A stretch of DNA of 48,211 nt, taken from contig BFEA01000039.1 in assembly GCA_003427395.1 (NCBI GenBank), positions 1,575,774 through 1,623,984 on the forward strand, given 5' to 3'. Below are positions 1 to 48,211 of the stretch, piece after piece. The notes under the pieces are model-generated. The model was not told the origin of the DNA and ran no database searches. It saw only the letters and a program-made list of their open reading frames with translations. Position numbers and translations under genes: made by a program. Source of the stretch: Chara braunii. Lineage: Eukaryota > Plantae > Charophyceae. Every line of letters begins with the position of its first letter. The first letter of the stretch is position 1.

Positions 1-932
1 ACAAGCCGCATCTCTGAAAAATAGATCCTATCGTGCATTGCGTTCTCTTCCCGACTGGTTGGTAGATCACATTAGAGCTTACAAGTTAGAACTTAAACCA
101 CCAGTACCTCGCCCGTACATCGGCCGCAGGCCCCTTGCTGCGACTTTCGGAGACCCGAAACATGGCAACACCTGCCTATGAAATTTACCAACGGCGGCCT
201 GACCCCGGAAGTTGCGGCCGTTAACAAGCCGCATCTCTGAAAAATAGTCGGGAAAGGTACAATTGGCTTAAGAAGTTGCTATTCAGATGTGATTTGTTTT
301 CCCTTTTCTTTTTGTTTGTTGAGGCTTTTAAAGTCGTAGGCCAAGTTACATATGCTTCGATACTGAGAAGTATAAGCAAACAGAAGACTCGGTCTCACTG
401 TCACATTAGGAGGAAGGCGTAGTTATTATAGCAATGGGACTTTTCAAATCGGGAGGGGATTTTGGAAGGCGGCTGGGTCTTCCTTGCTCTTCTCAGGTGG
501 TTGGGCCTTCCTTGCTCTTCTTAATTCTCAATTGCACACTTGTATCCCATCGTGGCTGTTTGATGTGGGAAGTTGACGGCCAGAGCCTGTTGGGACCCTG
601 ACCATTTTTAGTGCAGTGGACTCTGAACAGTCCGCTTCATGTAAGCAGGTGGAGCCGTTTGCTTGGAATTGGGCTTATGGAGATTTAAAGCCACCAGTCC
701 ATACGAAGTATCTGGTGGGTCCTACAAGGTGCGACGAAGGCCAACTCTTCATGTGGAAACACATGCTTGGACACTTCAAAAAACGTTAGGAAATAAAGAT
801 GGTGCATTTCAGAAGCCATTGGGTCGCATAACAATCGTGCGACATCATGCGAGAAAGAGAGAGGCTGTGCAACCATTGAGCAACATGCGCAAGAGAGAGA
901 CAGGTCGTGCCATGGCCGTGCATTTGCACGGG

Positions 933-933
<1 letters not shown>

Positions 934-966
<33 letters not shown>
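934..966. repeat. (CT)n microsatellite
   Basis: Read directly. Confidence 0.95.
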
Positions 967-968
<2 letters not shown>

Positions 969-2594
969 AAAAGATGACAAAAAGAAAAAGAACGAAGAAA
1001 ACTTAGACCTCCTCCCCTCCCCCACCCTCGTGCTGTGGCTCTCGTGTGTGTGTTGGTATCTGCTATGCACAACTCCCGCGTGGCAGATGTCTTCCCATGC
1101 CATCACTTGCACGTGAGTGCATGGCGGAGGAAAATAAAGCAAATTAAACTCAGGAAATCAGGAAAACAAAAGAAAACGGAAATGGCACTGTCCGGCATCC
1201 TTTTCGACCCGCAGCGAACAGCAGGTCCAAACTTTCCGATAATGCAGAGTCCTATACGGCTACCGTGCTTATTCTCCAAGGGTAACTATTACCTATCACT
1301 TTTATGGTCAGCAAAATGAGTTTTCTGGTTCGTCGATTTACCTTTGGATCGACTGCGGTTTAACTCCTTTTGCAAAGAAAACAAATGCTCGCTCAGATGT
1401 TGGCAGGTCACGAAAACAAAACAAAACGACTCAGGCAGTACCACACATGAAACTGCAACTTTTTTCATTTTCCATTTCAACTGCCAGTACATCGCCCAGG
1501 CAAACTGGAGACGCAAAAAGGAATCAGTCGGAAACGTTTGGAGGCTGCGGGATGCTGGATCTACCAAAGAATACCGTGGGCTGAGCACGCTGAGCAGCTT
1601 ACCACAATTTTTAACGGCCCTTCGCTCCGCCGAAGGGCTAATAATGTTCTTTAATAAAAAATGGCTGGTGTTGCCAGACAAAAAAAAAGGTGATTTGCGC
1701 TCTGGCGTTTCCTCAAATCTTGGCCACCTCGGTAAGAAGAGGAGGCTCGGAGTTACTGGTGGGTTAATGGTGAGGGCAGGAAGGTATCATCATCACCATG
1801 ACTGACCCCAGGCTATCCAGAGTTAGACCACCAATACGTACCATGATTTTAGGCGTTGACGTGGTGGATGAATTTGTGTGCACGTGGGTCTGTAATCATG
1901 TGAGTCAGAGGGGGGGCCTAAGACCCCCTGAGGTACTAGTGGTTGAGGACTATTCATTTGATTCCGTCAGGACTCGGGACCTTTTGGCAGCCCTCCATGG
2001 ACCCAAAATCAAGTGGAAAGACTGGAGTAACTCGGAAACTGCAGACTTGCTTATGAGTAAGTTATGATTCGTGGCGGAGAGCCGTATGATGGGAAACTAT
2101 CACGTGCGGTTCGGAGGGCGGGAAAAGACAACTCCAGTAACCAACAGTAAAGAATAAACCACCAGTGCATTTCCGAGCCATTTTTCCGCGATGCTGCATG
2201 GCTGCAGCTGCAAGTTTTGGGGGTCGGTCAACCGGGGCAAAATGGCTGGCGGCGCCAGCCAAAAGAAGGCCCACGCGGGGTTCAATTTTTGTGGGCGCGC
2301 AGGGCACTTCCAGGTTCGGCGAGGAAAGGGTCAAGAGTACTGGTGGTTGATGAGCCCTGAGCTCTCCTCTTCAAACATGAATAACTGAGGTTTGGCTGGG
2401 GAATTGGCGGTCGGTTGGGATGTTGTGTAGTAGAGTGAGGCCTAAAGCTTTCTTGGGGAGGCAAGGTTTTTTTGCTGGATGTATTGGGGGCCATGTTCGT
2501 CGCCTGATACGTTTAGGATGCCGGCCGTTCAGTCGAGTGAGGCTTGAAGTGTTTTGGGCGGAGTGTGTTTCTATTGCACTGATGTTTAGCCCCC

Positions 2595-3188
2595 TTCCCC
2601 CACCACAACCACGTCTCTCAAGTCAGCTCCCCTTGGCGAAGTTTATGAGTGTTGGAGACTTATAGCATGCAAGAATGGGGGGGGGGGGGACCTCACAAAT
2701 CCCTCTGGCATGGAACTTTTTCTTCTTTTGTTTCTGGCGGCGAAGCCAATTTGCTCTGTATTCTAGTTTTCTTCTTGCCGACATCGATGAATGCCGAGGA
2801 CGAACAAAACCGAAACCGGGCAGTTGAGGGTGGCCGAGGGGTAGGGGGGAAAGGCGTAGCTCCTCGTCCAGGGACCTCACGACAACTGCATCTCATATTA
2901 CCTTCTCTTTATGGTCATGAATGTGGAAGACAAAGATAAGTGAAAGGAGGAATTGAAGGGAGAGGCGGGTGCCCGGGGAGGGGATGGGGTCCCCAGCTGC
3001 ACCAGCATCCTCTCAGCTCACATCCCCTTAGCAGCATTCATGAACGTTGAAGACACGTAACCTGCAAGAATGGAGGGGAGCCTGATAAATCTGCCCCATG
3101 GAAACTTCTTTTGAGTTCTGTTTCGGTTCCTTTCGTAGGGGCTATGCAAATCTGCATTTGAGGGGAGCCCACGCCACAACCACATCTT
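2595..3188 (+). repeat. Old degenerate repeat family; continues at 7276-7442 and 28772-28900
   Basis: tccccttgg...gttggagac...gcaagaatggaggg...acctcacaaatc...atggaaacttctt at ~2650, ~3047 and ~28780. Confidence 0.7.
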
Positions 3189-3620
3189 GATGTGGCTCAG
3201 TGGTTAGAGCACCGGTTGGAAATGTGCATTGTGGTATAAGGTTGCGGGTTCAAATCCGCAGCCTTGCGCATGGACACCGGCAGGGCGTTAAAATGACGCA
3301 CGGCTGGACACACACCCCCTTGGGATGACGCAGGTTAGCTATTACAGACACTGCCTGCGCACCACTCAAGGGTTGTTGATGGTGTTGTATGTTGGTTCTG
3401 GGTTTCACATGGGTTGCTTGGGGGTGTTGGTCTTGGGCATTCTGTTCATCTCCCCAGTCTGGCAAATCACACGGTTGGGCCATTTCCACTGGTCATTCAC
3501 ATGGTACAGTCATTCGACTATATGTTACAACTTGAAGGTCACGGGTTCGAGCTTGGTTCGGACCTTGGGGGGGTCCCTGTCCAGCTTACCCCGTTCTCTC
3601 TCTTCGATATACAGAGTATA

Positions 3621-3920
3621 CATAGCCTTCGGACATAACATAGAATTATATATCGCCTACGTGCTATATATACACACATAGCCTTTGCCTTCAGACATAA
3701 CACAGAACTATATATCGCCTATTGGCTGCATACACGCCTTCAGACATAACATTGAACTACACATCGCCCACGGGCTACATACACAAAGTTTCCACACATG
3801 ATACACTCATAGCCTTCAGACATAACATTGAACTATATATCGCCTACGGGCTACATACACATATATATAGCCTTCGGACATAACATAGAACTACACATCG
3901 CCTATGGGCTACATACACAA
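3621..3920 (+). repeat. Five ~55-bp tandem units inside the SINE
   Basis: gccttcRgacataaca..gaactaYaYatcgcc...gctacatacaca, five copies. Confidence 0.9.
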
Positions 3921-4313
3921 GGTTGGGGTGTGACGCGCAACCTCACGCCCTGCGCTACCTTCCGTTCGGAGTGGTTAAATTGCGGATGGGGGCCCCAAAA
4001 CAACAGCGAGATGTGGTGTGCCAAGGATTTTTGGAAAATTAAGTGTGGGGACATGGACAGAACCGAAATTCCCTATGCCAATCCGACTGAGTAAGAAGGG
4101 AGGGTCCGTCACTGCTCGGGTTTCAAGGGAGAAAAAGGCGCGCGCAGGACGCTCGGCGTGGGGAAGTTCAATCCATAAAGTATCGTTGAACTTCCCATCG
4201 GGCCGTTACTTTCCGCTTCGTGTGAAAGGGAGCGGGTACGCACTTGGTATCTCGGTTTCGGATCAAGTCCCGATGCCGCTCATTGCATAACTCAAAATCT
4301 GACGTGGAGGGTC

Positions 4314-4733
4314 TCAGTCGCGTAGCTCGTTCCTTATGCTCGTCCTCACTCCGCACTCGGTAATGGAAGCCTTTTGATTGGTAACGCTCGAGCGACAACA
4401 ATCGTTACACAGTGTGTTAGGCCAATGGGGTGCCACTGCCGTCCATGGAATGGCAATCAATTCATTAAACGACAATAGCAGCAAATAAGGCGGAAAATGT
4501 GTATCGATAATGACAAAGCCAGCACCAACAAATCCTGAGCACCGAGTTTCGGGGGGGAAATAGTATCGGCCGCCGATCTTGGCGACGACTTCTCGTACGT
4601 CCCACTCGCATACACGTGTCCTTTTCTCGTTGTACGGGAAGGGACGTGGCGAGGATACGAGAGGCCGACGCCCAATCGGGTTGAGGCCGTCGGTCCACAT
4701 GGCAATCCGATCAACTGCAAGAGTCGGTCTCAA
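4314..4733 (-). CDS. Conserved unknown protein inside element A (first ATG ~4700)
   Basis: GFVIIDTHFPPYLLLLSFNELIAIPWTAVAPHWPNTLCNDC aligns without gaps to the B and C ORFs. Confidence 0.65.
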   Translation of the reverse strand: MRPTLAVDRIAMWTDGLNPIGRRPLVSSPRPFPYNEKRTRVCEWDVREVVAKIGGRYYFPPETRCSGFVGAGFVIIDTHFPPYLLLLSFNELIAIPWTAVAPHWPNTLCNDCCRSSVTNQKASITECGVRTSIRNELRD

Positions 4734-4864
4734 TCATTTATCGTTAATCCGACTGTCGTGATGATCGAAAATACACAACCTATCAATCGGGTTTTTCCGG
4801 TCGTCGCCTTTATCCGCTTTAGACATGCGAGGTGAAGTGAGAGCACTCCTTTATTTCCCCAAGG

Positions 4865-4866
<2 letters not shown>

Positions 4867-4938
<72 letters not shown>
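4867..4938. repeat. (AG)n microsatellite (~36 units) within element A
   Basis: Read directly. Confidence 0.95.
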
Positions 4939-4941
<3 letters not shown>

Positions 4942-7779
4942 CGAAATGATCTATGGGTCTCTCCAAGAAGTTTTCATAAGGAAACCGTGGGGACAGTATT
5001 CTCATCAGGTGGGACACAACCCACTGCATGCAGGTCGCACGTGGCGCCCTTCTTCCTTCTGAGAAGATAGATCGCCTTTCGGGTTTTGCGTAGCGAGGGC
5101 AAGCTGCAGATGGTATGCGTAGTGTATTCTCAATTGAAGATCCCAGGGTATTTTCCCCGCGATCACATCATCGACAGATCTGAACACTCTAGCACTCTCG
5201 AACAAAATCCCAACATCATTGCCCTTGCCGATAACTCAACCCCACAACAACTCGTCGACCTAATAAAAGACCAGTCCTTCAACGACAATTTGCATTTGCG
5301 GTTTCTCATCGCGGAAGGTGCAAAAATGACAGCCATGCATGCATCATTCGGTTCTCCGTGTGCTTCGCGCCCCTGCCCCGTCATTCCATGGTTAATCAAA
5401 ACACCGGCCCATCAGGCAACCATTTAATGACAAACATACATAGTCATTCATATCGTAATGTAGGTGGAAAGAAGAAGTGCGAAATGAATGAAATAGATGA
5501 AAATTACACAGAAATCCGAAGATGAAAAGAACTTCCGACTTAACTGTCGTGGAGCTGTACTCACTCCAAAGAAAGATTCCAGACTAGGAGGCGCATCCGC
5601 CGTAAAGTTCCATCATGGCCCCAGGCCATTCATCCACCCAACTCTGACCACTATCCTTATACCTGCACCGACAATCTCGGTCGTCGCATACCACCTTCCA
5701 CCATCGCGATCGTCACCCTCGCCAACTTAGTTTCTGCGCGAGCTTGCCCCGATTCCGCAATCCGTTGTGGCGATCAGGCGCACACCCAACCAGTCTACAG
5801 TCAGCCCGTCAGGACTTTTCGATCCGCATTGTACACATACCATCTAGCCACTGCTTCCCGGAAGCTGGCTGACGAGTTGAGAGAGAGATTTACGGATGCG
5901 CATGCGGATTTTATAGTTGCGAGAAGGGAGATAGATGCGGAGAAAGATGAAGAATTGGGGAGAGGAAGGAGAGGGAGGGTTTGAGGGTAATCGTCCGTCG
6001 AAAGCCATGTTGATACCTCGCAGTCCTATCTCGGCCAATCGAAATCGTCACGTAGTAGGGATTTCCTCTTACACGGCGCTTCTCCTTGGCTAGATGGGGA
6101 AAAGAGAGGATCGACCGGGTTTTCGAGCGCAGGATTTAGAGCGGGAAGAAGAAGGGTGCGAAGGATAGCGCGAAACAGGTCCAAGATTTAGATGATCAAG
6201 AAAGAGAAAAAGAGCACGCGCGGGGAAGGAGAGAGAAAAACAGTTACAGGGGGAGGAAGCGAGAAAGCATGAGCGCGCGAGGGAGGGCGCTGAGAGGAGC
6301 GTGAGAAGGACGGAGGAGGGAGCTCGTATGCATGGCGCCGAGCATCAAAATGGGCACCGAGACAGTTGCAGTTTTTCCAAGCCCTATGCTAATTCAAAAA
6401 TTGAAATCACCATATCCTTGCGCAAAGTAGGCACAGGAAAAGAAAGAAAGTCTTACGTCTATCCACATTCCTACAAAATTCCCTGAGTTTTCCACGTTGA
6501 GGCCGAGAACATTCATGCGTAAAAGGACACGTCGAGTTCCGTTAATTTTGGAATTTTTAACCGTCGAGCCAAATTCCGAGTGCGCTCGCTAAGGCGTGCG
6601 TAATTCCCATGCATTTCCAAATTACAAAAAAGGACGAAATTTCAAAAATCACTAGTGCTGACAACGATACAGGTCTCAGCGAGGTACCTTTAATCGAAAA
6701 ACAGAGAGGGGTTTTTTGGGGCCGAGCAAGACACATCTTGATTCAAAAGAAACAAGGGGAGGGGAGGGGTCCGGAAGATGGTGCGGGCCTGGAAACTGGT
6801 AAGTCACAGGGGGGTTCTAGTCATTGGATATGGGTCTAGTATCTGCAGTGGGTTCAGGTTGGTTGGATAGGGTGTCATTGGGTGCAGTTCCTACTGACAT
6901 CCGGATGTAACTATCTAGTGGCCATATATTGGGACCTGTGGTACATTGTCTGGGCCTGGCGTCCGAAGTTCCCGTTCGACCAGGTCGTCCGATTCCGCTT
7001 CCACCCGGGCTGGGCAGCTTATCAGCCCTGGTGCCTATCACTGCTGTTCGCTCCAAGTTGCCTACCCAATGGTAGGGCAATGGTCCTGAGTGCTGGTCAC
7101 ACTGAGGTGGGATAGTGGGATAGGGGGTGCACTAGGAGTATTGACGTGAGCATGGGATGGGAGGTGGTCTCATATTCCTGGACAGCCATGGCTCACAGCT
7201 CCAAGTGATCACTGTGCACTCAGTGACTGGCCGTTACAACACCTTGGACTTTTCATTAAAAAAAAAAAAAAAAAAACGCCACAACCACATCTTCTCATAT
7301 CACCTCCCCTTGTCCACATTGATCGACAAAACCGAAGCCAAGCAGTTGAAGTGGGGGTGAGGGGTGCGGGAGAGGACCTACGCAGCCCGTCTGTCATCAT
7401 AGTCACATCCGAGTTCTCTCCTGTCACCATCCCTTGGTGGCCTGTGACGCCCAAAACCTCACGCCCAGCGCGACTTCCTGATCGGAGTAGGATGTGGGTC
7501 TGGAAGTGCGAAAAGGGGTGTGCCAAAGATTTTTGGGAAAGTGGGGGTGGAGTCCCAGGTTGGAACTGGGATCTCTTATGGCAAAGTTTTTCGGGGGCAC
7601 AAGTGCAATTTGGCGGAGAGGGCGGACCGCCCTTGGTCATAAGGCAGATGGCATGCACGGGTCACTCAAAGTCGGGCGAGCCATTGGTTCCGAGGACGGC
7701 GGTTTGTGGGAAGGTCCCTTCGGGGTAGGTGGGTTTCCGATGAGTCAGGTCATCAGAAATTGCCACGTGGCGCCGGTCG

Positions 7780-8241
7780 TCACGCGTTTGGGTTAGGCCT
7801 CCGGGTTTCCAGGGTTCTCGGATCGCCGCGTCGTCTGCAATTTCCGCAGGGTGTGCTGGGCCAGTATGGGGCTATGGCCTTCCACGGGACGATGCTGAGT
7901 TGGTGATACGGAAGAAGAAGACGGAAGGTAGGAAAACTGGTGGAGATAACGACAAATTCGGGGTTAGTGAAGTAGTGGGTGTGGTCGTGAGTGGGGAAAT
8001 CAGAGCACCGGGGGTCGCTAGTGGTGGCGCAATGAGACTCCCTAGGACACAGTCGGTTCTCGGTTAGGCAAGGGTATCTCTGTCGGAGGATTTCGTTTAT
8101 CCAAAGGATGAAGTAGTCCGGGTCGTACAACAACGACTCCGAGCTCTCTGAGTGTGTCATTATATCATCGCAGAGCTGTGAGATGCCTAAGAGAGGGTCT
8201 GTGTCGATTGCGATCACCGCGTGCGAGCACGTGCAGGCCAC
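7780..8241 (-). CDS. Conserved unknown protein inside element B
   Basis: EFVVISTSFPTFRLLLPYHQLSIVPWKAIAPYWPSTPCGNC. Confidence 0.65.
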   Translation of the reverse strand: MACTCSHAVIAIDTDPLLGISQLCDDIMTHSESSESLLYDPDYFILWINEILRQRYPCLTENRLCPRESHCATTSDPRCSDFPTHDHTHYFTNPEFVVISTSFPTFRLLLPYHQLSIVPWKAIAPYWPSTPCGNCRRRGDPRTLETRRPNPNA

Positions 8242-9407
8242 ACGAATGAAGTCGTGCTTACTCGTGTTCGTTCAGGATGACTTCTCCGTCGCGGACCCTG
8301 GATGGCCGAGTCCAATCAGACAGTGCTGCTGCAATCAATGGTCCTTTTAGGGATTTGACGAATCGACGCACGGGGGTACGTGTAAATGCGCAACTCAGAT
8401 CACGTTTACACGTGTCCTCGCGCGGCGTTCGCTAGGGCAGACATCCGACTGTCTAATCACTCCGTAATTTTTGATCATGCAAGATGCAACAACCACAATA
8501 GCTCAATCAAAAGATAAGCAAAAACGAGAACAGGATTATCGATTGCGCAAAATTCCTATCCTACTCATGAGTGCATCAAATGCAGTAAACAAGGTCAAAG
8601 ACAACGATCTAATAGGATATCAAAAAACCAAACATGACATTCATACATTCATTCATTCAGCAACACACACACAAATGCAGTAAACAAGGTCAAACCCAAC
8701 TCCAGGTTCCGAAAAACAAAAACGGGCAAATCGTCCAAAGCCGAAATCAAAATTATGTACACGAGATAGGAGGGAGATAAGATAAAAGAAACAGCAAAAC
8801 CGCGTCCATCAACCTCAACTCCCTCCTCCTCTCTCTCTCTCTCTCTACGATGCGGACAGTCCGTCGTCGCGCACCTACCCACGAAGCCGTCACCCCGGTT
8901 AGTCCTCCCGCACCCATCAGGTTCGCCCACGCCCACAGTTCGTCGTGGCCCGCGTCAACCCTGCGCGTTTGGCACCAGCTCGTCGGGTCAACCGACTCTT
9001 GCTCTACTCACCTCTTACTTCGCTCGTGTGCCGACCCTCTCTGATCGTGCAACCCCGAGCTTCCAACAGCTGGTTAAGAGAGCTAACTAATTGCGCCGCT
9101 GAAATTTATAGCGTGCATGCATGCGCGAGGAACACGGAATTACCAAGACTTAGAGGGAGGGGTGGGGAGGGATTGCCCACGTATGCATGGCCGGTGTCGA
9201 CCGATAGAAGGGGTCTGCCGGCACGCCGTCCGAACCCTATGCCTCGCGCCGCGTTTGTCACCCGCGCGAGGGTCGGTCGGGGCTCATGTAACTTGCACAA
9301 AACTTGTCAGTCCACATCAACAAATACAAGTACCGTAGACGACCGTGACCAATGCGAGAAGGAACTCATGAAACACTGTCTGGCAGAAATAAAAGAAGTA
9401 GTTGCAT

Positions 9408-9650
9408 TCAGTCCAAAACAATGGGATGTGAAACACTCGTTCCGGCCTCAGCTGTACACCTCGCTCCTGTGGCTGGGAAGTCCGTCTGAGTCCCTACGGA
9501 CCTAGTCAACAAACGTCGCCTAATCCTCCTCCCGATTGGGTGTCGCCTGTACCGTGCACGTCGATCCCAAGGGACTGTGCTCGAACTCTCAGTGTCAGAA
9601 GTAGCCTCCCTCGCCCATCGGGGCCAAAGCTCCAGATCGACCGTGACCAT
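9408..9650 (-). CDS. LTR-internal 80-aa ORF with Arg-rich patch and RSVGTQTD motif (3' LTR copy)
   Basis: Strong start context actATGg; intact in both LTRs; 4 of the 6 inter-LTR differences are synonymous. Confidence 0.4.
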   Translation of the reverse strand: MVTVDLELWPRWAREATSDTESSSTVPWDRRARYRRHPIGRRIRRRLLTRSVGTQTDFPATGARCTAEAGTSVSHPIVLD

Positions 9651-9659
9651 AGTTCGGGT

Positions 9660-9825
9660 GTACCCCTTCGGAAAGCCACTCCACGAAAGTCCCTCTTCGG
9701 AAAACCTGCGTCCTGAAAGTACCGCTCGATAAGCCCCCTTCGGACGTACCCCTTCGGAAAGCCCACTTCGCGAAAGTACCCCTTCGGAAAGCCTGCTTCA
9801 CGAAAGTACCCGCTCGAGAAGCCCC
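9660..9825. repeat. ~15-bp-period (30-bp higher-order) tandem array in the LTR, running into the N block; copy at 25035-25200
   Basis: gtaccccttcggaaa / gcccacttcgcgaaa / gtaccccttcggaaa / gcctgcttcacgaaa. Confidence 0.85.
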
Positions 9826-10625
9826 NNNNNNNNNNNNNNNNNNNNNNNNNNNNNNNNNNNNNNNNNNNNNNNNNNNNNNNNNNNNNNNNNNNNNNNNNNN
9901 NNNNNNNNNNNNNNNNNNNNNNNNNNNNNNNNNNNNNNNNNNNNNNNNNNNNNNNNNNNNNNNNNNNNNNNNNNNNNNNNNNNNNNNNNNNNNNNNNNNN
10001 NNNNNNNNNNNNNNNNNNNNNNNNNNNNNNNNNNNNNNNNNNNNNNNNNNNNNNNNNNNNNNNNNNNNNNNNNNNNNNNNNNNNNNNNNNNNNNNNNNNN
10101 NNNNNNNNNNNNNNNNNNNNNNNNNNNNNNNNNNNNNNNNNNNNNNNNNNNNNNNNNNNNNNNNNNNNNNNNNNNNNNNNNNNNNNNNNNNNNNNNNNNN
10201 NNNNNNNNNNNNNNNNNNNNNNNNNNNNNNNNNNNNNNNNNNNNNNNNNNNNNNNNNNNNNNNNNNNNNNNNNNNNNNNNNNNNNNNNNNNNNNNNNNNN
10301 NNNNNNNNNNNNNNNNNNNNNNNNNNNNNNNNNNNNNNNNNNNNNNNNNNNNNNNNNNNNNNNNNNNNNNNNNNNNNNNNNNNNNNNNNNNNNNNNNNNN
10401 NNNNNNNNNNNNNNNNNNNNNNNNNNNNNNNNNNNNNNNNNNNNNNNNNNNNNNNNNNNNNNNNNNNNNNNNNNNNNNNNNNNNNNNNNNNNNNNNNNNN
10501 NNNNNNNNNNNNNNNNNNNNNNNNNNNNNNNNNNNNNNNNNNNNNNNNNNNNNNNNNNNNNNNNNNNNNNNNNNNNNNNNNNNNNNNNNNNNNNNNNNNN
10601 NNNNNNNNNNNNNNNNNNNNNNNNN
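9826..10625. other. 800-N gap or mask inside the 3' LTR
   Basis: Unreadable; starts 631 nt from the + strand LTR start. Confidence 0.99.
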
Positions 10626-11204
10626 GACTCAGTCTGGTGTCCCAATCGGTGCCCAACAGCTCAGTTCGATCCCGGGTCCCAATCTGCATCCGAGAGGTCT
10701 GCTCAATCCGCTGTCCCAACCTGCGTCCAAGTGCCCGGTCCGGCTCGGTATCCGAATCCGTGCCCAAAAGTCCCGCTTTACTTGATGAGCCACGTCCGAC
10801 CAAGAGGGCAGTTCATTCCGGCGATCCGAAGGCATGCCCAAAAGTGCCGCCTTGAGTGATACTCGGGTGCCACAGATCGCCTGTACCTGGTCTGTGTCTG
10901 ACGCCCGATTCACAGTGCCCCAGCCGAGCGCTAACATGTGCGCTGGCGCGAACTGGCTCACGTGCCCGCCTACCCTTTGGATCCCCCTGCTGTCCCTGAT
11001 GTGCAGCGCGTAAGAAAGCACCACGGGCGCACGGCACCTTACCTGCTCCGACTAGGAGTGCGCTGGTGCGTGCGCGGCTTCCTGCCCGTCCTGGCCCATC
11101 CCACGCAAGTGCTCGCAGGTGCGCACGATTGCCCTCACATGAGCGCACGCATGCGTGGCAGCTCCGCAACTCATCCCCCCTTGGCGCGGGTGCGCGCAGA
11201 TGCT

Positions 11205-11660
11205 CAGTGTGTGTGTGTGTGTGAGTGGTGACGCGCTGGCGATCCACCTACGCGCGCGTCATAGCGCACTCGCACGCCCCCCCCCTTCGCTGTCAGCTTG
11301 TGCAGGCACACCGGTGCGCGAGAATGCACACGTGTGTGTACGTGGATGTGCGCGCGTGTGCACGCGGGTCCACGGAAGTGTTCGCGAGGGTGCGCGCGGG
11401 TCCACGGAAGTGTCCCCGAGGGAGCGCGCTGATGTGCACAGGTATGCGCGCGTGTGCGTGGGAGTGTGCGTGCGTGTGCACGTGGATGTGCACGTGTGTG
11501 CGCGTGGGTCCGCGGAAGTGTTCGCGAGGGTGCGCGCGGGTCCGCTGAAGTGTCCCCGAGGGAGCGTGCTGATGTGCACAGGTATGCGCGCCTATGCGTG
11601 CGGGTGCGAGGAAGTGTGCGCGCGTGTGCGCTCGGGCGCGCGCAGGTCTCCGCGCGCATG
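11205..11660. repeat. GC-rich LTR segment: (TG)n, alternating purine-pyrimidine tracts and a 140-bp tandem duplication with 30-bp subunits; copy at ~26582-27065
   Basis: ggaagtgttcgcgagg at 11374 and 11514; the (TG)n run is longer in the 5' LTR. Confidence 0.8.
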
Positions 11661-12655
11661 TGCGGGTGCTCCCCTTTACTCTGTCCGGCCGAGCGCACGT
11701 GCGCCAGGGTGCGCGAGCGCCTGAGTGGGTGCATGCGAATCTCGAGCGCCCATCTCCCGGTGCGTCTGGCTCGCCTGTCCTTACTTGCGCTTCTCTCCGC
11801 GCGTGTCCCCATCCCGTTCGTCTGTATCATGCGCCTGAAGTCTCTGACCGCCTGTCTCCAGCGTGCGAGAAGTCTCCGTGCTCCTCTTCGTGTGTGGCCG
11901 CCTGACTCCGCATGTCCCGAACGCCCCATGCCTGGGCCCGGTTGGGCTTAAGTACTCCGCCGGGCCCTTCCCACAAGTGCGTGTGTGTGTGCCACGGCCT
12001 CCAGTGCACCGAGGCTGCGGAACACTTGCAGCGCCTCGGTACCGTGCCTGCGCCCGGGCCTGATTGGGCCCCCGAAAGGCCACTGGCGCACAAGGCCTTC
12101 TCGCAGGGAACTGGGCCCTCTGCAGCGGCCTGGTACCATGGCTAGTCCCGAGCCTGTCTCAGGCCTGCCGGGGCCTAGGCGGTCCCCACGCAGCCGTGGT
12201 GTCGTTCTTAGGGAAAAATCCAAACTGCCCCGTAAGTGAAAATTGGACCCCTCATTCAATTGGCCTAGCCAGGCCCCGCGTCCTGGCGGGACCGCCCCTT
12301 CGGAGGAACACTCAACCGGCCCAATGGGTCTCTTGCTCGCAGTGCCGGCCTGCGTCATGGTTAGTGAGTCGCGGCCGGATAAAGTAGGCTCCTTGATCGC
12401 TGTGTCGGCCAGCCTCACGGTCGGTGTGTCCCGGTAACGTGAAATAACGTCGAGCATGGTCACCGGCGCCCCATTCTTCGCCGTGTCGTCCCACCGCATG
12501 GTCGGTAATTGTTGGTAACCGTGTCGGTCCCAGTGTTGGCCTGCCTCATAGTTGATGAGGCCCGGCCAGGTAGACTACCGTTGAGCGAGGGTCTCGTCGT
12601 GTGCCCTCGGAAAGGAAGTAAAGGGCGGCGTAGTATTGGAGCCGCCCAACAGCAG

Positions 12656-12673
12656 CCCCCCCCCCCCATTCTC
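12656..12673 (-). promoter_or_regulatory. Polypurine tract
   Basis: Minus strand GAGAATG12, 4 nt before the 3' LTR. Confidence 0.8.
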
Positions 12674-13028
12674 GACGTCCTCGGCGAGCGAGTATTGGGA
12701 TTTGAAGGGAGAAAATTCTGCAAAAGACGGATGACTCGTAATCTCTACCCATCAACCCAAGATCCTCCTTTCTGTCGTGGTTGGATGCGTTTCTTTTGTT
12801 TTTCTTTCTTGGTTGACTTTCTTTTAGTGCCCTTCGTTTTGACGCCTAAGCGCTTGTCTCGTGGAGTGCATCTAACATGCCGACGGTGGTTGTTTTTTGT
12901 GTTTTCTTTTGTCAGGGCATTTTTGATGACTTGTTTAGGTTTTTTGTTTTTCTCCTTTTTTGTCGCCGCCAGCTTTTTGATCTCGGTCTTCGTGTTTTTG
13001 GTGTGTTTGCGCTGGATATGTCGGACCC

Positions 13029-16000
13029 CTAGAAGTTTGTGTTGTGTTTTTTTTTAAGATTGGAGGATTCTGGTACTTGAGAAGTGATTTGTGCGGCCGG
13101 CTTTAGTGCATGCCGATTGGAGGATTCCCCTACTTCGGAGGTGGTTGGTGTTGTGGGTTCTTCTAAGGACTCATCCTTCTTTTTACCTTTTTTTGGGTGC
13201 GTATGGGCGTGATTTTTCTGCCTGATTTTTTCCGTGTGTGGAATATTTTCTGTTCGGTCTTTAAATACTTTAAGACGGGCGTCAGACACCGGTTCCTTCC
13301 ATCTTGTGCTGTCTAATTCCTCTATTAAGTAGGCTCCGCCTTCTAGTCTTTTGACCACTCTACAGGGCCCCATCCATCTGTTTGCTAGCTTCCCTGTCCA
13401 TGTTCTCTCTAATGAGGAGTTATAGAGGAAGACGAGGCTCCCTGTTGGTATCCCTTCTTGCCTGACGCGAAGGTTCCTATCCCATCTTTCTTTCTCTTTT
13501 CCTCTCTGGATCTTTAATTTGTCTATGGTGTCTAGGATGTTATCCTGAAGAGTTTCGGCTATTTGTTTGATTCTTGCGGCCAACAACTGTTCTCTAGTGG
13601 AGATCTCTTCCCAGTCAATCGTTTGCCAAGAGTCGATATGAAATTCTATAGGTAAGGGACAATGGCATCCAAACCATAATGTATAAGGCGGATATCCTGT
13701 AGTTGAGCGAACCGTAATGTTATCTGCCCAGACGGCGAATTTGAAATATTTTGGCCAGTTATTCTCCTTTCCTTCGCACCATTTAGTGAGCGCGTTGACT
13801 AGAGACTGGTGCCCTCTTTCTACAGGAGCGTTAGTTTGGGGATGATATGTTGTGGATAGCGATACTCGTATTCCCGCTTTTTGGAGCAATTCTTGGACTT
13901 TCTTAGCCATAAACTCTGATCCCCTATCCATGACAATTTTGTCAATGCAGCCGTAGCGAGTGATATATTCAGTCAAATAGCCACTAACTGCTTTACCTGT
14001 TTTTTGACGTAGTGGTCATGCCTCCACGAATCCAGTCAAGTCGTCTCTAATGTCCATGATGTAATTCATTCCTCCTTCTCCCTTGGGCATCTTAACTAGG
14101 TCTAAGTGCACTTTCTGGCCTATTGTTGTGGGATAGGAAGGAAATAAGGGTTCTTTATATTTAACTACCGCTCTCTTCTGGCATTCCACGCATGTCAGAC
14201 AGTATGATTCTACGTCCTTATATAGGTCGTCCCAGCAGTAGAGGTTCCTAATTTTTTCAAAAGTTCCTTTTATTCCTCTATGTCCTCTGACGATGCCATC
14301 GTGAAGTTCCACTATTATATCTCGACGCTCGTCCTCATCACAGACGACTCTCATTGGCATTCCATTTTTAGGTGGTCTTTTAAAGAAGTGTCCTGCCTTG
14401 AGGCAATATTGTTGAGCTTCCTTCCTAAGCTTGTCATCTAATTCGATTTCCCCAATAAGATAACACCCTATCTTATGATATTTGCCAATGTATAGATTTT
14501 CAAGAAACAAGGAAGTTCCTCCTGCAACGGACTCTATTTTTAATGAGTTTAAGTCCATTTGTAAAAATTTGTCAATACCACTAGGCGACCCTAGATCTCC
14601 CTCTTCTAGAGGGATTCGCGAGAGACCATCAACAACTGAGTTCTTAGCTCCGGATATTCGCTCTACTAGGTAGTCAAACATCCTTATATGCATGAGTCAT
14701 CTGGTGACCGTTGGATCTGTTAATGAGAAGTCTTTTTGTAAGACAGCTGCCATCGTCGTCGGATCGACCCGCAGTACGAACCTTCGTCCGTAAATATAAT
14801 GTCGGAAAATATTTAAACAATGTAAGACTCCTATAACTTCTTTCTTAAATTGTGAGTAGTTCCTTTCGGTGGCGTTTAAGGTTTTACTCTCGAATCTGAG
14901 AGACCTTTCATTACCGGCTTGATCCTTTTGAGTCACGACTCCACCAACAGAGGCAAGTCCCGCATCCGTACATACGACGAATGGGCGGTTTTCCTCGTCT
15001 TCGAAGTAAGGTACTCCAAGGACTTGACCTCCTTCCTTAAACTCATCTTTTAACGTTCTTACTGTATCCTCTTGTTCACTCGTCCATTGTCATTCTACTC
15101 CCTTGCGCAAGAGCTTTCGTAGGGGTTCGGCTTTTGCAGCATAGCCTTTTATGAAATTCCTCTTGAATCCGACCACTCCTAAAAACTGACGTATGTCATT
15201 AATATGTCTGAGGGGAGTTGGCCATTTCATAAGTTTTTCTAACTTTGCCGGATCTGGGCGTCTGCCATCCTTGTCGCAGATGTAACATAATATCTTTATA
15301 GAAGATACTGCCCATCTGTTTTTTGTTCCACTGACCGTAAGGTTTGCATCCTCTAACTTCACTAGTACTTTCTTGATATCCTCTGCGTCGGTGGCTATGA
15401 ATTTCCTCAGTCTCGGTCTTACCTCTGTCTCATCTTTATCGTATAGTCTTTTGATCGGAAAGTCATCTAGGAAGACCTCTACCAGATTTGGTATGAGTTC
15501 GCCGAGAACGGCAACCATGACTCTCTGAAAGACTGCAACACCGTTAGTCCACCCCATAGATACCACCGTCATTTGAACTAAGCCTAACGGTGTGTGCAAC
15601 TCAGTTAGATGTCGGTCTCTGTAGTCTAACGGTATCTCATCATATCCCGAAAAAAAGTCGCAGACTAAGTAAATTGAACGTCCTGCTGAGACTTCAGATA
15701 GGAGATCCGCGTTTGGGATGGACCCAACGTCCCTCACTGTGACCTTATTTGTCTTCTGCAAGTCTTGTATCCATCGTAGTTTGCCGTTTGATTTCCCTAT
15801 GAAGAACCAACGATTCACGTAGGCGCTCTCACAAGGTTCTGCTACAAATGTCCTTATCTTCTCCTTGTGGAAGTCTACTATCATCTCCTTTTTCTTTTGT
15901 GCACACTTCCATCCTGCATCGTTCCATGGAGTGTGAGGGACCGTATAGATTCTTGCAGGTTTAACATATCGTGGATCTATTCGCCCTTTTTCTGCGTCAC

Positions 16001-16286
16001 AAAAGGCCTTGTCGCATGATCTTAATGTTTCTATTACGAGTTCTTTCTCCTTTTTCGTTATGTTTCCGTCGCCTATATCCATTTTCTTTAACCTGTCTTC
16101 AGTGATTCTCTGCCCTTCAGTGGCCTTTCGTTCCCGGATCATCTGAGTAATTTCTTCTTCAGTGATCCCTATTTCCCCGGTCCTATCACGGATGACCGCG
16201 GATGGCTTGACTTTTTGGGCTACAGTTTTGTATTTTTTTCCCCCGCCGTGTGAGGGAATTCCTCCAAAAAAGAAAGGTTTATACAT
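13029..16286 (-). pseudogene. pol: pol: reverse transcriptase, RNase H and integrase in one frame with 3 premature TGA stops
   Basis: RT: DFFSGYDEI, MGWTNGVAVFQ, VFLDD. RNase H: VVCTDA, KKEVIG, RVDP, VVDGLSR. Integrase: HDGIVRGH...CVEC, HLD, MDRGSEF, PVERGH and a GPY/F-like WMGPCRV; no chromodomain. ORFs starting 16286, 14936, 14693 and 13976 share one frame. Confidence 0.95.
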
Positions 16287-17293
16287 CCACCGAATTCCTC
16301 GTTGTCAGCCTCTTTCTCATAGACTGTTCCGTCTACCATATACTTAGTTTCGAGGTCCTCAACGTCAATTGTTTTTCCTCTCACTTTATGCGGTCCTAGT
16401 GTAAGGTCTTCAGATATCATTTGGCAACTTCTTGTGTTCAGTCGTCCTTTATTTTGCAATGAAATTTTGTGACGGTTGTCAAATTCGTTCACGGTCTTCA
16501 AGGTAAGTCTGCTACCTTGAGGTCCGTCTATGGTAACCGTCTGACTTCCGTCCCGTTTATTTTCGGTGGTGGCGTTGACCCGTGTCAGCCATGTTTTTCC
16601 AAGAATTATTTCTGACGAACAGTTCTCAACTGTAAAGACGGGCACAGTGACCTCAACTCCAGCAATCACGATCTTGGCTTTGTGGCATACCCCGAGCGCA
16701 TGTTGCTTGAGTTTGTTAGCGGATATCATGGTCATAGCGACACTCCTGTCTACCTCTAAGCCAAGGTTTCTGACCACCTTGTCCTCACAAACGGTAGACT
16801 CGGAGCCGTTGTCGACTATAGCCTCCATCCCTATGTCATTGACTGTGACGTTGAGCTTTGCACTGACAAGGACGTAAAAGTAGTTGCTTCCGCCTTCGCT
16901 GGTTTGTACTCGTTGGTCTCCTTCGGTTAGTGCCGTTAGGACTGAGGTTTTCACCTCCTCCTTCTGTTGTCCAAAAGTTGTCTCTTGTAGCGGTACTTTA
17001 GTTTTCTTCATCATGCCTATTAATTCATCCCTCGCCGGGCCACAGCCTGCTATGAATTCCTTGAGGGTGATAGGGATTGGCATATCTATGGCCCTTCTTA
17101 AAGGTTTTCGTAAATCGATTTCATCTAGCGAGCTTTTAAGGTGAAACTTCTTGGCTGCTCGTTTTCTAGGGGATTGTGGTGACTTTGGCGGTCTGTCATA
17201 GGTTGATCTTGATCCTCTTTCTTTGTATTGCTCGCCGACCTCGCCGATGCCTTGGGTGCATACGTAAACTTCTGCTGTTTTACGTCTCTTCAA
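16220..17293 (-). pseudogene. Gag-pol linker and aspartic protease
   Basis: AIVDNGSES catalytic motif and ILGKTWL; frame-shifted relative to both gag and RT. Confidence 0.85.
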
Positions 17294-18863
17294 ACTTAAT
17301 GGATGAAATTCTTATGCTTGGGTTTTCTATTTGTTCGTCGAAATCATCCTCGAAGGTTACTCGGGAGAGCTTTGCTGGCATATGATCCTGAGATCGCTTG
17401 CCCTTTGCTTCATTCATCCTTCTCCTGCGGATATCCACATCAATCTTCATCGAGGGCAAGAAGGGTACCGGTTTGCCTTCTTTAGCCCAAATGACGTATT
17501 TTCGATCGTCGAGTTCAATGATGCCCTCTTTTAGTGCGTCTAACATTGCTTGACAATCTCTTTTGCGGTGGTCTTCATCTCCGCAGTATATACATGCTTT
17601 ATCATTCCATGTTCGCTTTGGGCTAGGGTCGGTTTTGTCGCGCGTGGTCCGGACAAGGGTTTCCTCCTTTGTCTGGTTATTACTTTGCAATCTCTCTACT
17701 ACCGCCTTTAGTACTTTTATTTGTCTTGTCATCTCCTCTTCTCGTCTGTCTGGTCTTTTTGCTTCTATCTCATCTTTTGGCTTCCACCTGTTATCCTTTG
17801 TATTTGACCACTTGGAGGTTCCCCATTCCACGTCGTTTCTTTTCCAGTCACTCCTGCTTCTTTTTCTCCATTCGCCCTCGTTTTTTATTGTGTCCCCTCT
17901 TCTAGGTGAGCTCGCGTAGGTGTCCATTCCTTCAGTTCTGGGTCTCCTATCCTCGAATTGCGATTTTTCTCCTCCTTTTTCTGTAGTTACGCCTTTTCCT
18001 AGGTTGTCAAGAACCCTCGAGAGGTGTGTTTTCGCGCTTTGGCCTTCGGTGTCATGGGTTAAGACTTTGACTTGGCTGAACGTGACCTTAGAGGGGAGGT
18101 CCCTCATAATCTTGTCTCGCTTTTCTCGAGACAGAAATCCTAGGAATATCCCGCACCTTTTTATTTCACCCATAAATCCACCTTCTACTAGAGGGTTCGA
18201 AGCCTTCTCATATCTCCTTGCGAACGCTACTAGATTCTCGTCCTCCTGTTTTTTCATTTCTTTGAGATGTTCTATTGAATAGGATGTTTCATCCCATGCG
18301 AAGATTCTTGTAATCCTTTCTCTGAATATTAGTCAATGCCAACTGTCCGGAATGACTTCTCTTACTTCGCGATCCATCTTGGGGGCTGTGTGGTGGAGTA
18401 GATTTATAATCATCTCTTGATCGCTCCATTTTGCTCTCATCCCCAGTACCTCCCAGTCGTCTAAGAATTCTGAAACATTCTTCCCTATGAAGATTGTTTG
18501 GATTCCGGACAGTGCCGGTAATTGGAAGGTTTGTGCTCCTAGGAAGGGGGATATGTAGGAGTCTGTTGCGTATGCCATTCTGTAAGGTTGGCTCGTGGTT
18601 TCCCTATATGGTTCCCTTGTACCAGGATCCGAGAATCGGGCTACTCTATTCCTGTTTAAAACGTTTTTCCTCCACCCTTCACTTTTGGAAGTGCGTTCCT
18701 CGAGTTCTGTGGCTGTAATTTCTACCTCTTTTAGGGTCTTCCTCAATTTTTAGGCGTCCTTTGTGACATCAGTTGTCATTTTCCTAATTGGAGTGCTCGT
18801 CCTTGATTCTTGTGTTTTGACTTCGCCGTCTATCGAAGATAGATAGACTCCTTCCGCATCCAT
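17280..18863 (-). pseudogene. gag: Gag (capsid region plus CCHC zinc knuckle), with premature stops
   Basis: ATG 18863 is in frame with ORFs 18333-18746 (FIGKNVSEFLDDWE) and 17280-18257 (CIYCGDEDHRKRDC = CX2CX4HX4C). Confidence 0.85.
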
Positions 18864-18872
18864 ATTTTTCCC

Positions 18873-19382
18873 TCACTCTTCCAGAAGTTGATCCAAGGCG
18901 ACTTTAACTCTTTCCGTCGATTCTTCTAGTAGTTCTTGCAATGTGTTGAAGTCCTCGTCTTTTCCTTCAGCTTTGACGACTAAGGCGGTAGCTAAAACGG
19001 TTTGTAGGTAGCGTGAGTTGGCCTCCAACGTATTTAAGGATATCCCATCAACTATTACGTTGGCGAGTTCTGCTAGAGCTCGAGCGTCCTCTCTTAATTT
19101 TTCTACAGATGTGGTTATCGTCTCTTGCCAGGTGCGTGGGATTGTTTGTCCACTAGGGTTGACAGTAAGGATTTGTATTTTTACTAGAAAGAGCTCTCCT
19201 GCAGCTTTCCAGACGGTACACTTCCTGACTTCTATTACTATTTTTGTGGCGCACTCGGTTTCCTCTTCTTGGTTTAATTGTTCATTATGTACTGCTTCCA
19301 CTAGGACTCGTACTAAGGACCCTTCTCTTTCTGCTCTGCCTGAGATACTAAATTTTTATTTTCTAGGTTCGACATTAGTCAT
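18873..19382 (-). pseudogene. Extra ORF immediately upstream of gag (~169 aa, one internal TAA)
   Basis: ATG 7 nt after the previous stop; ends TGA 9 nt before the gag ATG, in the same frame. Confidence 0.55.
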
Positions 19383-19389
19383 TCCTTTG

Positions 19390-19698
19390 TTAGTTAGTTT
19401 CTTCTTGGTCTTGCTTCAGGAGTCTCGCAATGAAATCATTTCGCCATCCTATAATGTTATCTCTTTCCTCTCTATAGAATATAACAAGACGTTCGATGCA
19501 TTTTTCCAGTCTATTTAAGTCGGCTTCGTCCGTAGAGCCGCGTCATTCGTGGTATTTTGCTAGCGACTCTTCGACCTTTCTCTCAATTGGGTTTAAGTAT
19601 ACTTTTAGGATGGCATCAATTTTTGGATCTCTTCCCCTTACACATGTGTTCGTGCTTCTTGAATTGTCTCTTCCTTCTCTATCTCGCACTTCATCCAT
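19390..19698 (-). pseudogene. Extra ORF (~102 aa, one internal TGA; helical-looking)
   Basis: Manual translation MDEVRD...IDAILKVYLNPIERKVEESLAKYHE*RGS...CIERLVIFYREERDNIIGWRNDFIARLLKQDQEETN*. Confidence 0.5.
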
Positions 19699-19913
19699 CC
19701 CTCAGTCCAAATCATCACACTGTAGGCTATGTGATTCTCTGTTTTAACTTGTGGTAGTGCCCTTGGTCTTTCACGCTCTATAGCTTCTTGTGCCAATCTT
19801 CGGCAATCTAATGTGTTTAATGCTCTAGAGGTTCGGATCCTACTAATGGAAGTTATAGTCCCTGCAAAGGATACCCGATTCACTTCCTCTTCATCAGTTA
19901 CCGTTCCTGGCAT
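19638..19913 (-). CDS. Extra ORF (91 aa, unknown)
   Basis: ATG overlaps the preceding ORF by 20 nt; part of the packed array. Confidence 0.45.
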   Translation of the reverse strand: MPGTVTDEEEVNRVSFAGTITSISRIRTSRALNTLDCRRLAQEAIERERPRALPQVKTENHIAYSVMIWTEGWMKCEIEKEETIQEARTHV

Positions 19914-20355
19914 TATTGAGTTGGTCTTGCATCCTCTTGACCTTCCATACGAGGTCTATTACGGCTGACCATTCATTGTTAGCGAGCGTAAGCCCTTCAA
20001 CTAACGGCGACGGTATTCCAATAAACGGCCTAACATAGGTACTCCACGAGAAATTTACCCTTAATTGTTGGAGTCTTCTCTTCTCGTCATGCACTATGTT
20101 CGAGGCCCGTTGCCAACAACGACCTTTTTCGTCTTCCTTAAACCTATGTTGCGGTACGTATATTCCCACATCATACTCATCAAGGTTGATGAAGTAGTAG
20201 GTGATGACATACATACCATCAATCCCCCATCCCTGACTCTTTAGACCTTCGTATCTCACGATCTCATATGGGATCACTGCTCTCTTCGATATAGAGTTAA
20301 GGGAACGGACCAACTTCCTCGACTTCCCCTCCTCTAACCTCCTACATCTCCTCAT
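19894..20355 (-). CDS. Extra ORF, repeat-domain copy 3 (153 aa)
   Basis: IPYEIV...YVIT...EYDVGIYVP...CWQRA...EKRRL...WST...IPSP. Confidence 0.65.
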   Translation of the reverse strand: MRRCRRLEEGKSRKLVRSLNSISKRAVIPYEIVRYEGLKSQGWGIDGMYVITYYFINLDEYDVGIYVPQHRFKEDEKGRCWQRASNIVHDEKRRLQQLRVNFSWSTYVRPFIGIPSPLVEGLTLANNEWSAVIDLVWKVKRMQDQLNNARNGN

Positions 20356-20436
20356 CCTTGGTCAACTCCCTTAGCATGGCTCCTAATCCTGCTCTTGATC
20401 TTGAAAGTTTTCTCTCTCTTACTAGTCTCCTTTGCA

Positions 20437-20640
20437 CTAATCCTTCACTGCCCTCATGATTCCTATTAATCTTCCTCTGTCATCTCTTATCTCGTACTCA
20501 CCTTCTACTCCAAACAGGTCTGTGTCAAGGTAGAGTTCCCCTTCTTGATCTCGTAGGCAAGAGGTTCCTCTCTTAATCTCTATCAACCCTGTTTCATCAG
20601 ATCGAACTCTTCTACAGATTGTCGTGCCTAGAGTACGCAA
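20437..20640 (-). pseudogene. Extra ORF fragment, second linker copy (DTDLFG)
   Basis: In frame with 20731-21255 across three stops; DTDLFGVE resembles DIDLFGFE; RRLVRER follows in an adjacent frame. Confidence 0.45.
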
Positions 20641-20730
20641 GTCCTCTTAGGTCCATTCCGTCAAAAGTCTGAGCAGCTCCTGGGACCTCCACGCTGTCTT
20701 AGTTCACTTGTTATATCCCCCCCAGGCGGG

Positions 20731-21546
20731 CTATTCTCGTTCCCTCTGGCCATTCGGTTTATGGTGCCGGTTTATGAAATCAATTATTAGACCTCGGTCG
20801 ATGCCTATCAACACTCCGTAAGGAATCCACGGTCTAGGCAAGTCTTCAAAAACCCTGATTTCGGTGCTCCAAGCGACTTCTTTCTTTAAGGAAAGGAGCC
20901 TATCCTTCTCGACCTCTACCACTTCTCTCGCTCTTTGCCAACAACATCCGTACACTAAATCTTCCGACCTCTCCGTTAGTAAGTAAATGCCTACGTCTCT
21001 TACCTCAGTCCCTAGGAAGCGCGCGGTCATAACATAGAGGCGGCTTAGTTCCCATGCGTTGTCGACCATCTCATAGGCCTCCACCTCATACGGAAACTCC
21101 TCCCTTCTTCCTAGGGTACTCAAGGATGCACACACCGCATCAAACTTCTCTTGCGGCGGTCGGTTCCCAGCGATGATCTTGTTATCCCACTCCTCAAGTT
21201 TCTCTGCAGACTTCGTATGCCTTACTCGTTCATGGCCCAACATTTTTTTAGCCACGCCCGCCTAACACAACCGGACTCGTTCCCTGACCAGACGACAGTA
21301 TTTTCTCCCAGAGGTCCCTAGTCTTTCCACCTTCAGTAGATATCTGATCTCGGTTTGGTTGGTAATTACCCTCAAAGTCGACTCCCTCATACGATTCAAA
21401 TAAGGTTGTATGAGTTCAAGCTCTTCAAACCCAAAAAGATCTATATCAGGAATTCGGAGGGTGGCCTTAACTTTTACCATTCTCTCTTCCACGATAGCCC
21501 TGAAGGAGAATTGTTCCCTAAGACCCGATATCCTTACCGACCCCAA
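20731..21546 (-). pseudogene. Extra ORF: linker (DIDLFG...RLVRER) plus repeat-domain copy 2
   Basis: ORFs 21262-21546 and 20731-21255 are in frame across one TAG; FPYEVE...DVGIY...CWQRA...WST...LPRP. Confidence 0.65.
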
Positions 21547-21953
21547 CTCCTTGCTCTGAGCGCCATATTAATTAAAGGCTCCCAGTTCTTGCCGTCAGTA
21601 AAACTATCAGGTAGAATAGGTTTTGGAACCTCATAGAATAGGACCGGTGATGAGTCACTGATTACTTTCTCCCCTCTCCTTTCTAATTCCTTCCTTTCCT
21701 GGTTGATGACGGTTTTAATCCAGTTTCTAAGCGACTCTCGATCAGTTCCTCTCTCTCTCAATAGAGGTATATAGGGCCTAATGTCGTACTCCCCTGTATC
21801 AAGGTGTTTTACCACAAGGACGTAGGCTTTCCCAGGAGCGTGGCGTTCCTCCAACGATATACAACTTTCTATTTTGTAAGGAAACGCCCCCCCGCTAGTA
21901 ATAGGGACTAAGGCGTCTAGGGCCGGTGTGACCCTAGGGCAATAACCTGACAT
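21534..21953 (-). CDS. Extra ORF, repeat-domain copy 1 (139 aa)
   Basis: FPYKIE...YVLV...EYDIRPYIP...ERKEL...FYEVPKP aligns with copies 2 and 3. Confidence 0.65.
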   Translation of the reverse strand: MSGYCPRVTPALDALVPITSGGAFPYKIESCISLEERHAPGKAYVLVVKHLDTGEYDIRPYIPLLRERGTDRESLRNWIKTVINQERKELERRGEKVISDSSPVLFYEVPKPILPDSFTDGKNWEPLINMALRARSWGR

Positions 21954-21999
21954 TTTCCATTCTGTATCCTCTTATCGTTACCCTTCTGCGTCACCGAGG

Positions 22000-22470
22000 T
22001 CACTCTAGGCCCATCCAGATCCCCAGTCCTAGCCATTGTCCCTCGACATAATCTTCTATTTCACTGGCGCTCCTGAAGTACCCCTCTCTTTCCTCAGGGA
22101 AATCTCCGACGTCTTCCCACTCTTCACGAATGTCTTCCCTTAATCGTTCCCACTCGGCTAGATCCCAATTTTCTTCCCCGTACTCCACGTCTTCGTCGTT
22201 TACGGCCTATGTCCCTTCGAAGTATGTCCGGAGTTCGAAGAACCCAATGAGTGACCCTTCCCTAACCGACGAGTCGTATCCTGGAGTTCCGTATAACTCG
22301 TCTATACCAGCTAGGTGGCTCGACGGCTACCTCAGGGCTCTATCCAAAGCAGTCCAGAACTCGGCCGGTTGATCAAACCTCGGCGCTTCTCTGAGACCTC
22401 TAGGTGAGATAGCTCTAATTAGCTCCACCAATTCTAAAGCCGACTCCCCGAACTTGGACCCTTCAAAGCT
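22000..22470 (-). pseudogene. Decayed extra coding segment with an acidic C-terminus
   Basis: Reads FGESALELVELIRAI...PAEFWTALDRALR*...FEGT*AVNDEDVEYGEENWDLAEWE...; TAG stops are consistent with C>T decay. Confidence 0.5.
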
Positions 22471-22544
22471 TGTTCGGGTTGGGGCAAGAACCCTTCTCTA
22501 GCCAGTCGAAGCGAGACCACTACTGACCTATATTCCCTGTCATA

Positions 22545-22985
22545 TCAGCGTTCCTTCCCCCTTAGCTTGTCGACCACTTCCTGCAGTATACGTCGCGCTG
22601 TTACCTCGTCTGCCCAAGTATGAGAGTCGAGACTCGGAATTACCCCTAAGACCGGATCCCACCGACTTCGTTCTACAACTTGGAAAACTATGTCCGCTAG
22701 ATCGGAAGACTGATAGTAGAGGAAACCTCTGACCGCCAATTCTTGGGATTCTGCTATTAGCCTGCCTCTCCTGTCGAACTCACACCCTACCTGGGGCGCG
22801 ACCAGCAACCAGACCCTCGGCCTCAACAGGATAGATCTCCACTCCTTATCTACTTTATCCAAATATCCTCGCCTGACAGCTTGCCCGGGTAAGGTAAATT
22901 TCACCCAATCTTCTCCAATGAACTCGGTTTCCCTATAGTCGAAGTGGCAAAGCTCAACTGGGTGCTCTATCTCGTCGTGAGGCAT
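22545..22985 (-). CDS. Extra ORF-b (146 aa, unknown; may have continued toward 22000)
   Basis: ATG immediately after the ORF-a stop; the frame stays open for ~36 codons past the TGA (YDREYRSVVV...). Confidence 0.65.
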   Translation of the reverse strand: MPHDEIEHPVELCHFDYRETEFIGEDWVKFTLPGQAVRRGYLDKVDKEWRSILLRPRVWLLVAPQVGCEFDRRGRLIAESQELAVRGFLYYQSSDLADIVFQVVERSRWDPVLGVIPSLDSHTWADEVTARRILQEVVDKLRGKER

Positions 22986-23693
22986 TTAGTCGTCCGCGGA
23001 GCTCCCATCTAAAATCCTGCCCCTGTCTATCTCCCCACTTGTCTCTGCTCTCCTTACCTCGTCTCTGACCCTGAACACGACTCTGCGCAACTGTCTACGT
23101 GTGGGAATCGCTCGGTCTAGATAGTAAGTAAGTAACCAGGCTAGCTCGACGGCAGTTATCATAAACCGTGTCGCCCTCTGCACTACAGCGAGTAGCCTCT
23201 GATGTCTCTCCTCATTGCCAAGGACTACTCCTGTGAGGAATCTAGGAACGATAACCGCTCTGACAAACGTAGCTCTAGGGAGCTCCCAGTCGTACGCAAA
23301 ATGCACCGTGTAGAAGGCTACCGAGTCGGCTCCGCTCCTCTCCACAAACTCACTGAACACTCTCGCACCGAATCTACGTGCTAATGATGTCAGGCATAAG
23401 AGAGTGTGACAACGACGGGCAGTCTTTATCACTAGATACCTCCACTCCTCCTCTGAGAGATATAGTCTAACGTTCACTTTTTCGCGAAGAGGTTCGCTAG
23501 CCCTGTCCCTTCTAACACATACTCTAGGCTCCGCCTCAATTCTCACCCACAGGAAGACGCCCTCGCGTATGACTAGACCTCCCTGTTCAGACGGCCTATA
23601 CTTGCTCGATCCTTCCAAAGGAAGACTAATGACGTCACAGAAGCCGCTTCGTTCAACGAAATGTACTTGAGACTCCGATTCGATGTAAACCAT
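22986..23693 (-). CDS. Extra ORF-a (235 aa, unknown function), first ORF after the leader
   Basis: Intact ATG-TAA ORF; preceded by an acceptor-like tttatttttgcttag; its stop abuts the next start (TAAATG). Confidence 0.7.
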   Translation of the reverse strand: MVYIESESQVHFVERSGFCDVISLPLEGSSKYRPSEQGGLVIREGVFLWVRIEAEPRVCVRRDRASEPLREKVNVRLYLSEEEWRYLVIKTARRCHTLLCLTSLARRFGARVFSEFVERSGADSVAFYTVHFAYDWELPRATFVRAVIVPRFLTGVVLGNEERHQRLLAVVQRATRFMITAVELAWLLTYYLDRAIPTRRQLRRVVFRVRDEVRRAETSGEIDRGRILDGSSADD

Positions 23694-24550
23694 TCCTAAG
23701 CAAAAATAAAAGACGGTTCTCTCTCAGTATGTCACTCCCTGTGCTACTCTCAGACTGTTGAGCTCACAGACCCCCACGACAGGCCTCCTCTGATCACCCC
23801 TGTATCCCTTCAAGACGTCAACAGGCCTAGAAGAGAACCGCCCTCTAGCGTATCTCTCCCTACCCTCGTGTCAAGAAGGAGGTTGGATCAATGTGCCATC
23901 GTCGCTGGCCTACCTTCCCTGTCGTGACCTGAGCACGAGCCGACCAACTCATGTGCTCTAGGGTGGACCGAAGTCACACGCTAATAGGGAGGTGGTGTCT
24001 CACTCGTGCATCCTCACTCTTATCCATGCCTCTACTCGACCCACCTCAGGGATGGTCTCACATCCCGACTCGTGATCCCCCCTGCTATCCATCAGAATCG
24101 ACTAGCCTGTCTAGTCCCCGCCCAACTCCTTGCAAATTCGGGGCGCTTCTCCCCTCCCCTTCAGTCCCTTCAAGTATTCCCCTGCTCACGATTCTCTCTC
24201 TTAGATTCAATATCTGGGTGGACTGACCAAAGGGTACGGAAAATCAGAATGATATCCCTCGATCACAAGGAAGGCAACAGGAATGAAATGCATGAAAGAT
24301 GAGAAGAAAAGCAGGAATCAACGAAACCACGAAATGCAGAAATCACAATCTCACCATTGAACGTCGATCATAGGTCGATGGGGGTGTCGTCTGCCCGCTC
24401 GTGCCCGTACTGTCCAATGTCTCACTTGGGCATTCAGACCACTGGCCAACTGCTTAGCCTCCTCCGTCTTCGCTGTCCCAGTCACATCCCTGTCCTGCTC
24501 CTCTCACATCCCCGCGGTTACAGGCGGACCGAAGTCCCGAGAGGCAGCCT

Positions 24551-24568
24551 TCCCCGGCAACGGCGCCA
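24551..24568 (-). promoter_or_regulatory. Primer-binding site complementary to the 3' end of tRNA-Asp
   Basis: Minus strand TGGCGCCGTTGCCGGGGA (18 nt) just inside the 5' LTR; matches plant tRNA-Asp ...TCCCCGGCAACGGCGCCA, the primer also used by Athila-type elements. Confidence 0.9.
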
Positions 24569-24782
24569 CTGTCGACCGGTAGAAGGGGTCTGCCGACACG
24601 CCGTCCGAACCCTATGCCTCGCGCCACGTCTGTCACCCGCGGAAGGGTCGGTCGGGGCTCCTGTAACCTGCACAAAACTTGTCAGTCCACATCAACAAAT
24701 ACAAGTACCGTAGACGACCGTGACCAATGCGAGAAGGAACTCATGAAACACTGTCTGGCATAAATAAAAGAAGTAGCTGCAT

Positions 24783-25025
24783 TCAGTCCAAAACAATGGG
24801 ATGTGAAACACTCGTTCCGGCCTCAGCCGTACACCTCGCTCCTCTGTCTGGGAAGTCCGTCTGAGTCCCTACGGACCTAGTCAACAAACGTCGCCTAATC
24901 CTCCTCCCGATTGGGTGTCGCCTATACCGTGCACGTCGATCCCAAGGGACTGTGCTCGAACTCTCAGTGTCGGAAGTAGCCTCCCTCGCCCATCGGGGCC
25001 AAAGCTCCAGATCCACCGTGACCAT
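24783..25025 (-). CDS. LTR-internal 80-aa ORF (5' LTR copy)
   Basis: 78/80 aa identical to 9408-9650. Confidence 0.4.
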   Translation of the reverse strand: MVTVDLELWPRWAREATSDTESSSTVPWDRRARYRRHPIGRRIRRRLLTRSVGTQTDFPDRGARCTAEAGTSVSHPIVLD

Positions 25026-25200
25026 AGTTCGGGTGTACCCCTTCGGAAAGCTACTCCACGAAAGTCCCTCTTCGGAAAGCCTGCTTCCTGAAAGTACCGC
25101 TCGAGAAGCCCCCTTCGGACGTACCCCTTCGGAAAGCCCACTTCGCGAAAGTACCCCTTCGGAAAGCCTGCTTCACGAAAGTACCCGCTCGAGAAGCCCC

Positions 25201-26000
25201 NNNNNNNNNNNNNNNNNNNNNNNNNNNNNNNNNNNNNNNNNNNNNNNNNNNNNNNNNNNNNNNNNNNNNNNNNNNNNNNNNNNNNNNNNNNNNNNNNNNN
25301 NNNNNNNNNNNNNNNNNNNNNNNNNNNNNNNNNNNNNNNNNNNNNNNNNNNNNNNNNNNNNNNNNNNNNNNNNNNNNNNNNNNNNNNNNNNNNNNNNNNN
25401 NNNNNNNNNNNNNNNNNNNNNNNNNNNNNNNNNNNNNNNNNNNNNNNNNNNNNNNNNNNNNNNNNNNNNNNNNNNNNNNNNNNNNNNNNNNNNNNNNNNN
25501 NNNNNNNNNNNNNNNNNNNNNNNNNNNNNNNNNNNNNNNNNNNNNNNNNNNNNNNNNNNNNNNNNNNNNNNNNNNNNNNNNNNNNNNNNNNNNNNNNNNN
25601 NNNNNNNNNNNNNNNNNNNNNNNNNNNNNNNNNNNNNNNNNNNNNNNNNNNNNNNNNNNNNNNNNNNNNNNNNNNNNNNNNNNNNNNNNNNNNNNNNNNN
25701 NNNNNNNNNNNNNNNNNNNNNNNNNNNNNNNNNNNNNNNNNNNNNNNNNNNNNNNNNNNNNNNNNNNNNNNNNNNNNNNNNNNNNNNNNNNNNNNNNNNN
25801 NNNNNNNNNNNNNNNNNNNNNNNNNNNNNNNNNNNNNNNNNNNNNNNNNNNNNNNNNNNNNNNNNNNNNNNNNNNNNNNNNNNNNNNNNNNNNNNNNNNN
25901 NNNNNNNNNNNNNNNNNNNNNNNNNNNNNNNNNNNNNNNNNNNNNNNNNNNNNNNNNNNNNNNNNNNNNNNNNNNNNNNNNNNNNNNNNNNNNNNNNNNN
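25201..26000. other. 800-N gap or mask inside the 5' LTR
   Basis: Same length, offset and flanks as 9826-10625. Confidence 0.99.
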
Positions 26001-26578
26001 GACTCAGTCTGGTGTCCCAATCGGTGCCCAACAGCTCAGTTCGATCCCGGGTCCCAATCTGCATCCGAGAGGTCTTCTCAATCCGCTGTCCCAACCAGCG
26101 TCCAAGTGCCCGGTCCGGCTCGGTATCCCAATCCGTGCCCAAAAGTCCCACTTCACTTGATGAGCCACGTCCAGCCAAGAGGGCAGTTCATTCCGGCGAT
26201 CCGAAGGCGTGCCCAAAAGTGTCGCCTTGAGTGATACTCGGGTGCCACAGATCGCCCGTACCTGGTCTGTGTCTGATGCCCGATTCAAAATGCCCCAGCC
26301 AAGCGCTAACGTGTGCGCTGGCGCGAACTGGCTCAGGTGCCCGCCTACCCTTTGGATCCCCCTGCTGTCCCTGATGTGCAGCGCGTAAGAAAGCGCCCCG
26401 GGCGCACGGCACCTTACCTGCTCCGACTAGGAGTGCGCTGGTGCGTGCGCGGCTTCCTGCCCGTCCTGGCCCATCCCACACAAGTGCTCGCAGGTGCCCA
26501 CGATTGCCCTCACATGAGCGCACGCATGCGTGGTAGCTCCGCAACTCATCCCCCCTTGGCGCGGGTGCGCGCAGATAC

Positions 26579-26628
<50 letters not shown>

Positions 26629-29204
26629 GTGACGCGTTGGCGATCCACCTACGCGCGCGTCATAGTGCACTCGCACGCCCCCCCCCTTCGCTGTCAGCGT
26701 GTGCAGGCACACCGGTGCGCGAGAATGTGCGTGTGTGTGTACGTGGATCTGCGCACATGTGCACGCGGGTCCACGGAAGTGTTTGCGAGGGTGCGCGCGG
26801 GTCCGTGGAAGTGTCCCCGAGAGAGCGCGCTGATGTGCACAGGTATGCGCGCGTGTGCGCGGGAGTGTGCGTGCGTGTGCACGTGGATGTGCACGTGTGT
26901 GCGCGCGGGTCCGCGGAAGTGTTCGCGAGGGTGCGCGCGGGTCCACGAAAGTGTCCCCGAGGGAGCGCGCTGATGTGCACAGGTATGCGCGCGTGTGCAT
27001 GCGGGTGTGCGGAAGTGTGCGCGTGTGTGCGCTCGGGCGCGCGCAGGTCTCCGCGCGCGTGTGTGGGTGCTCCCCTCTACTCCGTCCAGCGGAGCTCACG
27101 TGCGCCAGGGTGCGCGAGCTCCTGCGTGGGTGCATGCGAATCTCGAGCGCCCGTCTCCCGGCGCGTCTTGCTCGCCTGTCCTTACTTGCGCTTCTCTCCG
27201 CGCGTGTCCCCGTCCCGTTCGTCTGTATCGTGCGCATGAAGTCTCTGACCGCCTGTCTCCAGCGTGCGAGAAGTCCCCGTGCTCCTCTTCGTGCGTGGCC
27301 GAAAGTCCTGTGCGCCTGACTCCGCATGTCCCGAATGCCCCATGCCTGGGCCCGGTTGGGCTTAAGTACTCCGCCGGGCCCTTCCCACAAGTGCGTGTGT
27401 GTGTGCCACGGCCTCCGGTGCACCGAGGCTGCGGAACACTTGCAGCGCCTCGGTACCGTGCCTGCGCCTGGGCCTGATTGGGCCTCCGAAAGGCCACTGG
27501 CGGACAAGGCCTTCTCGTAGGGAACTGGGCCCTCTGCAGCGGCCTGGTACCATGGCTAGTCCCGAGCCTGTCTCAGGCCTGCCTGGGCCTAGGCGGTCCC
27601 CACGCAGCCGTGGTGTCGTTCTTAGGGAAAAATCCAGACGGCCCCGTTAGTGAAAATTGGACCCCTCATTCAATTGGCCTAGCCGGGCCCCGCGTCCTGG
27701 CGGGACCGCCCCTTCGGAGGAACACTCAACCGGCCCAACGGGTCTCTTGCTCGCAGTGCCGGCCTGCGTCATGGTTAGTGAGTCGCGGCCGGATAAAGTA
27801 GGCTCCTTGATCGCAGTGTCGGCCAGCTTCACGATCGGTGTGTCCCGGTAACGTGAAATAACGTCGAGCATGGTCACCGCCGCCCCGTTCTTCGTCGTGT
27901 CGTCCCCCACCGCTTGGTCGGTAATTGTTGGTAACCGTGTCGGTCCCAGTGTTGGCCCGCCTCATAGTTGATGAGGCCCAGCCAGGTAGAATACCATTGA
28001 GCGAGGGTCTTGTCGCGTGCCCTCGGAAAGGAAGTAAAGGGCGGCGTAGTATTGGAGCCGCCGGACACCGGAACGCGGCGTGGGGGACGTAGCCGCTCTC
28101 CACACATCGATCCGATCATGCAGACCGTGGCTACCAAAAATGCAGCAAAAGAAAGAGAAGAGGGGCGGAAAGGACGAAGAACAAGAAGAAGAATACAATT
28201 AGAATGGCGCCAATCCAAAATTACAGTTACACACCCGATTAAAGGCACCGACTAATCAGAATTTCGTTGCAGCCGCATAAAGAAGTGCGTAAGCAAAAGG
28301 CGTCGCGCGGCAAAAGAAAGTCCTAATTACAAAATTCCTAAATTCCTATCTAATGCGAAAAAGCAAAAAGCACAAGTGCCGGAGAGAAAGTCCAAAATTC
28401 CGAGAGCCATCGGGGCTCGATAAAATTCGAAAAGAAAATTTCAAAAAGAACGAAGCAAAATTCCTGCGCGATGTCCGCGCCTAAAAAGTTCCGAAACCGA
28501 AACAAAAGAAACGACGTCAACATTTATTAATTGCGGGCTTGTCGGTGCGCCAGTCATCCACCCGACCAATCAATAGCCCGTCTCGAGACACACCCAGCTC
28601 CGAACTCAGCCATCCGAAAAGAATCGACGGAAAAGACGAAGAAGCGAGGGTACTGATGCAATTTCCCATCCATCCCAATCTGCCGTAATTGGCCCAACCT
28701 TCCCAGCTTAGGACCCTTCATTGCTATTGCGCAGAAAGTCGCGCGCTACATTAAGTGGTTCGTCACAGGCCTCCTGTAATGTTGGAGACATATAACCTGC
28801 ACGAACGGAGGGGAACCTCACAAATCTGCCCGTATGGAAACTTCTTTCCATGTTTTTCAGTTCTCTGGGAGGAGCTATGGGTTCTGTTTTTTTGTGTTTT
28901 TTTAAACTTTTATAATTTTTTTTTGCCTGTTAGTTAAACCACTAGTACATCCAGGCCTCGTTTTGTCGAGGCGGGAAAGGACTGCAGACCAAGCTTTGCC
29001 GAAGAGCCAGCGTAACTTTTGCTTTTGGTTTTGCCTGGCATCACCAGCCTTTTTGGTCCGGTGGCGCCCAGCCTCCGAAGAACGTGGTATAGGTTATGTT
29101 GCGCACTACAGGCTGCAAGACCGTGCCCTAGCTGTGTGTCAGTAGAAGGGCAATAGAAAACGGAAATTGTCTTTTGCTTCGCTGCTAACATTGAGTGAGA
29201 TCAA

Positions 29205-29276
29205 GCAGCCTAGCTCAGTTGGTTAGGCACACAAATGGCATTCAGGAGGCCGTGGGTTCAATCCCCACTGACCGCC
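29205..29276 (+). other. tRNA-like sequence (pseudo-tRNA or SINE head)
   Basis: TAGCTCAGTTGG A-box and GGTTCAATCCC B-box at tRNA spacing; poor acceptor and anticodon stems; no TSD found. Confidence 0.6.
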
Positions 29277-30061
29277 TGGGCATGCTTAGTGCCAACCAAC
29301 TGAGGTAGTTGGCTTGCTCGCACCAATTGACGTAGTTGGCTGCTTCCCCCCCGCGGTATTGGTAGTGTCTTGGGCCATCACGTGTGTGTGTGTGTCTGGG
29401 GGGGGGGGGGGGGGGGGGCCATGCCTGCGGTGTGTGAGTGCTGGCCATAGACATTGGCCATGATGTGTGGGGGGGGGGGGGGGGGGGGGGGGGGGGTCTG
29501 TGGTGTGTGAGTGCTGGCCATAGGCACCGCTGTTACAGCCACAGGCAAAATGCACGGTCTTTGTGTTAGCCAGAGGCCACCACCGTCGGCCCCACCGTAC
29601 TCCCTAACCACCAAGGATAGGGTGGGGGGCAACATGCATCCCCTTGATTATGGGAGGTGGCTATGCTTGCAGGGGTTCCCTATATGGGCTGAGTAGTAGT
29701 GGTAGGTAGGTAGCGAGAGGAAAGTGGGAGAAGAATATAGCTTAGCTTTTTTTTTTTGAAAAAAAGAAGAGATGTTGAGTGGTGGCCTTAGACACTGTTG
29801 TTACTCGGTGGGGTTGGGGGAAGTAGACGGGAGGTGCAGCTACTGGCAAACGCTATGTCTTTGCAGCGGCCGCCGCCTGCCCCCTACAGAGGCCCAACTC
29901 TACCCCTAACCACCATGATTAGGGTGGGGGCAACATGAATCCCAGTGATTGTGAGATGTAGCTAAGCTTGCAAGGATCCCTTGTATGTAGGGCCTAAAAG
30001 TATTGGCTTAGGAGTAGAGATAGGTCGGTAGTAAAAGGTGAATTTGAAAGAAGAATATCTT

Positions 30062-30321
30062 AATTGACCAGTACACTTCCCAGCCATTTTTTCGGAGTCG
30101 CGGTGTGCGTGCTGCCTCGTCTCTCGGGAAATATCGGGGCGTTGTTTTGCGACACATCCGTCCAGGCAAAACAGGCAGGTCACATGCAAGGCCTGTTTTG
30201 CCCATTAGGCCTGGATGGATGTCCAGCGAAAAGGTGCCCTGGTATTTCTCACCCAACGAGGCAGGCTGCACGCAGCAACTTAAAGAAAAAATGGCTAGGA
30301 AACATACTGGTCTGATCAATT
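30062..30321. mobile_element. Fold-back MITE-like element (~250 bp imperfect palindrome)
   Basis: accagtacacttcccagccatttttt / aaaaaatggctaggaaacatactggt; tgcctcgt / acgaggca; acatccgtccaggc / gcctggatggatgt. Confidence 0.7.
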
Positions 30322-30375
30322 CAAATTATCCTGATGATCGACATGCTCGGTTTAGATTTCAAACCTCGTATTGGA

Positions 30376-30735
30376 ATTCCTATAAAAGCTTCCAAAAAAA
30401 ACTTCTGATTCTCGAATTTTTTTCCTATAAAAGCTTTTTAAAATATTCTCGAAATAATTTCCTATAAAAGCTTCTAAAAAACTTCTGATTCTACAACTCG
30501 AAATATTTTCCGAATAAAAGCTTCAAAAAACTTCTGCTTCTCGAAATATTTTCCTACAAAAGCTTCTAAAAATATTTTCGAAATAATTTCATATAAAAGC
30601 TTCTAAGAAATTTCTGAAAAGGTTCTTCAAATAAATTCCTATAGAAGTTCTATAAACAAAATATTTTTCTATAAAAGCTTCTAAGAAATTTCTGAAAAGA
30701 TTCTTCAAATAAATTCCTATGGAAGTTCTATAAAC
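30376..30735. repeat. AT-rich minisatellite (~30-45-bp units, about 10 copies)
   Basis: Recurrent ttcctataaaagcttctaaaaa...tctcgaaata. Confidence 0.85.
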
Positions 30736-31329
30736 TCAGATAATTTTGATTTTGATCAAGGAAGGAGGGGGGGAATTAAAAAGGGGAGGAGGGGAGGAGG
30801 AAAGGTGGCCTTCAATCAGAGGATGGATGTCGGGGAAGGTGAGTTGGTCAGGAGGACGAGGCTGGGATGACATGGGCCGGTGCTGGAGCTTGGCTCTGTG
30901 ACCCAGGGGGTAGCTTGAGGCCCATGGAATTATGCCGAGGGTGGAAGGCATAACCACATCGTCCAACACAAGCGGCGCCGGGGTTCTGACCCTGTAACCT
31001 GTGTAGGGGTTTGTCGCTATGGGAATTGCCGAGGGAGGAAGGCACTTCCTATCCGACAGAACTAGGTTGGTCGGTACTGGGGAAGGTTGCGGTGCCCTGT
31101 TACCCATGCAGAAGGGGGTATGAGACCAAGTGTGCTCTGGCTCGAGGACCGAAAGTCGAGACCGACGGCTCCTTTGTTGAGGGGGGGACTTTAGGATGGT
31201 TGGTATTTAGTTTTGACCCCTTTTTTTTTTCTTTTTACAGATGGTTGTTCGGGGGTCTTAAGAATGTTTTTGGGCTCTCGGGATCCCTAACAACTTTTCT
31301 CAGGTGGTTTTTGATGCTGTTATACTCAG

Positions 31330-32040
31330 GGACCTGTGGCTGCTCGATGTCAGAACGATGCTGGCTGGAGCTGGGGTGTTACCCTGTGACCTGTGATGCA
31401 GGAGCATGAGGCCTGGTAGAGAGATCTGGGGATGCTTAGGGGTGGGCATCCTACGGAACAGCTAAGGGTTGCTGCTGGGACGACGCTGGTCGGAGCTGGG
31501 GTGAGTTGTGTCACCATGTAACCTAGCAGGATGTGGGGTGTGAGACCTCGAAGAGCTCGGCAGGGAGTAGGACAGGGTTGAAAGGCCTCAGAAGGAGCGT
31601 TAGGGATTCCAAGGGTTTCTTAGCATTTCTAGGACCCGCCAGGCCTTTTTTATGTTTTCAAATTACGAATATTTACGTAGTTAAATCCAATTCTCAAAAA
31701 AAGGGGGTAGTCTGTTCTGTCCTTAAAAAGTCTTCTGGATCCTGGGGTTTCCTGGCAATCTCTTCTAGGTAGTTTCAAGGCTGTAATACTCGGTGACCTA
31801 AGGCTGTTCGACGCCAGAACGACGCTGGCCGGTGCTGGGGTGTTGCCCTGTAACCTGTTGATGCAGGGGCATGAGGCCTGGTAGAGAGATCTGGGGGTGC
31901 TTTGGGGAGGCATCCCACGGGACAACCAAGGGTTGCTGCTGAGACGACGCTGGCCGGAGTTGGGGTGAGTTGTGTTGCCCTGTAACCCAGCAGGATGGGG
32001 GGTGTGAGGCCTGGAAGCTCGGCAGGGAATACGACAATGT
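31330..32040. repeat. ~240-bp direct repeat (about 31340-31575 and 31805-32040) with internal sub-repeats; degenerate copies at 30840-31010
   Basis: gacgctggccgg.gctggggtg...ccctgtaacc...catgaggcctggtagagagatctgggg occurs twice. Confidence 0.8.
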
Positions 32041-33302
32041 TGGAGATCCTTGGAAGGATCTGTTAGGGATTTTGCGGGTTTGGGGGCTTTTTTAGGACTT
32101 TTGCAGTGTATTCCCGTACCTTTTCTGAGTAACGGGAAGGTAAGGGATCGAGAGAGAAAGGTATCATGCATCCTGCTAGTGAAGGGGCTAGCTGGTAGGA
32201 CAGAAATAGGGCATAGCAGCAGTAGAGATGGTGGCTTTGCTGCAGTAAGTCTTGCCGGAGTGGGGTGAGAAGGACTGTTGGTGGATTCCTGAGTCTTCTT
32301 CTGGTTTTTGTTTATCTTTGAATGTTCCTTACAAAAAAGCTCTGAAGTAGCCTTAGTAAAAAAAAAAAAAAAAAAAAAAAGGGATGCCACGCGCCCGTCT
32401 GCGATTAGGAGACGTTTTTCTAAGGTTTCCATCTTTCCATTGGTTCTGCAATTTGGGCAAAGGACGGTAAGGCCGGTTGTGCGGCCTCTGATCCAAGGCG
32501 GACAAAGCGGATGCAGGCCAGATGTCAGGTTGGCAGACTCTGACAAGGAGATTGCTTACTGCGGTTCCGAGGATAAGCGCCCTCCGGCAGGACAAGTGAT
32601 TGTTGTTCCTTCCTTGTTGACCCCGGTACCACAAGCAGCATGCACCGGAGCAGGAATCGATGGTTCAGGACCTCCAGCCATTGCGGCTATTGTTTCCCAA
32701 AGATAGTTCTGTACAGGTAAAGGCAGGACCAGAGTCCTTGGAGTACCAGCAGTAGCAGCTACCGGCCCCTAGTAGTAGTACCCTGGTACGGTCCAAGGCT
32801 GGACTGGTGTGCTTGGAGTACCAGCCACTGCAGCTTCACGCCACAATTGTAGTTTGGTACGGGCCCAGGCGGGACAGCTGCATCTCGCTTATGCAAGACA
32901 GCCAATAACATTCCAGGACGCGTGAAATTCCGTTCTCCATGAGGTAGTTACACCCTGCCCAGCCTACTATCTTCACCCAAGTAAAATGCCCGGTCATTCT
33001 TGTTGCATCTGGTCTGCAAGCTGCCCCAAATATACCTATAATGCCCCGGGTTCTCTATACGGATGAAGATGGTAGGTGTACCTGACAATCTCACAATCAC
33101 ACTGGCCTATCTCAGGCGGTTGGGAATTTTGCTACTTAATGTTCAGTCATGGTGCGAGTTTCGGTGTATACTCGCACTACAGTGTAGAAGGACTTCAAGT
33201 TGATCTACCGGTAGCTGCCGATCTGCAATTTTGAGTGCGTAGTGTGACTTGCCCTCAGTCAGAGACAATCAGGGCATACTCTTACAATTGCCAACTGAAG
33301 TA

Positions 33303-33467
33303 GAGTCACAAAAACGAGTAATAATTGCACTATGGGGCGTGATACAGTTTGCAATTGCACTTAGGGCACGGCACCTGGCCAGAAAGATGGGTTGTATACC
33401 TTGCCCGAACTACAATTGCAAACTGTATATTGGCCCATACTGCAATTATAACTCATTTTTGTGACTC
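33303..33467. mobile_element. Fold-back MITE-like hairpin with 66-bp arms and a 33-nt loop
   Basis: gagtcacaaaaacgagtaataattgcactatggg...atacagtttgcaattg...gggca pairs with 33402-33467. Confidence 0.8.
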
Positions 33468-33949
33468 CCTTGTAGTTTCCCCAAAAAAGGAAAAAGAAAG
33501 CCCTGATGATCTTGAATCACCTCTCTCCATTTTGTGGTTGATGTTTTTGGAAATTTGGAAGTCTTGTTAAACCACCAATACTCCCTCGAGTTGTGCTCGT
33601 TAGCGCACTACGATTTCCGGAAACGTACGGGCTACTACAGGAGTGCCCAAATTCATCCGACTAGAAACGTTTCTACTCTTTTTTTTTTCCGTGGCCGATA
33701 GCTGGGCCAAGTACTGGTGGTTTAAGACCCTATCTGTTGAACACGTAGTCAATCGAAGGGGTTGGCAATGGTTTGAACCCAGAAAAATCAGGAGCCATCT
33801 GCTCCCTTCCTCGGCTCACGGTGCGCTTGGCTTATGCTCTGTTGCTGCTAGTGTGCGACGGAGGCTTGCCTTAAGTTTCTGTCAGCTCTGCTTCATGGGT
33901 TATGTGACTGAAGACCTGCAGCATTTGTGTGGCACATGTCCACTGGCTG

Positions 33950-36698
33950 TGTGACGCCCCAACCTCACGCCCCGCGCGACTTCCTGATCGGAGTGGGATG
34001 GGGGCCCGAAAGTGCGAAAAAGGGGTGTGGCAAGGATTTTAGGGTAGTGGGGGTGGCGTTCCAGGTCAGAACTGAAATCTCTTGTGGCAAGCCTCAGGGG
34101 CAGTTATGCAAGATAGCAAGCGCGAACCGTGTCCGACTTTTATGCCTTGCGGGATGTCATCGCCACCCCTGTGAGTTTTGTTGTTGAGGCCGGACTTGGA
34201 TTTGGTGAACCGGCGGAACGCTATGTGTGTCGCGTTGCCTAACCAATCGCCAGCGTCGCTCGTGACAAGCCTCCGAGTCGGACAAAGCGGGCCTCAGGCG
34301 CAGGCTGTGTGCTCGCTGTTCGGCATCAGTCCAGGTTCGTTGAACGAACCCCACGGCTCGGTAATCGCTGTCCTGTTGGCACTTGGAGCACGGGGTTCGA
34401 GGCCAGTAGGGGGCGAGTGCGTGCCACGGGGCCGCCGTCAGGCAGTGAAAAGGCAACACGAGGCGGTAGGGAGCGAAGTCTGTCTCAATGATGACGACAC
34501 CGGGTTCGGCGATGGCGTGGCTTACGTGTGAGCTGGGGAACTGGGAGGGAAAGGGATCGCGCTTAAGGCCCGTTCGATGTCCCACTCACAGACACATTTG
34601 TTTCCCGTCCGAAAGGGGAATTTTTTAGGGTTGGAGCGGGGTTGTGCGAGAAGACAGGCGTTTTCCACTCCCAGTATTCTCGGAACCGGCGGTGTCTCAG
34701 GCTCTCCCAATCCGTGACGTGGAAGGGAGTCCCATTATCCATGCTACCGGAATTTTGCGAGTTTAGACATGGACTCGAGCGCGGGTCTTGTAGACGTGCG
34801 TGTAGGCGATGTCCGTTTTGATCGAGCCTGCACGTATGCGCACGAGACCCTGTTTGCGATCAGTTGGATCGGATCGACTGGCTATCCCTTTGGTCGGGAG
34901 ATCGTCTGATCCATCGTTATGCTAGCCCGTGCGCACGTCAAGAGACAGACATTAGGAAGGCAATCTGTGGGCAATCACACATTGAATCAGCCATCCCACC
35001 AGAGCATACATCAGCCGGGACCACCGAGTGTTCATTAGATTCCCATTTCTGTCCAAAAGGGAACGGGAAACTGACATGCATACTCAGGTATCTATCGTAC
35101 TCATGCATCAATCAAACTCGAGGGCCGTGCAAAACTCCGGAATAGCATAAGCGAGAGATGGACAAGGATTTGCGCATCAAGCCATGTCACCGAGGAAGCC
35201 TACATCATCATAACCCAAACTCACCGGGGTTACGCGCAGACAATCGTCGTGCCCGATCTCACCATACAGCAATGAAACAGGAGTGAGGGGGGAAATCAAA
35301 CCAATCACAAGAAAAGACACGAACGAGGGGTAGTCATGAGCAAAAGAGGACCGACGCCACTTATCAAAACTACATAAGTGAGAAAAAGAAGGACACCATC
35401 CCACACACAAGATCCGAAGGTTGGCAATTCCGTGATATGCATGAGGGGCGCATCCAACCCGAGCGCAGAATGGGGACTAGAAGGCAACGAAATTTGAGTT
35501 AAACTAGTCGTCCAAAGATTGCGCGAGGAGGGGTGAGGGAAGAGCGTGAGTTCATTCCACACACACCATAAGCAAAAAATCCAAAATGATTCGCAAGAAG
35601 ATCGAAACGGCCGTAACAAAATCACCGGTTGAAATCAAAATTTATACAGAGGGTTTGAGAGAGGCATCATCCCACACACACATCTCTCTTTCTGTCCACG
35701 CTACATCACCTCCGATGAGGGCAGTTCGTTGCCTCGCACCAACACCGAGTCGTCACCCCGCTTAGTCGGAGTACACAAGCCAAGTTCGCCCGTGCGTCAC
35801 AGTCCGCCGTGGCCCGCACGTCAACCCCGCCTACACGGCACCAGCTCGTTGGGTCGCCCGACTCACTTCTGCTCATCTTCTCACTTACTTGTTAGCCGAT
35901 CCTCACTGGCCGCGCTAACTTCCAAATTCTGAGAGAGCAAACTAATCGCGCTTGCGAAATTTATAGCGTGCATGCTTGCGCGATGAACCCGGGATTATGC
36001 CTAAGTGAGGGGAAGGGGAAGAGAAGGAAGTGCCTACGCCTGCATGGCCAAGCCGCGGCGTGGGGGACGCAGCCACACTCCATCGATCCGGTCATGCAGT
36101 CGCTCAGGCCAATTAGAGTGGAGGGCGAGGTATGCACGACAAAGGGGAAGAAGGCGGGGAAACACGATAGAATCAAGAAGGAGGAATACAGTTACAATCG
36201 CGCCCGCCAAAAATTACAGTTACATGCAGTATTAAGGGCAGGATACAGTCAGAGCCCGGTTCCCACTGCAGTGAAAGGTGCATGAGCAAGAAGCGAGGCG
36301 CAACAAGATTTCATAGCACCTAAATTCCTAGTCTAAATCCTATTTGCAAAAACAAATTCTGAAAAGCTTTAAAAAAAAACAATTTAAAAAGCCCGTCATC
36401 CGTTGTAAATTTAAAAACGACATTCCCGCGCGCTAATCGCGCCAAAATTCCCATCTCCCACAGCAGAACAAGAAAGAAGTTATGGCAACCGTTATTTATC
36501 GCGCTCACTAAGGCGTGGTCACTCAATCGTCGTCGCAGGACTTTCCCGGCCCTGGTCCCGAAAGCAAAAAAGAAAGAAGCGAGGGTATCCATGCAACTTG
36601 TCCGGCCAACCCCTATCTTCCACCTGACCAACCAGTTGCCAACCCCCAAAGCCGCTTCGCGCAGAAAGTTGTGCGATTGTAGAAAATAGTTCGTCATA
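33950..36698 (-). mobile_element. Solo-LTR-like element C (2749 bp)
   Basis: TGTGACG...CGTCATA ends; GCTG TSD (33946-33949, 36699-36702); both ends homologous to element B. Confidence 0.88.
34157..34710 (-). pseudogene. Conserved unknown protein inside element C (frameshift near 34530)
   Basis: KFPF...CVCEWDI (compare A: PFPY...RVCEWDV), then GVVIIETDFAPYRLVLPFHCLTAAPWHALAPYWPRTPCSKC in a second frame. Confidence 0.65.
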
Positions 36699-39419
36699 GC
36701 TGCGGTGCGGCCGTGACCTTTTCCATGAGAAGTGCATCCTCAACGTTAGAACAATGTGCGAGAGGAGATGGGAGTCACTGTGCACCCTCATGAAGACCTG
36801 TAGTAGCATGTTCATACCTAGGGACCACAAGGCTGAGGAGACTGGAGGAGCGCTTGACGCACGCGCGCGACACAGAGGCACTTGTATTGACCACATCACA
36901 GGCTGACGTGGACATAGTACAAACACGTGGAATTAAGGCGTTGGGGATGTCGCATATCCATGTGGCCCGTAAAATGCTCACCATAGTCGTCGCTAAAAAA
37001 ATAATGCGACTTTGACTCTTGTGGTGTTGATGTCAATACTGGTGGTGAGAAACGAAGAATACCCTTGTGGGAGCGAAGTGTGGGCGGACTTGCGCACATC
37101 ATTGCGTTTGGTGGACTTCATAGTAATATTGAGACAATTCAAGAGAGAACGGCGACATCTAAAGTAAGGACGACGCGACTTTCACTCCAATACTAGGGTG
37201 GATGGTGGCATGGTCTGGTCAACTCAGGCAATGGAGAAGTGAGTCTAGCAGGAAGATGGCGAATAGCTAATCTTTCATATATCGGGAAGTATGGAAAGAT
37301 GAGTGGAAAGTGGTAGGACATGTGGTACAAAAATGTTTGTCATATCCCCTTTCTTCACCAACCAGCGCATCCTTCTTCAGAATGGAATAGGCACATTTTC
37401 ACCTAATGAGAAAGGAAGGCACTAGAGTTATTCTCGAATTCGCCTGCTCGAAATGTGTAGGAAGTTTGCCACGTCGGCAAGGGCAGGAAACAGTTAATTG
37501 GAGGGGCCTTTTGGAATGTCAAGTAGAAAGGAGAAGACGGGGTAAGGCGAGGTGGGGTATTCGAGGTTGCTGATTCCGGGAGAGAAAGATACGACCACAT
37601 CAGCTTGGTGGAACAAGTGTCTGTAAGTCTCTTCTTCTTCTCATCAGCTTCCATTCACCCTATATCCTTCCCTTTTTCTTTTTATTCTTCCATGTGCATC
37701 CGTGGGCTTTGTTTCTTGAATAGGCATGGATATGCCTAAGTCACGATTGTGAACATGTTTTGTTGGGAAATTCCTAAAATTAGCATATGTATAAATATTA
37801 AATATCAAATTAGGAACTAATCTCGAACAAACTCTGAACGATAATAAGGCAAAACAATTCATTCTTATCGTGAAGAATCCAAGGTCCTAATCAGTTTTTC
37901 ACCCCTCAGTGCCCACGTGGCAACATTTAACATTCTTCCTTTATTTTTTCTCCTTCTTCTTAATCAGGCTCTTTTCTCCTCTTGCTCTCGTTGTCCCTCT
38001 GGTCGTTTCCTATTGAGTACTCATGCTTCTCTCTCCTTGGGGCTTCCTCTCTCTTTGTCCTCATAGTGTTCTCCTACCCCTCGCCCTTCCTCATTTCCCT
38101 CTTCCTTTTGTTTCCCTTTCCATCCTATAGTACCTATTTTGTGCCTCTGGCTCTCCTTTCTCTTCTCTCTTCCCCCCTCTCCTCCCTTCCTTCTGCTATG
38201 AAATATTTCGTTTCAACCCGCTTTTTTGTTTCCTCAGTGTAACCGGTCACGCCTCCCGCCCCAGTCATTATAGTACATTATAGTAGATTATAGTACATTA
38301 TTCCTCCCCCGTATCCTTTGCCCTCCCTTGCTCCCCTTTTCTTCTCGGTTCCCTCTCCTTCAAATAAAGCAGGTTTTGTCCCTCCCTCCCTGTCTCTCAT
38401 TCCCTTCTCTCCTCCCTTCCCTCCCCTTTCCTCCTCTTTCCTCCTCTTTCCTCCCTTTTCCCCGCAAACCTTCCCCACCTCCTGCTGCTACGTGCCAGTG
38501 TGTTTTCACTCGCTCTATTATTGCCTCAGCGTGACCAGTCACTTCTACCTCCCCCATACATTACATTCCTCCTCTCCTGTATTTACTCTTGGCTCAGGTC
38601 CCCTTGATTTCTGTCACCTCCACTGCCTCTATACATTACATCGATCCTCCCCAGTTTTTCTTCTCGACTCAATCTCATTGTTTGTTGTCTCCCGGTCTTA
38701 TCTGCAATCTACTAGTAGCTGATTCAAACGAGGGGGGAGAACCAATTATCGGTCGAGATAAAATCAACATGAATATGGCTACGTTATCATCTTTGTCTTC
38801 CAAAAGAGTGGGAGGGAATAATTCCCTCTTATTCTATCAAGGCGCAATGCGCCACGTAGCCATGAGGCAATTGGGGTCATCACCGTACAGCAAGCCGTTG
38901 CCCTCATCAACCTCATCAACCCATTCACAGGCCCTGATGAAAACATCCCCAAGATCAGACAAGACGGCGAATCCCAATCCGATCACACAGATTCTACTAC
39001 GGTCAACCCTATGGACACGTACAATGTATAGAGTGCACTTCTTACTAACATATTATGAAAAAAAGCAAAAAAATAATAATAAAAAACACGTAAAACAACA
39101 CCTCAAAAGTGCATTTTAGGCAATTTTGCCAAAAAAAATATCATCGAAATTTCAGGATTTTCAGGATGATCAACAACACAAATTCTACTAATCCTAATGA
39201 CACCAAATTTGACACACAGCAAGCTTGACCAAAAACAAAAACAGGCAAAAAAAAAAATCCAAAAAAACACAAAATTTGACCTGGAAACCCTAATTTCAGG
39301 ATCATGCATGGTCACTCAGGGCCGAAAAGTGGGGGTCTCTGTTAACCGCTTGTGCGTACACAGAGGAACACAGGTCTAAGGAAGCGACACAAGAAAGGGA
39401 GAATATACAGAACCATTCC

Positions 39420-42400
39420 ATGCAGACTGAGTTGTCAACTTCACAATCCCATGGAAAAGAAAAATCTTCAGCAGTAGGGTTGATGGAGAAGAGAGAGAGT
39501 GAGGATCAGGAAATGCTCACAGAAGAGGAAAGAGCAGAACAAGGAAGTCTAAAAAAGAATCAATATTCATTGAAAGGAAAAGAAAGGATTGAAGCAGAAG
39601 AAACTAGCAACACGAAAGGAGCACCCTCCACGTCCTCCTCGTCTCCCTCTTGGGCACAGAGACTCAGACAAACCATGAATGAAAAAACTATCAATGTTTC
39701 GAGACCGGCGATCGGCCCACCAGGCACACCGGCGGAGGATTTGAAAATTCCCTTCAGGAATCTCTCCTCGGCAAGGGCATATTTCTTGACTCTCTTCCTC
39801 ATCTCTTTTGAACAGAAAGTGGTAGAACAGGGGGGGAGAAAGACTCTCATGAAATCCTATCCAGTAGAAAAGTTGACACAAAGGGACGAAATTTACACAA
39901 GACATGCTAACAACTGGATTTTCTATGGTCACTCAGCTCACAGGTTCACCAATGATAAGGTCAAATGGATCTGTAAGAGATTACTAACTTTAAAAGGGAG
40001 TGAGGAGACAGTCTCAGAGTTTTTTCTCATACAGCCGGTGTCATAAACACTATTCACGGTTCTCTGTTTATTTGAGGAAGATAAAAAACAAATTGATGGG
40101 TGGAGGAAACTTTCCTGGGAAACCGTGCACGATAGCTCTCAGATACGAATTTACCCGTGGTTCCCCAAAAAAACAACACCGGAAGAGAGGAGAGAGAAAC
40201 TGATGAGAGACCACTACTGGGTGGAGTTCCGTCACATCCCGATAGAGGTTCAAGCGGCATTCGTGCACGACTTTGGGCAGCTTCAGGATTGTTGATTCTG
40301 TCGACCCTTTGCCCACACATGTGGCAAAGCGAGATGATTACTCAATGATGGCCATAGATTTGCAGAAAGATCAACCGTTCTCTTTGGATGACATTGTCCC
40401 CTACAAAATGCGGGGAAGAATATATCAGATTCACACAGCACATAAATTTTATCCGTGGTGTTTCAAATGCAGAGCACATGGACACCTTAGCACAGAATTT
40501 GCATGTCCATTACATCCCCAACATGCACACCCACCGGACCAAAAATTGAGAAGGGACCCCCAGAGACTTCACAGGTGGGTCCCAACAACAGCAGGTTATG
40601 AGGGGTGGGTATATAGTGATGAAGTGACTCAAGCAGGGTCGCCAATTGGTTGGTACTGGGAAGATAGAGGGGACCACCGCAAGGTTCCCCGACCCCATCC
40701 TGAATGGACGCCTCCTCAACAGCAACACCTCTAGAACCAGCAGAGTCTGCAAAATCACCAAAATGGGCATCCTTCCCCTCAAACATACCAACAGAACCAG
40801 CACCAGCACAGAGGCCCTCCAGGTAGGAACACCTCTCTTGCTGAGTATCCAAAGGTTATGCAAGGGATGCAAGGAGCTCACGGCGGGACACAGAGGATGC
40901 AGGAGTCACAAGAAGCACAAGGACAAACTATTCTAATCAGGACAGGTCTGTACAGCAAGAGGTTCCTAGGGGGGGGGGCGGTTGCAGATCCTTGGGTCCA
41001 TCAGCCGAAAATTACCTACCAAATAGCGCCCAAAATAGCCACGCTACGGCTTCATAGTGGAGGATCGTGAAATCCAAAAGGCGGTCTTCTTCGCAGACGT
41101 TACAGGCGTCACAGTCACAGTCACCAGTCACCTCCTCACAATCAAGTCTGACTGAGCAGGCGTTGCAGGTGGAGCCGTTGTCACAAGTATCGCCCCTACA
41201 GTCACAGTCTCAGCAGGTTTCTCACGTGCATACCACACACGCAATACAAACCTCAGAGGCACTAGAACCAGCTCACCAAAGTCAGGTATTGCAAAAAACT
41301 CAATCATCACGGTCGCAACAGTCATTGCGGATCAAACAGTCAGAATATATACACCAGGATCAGCCAAGATCACTGGGGTCAGTTGTGACAGCAGATCACT
41401 CACCAACGTCACCTGGTCCAACAATGACTGATAAGATACACTCGAAGGAAGACCAAGAAAAAAATAGTATACTAATGCCTGCGGACATAACCCCAATGGA
41501 AGTGGATCCGCTCAAAGAGGCTTTCTCTACCGACTACATGGATTTCGAAGTGGCCCTGGTAAAGGCAATCCCTCTTGCAACAATAGGGGAATTGGGGTGG
41601 GAACAAGACTCGTTCGTCAAACTACAGTAAGGGATATATAATGTTTCATATTGGGTGATAAACAATTTGAAATTTAAATATCCGAACGCTGCTGCAGAAA
41701 CCTGGATCCCCATTAAGGATCAGATTAGGTCCAAGGATCAGATCAGGTCCTTGTTATTCTGCAGTGACAGTCTGAAATCAGCTCTTCAATTTGGACTTCC
41801 TTCGGAAGACGATTGGATGACAGCCAGCAACAAGTTACTGCATATTTCTCTTGAGAGAGTCCACTCCCTCCCTATGCGTCCTTCCATCCTTCTCAACAAG
41901 AGTGGGGAGGCAGAATACAAGGAAGATAAAAAAGAAAAAGGGGGATCTCACCGTAATATTGGATCGAGAAGACTGAAGGTACTGGCAAGGAAAAATGACA
42001 TAACAAAAAATGAAAAAAAGAAAATAACAGACTGCCAAAAGAGCACCCCAACAAAGGAACAAACCGTCTCAGACACCGAGGAGGTGTTGCGGGGTCAGCA
42101 ACAACTACAGGATGCAACAGTTAGCAATCACTCCTCGCCAGACCAGAGAATTCAAAGCCCAGAAAAGAAAACGAGCGTCTATAACGAATAGGCCACGTCA
42201 TGGTGACTGTGATAAGAGCAAAACAAAGGCAGTACTGTTGAGCACCTTCACGTCCCTTTTGCCACAAAATTACGACCAAAGCACCACTTCAGTCCAAAAA
42301 GTTGGTATAGGTGTTGAGTCTGATTCTGTTTCTCACATCGTCTCGGCCTCCACGTCCCTCATCAATGAGAAGAAACGCATATTTGAAAGAGGGGACACTC

Positions 42401-43340
42401 CCTTCACACCACAGGAGCCCTATCACAGTTCCAATCTGGCGAAGGAAGTCATACCGGTAGCTAGACTAGGAGCTCATAATAGCTCATCCCCCTTGAGTCT
42501 CAACCAAGAAGCCTATATCACAAAGGCACAGGTAAAGGAAGTGGTTTCGGAGATAACCGAGGAATTTTTTTTTTTGTGGTTGCAGATACCCAAAGCAAAG
42601 AAGAGGGGAGGTCCTCATCACTCATTGTCTGGGATAGTGAGGATGAGCATCAACCACTCTCCCCACATCAGGTAACACAGATGCATAAGCGGAACAGTAT
42701 ATTTGTAACCATCTCTCCTCTCGAAATCGATCTGACAGAGGACACCAGCACCACGCAACAGGAGTATCTACCCTTGCAGTCTCGTCCGTCAGTCTTGGCG
42801 GATAACACCAGCAAAAGGCAAAAACTCGGATCTAAACTAAACAGTGATGTGAGTGCTATGTCCCTTTCTAAACCTGGAATAGTCATCTTACCTGTCAGGC
42901 AAAAGGAGGGGTTATAGGAGGTAGGTTTGTCCATGGTTGACAACTCTCAATATGGGGGGGTTACGCTGCAGGGTACAATATCATCGTTTGTTTCTCTGTC
43001 TAATCTCACAGGTGGGAAAACAGGGGAGAAATTTATTAAAATGAATATTGTGAAATACATCAAAGAATCTTTCCCACTAGGGAGCTGGGCCACACTCACT
43101 TTCACAGCAGGAGCCACCAAGATTGCTGACAGAGATGTGTATCTGTGCTACAAGACTGGTGATACCATTGATCTAAAATGGTTGAGCCTTGAGTCTCTTA
43201 AGGAGATTCAAGTCCTAAAGATCAAAGTCAGTCAATTCTGGTTGGATGCAGATGTGATCCTTCTTCTGTTGAGACTCCTCAAACAAGCAATATTGGTACA
43301 GGGGGGTGTATTGGATACCGGGACATGGGAGAACTTGTAA
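39420..43340 (+). pseudogene. LINE ORF1 region (zinc knuckle CFKCRAHGHLSTEFAC; Ser/Gln-rich middle; unknown C-terminal domain)
   Basis: Chain of + strand fragments 39420-40046, 40273-40734, 41067-41630, 41655-42191, 42112-42917 and 42927-43340. Confidence 0.65.
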
Positions 43341-43419
43341 ATGACCACTAGTAGTTTCTCCTCCACAAGGAGCAGATGGTAACTAATCCTCCAAGTGTTC
43401 GTTTTGGGTTTTGTCATTG

Positions 43420-46400
43420 ATGATGGGGGAAGTAAACTTAGTGGACCTGTTATACAATAAAGACAAGAATTGAAAACTCTTAAGGAGAAATGCGGACCTG
43501 AATCTTAGGTTATTAAATGTTAACGGGTTAGCTTCCGCCAAGAACTTCAAGAAACAGGCTGTATATGAGCAAATCAGGGGAGTGGATGGCAAAATTTGGC
43601 CCGACATAATCTGTATACAAGAGACACACCTCCAAAACACAGACTCACATAACTATGTCCATAAAGAAATCTGGCCACACACAGCATATAGGGCACATGC
43701 TCCCAAACCGGGGAGTATTGGTGTGACAATTTGGATCCCTCCTAATACTAAATTAGAAGTTATAAATTGGGGAGCGGACCAACAGGAGGGTAGATGGGTA
43801 TACATACTGGTAATGATAGAACTATAAATAGTCAGTATCCTAAATGTGTATGGGCCTAATTATTTAGGAGAGCGAGAAGTCTTCTTTGCCAGTGTTCTCT
43901 CCCATCTACCAATGGGCATTCCTGTCATTATTGCAGGGGACTTTAATGCAGCCCCAGATCGAAACTTAGATAGATGAAATATCCCTTCTCCCTGCCCTGC
44001 ATATGTGAAAGTGGATGAATTCATCATATCAAACCTCCGTCATACAACTAACCTGTTTGATTCCTTTAGGAGACTGAACTCGAATACCAAAATATTCATC
44101 TGCTTCATGATAAACCAATCAAGGAAAAGTACAATATCCAGAATAGATTTAATCCTGATTTATGAGGAACTATACGGAGCAGTGCAGTTTGTCAGCATAC
44201 TCTCAAGAAACCCCTTCCCAGGACTAAATCACGCAACGTGCATGATAATATTCACATTCAGTAGGAAACCTGATCAAGGAAGAGGATTCTACAGGCTCAA
44301 CACTTCACATCTTAAATTAGATAGTTTCAAACAATTCCTCATTGATGTATAGGGTTTCAGGAAAAAACTGAAACACCTCATCAATGATGACGTTAAGTGG
44401 TTCAACAACGGCCTAGCTTTCCCATGACGTAAATGCAATGAATATTCTATAGCTTTGGCTAAACAAAGACATCAAAATGAAATACATCTGCACAAAAAAA
44501 TTGAGGAACTTCAACAAACAGAGATTCAGACTGAGGACCCTGATCAGCTATATCCAATTGCCGATGAGATTTAAAATTTGGAGGAACAATTATTGAGTCA
44601 TATGGAATACAGGTGGGAGGGGATGAGAATTAAGGAAAAATTAAAAAAGAATCAAATGGAGGGGACAATGGACGCAAGATTCTTTGCAGTGGCGAGAGTC
44701 AATTCAAGCAGAACAAATATAGAAGCCTTATCTAATCCCTTTGATACTAATGAACCTTTGTCTACTTCATCTGTCGCCTGCAATAAAATTGTCAGAGACT
44801 TCTTTAAGAAACTTTTTTCTTCAGAGAATAAAAATATCCCCAGAAATCGGTTTATGGATGAGATTGAAGATTTCCTACAACCCATGAAGCAGTCCCTTAC
44901 AGATAATCAGAGGGAGGAAATTGATAAACCTCTCAGTAAAGAATAAATATGGAAAACATTCATGTTAATGAAGGAAGAAAAAACTCATAGGATTGACGGT
45001 TTCTCCAAAGAATTTTGGGGAATCATGTGGGACACTATGACCCAAGATCTTATGGACTTCTATCACGTTGTATGAAGCATAGGGGAGATGGGGGAAATAG
45101 TTTGTCAAGGTGTTATAACTCTCTTATATAAAAAAGGGGAAAAGATAAATATACGCAAATATCTTCTCATCACTTTGTTAACAGTAGTATACAAGTTTGT
45201 GGCTTAAGTACTGACGGATAGACTGGCCAAGGTAATAGCTGATATCATTCATCCAGCACAAACAAGATTCATATCTGGAAGAAATATACAAGATAATATG
45301 CTCTTGGTTAATGAGTTCATCAAAATCACACGCCAATCTAGGCACAATGCAGCGTTTATATTTATAGACTTTGAAAATGCGTATGATCATGTTGACTGGG
45401 TCTTCCTAAACAAATGCTTTAAAAAAATGAATTTTGGCTCTTGCTTTAGGAGATGGGTGAGAATTATGCATAAGAAGACAACAACCAGGATGATGGTAAA
45501 TGGCAACTTGGCCCCCCTTATTAACTTGGAAAAATCAATCAGACAAGGGGACCCACTAACACCATTCCTTTTTGTAATTACAATGGAGGCCCTAACAGCA
45601 AACCTTGGACAAAATAAAGATATCAAAAGAATTCGAATAACGTCGATCCTTGAGGAAGCGATTCCAATATGCTTTCTTTTTGCTGACGATCTTTCCCTCA
45701 TGATGGAAGCATCTGAAGATAATCTAAGAGCCCTCCAAAGTCTAATGGACCAATTTTGTATATTATCTGATATGAATATCAATTGGGGAAACAAGACACT
45801 AGGCTGGTGGATCCATCATCAAGGTGTCCTACCACCAGAAATCCCAAAAATTAAATAGCTACCAAAAAAAAATTCAGTCAGGGTCCTAGACATCAATTTA
45901 TCAGCAGATGGCAAACCTACTTCTAATAGTGAAGGGATTCTACAAGTTGCTCATGCAAAAGTGGAGACATGGAAGAACAAACACACTTCTATTTTTGGGC
46001 ACGTCCTAATAATTAACAACGTCATATTGGGATCCATCTGGTACAAATCGGCCATATGGGCCCTGGATAAGGTCTCAATCAAAGCGTTCCATCAGAGTCT
46101 CGGATCTTTCCTATAGAGAGGGAATCATTACCTCAAAAATGTGATCAGTAGAGTTGCCTTGTCAACAATTATTCAACCAAAATCAAGAGGGGGGCTAGGC
46201 ATCATTGACCCTACTCTCCAAGCAATGACACTATCTATCCAATGGATCATTAGGCTCCTCTTTAGCCCACAAGCCCTATGGACTGTCCTAGCATGGGAAC
46301 AGATTAAGAGATTGACCCCTCTAACTAACGACTAAGTTGATCCTTTGATGTGGTTAGAGAATCGAGCTTGGACCCTTCAAAGGAGTAAAAAAGTTGCAAG

Positions 46401-48030
46401 GGAGGAAACCCCCTCTAACGAAAGATAAAAGGCTAGAAGAGATATCAACAGGGATCCATTCTGGATTCCCCTTATCAAAACTTGGAAAAAATTACCCTTA
46501 ATAGATAAAATTCACCCCATTAGATGGAAGGAAGTTTGTCAACAACCCCTATTTAATAACACTTGGATAAGGGATAACCAAGAAAACACGTTGCATTGCA
46601 ATGACTCACCTTGGAAAGGATGGATTAAGAAAGGAATAGTCAGAATCAAGGACATTTGGAACAAAGAATCCAAGGATTGGGTTACTCAGGAAGAAATTCA
46701 GGAAAAACTAAGATATTGTCACCATGTGGAGTTAGCCCTGGAAAGTATTATTGAGTTGATCCCCTTGGACTGGATCCGCATTCTTAAAAAAAGACCTGAA
46801 ATTAAGACCAATGACTGAGTGACCTTCATTGATAACAATCACCTAATAGGCAATATCTTGGAAATTGAGTCAAATGGAGATATATTAACATTCCTCTTTA
46901 TCCTTAAAGAGGATAATAGAGTAATCCCTCATCCAGAGGATGAAATCAGGTGGGTAACTGTGGATCAAATTTTCAGGATTAGAGTATTACAAACTAAAAA
47001 TGAATGGTTGGCATTCAGACCCAACACTTTCATATCACACCTAGCAATAGACCCCGTATAATGGAAGTGGGGATCACAACTCAAAAGGGATAAAAATTAC
47101 ACCAGAACCTTTCATACCCTGTCAGTCAAATCGACATACAGAATGCTGAGACCAATAATCAACCCATGGGATAGGGTGTCTAGCAGATGGATGAGGCATT
47201 TGAATCTGTACATAAATGATTTGAATCACATTAAGTGGTTTCGCAGCAAGAACTTTAAACCAACCAAAATTGCATCCTTACAATGGCAGACTAAACACAA
47301 ATGCCTCCCTACTAATGACTGGTTGATAGATAGAATGTCACAAGATAAGAACAATCAGGCCCAACCATGGTGCAAACTCTGCAAAACTGCTTATCCAAGT
47401 AGAATGATTCCGGAAACAATCGAACACATATTCCTTCAATGCCGATATTCAATTCGGCTTTGGAGATGGTGGGACAGAGTTTGGAGTAACTTAGAGACAA
47501 AGTCTCAGTGGCCATGGGGCTGGAAACCTCTTCTATCGGAAGCATGGAACGTCGTTCTTTTTGACGAATTTACCCACAATCTGTTTTTTCTAAGTAGGAG
47601 GGCAATTCTATGGGTCACTTGGAGAAGAAGATGCATCTTTGAGTGGGAAGGAGCCAGGGTGGATGGTCCTGAGTTCACAGAAACCATCAAAGAACAAATT
47701 CAGACAGACATTCTACACCAATGGGAACTCACGAAAGAGAAAATCCAGTTTTTATCCAACAAAAAGGAAATCTCACAGCAAATACAACAGTTCAACTTGA
47801 TCTGGCTTGGACGGAAACAAAGGGGAAGAATAGGGAAGGTGGTATGGGAAGGAGCTATAGAAGATGAGGATGGAGACATTAAAAGGAACTACAAGGTTTT
47901 GTTTGAGGATTGGTGTTCGATTGATTCCTCAATTCCCTTGAGACCCCTCTCAGAATTTCCTGACCCATTCCCACTCCCCCCAAGTGTGTTAGTCCCCACC
48001 TCTTGGTTTGGGATAGGAGACAACATATGA
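43420..48030 (+). pseudogene. LINE ORF2: AP-like endonuclease, reverse transcriptase and C-terminal zinc-binding domain
   Basis: LNVNGL, DIICIQETH, NVYGPN, AGDFN, SRID; IDFENAYDHV, IRQGDPLTPFLF, LFADD; RGGLGI; CKLC...ETIEHIFLQC. Confidence 0.93.
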
Positions 48031-48211
48031 AATAGGACAGCTAATGCTGTTGGATGCAGGACTTCTTGTGTTAACCTTGCTGTGCTCTCACAATGGGGTT
48101 CATTTCGACGGGGTACATGGAAGGCAATACAAACACAGTTTGCAGGCGAGTCAGCATTATTATCAGAGGCACTAGCTCCTCATTAGTACCAGGGCTTGAG
48201 AGTGTAATCTG

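Follow-up and report, generated by a model that had tools for sequence, protein, structure and literature searches.

A candidate accessory gene inside the likely solo LTRs of three Chara retrotransposon families

Protein-coding sequence within an LTR is familiar from retroviruses, in which two U3 genes, sag of MMTV and nef of lentiviruses, are expressed by way of splicing from the 3' LTR. To our knowledge, plant Gypsy LTRs are normally treated as non-coding; plant LTRs are annotated accordingly, and the surveys of extra ORFs cited below cover the internal region; a selected gene borne by an LTR would be missed by them. Additional ORFs in plant retrotransposons (Ogre ORF1, the env-like ORFs of Athila and SIRE, the antisense ORFs of Retand and Grande) are family-wide, lineage-specific and without database homologues, and retroviral-regulator-like roles have been proposed for them, with some products being nuclear, according to the available parts of PMC7264820, PMC6317226 and PMC11963269. 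These ORFs sit upstream or downstream of gag-pol within the internal region, and an ORF inside the LTR is not described in those parts of the three sources.

We identify an ORF that shares the family-wide, lineage-specific and homologue-free character of these additional ORFs, and that lies instead inside the putative LTR in all three elements (A, B and C) of the window, the 48,211-nucleotide stretch of Chara braunii DNA that was analysed. We consider it probable that each element is a likely solo LTR in decay, from one of three diverged families within a Chara retrotransposon lineage, and that each carries a selected gene likely to code for a helper protein.

Elements and reading frames

The three elements, which like all features given below are on the minus strand, are units of 2.4–2.9 kb with TG...CA-type ends, short terminal inverted matches of 6–7 bp and 4-bp target duplications. 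Element A (3929..6808, 2880 bp) has a 6-bp terminal inverted match and the duplication GGGG/GGGG. Element C (33950..36698, 2749 bp) is flanked by GCTG/GCTG, its 5' end being TA, not TG, at a spot where related contigs differ. Element B spans 7443–28767 between GGCC/GGCC duplications and is split by a complete Ty3/Gypsy element (9195..28067; LTRs of ~3.5 kb, 95–97% alike; target duplication CCGG): its 3' (R/U5) part, 7443..9194, reaches the insertion site, and its 5' (U3) part, 28072..28767, lies on the far side. The nested element codes for gag-PR-RT-RH-IN, and the LTR-borne ORF is absent from it. Relatives carry the organism name Chara braunii.

The ORF lies 200–790 nt inside the target-duplication-bounded end in each element, sense-oriented and downstream of a TATA motif (the R/U5 side), 200–340 nt before the U5 end. 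In A it runs stop to stop from 4314..4733 (first plausible Met 4700; 54-codon block 4398–4559), and the basic, Arg-rich C-terminal part of the gene follows in a second frame (4168..4404) after a break just past the CxxC. The ORF of B (7780..8271; Met 8160; block 7837–7998) reaches its stop earlier than in two B-type relatives. That of C (34157..34585; block 34379–34540) ends in a C-terminal part with homology to that of the A type, and its frame has no Met ahead of the block; the upstream part of the gene (FPF...VCEWD) is in a second frame (34522..34734; break near 34549), and a third frame (34563..34859; break near 34660) contains Met 34742, whose distance to the element end equals that of the A and B Mets.

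The original prediction is sustained for the three minus-strand blocks, ~395–610 bp from the left ends, and for the Ala-Pro codons it quoted. Its frame for B (7780–8241) is right at 7780, but the stop-to-stop end is 8271. The upstream motif FP[YF]...VCEWD that it described in A and C is there, although the C copy is in another frame (34522–34734) and B has a counterpart (YPC...LCPRE). The gene exceeds the length first given: it has ~130–190 codons, and its product is about three times as long as the quoted block.

Coding signal and selection

Pairwise amino-acid identity in the gap-free 54-codon block is 23/54, 25/54 and 26/54, and bases invariant in all three copies number 22, 31 and 7 of 54 at codon positions 1, 2 and 3 (Fisher p=5e-6). 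The ORF frame is the only one of six that is stop-free in all three elements; its summed BLOSUM62 score is 436, the remaining five score between -32 and 173, and 0 of 5000 column shuffles reach this value (best of six frames, maximum 234). Because the block was picked by protein similarity, dN/dS run on copies found by search provides an independent test. Across 128 codons, A and its relative L001-A differ at 19, 18 and 66 sites by codon position, with a dN/dS of 0.086 (bootstrap 0.00–0.17) as opposed to 1.6 in the shifted sense frames. B and L001-B differ at 9, 15 and 24 sites across 94 codons (dN/dS 0.30, 0.16–0.56), and the N-terminal 44 codons listed with this pair give 0.35 (0.12–0.99). 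Selection is detected in two families separately, including between copies 79–82% alike, and the block is, on these substitution patterns, under purifying selection, as had been proposed. The ORF shares with the additional ORFs of plant LTR retrotransposons that it is family-wide and kept at the protein level.

Periodicity maps to the same place. Among the 13 gap-free blocks of A versus L001-A, only two are periodic, and these lie over the ORF core and tail (p<=1e-4); for B versus L001-B, 8 blocks are listed, of which that of the ORF reaches p=0.012; and 0/6 non-ORF blocks are periodic in B versus C. One non-ORF block of this control also reached p=0.028, and strong codon periodicity is confined to the ORF. 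U5 regions do carry conserved cis signals, and conservation of a DNA or RNA element with an accidental frame could be imagined on that ground. The probability of this is negligible given the third-position excess, the saturated synonymous sites, the stops in all other frames and the lack of strong periodicity elsewhere in the LTR. We consider an accidental frame over a cis element ruled out by the codon-position and dN/dS results.

The proposed purifying selection is borne out for the frame but not supported for the solo copies. An unbroken copy of 173 aa (P0004/L001) and an open B-type copy of 164 aa (P0001) were found; 1/5 DNA copies is unbroken and the other 4/5 are broken or shortened. Given the frame breaks in A and C and the single intact copy among five, selection is seemingly not acting on solo copies: it worked in replicating lineages, and the solo copies are decaying. 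The break of C near 34549 is missing in just 19 contigs (12% of depth), so its private status is not established and it may be common to its family. In the 6% and 12% of the RNA runs read, depth over the C ORF is 0 in X5 and 0.2–3.3 on both strands in X6, with no RNA-supported splice joint. These broken copies, the possibly family-wide break of C and the lack of visible expression would suit a relic, such as an ORF0-like leader gene or captured host exon engulfed by a growing U5 and dead in all families, its low dN/dS being a trace of past selection alone. We regard such a relic as very unlikely, given selection within two families separately and between copies as close as those above, open copies in two families, and a search of 1.84 billion representatives that gave no homologue in the host. 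Two Chara gene models contain the LTR ORF, one of them fused to a Dcp1 domain; such ORFs contaminate host gene models.

Promoter, U5 end and primer site

A TATA motif stands 730–890 nt from the start in 3/3 elements, each a motif match only: TATAAA at 5910..5915 in A, ~1200 nt upstream of the ORF Met; at 9105..9110 in B, with splice-donor-like sites ~90–100 nt on; and at 35960..35965 in C, with such sites ~75–100 nt on. Donor- and acceptor-like sites flank a putative leader. In the U5-like end that C (33950..34022) has in common with A (3929–4000) and B (7443–7520), a short sequence similar to the 3' end of tRNA-Met, GGCGTGAGG, is followed by a tail of 9–12 bases that ends in GCGTCACA. Elsewhere in the genome there are copies with a primer site of the tRNA-Met type where the tail would be (motif identity from PMC3852365, with one base different here). 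Loose ends of this U5-then-primer-site kind number 76, 65, 74 and 68 contigs in four DNA runs of one sample, and the junction recurs in 27 reads of one RNA run; it makes up ~30% of the contig junctions listed and 27/70 of the read junctions listed, with no other large junction class at the U5 core among those listed. Unexpectedly, the primer-site-joined ends are without the last 9–12 bases carried by integrated ends.

A putative LTR origin is supported by the genomic contigs in which this U5 end runs into a primer site of the tRNA-Met type. The 60-bp U5 core has a summed depth of ~290,000, versus 2,000–7,000 for the ORF, and the core thus occurs in far more copies, so that the link from primer site to ORF-bearing families is indirect; the primer-site class is not joined to the ORF on one molecule. 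A polypurine-tract class was not found at the other end of C (65 contigs, agreement 0.38, one merged consensus). The predicted solo-LTR-like identity is therefore backed indirectly, by ends, 4-bp duplications, TATA motif and the primer-site class on the same U5 end, but a paired element is not in evidence.

Alternatively, A, B and C could be complete non-autonomous TG...CA units, mobilised by an integrase of the Gypsy type or a transposase like that of Ginger, with the ORF as an ordinary internal gene of a new small element. No paired copy with the ORF was seen in the contigs and reads covered, and in the classes listed (33950, 33958) tail-bearing ends always abut unrelated sequence, as this alternative would have it. 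TGT termini and GC-rich 4-bp target duplications also mark Ginger1, which differs from A, B and C in having inverted repeats of 40–270 bp, CCGG/CCGT targets and a transposase (available parts of PMC2836005). With inverted matches of 6–7 bp, no transposase, a size, TATA position and att-like end that suit an LTR, and the U5 core joined to a tRNA primer site, we find this alternative improbable and favor solo LTRs.

A candidate helper protein and its counterparts

The conserved core is Pro- and aromatic-rich with three Cys, and the A and C types add a basic tail (pI 10.3). Across the three families 22 columns are near-invariant, including C13, PW, WP, C80 and C83; C13 and C83 are kept in 8/8 and C80 in 7/8 (missing in L001-B), and a candidate fourth metal ligand is not kept in one column. 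Searches of Pfam, PDB, Atlas and a fold search with the ORF product gave no match, nor was there a Pfam hit to Gag, PR, RT, RH, IN or the chromodomain at E<=1 or at E<=10, and the protein matches no known family, in line with the original prediction. An hhalign comparison with the nested element's integrase gave 1.2%, with which a very distant SH3-like fold would stay compatible. Predicted structures are unreliable (pLDDT 41 and 46). An env-like protein is not suggested: no transmembrane segment was found (top 19-residue mean hydropathy 1.48, in the core; none >1.5 in the 7 rows reported), and the ORF sits in the LTR, not after pol.

We are confident that this is a real LTR-borne accessory gene, coding for what is likely a helper of 130–190 residues; the prediction is that it binds DNA or RNA of the element itself and favors the element's activity. 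The LTR promoter would transcribe the gene, which would presumably be the first long ORF on the element RNA, a leader intron probably being spliced out before it, and the core may fold round a metal ion, putatively the zinc first proposed. Granted such a gene, our tentative assignment is a nuclear self-regulator that would activate its own long LTR in trans or counter its silencing.

That the same gene product serves the particle, reverse transcription or integration, and not transcription control, seems unlikely, though less so than the non-autonomous units discussed above; its role would then be that of an RNA chaperone for very long strong-stop DNA, a packaging factor or an integrase tether. 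Its place as first long frame on the inferred genomic RNA, a strong-stop DNA that would be ~2 kb, a basic tail and Cys cluster suited to RNA binding, and the unusual U5/primer-site junction all fit, whereas no CCHC knuckle or integrase-domain match was found and direct evidence is lacking.

Returning to the selected helper gene in solo LTRs, its location within the repeat would give two copies per full element and keep promoter and gene together in a solo LTR until mutation. The gene would outlast loss of gag-pol by recombination, and a solo LTR is thus not necessarily inert. We speculate, with doubt, that a high-copy lineage of charophyte retrotransposons brought a conserved regulator gene, from a protein family not known before, into the transcribed half of its LTR, making every solo LTR a cassette of promoter and gene that could act on the family in trans, and that the tail is untemplated next to the primer site. 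If so, the 9–12 base tail of the integrating 3' end would lie beyond standard LTR reverse transcription, and an end asymmetry that holds would suggest that reverse transcription or integration departs from the standard course at some step. The new family also offers a means to test TE-host conflict in a close algal relative of land plants.

Among known systems, sag and nef differ in their U3 position, the Chara ORF being downstream of the TATA motif, and no sequence similarity was found. VANC of MuDR DNA transposons, which resembles MAIN and counters the silencing of its own family, is a possible model for the anti-silencing role only, with no match here (available parts of PMC13547354). The Del/Tekay type A U5 att has ACA at -1 to -3, G at -6 and GGG at -8 to -10 in the available parts of PMC4029996; B and C fit this pattern and A and L001-A do so in part, which does not settle Gypsy versus Copia. 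Judged from sequence, the U5 end is like the Del/Tekay att (PMC4029996, PMC3485330, in the parts available).

The closest counterpart is rice ORF0 of the Del/Tekay Gypsy elements Retrosat2, RIRE3, RIRE8 and FRetro3, compared by description only and with no sequence match found. In the available parts of PMC3485330, ORF0 is an extra sense ORF of unassigned function ahead of gag-pol, in elements with ~3 kb LTRs, many solo LTRs and Ka well below Ks, as here. The terminal motifs of these elements, 5'TGTCACACCC...GGGCGTGACA3', compare with ...GGGGCGTCACA in Chara, and their target duplication differs from the 4 bp seen here. Rice ORF0 is separate from the LTR as described there, whereas the Chara ORF lies inside the repeat and is kept in solo copies.

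Selection on a reading frame inside the A, B and C units

The three solo-LTR-like units, A (3929-6808), B (7443-28767, split by a nested Ty3/Gypsy element and ~2450 bp without it) and C (33950-36698), start with TGTGACG and end with GTCA(C/T)A on the plus strand, each flanked by a 4-bp target duplication (GGGG, GGCC and GCTG, respectively). DNA-level alignment among them is limited to the ends and a promoter-side segment, bearing out the conserved ends and poorly alignable middles of the original prediction. A minus-strand TATAAA motif 893 (A), 782 (B) and 733 (C) nt from the right-hand end puts the predicted promoter ahead of the ORF, which runs in the sense direction on the R/U5 side. In each unit the earliest plausible Met is 720-790 nt away from the far end.

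Selection acts on this ORF frame. Across a gap-free 54-codon block, A, B and C have 23-26 residues in common in pairwise comparison, invariant bases distributed 22/31/7 by codon position (p=5e-6), and synonymous sites at or near saturation (pS 0.65-0.81 vs pN 0.35-0.39). No other frame of the block is open in all three, and 0 of 5000 column shuffles reached the score of the ORF frame. A search yielded a further Chara locus, L001 (contig BFBZ01005442.1), with A-type and B-type copies (L001-A, L001-B). A and L001-A differ at 19/18/66 sites by codon position over 128 codons, with dN/dS of 0.086 (Nei-Gojobori; bootstrap 0.00-0.17, saturated replicates entered as 0); the control frames give 1.6 (shifted sense) and 0.42-2.5 (antisense registers). 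For B and L001-B, 94 codons give a dN/dS of 0.30 (0.16-0.56), and 44 codons of the upstream part give 0.35 (0.12-0.99). Two of the 13 gap-free blocks of the A pair are periodic (p<=1e-4), both over the ORF core and tail, and the non-periodic 11 include a 54-nt block at the ORF start. Among eight listed blocks of the B pair, two of them overlapping, the ORF block has p=0.012 and one non-ORF block reaches p=0.028; codon periodicity of the N-terminal block is unreadable because of an adjoining frame break. Between B and C, none of six blocks outside the ORF is periodic. The low dN/dS in both pairs and the frame-specific signal uphold the prediction of a small protein gene under purifying selection.

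From the N-terminal side, the protein carries [FY]P[YFC], C-x-[WR]-[DE], FP, a hydrophobic stretch (V-I-x-T-x-F-x-P-[YF]-x-L-x-L-P), and PW-x-x-x-AP-x-WP-x-T-x-C-x-x-C; the A and C types continue with a basic tail as far as RD-T/M. Across the three families, 22 columns are close to invariant. Family, structure and fold searches returned no match, in keeping with an unrecognised protein family. True homologues found appear to be all from Chara braunii, the named relatives being gene models of this species. The A-type ORF is an exon in CBR_g17916 and CBR_g19774 (P0002 and P0003); the latter fuses it to Myb/SANT-like and Dcp1 domains and is probably a mis-joined model or an exonisation.

The ORF is decaying in solo copies. 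The L001-derived protein P0004 (173 aa) is unbroken and P0001 (164 aa) is an open B-type copy; among DNA copies, only L001-A is unbroken (1 of 5). One frame break interrupts A, two interrupt C, and L001-B has a break plus a stop; the stop in B falls earlier than in P0001 and L001-B. Related contigs differ from C by six near-fixed changes in the ORF (0/3/3 by codon position), the pattern that drift after insertion would give, though the sample is small. Of the predicted selected gene kept in solo LTRs, the selection stands, but four of five DNA copies are broken or shortened.

LTR origin, U5 tails and expression

We aligned to C the contigs of four DNA runs from a single sample (X1-X4), together with reads from three RNA runs. 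Summed contig depth is ~2,000-7,000 over the ORF, up to ~290,000 over the U5 core and 10.7 over C's unique flank; depth is no copy number, so it indicates only high copy and a U5 core common to many families. The following U5-end junctions are among the best-supported rows, with 95 more rows beyond those. Unrelated flank directly follows the full U5 end in 57 (X3) and 78 (X4) contigs, and a tail length variant in 131, 147, 106 and 125 contigs (X1-X4) and 39 reads of RNA run X6. In another class, minus-strand GGCGTGAGGT passes directly into TGGTATCGGAGCC (76, 65, 74 and 68 contigs, X1-X4; 27 reads, X6), one base off the tRNA-Met primer site given in PMC3852365. A short motif complementary to the tRNA-Met-type site lies 30 nt inside the end in A, B, C and L001-A. 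The U5 end itself agrees with two known termini, the type A U5 att described for Del/Tekay elements (PMC4029996) and the end of RIRE8/Retrosat2 (PMC3485330). Together, these sequence features support an LTR origin of A, B and C. Against it, no single molecule among the listed alignments joins primer site and ORF, and the aligned contigs showed no polypurine-tract class at C's other end.

The listed primer-site-joined copies lack the last 9-12 bases present on all integrated ends (C 33950-33962; A 3929-3940; B 7443-7456; L001:2545-2556). The listed X6 'before' classes at the U5 end comprise 39, 27 and 4 reads; none with >=5 reads starts where a tail-less LTR would join flank, and no listed class combines tail with primer site or tail-less end with flank. 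That 5' LTRs lack the tail and 3' LTRs carry it is the simplest way to read these consensus rows, in which families are perhaps mixed, but it is less likely than not to hold. Such an asymmetry would conflict with standard reverse transcription, because both U5 copies come from sequence adjoining the primer site.

By motif matching, donor-like sites 75-100 nt past TATA (B, C, L001-B) and a YAG 1-16 nt ahead of Met (5 of 5 copies) suggest a candidate leader intron. The RNA check gave no expression support for C's ORF: depth over it is nil in RNA run X5 and 0.2-3.3 in X6, on both strands and tracking the DNA profile, and reads aligned to C contain no splice joints.

Insertion sites and other repeats

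The nested Ty3/Gypsy (9195-28067, minus) is complete, with gag, protease, RT, RNase H and integrase, and has many in-frame stops. Its LTRs are 95-97% alike, and their 5' ends disagree at bases 4-5; its polypurine tract lies at ~12655-12672, and its primer site, TGGCGCCGTTGCCGGGGA, we take to be tRNA-Asp type, Athila-like. Between primer site and gag lie ~5 kb of extra sense ORFs (18873-23723, minus) with no Pfam match, including at least three diverged repeats of an [FI]PY-starting unit (19894-20361, 20731-21261, 21534-21971) and a leader ORF (22545-22985) 92% identical to Chara gene model CBR_g46376. Target duplications are GC-only or GC-rich in 4 of 4 (A, B, C, nested Gypsy), and flank consensus adjoining the element end is GC-rich in loose-end contigs, which suggests a target preference. 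At L001:1-4047, the A-type LTR has inserted into the B-type LTR and points the other way; just within the A-type U5 is a ~530-bp AT-rich insert (1980-2510).

Short tandem arrays occupy 3621-3925, 30377-30735 and 31277-32098 (periods ~60, 130 and 464 nt); the first stops exactly at the insertion site of A. Other repeats are a decayed LINE-like element (39294-48030, plus; zinc knuckle, endonuclease, RT and zf-RVT pieces), MITE-like inverted repeats at 33303-33467 (165 bp; 69-nt arms, 84% complementary) and ~30066-30312, and SINE-like (tRNA-derived) head candidates at 3200-3270 and 29205-29275, seen by eye only.

Putative role and known counterparts

We regard the LTR-borne Chara ORF as very likely a real retrotransposon accessory gene. 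Selection on its frame would act in replicating full-length elements, the protein would be made from the LTR promoter, and its Cys-containing core and basic tail may bind nucleic acid. Given a real gene, we tentatively put self-regulation in the nucleus first, as a trans-activator or an anti-silencing factor, with odds short of even, by analogy with the nuclear aORF products described for plant LTR retrotransposons (PMC7264820) and, for anti-silencing, with VANC as presented in PMC13547354. A particle or reverse-transcription helper ranks next after this nuclear role.

In the full-text literature, from which subscription journals are largely missing, we found nothing that describes a conserved ORF within an LTR of a plant or alga, LTR families of Chara, or asymmetric LTR ends of the Chara type; the paper on the Chara genome, or its supplementary files, may describe A/B/C-type repeats. 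Retroviral genes inside LTRs, MMTV sag and nef, offer a comparison. Extra ORFs of plant LTR retrotransposons are common, heterogeneous and mostly without known domains, and their described place is the internal region, according to PMC6317226 and PMC11963269. By position, the nearest known counterpart of the Chara ORF is ORF0 of Retrosat2.

What the first reader, a model, noticed from the sequence alone, without database searches (positions are those of the whole stretch)
18873..23693. ~4.8-kb operon-like cluster of unknown sense ORFs between the PBS and gag
Seen: roughly 7-10 reading frames on the gag strand with almost no spacers. Junctions include TAAATG at 22986/22985, a 20-nt overlap at 19894-19913, a 61-nt overlap at 19638-19698, a 7-nt gap at 19383-19389, and a 9-nt in-frame gap before the gag ATG. 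None looks like env (no clear TM segment or signal peptide) or like gag/pol. Known: Ogre/Tat elements carry about one extra 5' ORF, and caulimoviruses translate packed ORFs by reinitiation. Inference: a complex, virus-like Gypsy with a polycistronic accessory cassette needing reinitiation, read-through or splicing to reach gag. The exact ORF count is uncertain because this copy is decayed.
Basis: partly seen in the sequence, partly recalled or inferred. Interest (0 to 1): 0.85.

Follow-up and report, generated by a model that had tools for sequence, protein, structure and literature searches.

The report
Algal retrotransposon carrying ten extra genes
A 19-kb jumping gene, likely from a stonewort alga, carries about eleven small, tightly packed extra reading frames in front of its core genes, three of them copies of one unknown protein family under purifying selection, and it likely reads them from one RNA the way some plant viruses do, an arrangement we did not find described for this kind of element.

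Summary
Between primer site and gag of a 19-kb Ty3/Gypsy element (host likely Chara; 17 of 18 RT hits are C. braunii) lie 11-12 sense frames. Six ATG-started frames of 90+ codons cover 58% of the stretch, against 1% in shuffles and none on the other strand. Sister copies cover the whole stretch as deeply as gag, so it is not a private insertion. New: ORFs D, F and H are paralogues of one family found only in Chara gene models and unnamed short contigs. A diverged sister element (L001) keeps them in the same order under purifying selection (H: dN/dS about 0.09). Several stops are private decay, including the one that makes the '7-nt gap'. Sister contigs break off at the start codon of ORF I, so the cassette looks modular. 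No Pfam, env-like segment or clear fold. The mechanism is inferred only: a splice acceptor 2 nt before ORF A, an AUG-poor first half and caulimovirus-like stop-start spacing point to splicing, leaky scanning and reinitiation. No RNA evidence was obtained. Not Ogre/Tat. The scan's notes hold no earlier record on other DNA.

The parts
24570..28068 (-). 5' LTR, about 3.5 kb, with an 800-N gap (25201-26000); starts TGT, ends ACA
   Evidence: self-alignment; K2P distance to the 3' LTR 0.032 over 631 sites and 0.049 over 2027 sites
9195..12652 (-). 3' LTR with an 800-N gap (9826-10625), preceded by a G-rich polypurine tract; element flanked by a 4-bp target duplication CCGG
24552..24568 (-). primer binding site, one base after the LTR; match to tRNA-Asp is recalled, not tested
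   Evidence: sequence shown
23694..24551 (-). 860-nt leader with 12 upstream ATGs (1-30 codons) and no stable hairpin; ends in a T-rich splice-acceptor-like site (last intron base 23696)
   Evidence: best of 1199 AG sites by an ad hoc score; folding z never below -1.01 in 11 windows
22986..23693 (-). ORF A, 235 aa, intact, no homologue found
22545..22985 (-). ORF B, 146 aa, intact, ATG directly after A's stop, no internal ATG in any frame
   Evidence: contigs about 80% alike cover 22463-22968 and then leave
22000..22497 (-). ORF C, about 165 codons, acidic; two internal stops private to this copy; start uncertain (an ATG lies 1 nt after B's stop, in another frame)
21534..21953 (-). ORF D, 139 aa, paralogue 1 of the D/F/H family
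21262..21567 (-). ORF E, 101 stop-free codons, first Met at 21480, start uncertain; absent between the D-like and F-like ORFs of L001
20731..21243 (-). ORF F, 170 aa, paralogue 2
20437..20703 (-). ORF G, about 88 codons, one private internal stop, start uncertain; absent from L001
19894..20355 (-). ORF H, 153 aa, paralogue 3; dN/dS about 0.09 against L001
19638..19913 (-). ORF I, 91 aa; sister contigs stop matching at its ATG and near its stop
   Evidence: table 7
19375..19698 (-). ORF J/K, one frame of about 107 codons with a stop at 19545-19543 that is not shown to be private; may be one or two ORFs
18873..19382 (-). ORF L, 169 codons, one private internal stop; in frame with gag; 28% identical over 83 aa to a Chara gene model that also holds an RT of this lineage
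17280..18863 (-). gag, broken by two stops in this copy (one shown private), with a zinc knuckle below the Pfam cut-off
13029..17311 (-). pol, in pieces: protease, RT, one RNase H, integrase; no chromodomain and no second RNase H

Best explanation
The stretch is a family-wide cassette of about eleven separate small reading frames that a Ty3/Gypsy retrotransposon, likely of Chara, carries in front of gag; it includes three paralogues of one unknown protein family under purifying selection, and it is likely translated from one LTR-driven polycistronic RNA. Inferred steps: (1) the leader with 12 upstream ATGs is likely spliced out to the acceptor 2 nt before ORF A; (2) ribosomes likely reach A-E partly by leaky scanning, since that half is poor in AUGs; (3) F to L and gag lie behind many AUGs, so they would need stop-start reinitiation, probably helped by a cassette protein acting like the caulimovirus transactivator, and Gag-Pol may also use an RNA of its own; (4) the proteins are most likely accessory factors that boost the element's expression or blunt host silencing, gained, duplicated and lost gene by gene. 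Odds: real family cassette of separate genes 0.9; splice plus scanning plus reinitiation as main route 0.45; counter-silencing or transactivator role 0.3.
For: Frame cover far above chance and strand-specific. Sister contigs of one sample cover all 30 of 30 bins of 17200-24560; depth 276-1929 over the cassette bins and 391-1375 over the gag bins; 3551 contigs laid in X1 across all identity bands. D/F/H paralogy: F-H 34% over 119 aa, E 6e-23; D-F E 5e-6. Seven further members among 1.84 billion representatives: 2 Chara gene models and 5 unnamed short contigs. L001 has D-like, F-like and H-like ORFs packed in the same order without E and G. H against L001: codon-position identity 0.75/0.82/0.47, pN/pS 0.28 (95% bootstrap 0.19-0.37), dN/dS about 0.09; F pN/pS 0.60; D C-terminus 0.41. 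Both in-frame junction stops (A/B, L/gag) have an ATG within 4 codons, which 20 of 270 stops in the stretch have; 0 of 5 private internal stops do. Loose ends pile up at ORF I's ATG in 4 of 4 runs. Acceptor-like site ranks 1 of 1199. Out-of-frame ATGs in A-E: 8 against 21.6 expected; internal Met 12 of 1575 codons against 42 of 1984 in gag-pol, p 0.0008. Stop-to-start distances of 0, 1, 7, 9, 18, 46, 81, -20 and -61 nt resemble CaMV's 1, 1, -19, -38 and 60 nt (PMC5902531, passages).
Against: No transcript, splice or ribosome data. The acceptor score is ad hoc and no strong donor stands out upstream (best score 7.0 against 10.1 elsewhere). Over the whole cassette out-of-frame ATGs are not depleted (47 against 50.2; F-L 39 against 28.6), and the A-E/F-L split was chosen after seeing the data. 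A UGGGA motif lies upstream of only 2 of 9 starts. Starts of C, E, G and K are unclear in this copy. Selection was testable for 3 of 11 ORFs only, with dS near saturation and codons aligned through the protein. All four DNA runs are one sample and may be the window's own source. Reinitiation through about ten ORFs is not known outside Caulimoviridae according to PMC5902531 (passages), and no TAV-like match was found.
Confidence: 0.5

Rival explanations
1. Same cassette of separate genes, but each is expressed from its own subgenomic RNA made by alternative splicing or internal promoters, as in complex retroviruses; gag likewise gets its own RNA.
For: One very strong acceptor exists before A; strong donor-like sites lie inside the cassette (23057, 21003, 20501); F-L hold many AUGs that block scanning; eukaryotic ribosomes rarely reinitiate after long ORFs (PMC10275272, passages).
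Against: The best acceptor-like site within 60 nt of the other 12 candidate starts ranks only 30 to 563 of 1199. Abutting and overlapping stop-start junctions leave no room for promoters and are not needed for splicing.
Confidence: 0.25
2. Fewer, longer products: A-B and L-Gag are fusions made by stop read-through, and other neighbours are joined by frameshifting.
For: A/B and L/gag are in frame with a single stop between them; a Chara gene model holds an L-like stretch and the lineage's RT in one predicted protein, though such models are likely chimeric.
Against: Both stops are followed at once by an ATG. No unusual structure 3' of either stop (z -0.55 and -1.62). Neighbours change between subfamilies at gene borders.
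Confidence: 0.13
3. A foreign piece (virus or other transposon) was captured by the family's ancestor and is carried along without function.
For: No homologue outside Chara-like sequences; operon-like packing is typical of viruses; GC is somewhat higher in the 5' half.
Against: Strong third-position bias between families whose synonymous sites are nearly saturated; gene-wise duplication, gain and loss; no match in viral contigs, PHROGs or viral folds.
Confidence: 0.08
4. One or two long ORFs broken up by decay in this copy.
For: The copy is decayed: six stops sit on private places.
Against: Frames switch at ATG-started borders; no indel carried by 55% or more of sister depth in 18830-19950, which spans two frame switches; stand-alone relatives of 121-161 aa exist; L001 shows separate packed ORFs.
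Confidence: 0.04

Closest known systems
Plant non-chromovirus Ty3/Gypsy with a 5' extra ORF (Ogre, TatII; also Tekay among chromoviruses)
   Same: Large element, long LTRs, extra sense coding before gag (PMC6317226 passages and supplement 3).
   Different: Ogre carries 1-2 extra ORFs (PMC6431247 passages), an archaeal RNase H, 5-bp duplications and mostly a tRNA-Arg primer. Here about 11 small ORFs, one RNase H, 4-bp duplication. That survey counted only extra ORFs of 250+ codons, so every ORF here (235 aa or less) would have been missed.
Athila, and Phygy/Selgy of moss and spikemoss
   Same: No chromodomain, no archaeal RNase H; Asp-type primer site as in Athila (recalled match); 4-bp NCGN duplication as in Phygy.
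   Different: Athila has 5-bp duplications and no 5' extra ORFs listed; Phygy and Selgy are 4-10 kb, lack extra ORFs and use Trp or Ala primers.
Caulimoviridae polycistronic translation (CaMV TAV reinitiation; RTBV and badnavirus leaky scanning)
   Same: Long leader with short upstream ORFs, accessory ORFs ahead of the core genes, stop-start distances of a few to tens of bases, AUG-poor first ORFs (PMC5902531 passages).
   Different: This element has LTRs and an integrase; no movement protein, TAV match or leader hairpin was found; about twice as many ORFs.
Stop-start coupling in SART1 and caliciviruses; bicistronic leaky scanning in green algae
   Same: Close stop-start pairs; AUG depletion before a downstream ORF (PMC10275272 passages; PMC11291117 abstract).
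   Different: Those cover two ORFs. The junction here is TAA-ATG abutting, not the shared-base UAAUG, and no regular upstream motif was seen.
Burro (planarian Gypsy) and foamy-like fish endogenous retroviruses with accessory ORFs
   Same: Size gained through accessory coding (PMC6431247 passages).
   Different: Burro packs known domains into one polyprotein and has env homology; here many small orphan ORFs and no env.

Membership tests
Ty3/Gypsy LTR retrotransposon | Two LTRs, primer site, polypurine tract, target duplication | tested here: met
Ty3/Gypsy LTR retrotransposon | Domain order protease-RT-RNase H-integrase | tested here: met
   Pfam
Tat/Ogre | Additional archaeal RNase H domain | tested here: not met
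   One RNase H only in the pol segments, with integrase following directly; defining per PMC6317226
Tat/Ogre | 5-bp duplication and tRNA-Arg primer (Ogre) | tested here: not met
   4-bp CCGG; primer identity itself is recalled
Athila | tRNA-Asp primer site | not tested
   Site shown; complementarity to tRNA-Asp is recalled, no tRNA was aligned
Athila | 5-bp duplication; extra ORF after pol, not before gag | tested here: not met
   4-bp duplication; about 360 nt between pol and the 3' LTR
Phygy | 4-bp NCGN duplication | tested here: met
   CCGG in one copy
Phygy | 7.7-10 kb, no extra ORFs | tested here: not met
   18.9 kb with about 11 extra frames
Chromovirus | Chromodomain after integrase | tested here: not met
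   No chromodomain family in the 328-aa integrase C-terminal segment
Any REXdb/GyDB lineage | RT phylogeny with labelled references | not testable with these tools
   No labelled lineage sequences could be obtained; RT hits were Chara gene models and one unnamed record
Caulimoviridae | No LTR-integrase; movement protein present | tested here: not met
   LTRs and integrase present; no movement-protein family
Caulimovirus-like translation (works-like claim) | Close stop-start spacing of consecutive ORFs | tested here: met
Caulimovirus-like translation (works-like claim) | AUG-free upstream ORFs for leaky scanning | tested here: inconclusive
   A-E depleted (post hoc split), F-L not
Caulimovirus-like translation (works-like claim) | Stable leader hairpin for ribosome shunting | tested here: inconclusive
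   No 120-nt window with z below -1.01; long-range pairing and the LTR part of the leader not tested
Caulimovirus-like translation (works-like claim) | A transactivator protein; downstream ORFs translated from one RNA | not testable with these tools
   No sequence match; only the D/F/H family was folded; needs RNA and translation data
Env-bearing retroelement | Signal peptide and TM segment | tested here: not met
   Maximum 19-residue hydropathy 1.55; no Pfam match

The most novel reading that the evidence does not exclude
A Chara lineage of LTR retrotransposons has independently evolved a caulimovirus-like polycistronic genome: about eleven accessory genes, exchanged and duplicated as modules, are read in series from one RNA with the help of an element-encoded reinitiation factor, and the D/F/H family is a new small-protein fold class in an arms race with host silencing in the algal relatives of land plants.
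Probability: 0.2. Interest if true: 0.9.

Novelty: new variant of a known kind. Interest (0 to 1): 0.66.

Why it matters
Extra ORFs in plant LTR retrotransposons are known as one or two long frames, mostly after pol. A cassette of about eleven small genes before gag, with internal duplication and gene-wise turnover, looks like the accessory region of a complex virus. It raises a testable question: how does a eukaryotic RNA deliver Gag-Pol behind some 75 upstream AUGs? If serial reinitiation is the answer, it would be such a system outside Caulimoviridae and a source of parts for multi-gene expression in plants. It also shows that surveys with a 250-codon cut-off miss such cassettes, and it supplies at least one new conserved protein family.

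Tried and rejected
No whole genome is held, and L001's record is not searchable. Homologue searches with no hit: ORF A (0 of 1915 candidates, 129-412 aa only); D/F/H by word index (0 of 1563; the full HMMER search then found 7); ESM Atlas for H and A; PHROGs, 0 of 9 proteins; PDB sequences, best E 0.49; viral contigs for D/F/H, RT, A and L; prokaryote genomes for F/H and B. Folds: two models of the D/F/H family (mean pLDDT 64.9 and 67.2; helix, three strands, helix, strand, helix). Best structural rows are gelsolin/villin domains, Z 4.7 (rmsd 3.5, 80 aligned) and Z 5.5 (rmsd 5.2, 84 aligned), below the level the tool calls meaningful; Foldseek gave nothing at E 0.001 or better in PDB or viral libraries. 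An actin-binding role and my first idea of a dsRBD- or P19-like fold are therefore unsupported, not excluded. No RNA holder was listed, and no RNA reads were laid, so expression and splicing are open. The codon positions of private differences were tallied but say nothing on selection. A contig joint skipping 19899-20436 (about ORF H) in 3 of 4 runs of one sample has a side of only 32 letters and is kept as a hint. The RTs in gene models P0021 and P0025 were not used to tie D/F/H to a lineage, since those models look chimeric. Literature: 9 searches listed no description of this family or of a many-ORF cassette before gag. The Chara braunii genome paper is not held; it or its supplements, Repbase or subscription papers may describe these elements. 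No complex prediction was run, as no binding is claimed.
Full report
Element. The window holds one LTR retrotransposon on the minus strand, 28068 to 9195 (18.9 kb). Its LTRs are about 3.5 kb, each with an 800-N gap, and differ by K2P 0.032-0.049. A 4-bp duplication CCGG flanks it. A primer site follows the 5' LTR. gag starts at 18863; protease, RT, one RNase H and integrase follow in Gypsy order. Of 18 RT relatives at E 1e-40 or better, 17 are Chara braunii gene models (46-72% identical) and one is unnamed, so the host is likely Chara. No genome was available.

Observation. ATG-started frames of 90+ codons number six (A, B, D, F, H, I) and cover 58% of 18873-23693; the other strand has none, and 0 of 300 shuffles reach that cover (mean 1%). 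With broken or start-less frames (C, E, G, J/K, L) the count is 11, or 12 if J and K are separate. None passes a Pfam cut-off or has a clear membrane segment.

Family feature, not a private insertion. Contigs from four DNA runs of one sample cover 30 of 30 bins from gag to the primer site, with summed depth 276-1929 over the cassette and 391-1375 over gag; 3551 contigs were laid in X1, spread over all identity bands. Depth is not a copy number, and the sample may be the window's source. Places where nearly all sister depth differs mark this copy's own changes. Six stops sit on such places: both internal stops of C, one in G, the one inside L, the one ending K, and the first in gag. So C, G and L are single frames in the family, and the '7-nt gap' belongs to this copy only. 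The stops ending J and L are not among the 40 of 58 rows shown for 18830-19950, although a neighbouring place with low depth is; they are probably shared, but 18 rows were cut. For the A/B stop the table showed only 40 of 1210 rows, so it is open. No indel reaches 55% of sister depth in 18830-19950, across two frame switches.

A gene family inside the cassette. A profile search of 1.84 billion representatives found 7 members: two Chara gene models and five unnamed short contigs, four of them 121-161 aa. A scan of metagenome contigs gave 1 locus from 82 pattern matches, L001, which holds the end of a D-like ORF, an F-like ORF and an H-like ORF in the same order, about 20 nt apart and without E or G. 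H against its L001 partner: 65% amino-acid identity over 133 codons, codon-position identity 0.75/0.82/0.47, pN/pS 0.28 (0.19-0.37), dN/dS about 0.09 with dS near saturation. F gives pN/pS 0.60 and 30 codons of D give 0.41. L has a 28% match over 83 aa (E 3e-7 pairwise) to a Chara gene model that also carries this lineage's RT. The other seven frames could not be tested for selection.

Modularity. Sister contigs stop matching exactly at ORF I's ATG (19913-19914, 4 of 4 runs) and, in 2 of 4 runs, near its stop (19648). Others match B and leave at 22463, or share the leader and leave at 23746. With L001 this suggests that whole ORFs are gained, lost and duplicated between subfamilies, as expected of separate genes. 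Both in-frame junction stops have an ATG within four codons, against 20 of 270 stops overall and 0 of 5 private internal stops.

What the proteins are. Two models of the family agree on helix, three strands, helix, strand, helix, at mean pLDDT 65-67. Structural searches give only weak gelsolin-like rows (Z 5.5, rmsd 5.2, 84 aligned at best) and nothing at E 0.001. A had no hit in three searches. The role I favour, accessory factors acting on the element's expression or on host silencing, is an inference from small size, lineage restriction, duplication and turnover; I give it 0.3.

How it is likely read. There are 77 ATGs between primer site and gag, 12 of them in the leader, so plain scanning cannot reach gag. 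The best acceptor-like site of 1199 in the element lies 2 nt before A's ATG, while those before the other starts rank 30-563 (ad hoc score). That favours one splice that removes the leader. A-E are poor in AUGs (8 out of frame against 21.6; B has none at all), F-L are not (39 against 28.6); this split is post hoc and the cassette as a whole is not depleted out of frame. Stop-to-start distances resemble those of CaMV, where a viral protein drives reinitiation, and badnaviruses reach a third ORF by leaky scanning (PMC5902531, passages). No leader hairpin, read-through structure or regular upstream motif was found. I therefore favour splice, leaky scanning and reinitiation (0.45) over nested subgenomic RNAs (0.25) and read-through fusions (0.13). 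None of this was observed in RNA.

Comparison and novelty. It is a Ty3/Gypsy element without chromodomain or archaeal RNase H, so not Ogre/Tat; it shares a 4-bp NCGN duplication with Phygy and probably an Asp primer with Athila but fits neither (PMC6317226, passages and supplement 3). Extra ORFs are known, mostly after pol (PMC7264820, first third of the text), and Ogre has one or two (PMC6431247, passages). PMC1142308 (passages; 2005) noted predicted acceptors at the gag start of Diaspora and no reported intron before gag at that date. The REXdb survey counted only frames of 250+ codons and would miss all of these. Nine searches of the held library listed no description of this architecture; the Chara genome paper was not available, so a brief earlier mention cannot be excluded. 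Verdict: real, a new variant of a known kind, interest 0.66; the architecture and selection on one gene family are shown, the translation mechanism and function are inferred.

Noticed in passing
window 9191-9194 and 28069-28072: 4-bp target duplication CCGG, matching the NCGN preference reported for Phygy; unusual for large plant Gypsy elements.
   Followed up: partly
window 40246-48030 (+): Decayed non-LTR (LINE-like) element: weak zinc knuckle, RT (E 1e-20) and zf-RVT segments.
   Followed up: partly
window 25038-25200 and 26608-27047 (and 9663-9825, 11207-11646): The LTR holds short tandem units of about 30 nt next to the N gap in both copies and a 140-nt repeat; the gap likely hides a longer array.
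   Followed up: no
window 17227-17311: gag and pol frames overlap by about 30 nt, and sister contigs show length differences here, so the gag-pol junction of this copy is altered.
   Followed up: no
window 8845-9142 and 35710-35997; 7443-7584 and 33950-34090: Two further dispersed repeats, 73% and 85% alike; the first abuts the element's left end, so the element may sit in an older repeat.
   Followed up: no
window 3621-3925 and 30377-30735: Short degenerate tandem arrays, units of about 60 and 50-130 nt.
   Followed up: no
proteins P0009, P0021, P0025: Chara gene models that stitch cassette ORF pieces to RT fragments; P0009 is named for a YjeF domain by a source although Pfam finds only RT, so such names mislead.
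   Followed up: partly
window 23746 and 24514: 12-21 contigs per run share the leader up to these places and then leave: other families may use the same primer region with different cassettes.
   Followed up: no
window ORFs C and E: Weak C-E likeness (33% over 51 aa, E 0.019), possibly a second paralogue pair.
   Followed up: no

What the first reader, a model, noticed from the sequence alone, without database searches (positions are those of the whole stretch)
19894..21953. Triplicated ~115-aa domain at ~800-bp period within the extra-ORF cassette
Seen: three paralogs start at FPYKIE (~21880), FPYEVE (~21095) and IPYEIV (~20275). They share YV[LMI], D[VI]xxY, CWQRA (copies 2 and 3), E[KR]xxL, WST (copies 2 and 3) and Fxx[VLI]PxP. 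Linkers between them share DxDLFG and RLVRER...AG. The similarity is visible only at protein level, so the tandem duplication is old and was retained. Inference: a diversifying accessory family, as expected for host-conflict effectors.
Basis: seen in the sequence. Interest (0 to 1): 0.75.

Follow-up and report, generated by a model that had tools for sequence, protein, structure and literature searches.

The report
Three paralogous small ORFs in retrotransposon
An old, decayed giant LTR retrotransposon, whose closest relatives are in the stonewort alga Chara, carries three related small genes of an otherwise unknown protein family upstream of gag; they were kept by selection and likely make helper proteins for the element, a modest addition to the known variety of extra genes in plant retrotransposons.

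Summary
Three about 115-residue stretches on the minus strand (c1 21971-21537, c2 21261-20734, c3 20361-19897) are significantly alike (z 7.8-33 against shuffles). They are alike only in one reading frame, and third codon positions are randomised. They lie between the primer-binding site and gag of an 18.9-kb Ty3/gypsy-order LTR retrotransposon (9195-28067). This copy is old: its LTRs are 93-97% identical and gag-pol holds four in-frame stops.

A related 1.16-kb contig (L001) carries the same three types in the same order. For c3 against its L001 counterpart, pN is 0.20 and pS 0.78, which indicates purifying selection. An exhaustive HMMER scan of 1.84 billion proteins found seven true relatives. 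Two are Chara braunii gene models that contain reverse transcriptase. Five are free-standing proteins of 81-161 aa.

Conserved start and stop positions, frame changes between units, and 19-20-nt gaps in L001 indicate three separate small ORFs, not one repeat protein. The 'linkers' are absent from L001, full of stops, and not significantly alike.

No Pfam, PDB-sequence or Foldseek match was found. The predicted fold is a beta-beta-beta-alpha-beta sandwich with a weak gelsolin-like resemblance (Z 5.2). The function is inferred only. 'Diversifying host-conflict effector' is not supported.

The parts
24570..28067 (-). 5' LTR (starts TGT, ends ACA; holds an 800-N run at 25201-26000)
   Evidence: blastn of the two ends gives 93.1% identity over 2062 nt and 96.8% over 631 nt. 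The ends were read.
24551..24568 (-). Primer-binding site TGGCGCCGTTGCCGGGGA, 1 nt after the LTR
   Evidence: The same 18 nt form the PBS of the peanut element FIDEL, described there as complementary to the 3' end of A. thaliana tRNA-Asp (PMC2844528 Table 1, passage read).
22548..23723 (-). ORF A (245 codons stop-to-stop) and ORF B (146 codons), same frame, separated by one stop; no known family
   Evidence: The stop that ends ORF B is private to this copy: all 6 contigs of run X1 that cover it read another letter there (table 3).
21537..21971 (-). Copy 1 (type 1): ORF of 139 codons from ATG 21953 to stop 21534-21536
   Evidence: Nearest relatives are P0024 (42% identity) and L001-d1.
21265..21567 (-). 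'Linker 1': 101-codon open stretch in another frame, overlapping the end of copy 1 by 31 nt; contains DIDLFG and RLVRER
   Evidence: Absent from L001. Not significantly like linker 2.
20734..21261 (-). Copy 2 (type 2): 176 codons stop-to-stop, 170 from ATG 21243
   Evidence: Nearest relative is P0023 (40-43% identity).
20345..20733 (-). 'Linker 2': stretch with several stops and a frame change; contains DTDLFG, and RLVRER...AG in a different frame
   Evidence: Absent from L001.
19897..20361 (-). Copy 3 (type 3): ORF of 153 codons from ATG 20355 to stop 19894-19896
   Evidence: Its orthologue L001-d3 is 65% identical, with pN .197 and pS .777. The two form a clade with support 100/99.
18876..19355 (-). 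160-codon open stretch between the cassette and gag; no known family
17283..18749 (-). gag (two open stretches in one frame split by one TGA; CCHC knuckle CIYCGDEDHRKRDC)
   Evidence: zf-CCHC gives only a weak Pfam match, E 0.029. The stop is listed.
13032..17311 (-). pol: protease 16223-17311, RT 15093-16304, RNase H 14700-15089, integrase 13032-14696, with three in-frame TGA stops
   Evidence: Pfam Asp_protease_2, RVT_1, RT_RNaseH_2, Integrase_H2C2 and rve.
12656..12673 (-). Polypurine tract gagaatgggggggggggg
9195..12651 (-). 3' LTR (800-N run at 9826-10625); 4-bp target-site duplication CCGG at 9191-9194 and 28068-28071

Best explanation
The three stretches are three tandem paralogous small ORFs (about 139, 170 and 153 codons) of a previously unnamed protein family. 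They sit between the primer-binding site and gag of a decayed 18.9-kb Ty3/gypsy-order LTR retrotransposon, and they likely encode non-enzymatic helper proteins that serve the element's own propagation.

Shown here:
- The copies are homologous.
- They diverged under constraint in this one frame.
- The three types and their order predate the split from a second element.
- Relatives exist only in Chara braunii RT-bearing gene models and in short environmental contigs.
- Starts and stops of the single units recur in independent copies.

Inferred:
- Each ORF is translated separately from the element's RNA. The 19-20-nt gaps in the relative suggest reinitiation or leaky scanning, or subgenomic RNAs.
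- The products are binding or adaptor modules. Conserved positions are hydrophobic or structural, there is no catalytic pattern, and the model is a predicted beta-beta-beta-alpha-beta sandwich plus a C-terminal helix.
- The three have divided the work between them. They have distinct net charges, and the charge of type 3 is conserved.

What they bind (Gag or RNA of the element, or a host structure such as the cytoskeleton) is not known.
For: Homology: z 7.8-33, with 0 of 500 shuffles reaching the score.

Coding constraint: codon-position identity is .40/.51/.24 (c1-c2).39/.50/.22 (c1-c3) and .50/.63/.33 (c2-c3). The other two frames give z <= 2.3.

Second element L001:
- It holds the end of type 1, then type 2, then type 3, in that order.
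- c3 vs d3 over 133 codons: 65% aa identity, pN .197, pS .777.
- Tree support: c3+d3 100/99; type-1 clade 89/91.

Family size and range:
- 8 proteins reached E <= 1e-3 among 1,835,955,588 representatives.
- 7 are real. One (P0027) is a sum of 22 repeats of <= 5.3 bits each.
- P0025 and P0030 are Chara braunii hypothetical proteins that carry RVT_1.
- P0023, P0024, P0026, P0028 and P0029 are 81-161-aa proteins on 509-667-nt contigs.

Separate ORFs:
- Type-1 ends fall within a few residues of each other in c1, L001-d1, P0024 and P0028 (alignment).
- Type-1 ORFs are 139, 131 and 139 aa; type 2 are 170, 178 and 161; type 3 are 153 and 135.
- Each unit has exactly one Met before the PY motif.
- Successive units are in different frames, both between c1 and c2 in the window and between all units in L001.
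- In L001, stop-to-next-ATG gaps are 19 and 20 nt.
- In the window, no stop falls inside c1, c2 or c3, while the linkers carry at least 7 stops and 3 frame changes.

Part of the family, not a one-off:
- 4373 contigs of DNA run X1 lie on the internal region at 90-99% identity.
- The cassette bins have depth 262-902, against 490-1119 over pol.

No enzyme signature: the columns conserved in 5 or more rows are L, P-Y, Y-V, D, Y, R and hydrophobic residues.
Against: - This copy is dead (four in-frame stops in gag-pol), so nothing here shows present-day function.
- Translation of three small ORFs ahead of gag on a eukaryotic RNA is unusual, and no data here show it. RNA support is thin: 176, 9 and 1 reads at 90% identity or more in three oligo-dT runs, on both orientations, with no joints.
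- In the window, linker 1 and c2 share a frame with a single stop between them, and c2, linker 2 and c3 share a frame. A longer ancestral ORF is therefore not excluded for this lineage.
- The small relatives come from an automatic gene caller on 0.5-0.7-kb contigs, so their starts are not independent proof of initiation sites.
- The selection estimate rests on one orthologous pair with saturated synonymous sites.
- The structure models are of low to middling confidence (pLDDT 57 and 67).
Confidence: 0.6

Rival explanations
1. One long extra ORF (an 'ORF1' polyprotein or an N-terminal extension of Gag) holds three internal repeats joined by conserved linkers. It appears in pieces only because this copy has decayed.
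For: - Linker 1 and c2 are in one frame with a single TAG between them.
- c2, linker 2 and c3 share a frame.
- The motifs DxDLFG and RLVRER recur in the same order in both linkers.
- gag-pol of this copy also carries stops.
Against: - Unit ends and starts recur in independent sequences: L001, P0023, P0024 and P0028.
- Units change frame in both elements.
- Both linkers are missing from L001, where the units sit 19-20 nt apart.
- Linker similarity is at chance level.
- Disruptions cluster in the linkers: at least 10, against 0 in the three units.
Confidence: 0.15
2. The proteins are counter-defence effectors, for example suppressors of RNA silencing or DNA methylation, in an arms race with the host.
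For: - They are element-borne, lineage-restricted and without cellular homologues.
- There are several paralogues.
- The host clearly attacks this family: differences from other copies are transition-biased (T>C 126, A>G 77, C>T 55, G>A 48 places).
- All four gag-pol stops are TGA.
Against: - No sign of diversifying change. The measurable pair is under purifying selection, and type-specific features are conserved.
- No similarity to any known suppressor or defence-related family in Pfam, PHROGs or PDB.
- Nothing tested here bears on silencing.
Confidence: 0.15
3. A host gene fragment was picked up by the element (transduction), duplicated, and carried along without any role for the element.
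For: Capture of host sequence by LTR retrotransposons is documented (review PMC7264820, read in part).
Against: - No homologue lacking a link to RT was found among 1.84 billion representatives. The only named ones carry RVT_1.
- The cassette is at family-wide depth, whereas transduced genes occur in one or a few copies (PMC7264820 abstract).
- There was purifying selection between two element lineages.
Confidence: 0.05
4. This is non-coding tandem repeat DNA of the kind that swells the internal regions of giant plant retrotransposons. The open frames are accidental.
For: Giant non-chromovirus elements often hold tandem arrays in expanded non-coding regions (PMC6317226, passages read).
Against: - Similarity exists in only one of the three frames.
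- Third codon positions are at random level while second positions are best kept.
- pN is far below pS.
- DNA-level similarity is nil for two of the three pairs.
Confidence: 0.02

Closest known systems
Extra ORFs (eORF-5'F / aORFs) of plant Ty3/gypsy non-chromovirus retrotransposons (Ogre, Tat, Athila superclade)
   Same: - Sense-strand coding sequence between the 5' LTR and gag of a very large element with very long LTRs.
- No similarity to known domains, which fits the reported heterogeneity: 314 groups in Ty3/gypsy, and only 21% with any CDD match (PMC6317226, passages read).
   Different: - Three paralogous small ORFs instead of one ORF of 250 codons or more.
- The host is a charophyte-alga-like genome rather than a seed plant.
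- The family spans elements whose RTs are only 26-27% identical.
- No plant mobile domain, Transposase_28 or Athila ORF-1.
Athila-type elements (e.g. peanut FIDEL)
   Same: - Identical 18-nt tRNA-Asp-type primer-binding site.
- Ty3/gypsy domain order without a second RNase H.
   Different: - No room for an env-like ORF after integrase (the open frames end at 12748 and the polypurine tract is at 12673).
- 4-bp CCGG target duplication.
- The extra coding capacity is upstream of gag.
Caulimovirid (plant pararetrovirus) gene layout
   Same: A run of small ORFs placed ahead of the capsid-polymerase genes, separated by only a few nucleotides. In L001 the gaps are 19-20 nt. The caulimovirid layout is stated from general knowledge, not from a call.
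   Different: - This element has LTRs, integrase and a target-site duplication.
- No sequence similarity to any viral family was found.
Gelsolin-homology / ADF-H domains (three-repeat proteins such as severin, fragmin, CapG)
   Same: - Domain size of about 115 aa in three copies.
- Predicted order of elements beta-beta-beta-long alpha-beta-...-alpha.
- Gelsolin-family chains fill 13 of the top 14 rows of the structure search for model 2 (best Z 5.2, rmsd 3.8, 84 aligned) and rows 2-16 for model 1.
   Different: - Z is below the level that unrelated models reach (7-8, per the tool's note).
- No Foldseek match at E <= 1e-3.
- No Pfam Gelsolin match at E <= 10.
- No PDB sequence-profile match.
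- The units here are separate ORFs.

Membership tests
Ty3/gypsy (Metaviridae) LTR retrotransposon | Two long terminal repeats with TG..CA ends and a target-site duplication | tested here: met
   LTRs 9195-12651 and 24570-28067 are 93-97% identical. The ends are TGT...ACA, and CCGG is duplicated.
Ty3/gypsy (Metaviridae) LTR retrotransposon | Domain order protease - RT - RNase H - integrase after gag | tested here: met
   Pfam hits lie in that order on the minus strand, from 17311 down to 13032.
Ty3/gypsy (Metaviridae) LTR retrotransposon | tRNA primer-binding site next to the 5' LTR and polypurine tract next to the 3' LTR | tested here: met
   PBS at 24568-24551, identical to a published tRNA-Asp PBS. 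PPT at 12673-12656.
eORF-5'F as defined by Neumann et al. 2019 (PMC6317226) | Open frame in sense orientation upstream of the polyprotein | tested here: met
   All cassette ORFs are on the gag-pol strand, between the PBS and gag.
eORF-5'F as defined by Neumann et al. 2019 (PMC6317226) | At least 250 codons (the authors' operational cut-off, methods passage read) | tested here: not met
   The three units are 139-176 codons and ORF A is 245 codons stop-to-stop. Such a screen would not have listed them.
Ogre ORF1 / plant mobile domain (PF10536), Retand Transposase_28 (PF04195), Athila ORF-1 (PF03078) | Match to the Pfam model | tested here: not met
   No Pfam family at E <= 0.01 for any cassette ORF, and none of these at E <= 10.
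Gelsolin-homology domain | Sequence match to Pfam Gelsolin or to solved gelsolin-family chains | tested here: not met
   No such hit at E <= 10 in Pfam, nor with three profiles against PDB sequences.
Gelsolin-homology domain | Shared fold (central sheet between a long and a short helix) | tested here: inconclusive
   Best Z 5.2 and 4.6-4.7 on models of pLDDT 67 and 57, which is within the range of chance arrangements. Foldseek found nothing.
Gelsolin-homology domain | Actin or calcium binding | not testable with these tools
   Needs a binding assay.

The most novel reading that the evidence does not exclude
The three ORFs are a retrotransposon-borne trio of gelsolin-fold proteins that bind actin. 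They would let the element's particles or RNA ride or remodel the actin streaming system of the giant cells of stoneworts. This would be a cytoskeleton-hijacking module invented or captured by a plant-lineage retroelement and spread across several RT lineages.
Probability: 0.07. Interest if true: 0.7.

Novelty: new member of a known kind. Interest (0 to 1): 0.4.

Why it matters
Extra ORFs of plant LTR retrotransposons are common, but almost none has a known role, and surveys that require 250 codons miss small ones.

This is a small, selected, three-member gene family. It is tied to retroelements of the algal lineage around Chara. Gene order is conserved between elements, and the members lie beside RTs only 26-27% identical to this element's RT. 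That gives a defined target for asking what retroelements need beyond gag-pol, and how several cistrons upstream of gag are expressed in a eukaryote.

The case also shows that a word-index protein search missed relatives that an exhaustive HMMER scan found.

Tried and rejected
Searches that found nothing:
- Word-index protein search with c2, at near and longer lengths: no hit.
- ESM Atlas: best 0.84 for c2 and 0.89 for c3 (phage hypothetical clusters). Both are under the 0.9 lead level.
- Pfam at E <= 10 for all cassette pieces and for L001-d3: only chance-level rows.
- PHROGs: nothing below E 0.26.
- PDB sequence profiles A1, A3 and A4: nothing below E 0.069.
- Foldseek against PDB and BFVD: no match at E <= 1e-3.
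- Scans of viral contigs and prokaryotic genome contigs with A1: none.
- Earlier notes of this scan: nothing.

Fourth copy: ORF B and all other cassette pieces were tested against the three copies. None was related.

Linkers as introns:
- Linker 1 is bounded by cg|GTAAGG and TGTTAG|g.
- However, the phases do not join c1 to c2 in this copy.
- L001 keeps a GGTAAGAG motif at the junction.
- RNA reads cover linker 2: 5 reads in X6 and 2 in X7 at place 20496.
- No RNA joint was seen.
- The idea was dropped, though it is not excluded.

dsRNA-binding domain: considered from the order of elements (alpha-beta-beta-beta-alpha). No Pfam support and no such structural match.

Pairing of c2 with c3 (complex prediction): no verdict, score 0.00.

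RNA evidence: no listed holder of the stretch is on record as RNA.

Whole genome: none is held for this window.

Whether the remaining stops are private to this copy therefore stays open.
Full report
SETTING

The window is repeat-rich eukaryotic DNA, and no whole genome is held for it. Long direct repeats at 9195-12646 and 24570-28062 are 93.1% identical over 2062 nt and 96.8% over 631 nt. They bound a minus-strand element.

Read on the minus strand, the element has these features:
- It starts TGT at 28067 and ends ACA at 9195.
- It is flanked by a 4-bp duplication, CCGG.
- One nucleotide after the 5' LTR lies TGGCGCCGTTGCCGGGGA (24568-24551). [quoted passage not shown]
- A polypurine tract sits at 12673-12656.
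- Pfam places protease, RT, RNase H, the integrase zinc domain and the integrase core in that order from 17311 down to 13032.
- A CCHC knuckle lies in the gag stretch 18332-17283.

This is therefore an 18,873-bp Ty3/gypsy-order LTR retrotransposon. About 5.8 kb between the PBS and gag has no known family.

Of the 22 proteins matching the RT at E <= 1e-10, 17 are Chara braunii hypothetical proteins. The best twelve are 64-71% identical. The host is therefore a stonewort-type charophyte or something close to it.

The copy is old and decayed:
- gag-pol carries four in-frame stops, all TGA, and frame changes.
- Its differences from other copies in a DNA run of the same coded organism are transition-biased: T>C 126, A>G 77, C>T 55 and G>A 48 places.

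THE OBSERVATION

- Pairwise local alignments give z 9.3, 7.8 and 32.8, with 0 of 500 shuffles reaching the score.
- All quoted motifs are in alignment A1.
- A profile of the three finds no further copy among all open stretches of 20 aa or more on both strands.
- Of 120 pairs among 16 pieces of the cassette, only these three pairs are significant.
- The linker motifs are present. Linker similarity is at chance level both as protein (z 1.3-1.9) and as DNA (z 1.2).

CODING OR NOT

- In the protein-guided alignments, identity by codon position is .40/.51/.24, .39/.50/.22 and .50/.63/.33.
- Translations of the other two frames are unrelated (z <= 2.3).
- DNA similarity is nil for c1 against the others and weak for c2-c3 (z 7.1).
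- This is the pattern of sequences that diverged as protein in this frame. It is not the pattern of a non-coding repeat.

RELATIVES

A pattern scan of metagenome contigs found one 1164-nt contig, L001. It holds, in order:
- the end of a type-1 unit;
- a type-2 unit, with two in-frame TGA;
- a type-3 unit.

Best pairings by score are c3-d3 454, c2-d2 216 and c1-d1 86. For c3-d3, over 133 codons, amino-acid identity is 65%, pN is .197 and pS is .777 (saturated). That is purifying selection, and it is seen even though both copies have since decayed.

The exhaustive HMMER search gave 8 proteins at E <= 1e-3 among 1.84 billion.
- P0027 is an artefact: 22 repeat hits of 5.3 bits or less in an fn3-rich 4594-aa protein.
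- P0025 and P0030 are Chara braunii gene models that also hold RVT_1. Their RT parts are only 27% and 26% identical to this element's RT. The family therefore sits in more than one element lineage, with the caveat that such gene models can be chimeric.
- The remaining five are proteins of 81-161 aa on 509-667-nt contigs.

In the 13-row tree, type 1 (c1, L001-d1, P0024, P0026, P0028, P0030) separates from types 2 and 3 with support 89/91. c3+d3 has support 100/99. The position of c2 within the type-2/3 group is unresolved. The split into types, and the order 1-2-3, therefore predate the divergence of the two elements.

ONE PROTEIN OR THREE

Several observations point to three cistrons.
- ORF lengths from the single upstream Met are conserved by type: 139, 131 and 139 aa for type 1; 170, 178 and 161 for type 2; 153 and 135 for type 3.
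- The type-1 stop falls within a few residues in c1, L001-d1, P0024 and P0028 (alignment).
- Neighbouring units are in different frames, both between c1 and c2 in the window and between all units in L001.
- In L001 the stop of one unit and the ATG of the next are 19 and 20 nt apart.
- The two window 'linkers', of about 290 and 375 nt, are missing from L001. In the window they hold at least 7 stops and 3 frame changes, against none inside the three units.

The single-ORF rival keeps some weight, because in the window linker 1, c2, linker 2 and c3 share a frame.

PRESENCE IN THE FAMILY AND RNA

- 4373 contigs of DNA run X1 lie on the internal region at 90-99% identity.
- Depth over the cassette bins (262-902) is comparable to depth over pol (490-1119). 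The cassette therefore belongs to the family at large.
- The stop that ends ORF B is private to this copy: 6 of 6 contigs differ there.
- Three oligo-dT RNA runs gave 176, 9 and 1 reads at 90% identity or more, on both orientations, with no joints. This shows low-level transcription of family members and nothing more.

WHAT THE PROTEINS MIGHT BE

- No Pfam, PHROGs or PDB-sequence match was found.
- AlphaFold2 with three and then seven rows gave pLDDT 57 and 67. Both models share a core of three strands, a long helix, a fourth strand and a C-terminal helix.
- Foldseek found nothing at E <= 1e-3.
- The Foldseek-independent aligner put gelsolin-family domains in 13 of the top 14 rows for model 2 (best Z 5.2, rmsd 3.8, 84 residues), and in rows 2-16 for model 1. 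Z of 5 lies inside the range the tool reports for unrelated models, so this is a lead only.
- Columns conserved in five or more rows are hydrophobic, or are P-Y, Y-V, D, Y and R, with no catalytic constellation.
- Net charge differs by type: pI 7.0, 5.9 and 9.9. It is conserved for type 3 (9.8 in L001).

My reading is that these are small non-enzymatic binding proteins that serve the element. Their partner is unknown. The silencing-suppressor idea remains possible but has no support here.

COMPARISON WITH PRINT

- Extra ORFs are frequent and very heterogeneous in large plant non-chromovirus elements: 314 similarity groups, and only 21% with any domain match. Those elements reach 24 kb, with LTRs up to 5 kb (PMC6317226, passages read). 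The review PMC7264820 was also consulted (first of three parts read).
- That survey required 250 codons, so units like these would not have been listed.
- Full-text searches returned no description of such ORFs in charophyte elements. The searches were for LTR retrotransposons with additional ORFs upstream of gag and for Chara braunii with retrotransposon terms.
- Supplementary tables of PMC6317226 were not opened and could hold related entries.

VERDICT

This is a real, old, selected three-member gene family carried by retroelements of the Chara lineage. It is a new member of the known class of retrotransposon extra ORFs, with an unusual multi-cistron layout and an unknown function.

Noticed in passing
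window 9191-9194 and 28068-28071: The target-site duplication is 4 bp, CCGG. This fits the NCGN insertion preference reported for the moss 'Phygy' non-chromovirus elements (PMC6317226 passage), although the PBS is of the Athila (tRNA-Asp) kind.
   Followed up: partly
window 18333-18335, 15090-15092, 14697-14699, 14016-14018; L001 434-436 and 512-514: All four in-frame stops of gag-pol are TGA, and so are both in-frame stops inside L001's second unit. Together with the transition-biased differences from other copies, this looks like C-to-T decay of a methylated element. Stop-codon recoding was not tested.
   Followed up: partly
window 9826-10625 and 25201-26000: Runs of exactly 800 N sit at the same place in both LTRs. 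Each is preceded by 30-nt tandem repeats (9663-9825 and 25038-25200). A 140-nt internal repeat also lies in each LTR (11207-11646 and 26608-27047).
   Followed up: no
window about 38300-48211, + strand: A non-LTR (LINE) element. It has a weak CCHC knuckle (40246-40731), an endonuclease/exonuclease/phosphatase piece (43474-43824), RVT_1 (45208-45855) and zf-RVT (47062-48027). It is broken into many frames.
   Followed up: no
L001 124-148 and 680-705: The stop of one unit and the ATG of the next are 19 and 20 nt apart, a regular, virus-like compact spacing.
   Followed up: partly
window 21541-21532, 21291-21276, 20657-20644, 20428-20415; L001 674-686: A motif like CTGGTAAGAG stands at both ends of each window linker and once at the matching junction of L001. 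The linkers could therefore have been lost (or gained) by recombination between short direct repeats.
   Followed up: partly
window 22548-23723, minus strand: ORF A plus ORF B form 392 codons in one frame with a single internal stop. They are GC-richer than the rest of the cassette and have no family. The stop ending ORF B is absent from all 6 covering contigs of run X1.
   Followed up: partly
window 7455-7518 / 33961-34024 and 9077-9142 / 35932-35997: The DNA just outside the element's 3' end is 85-89% like a stretch about 26.5 kb away. The element seems to have landed in another dispersed repeat.
   Followed up: no
P0025 residues 747-830 vs window 47142-47408 (minus strand): Part of this Chara braunii gene model matches the far end of the window at 42% identity, on the strand opposite the LINE. 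This hints that the model is a chimera of several elements.
   Followed up: no
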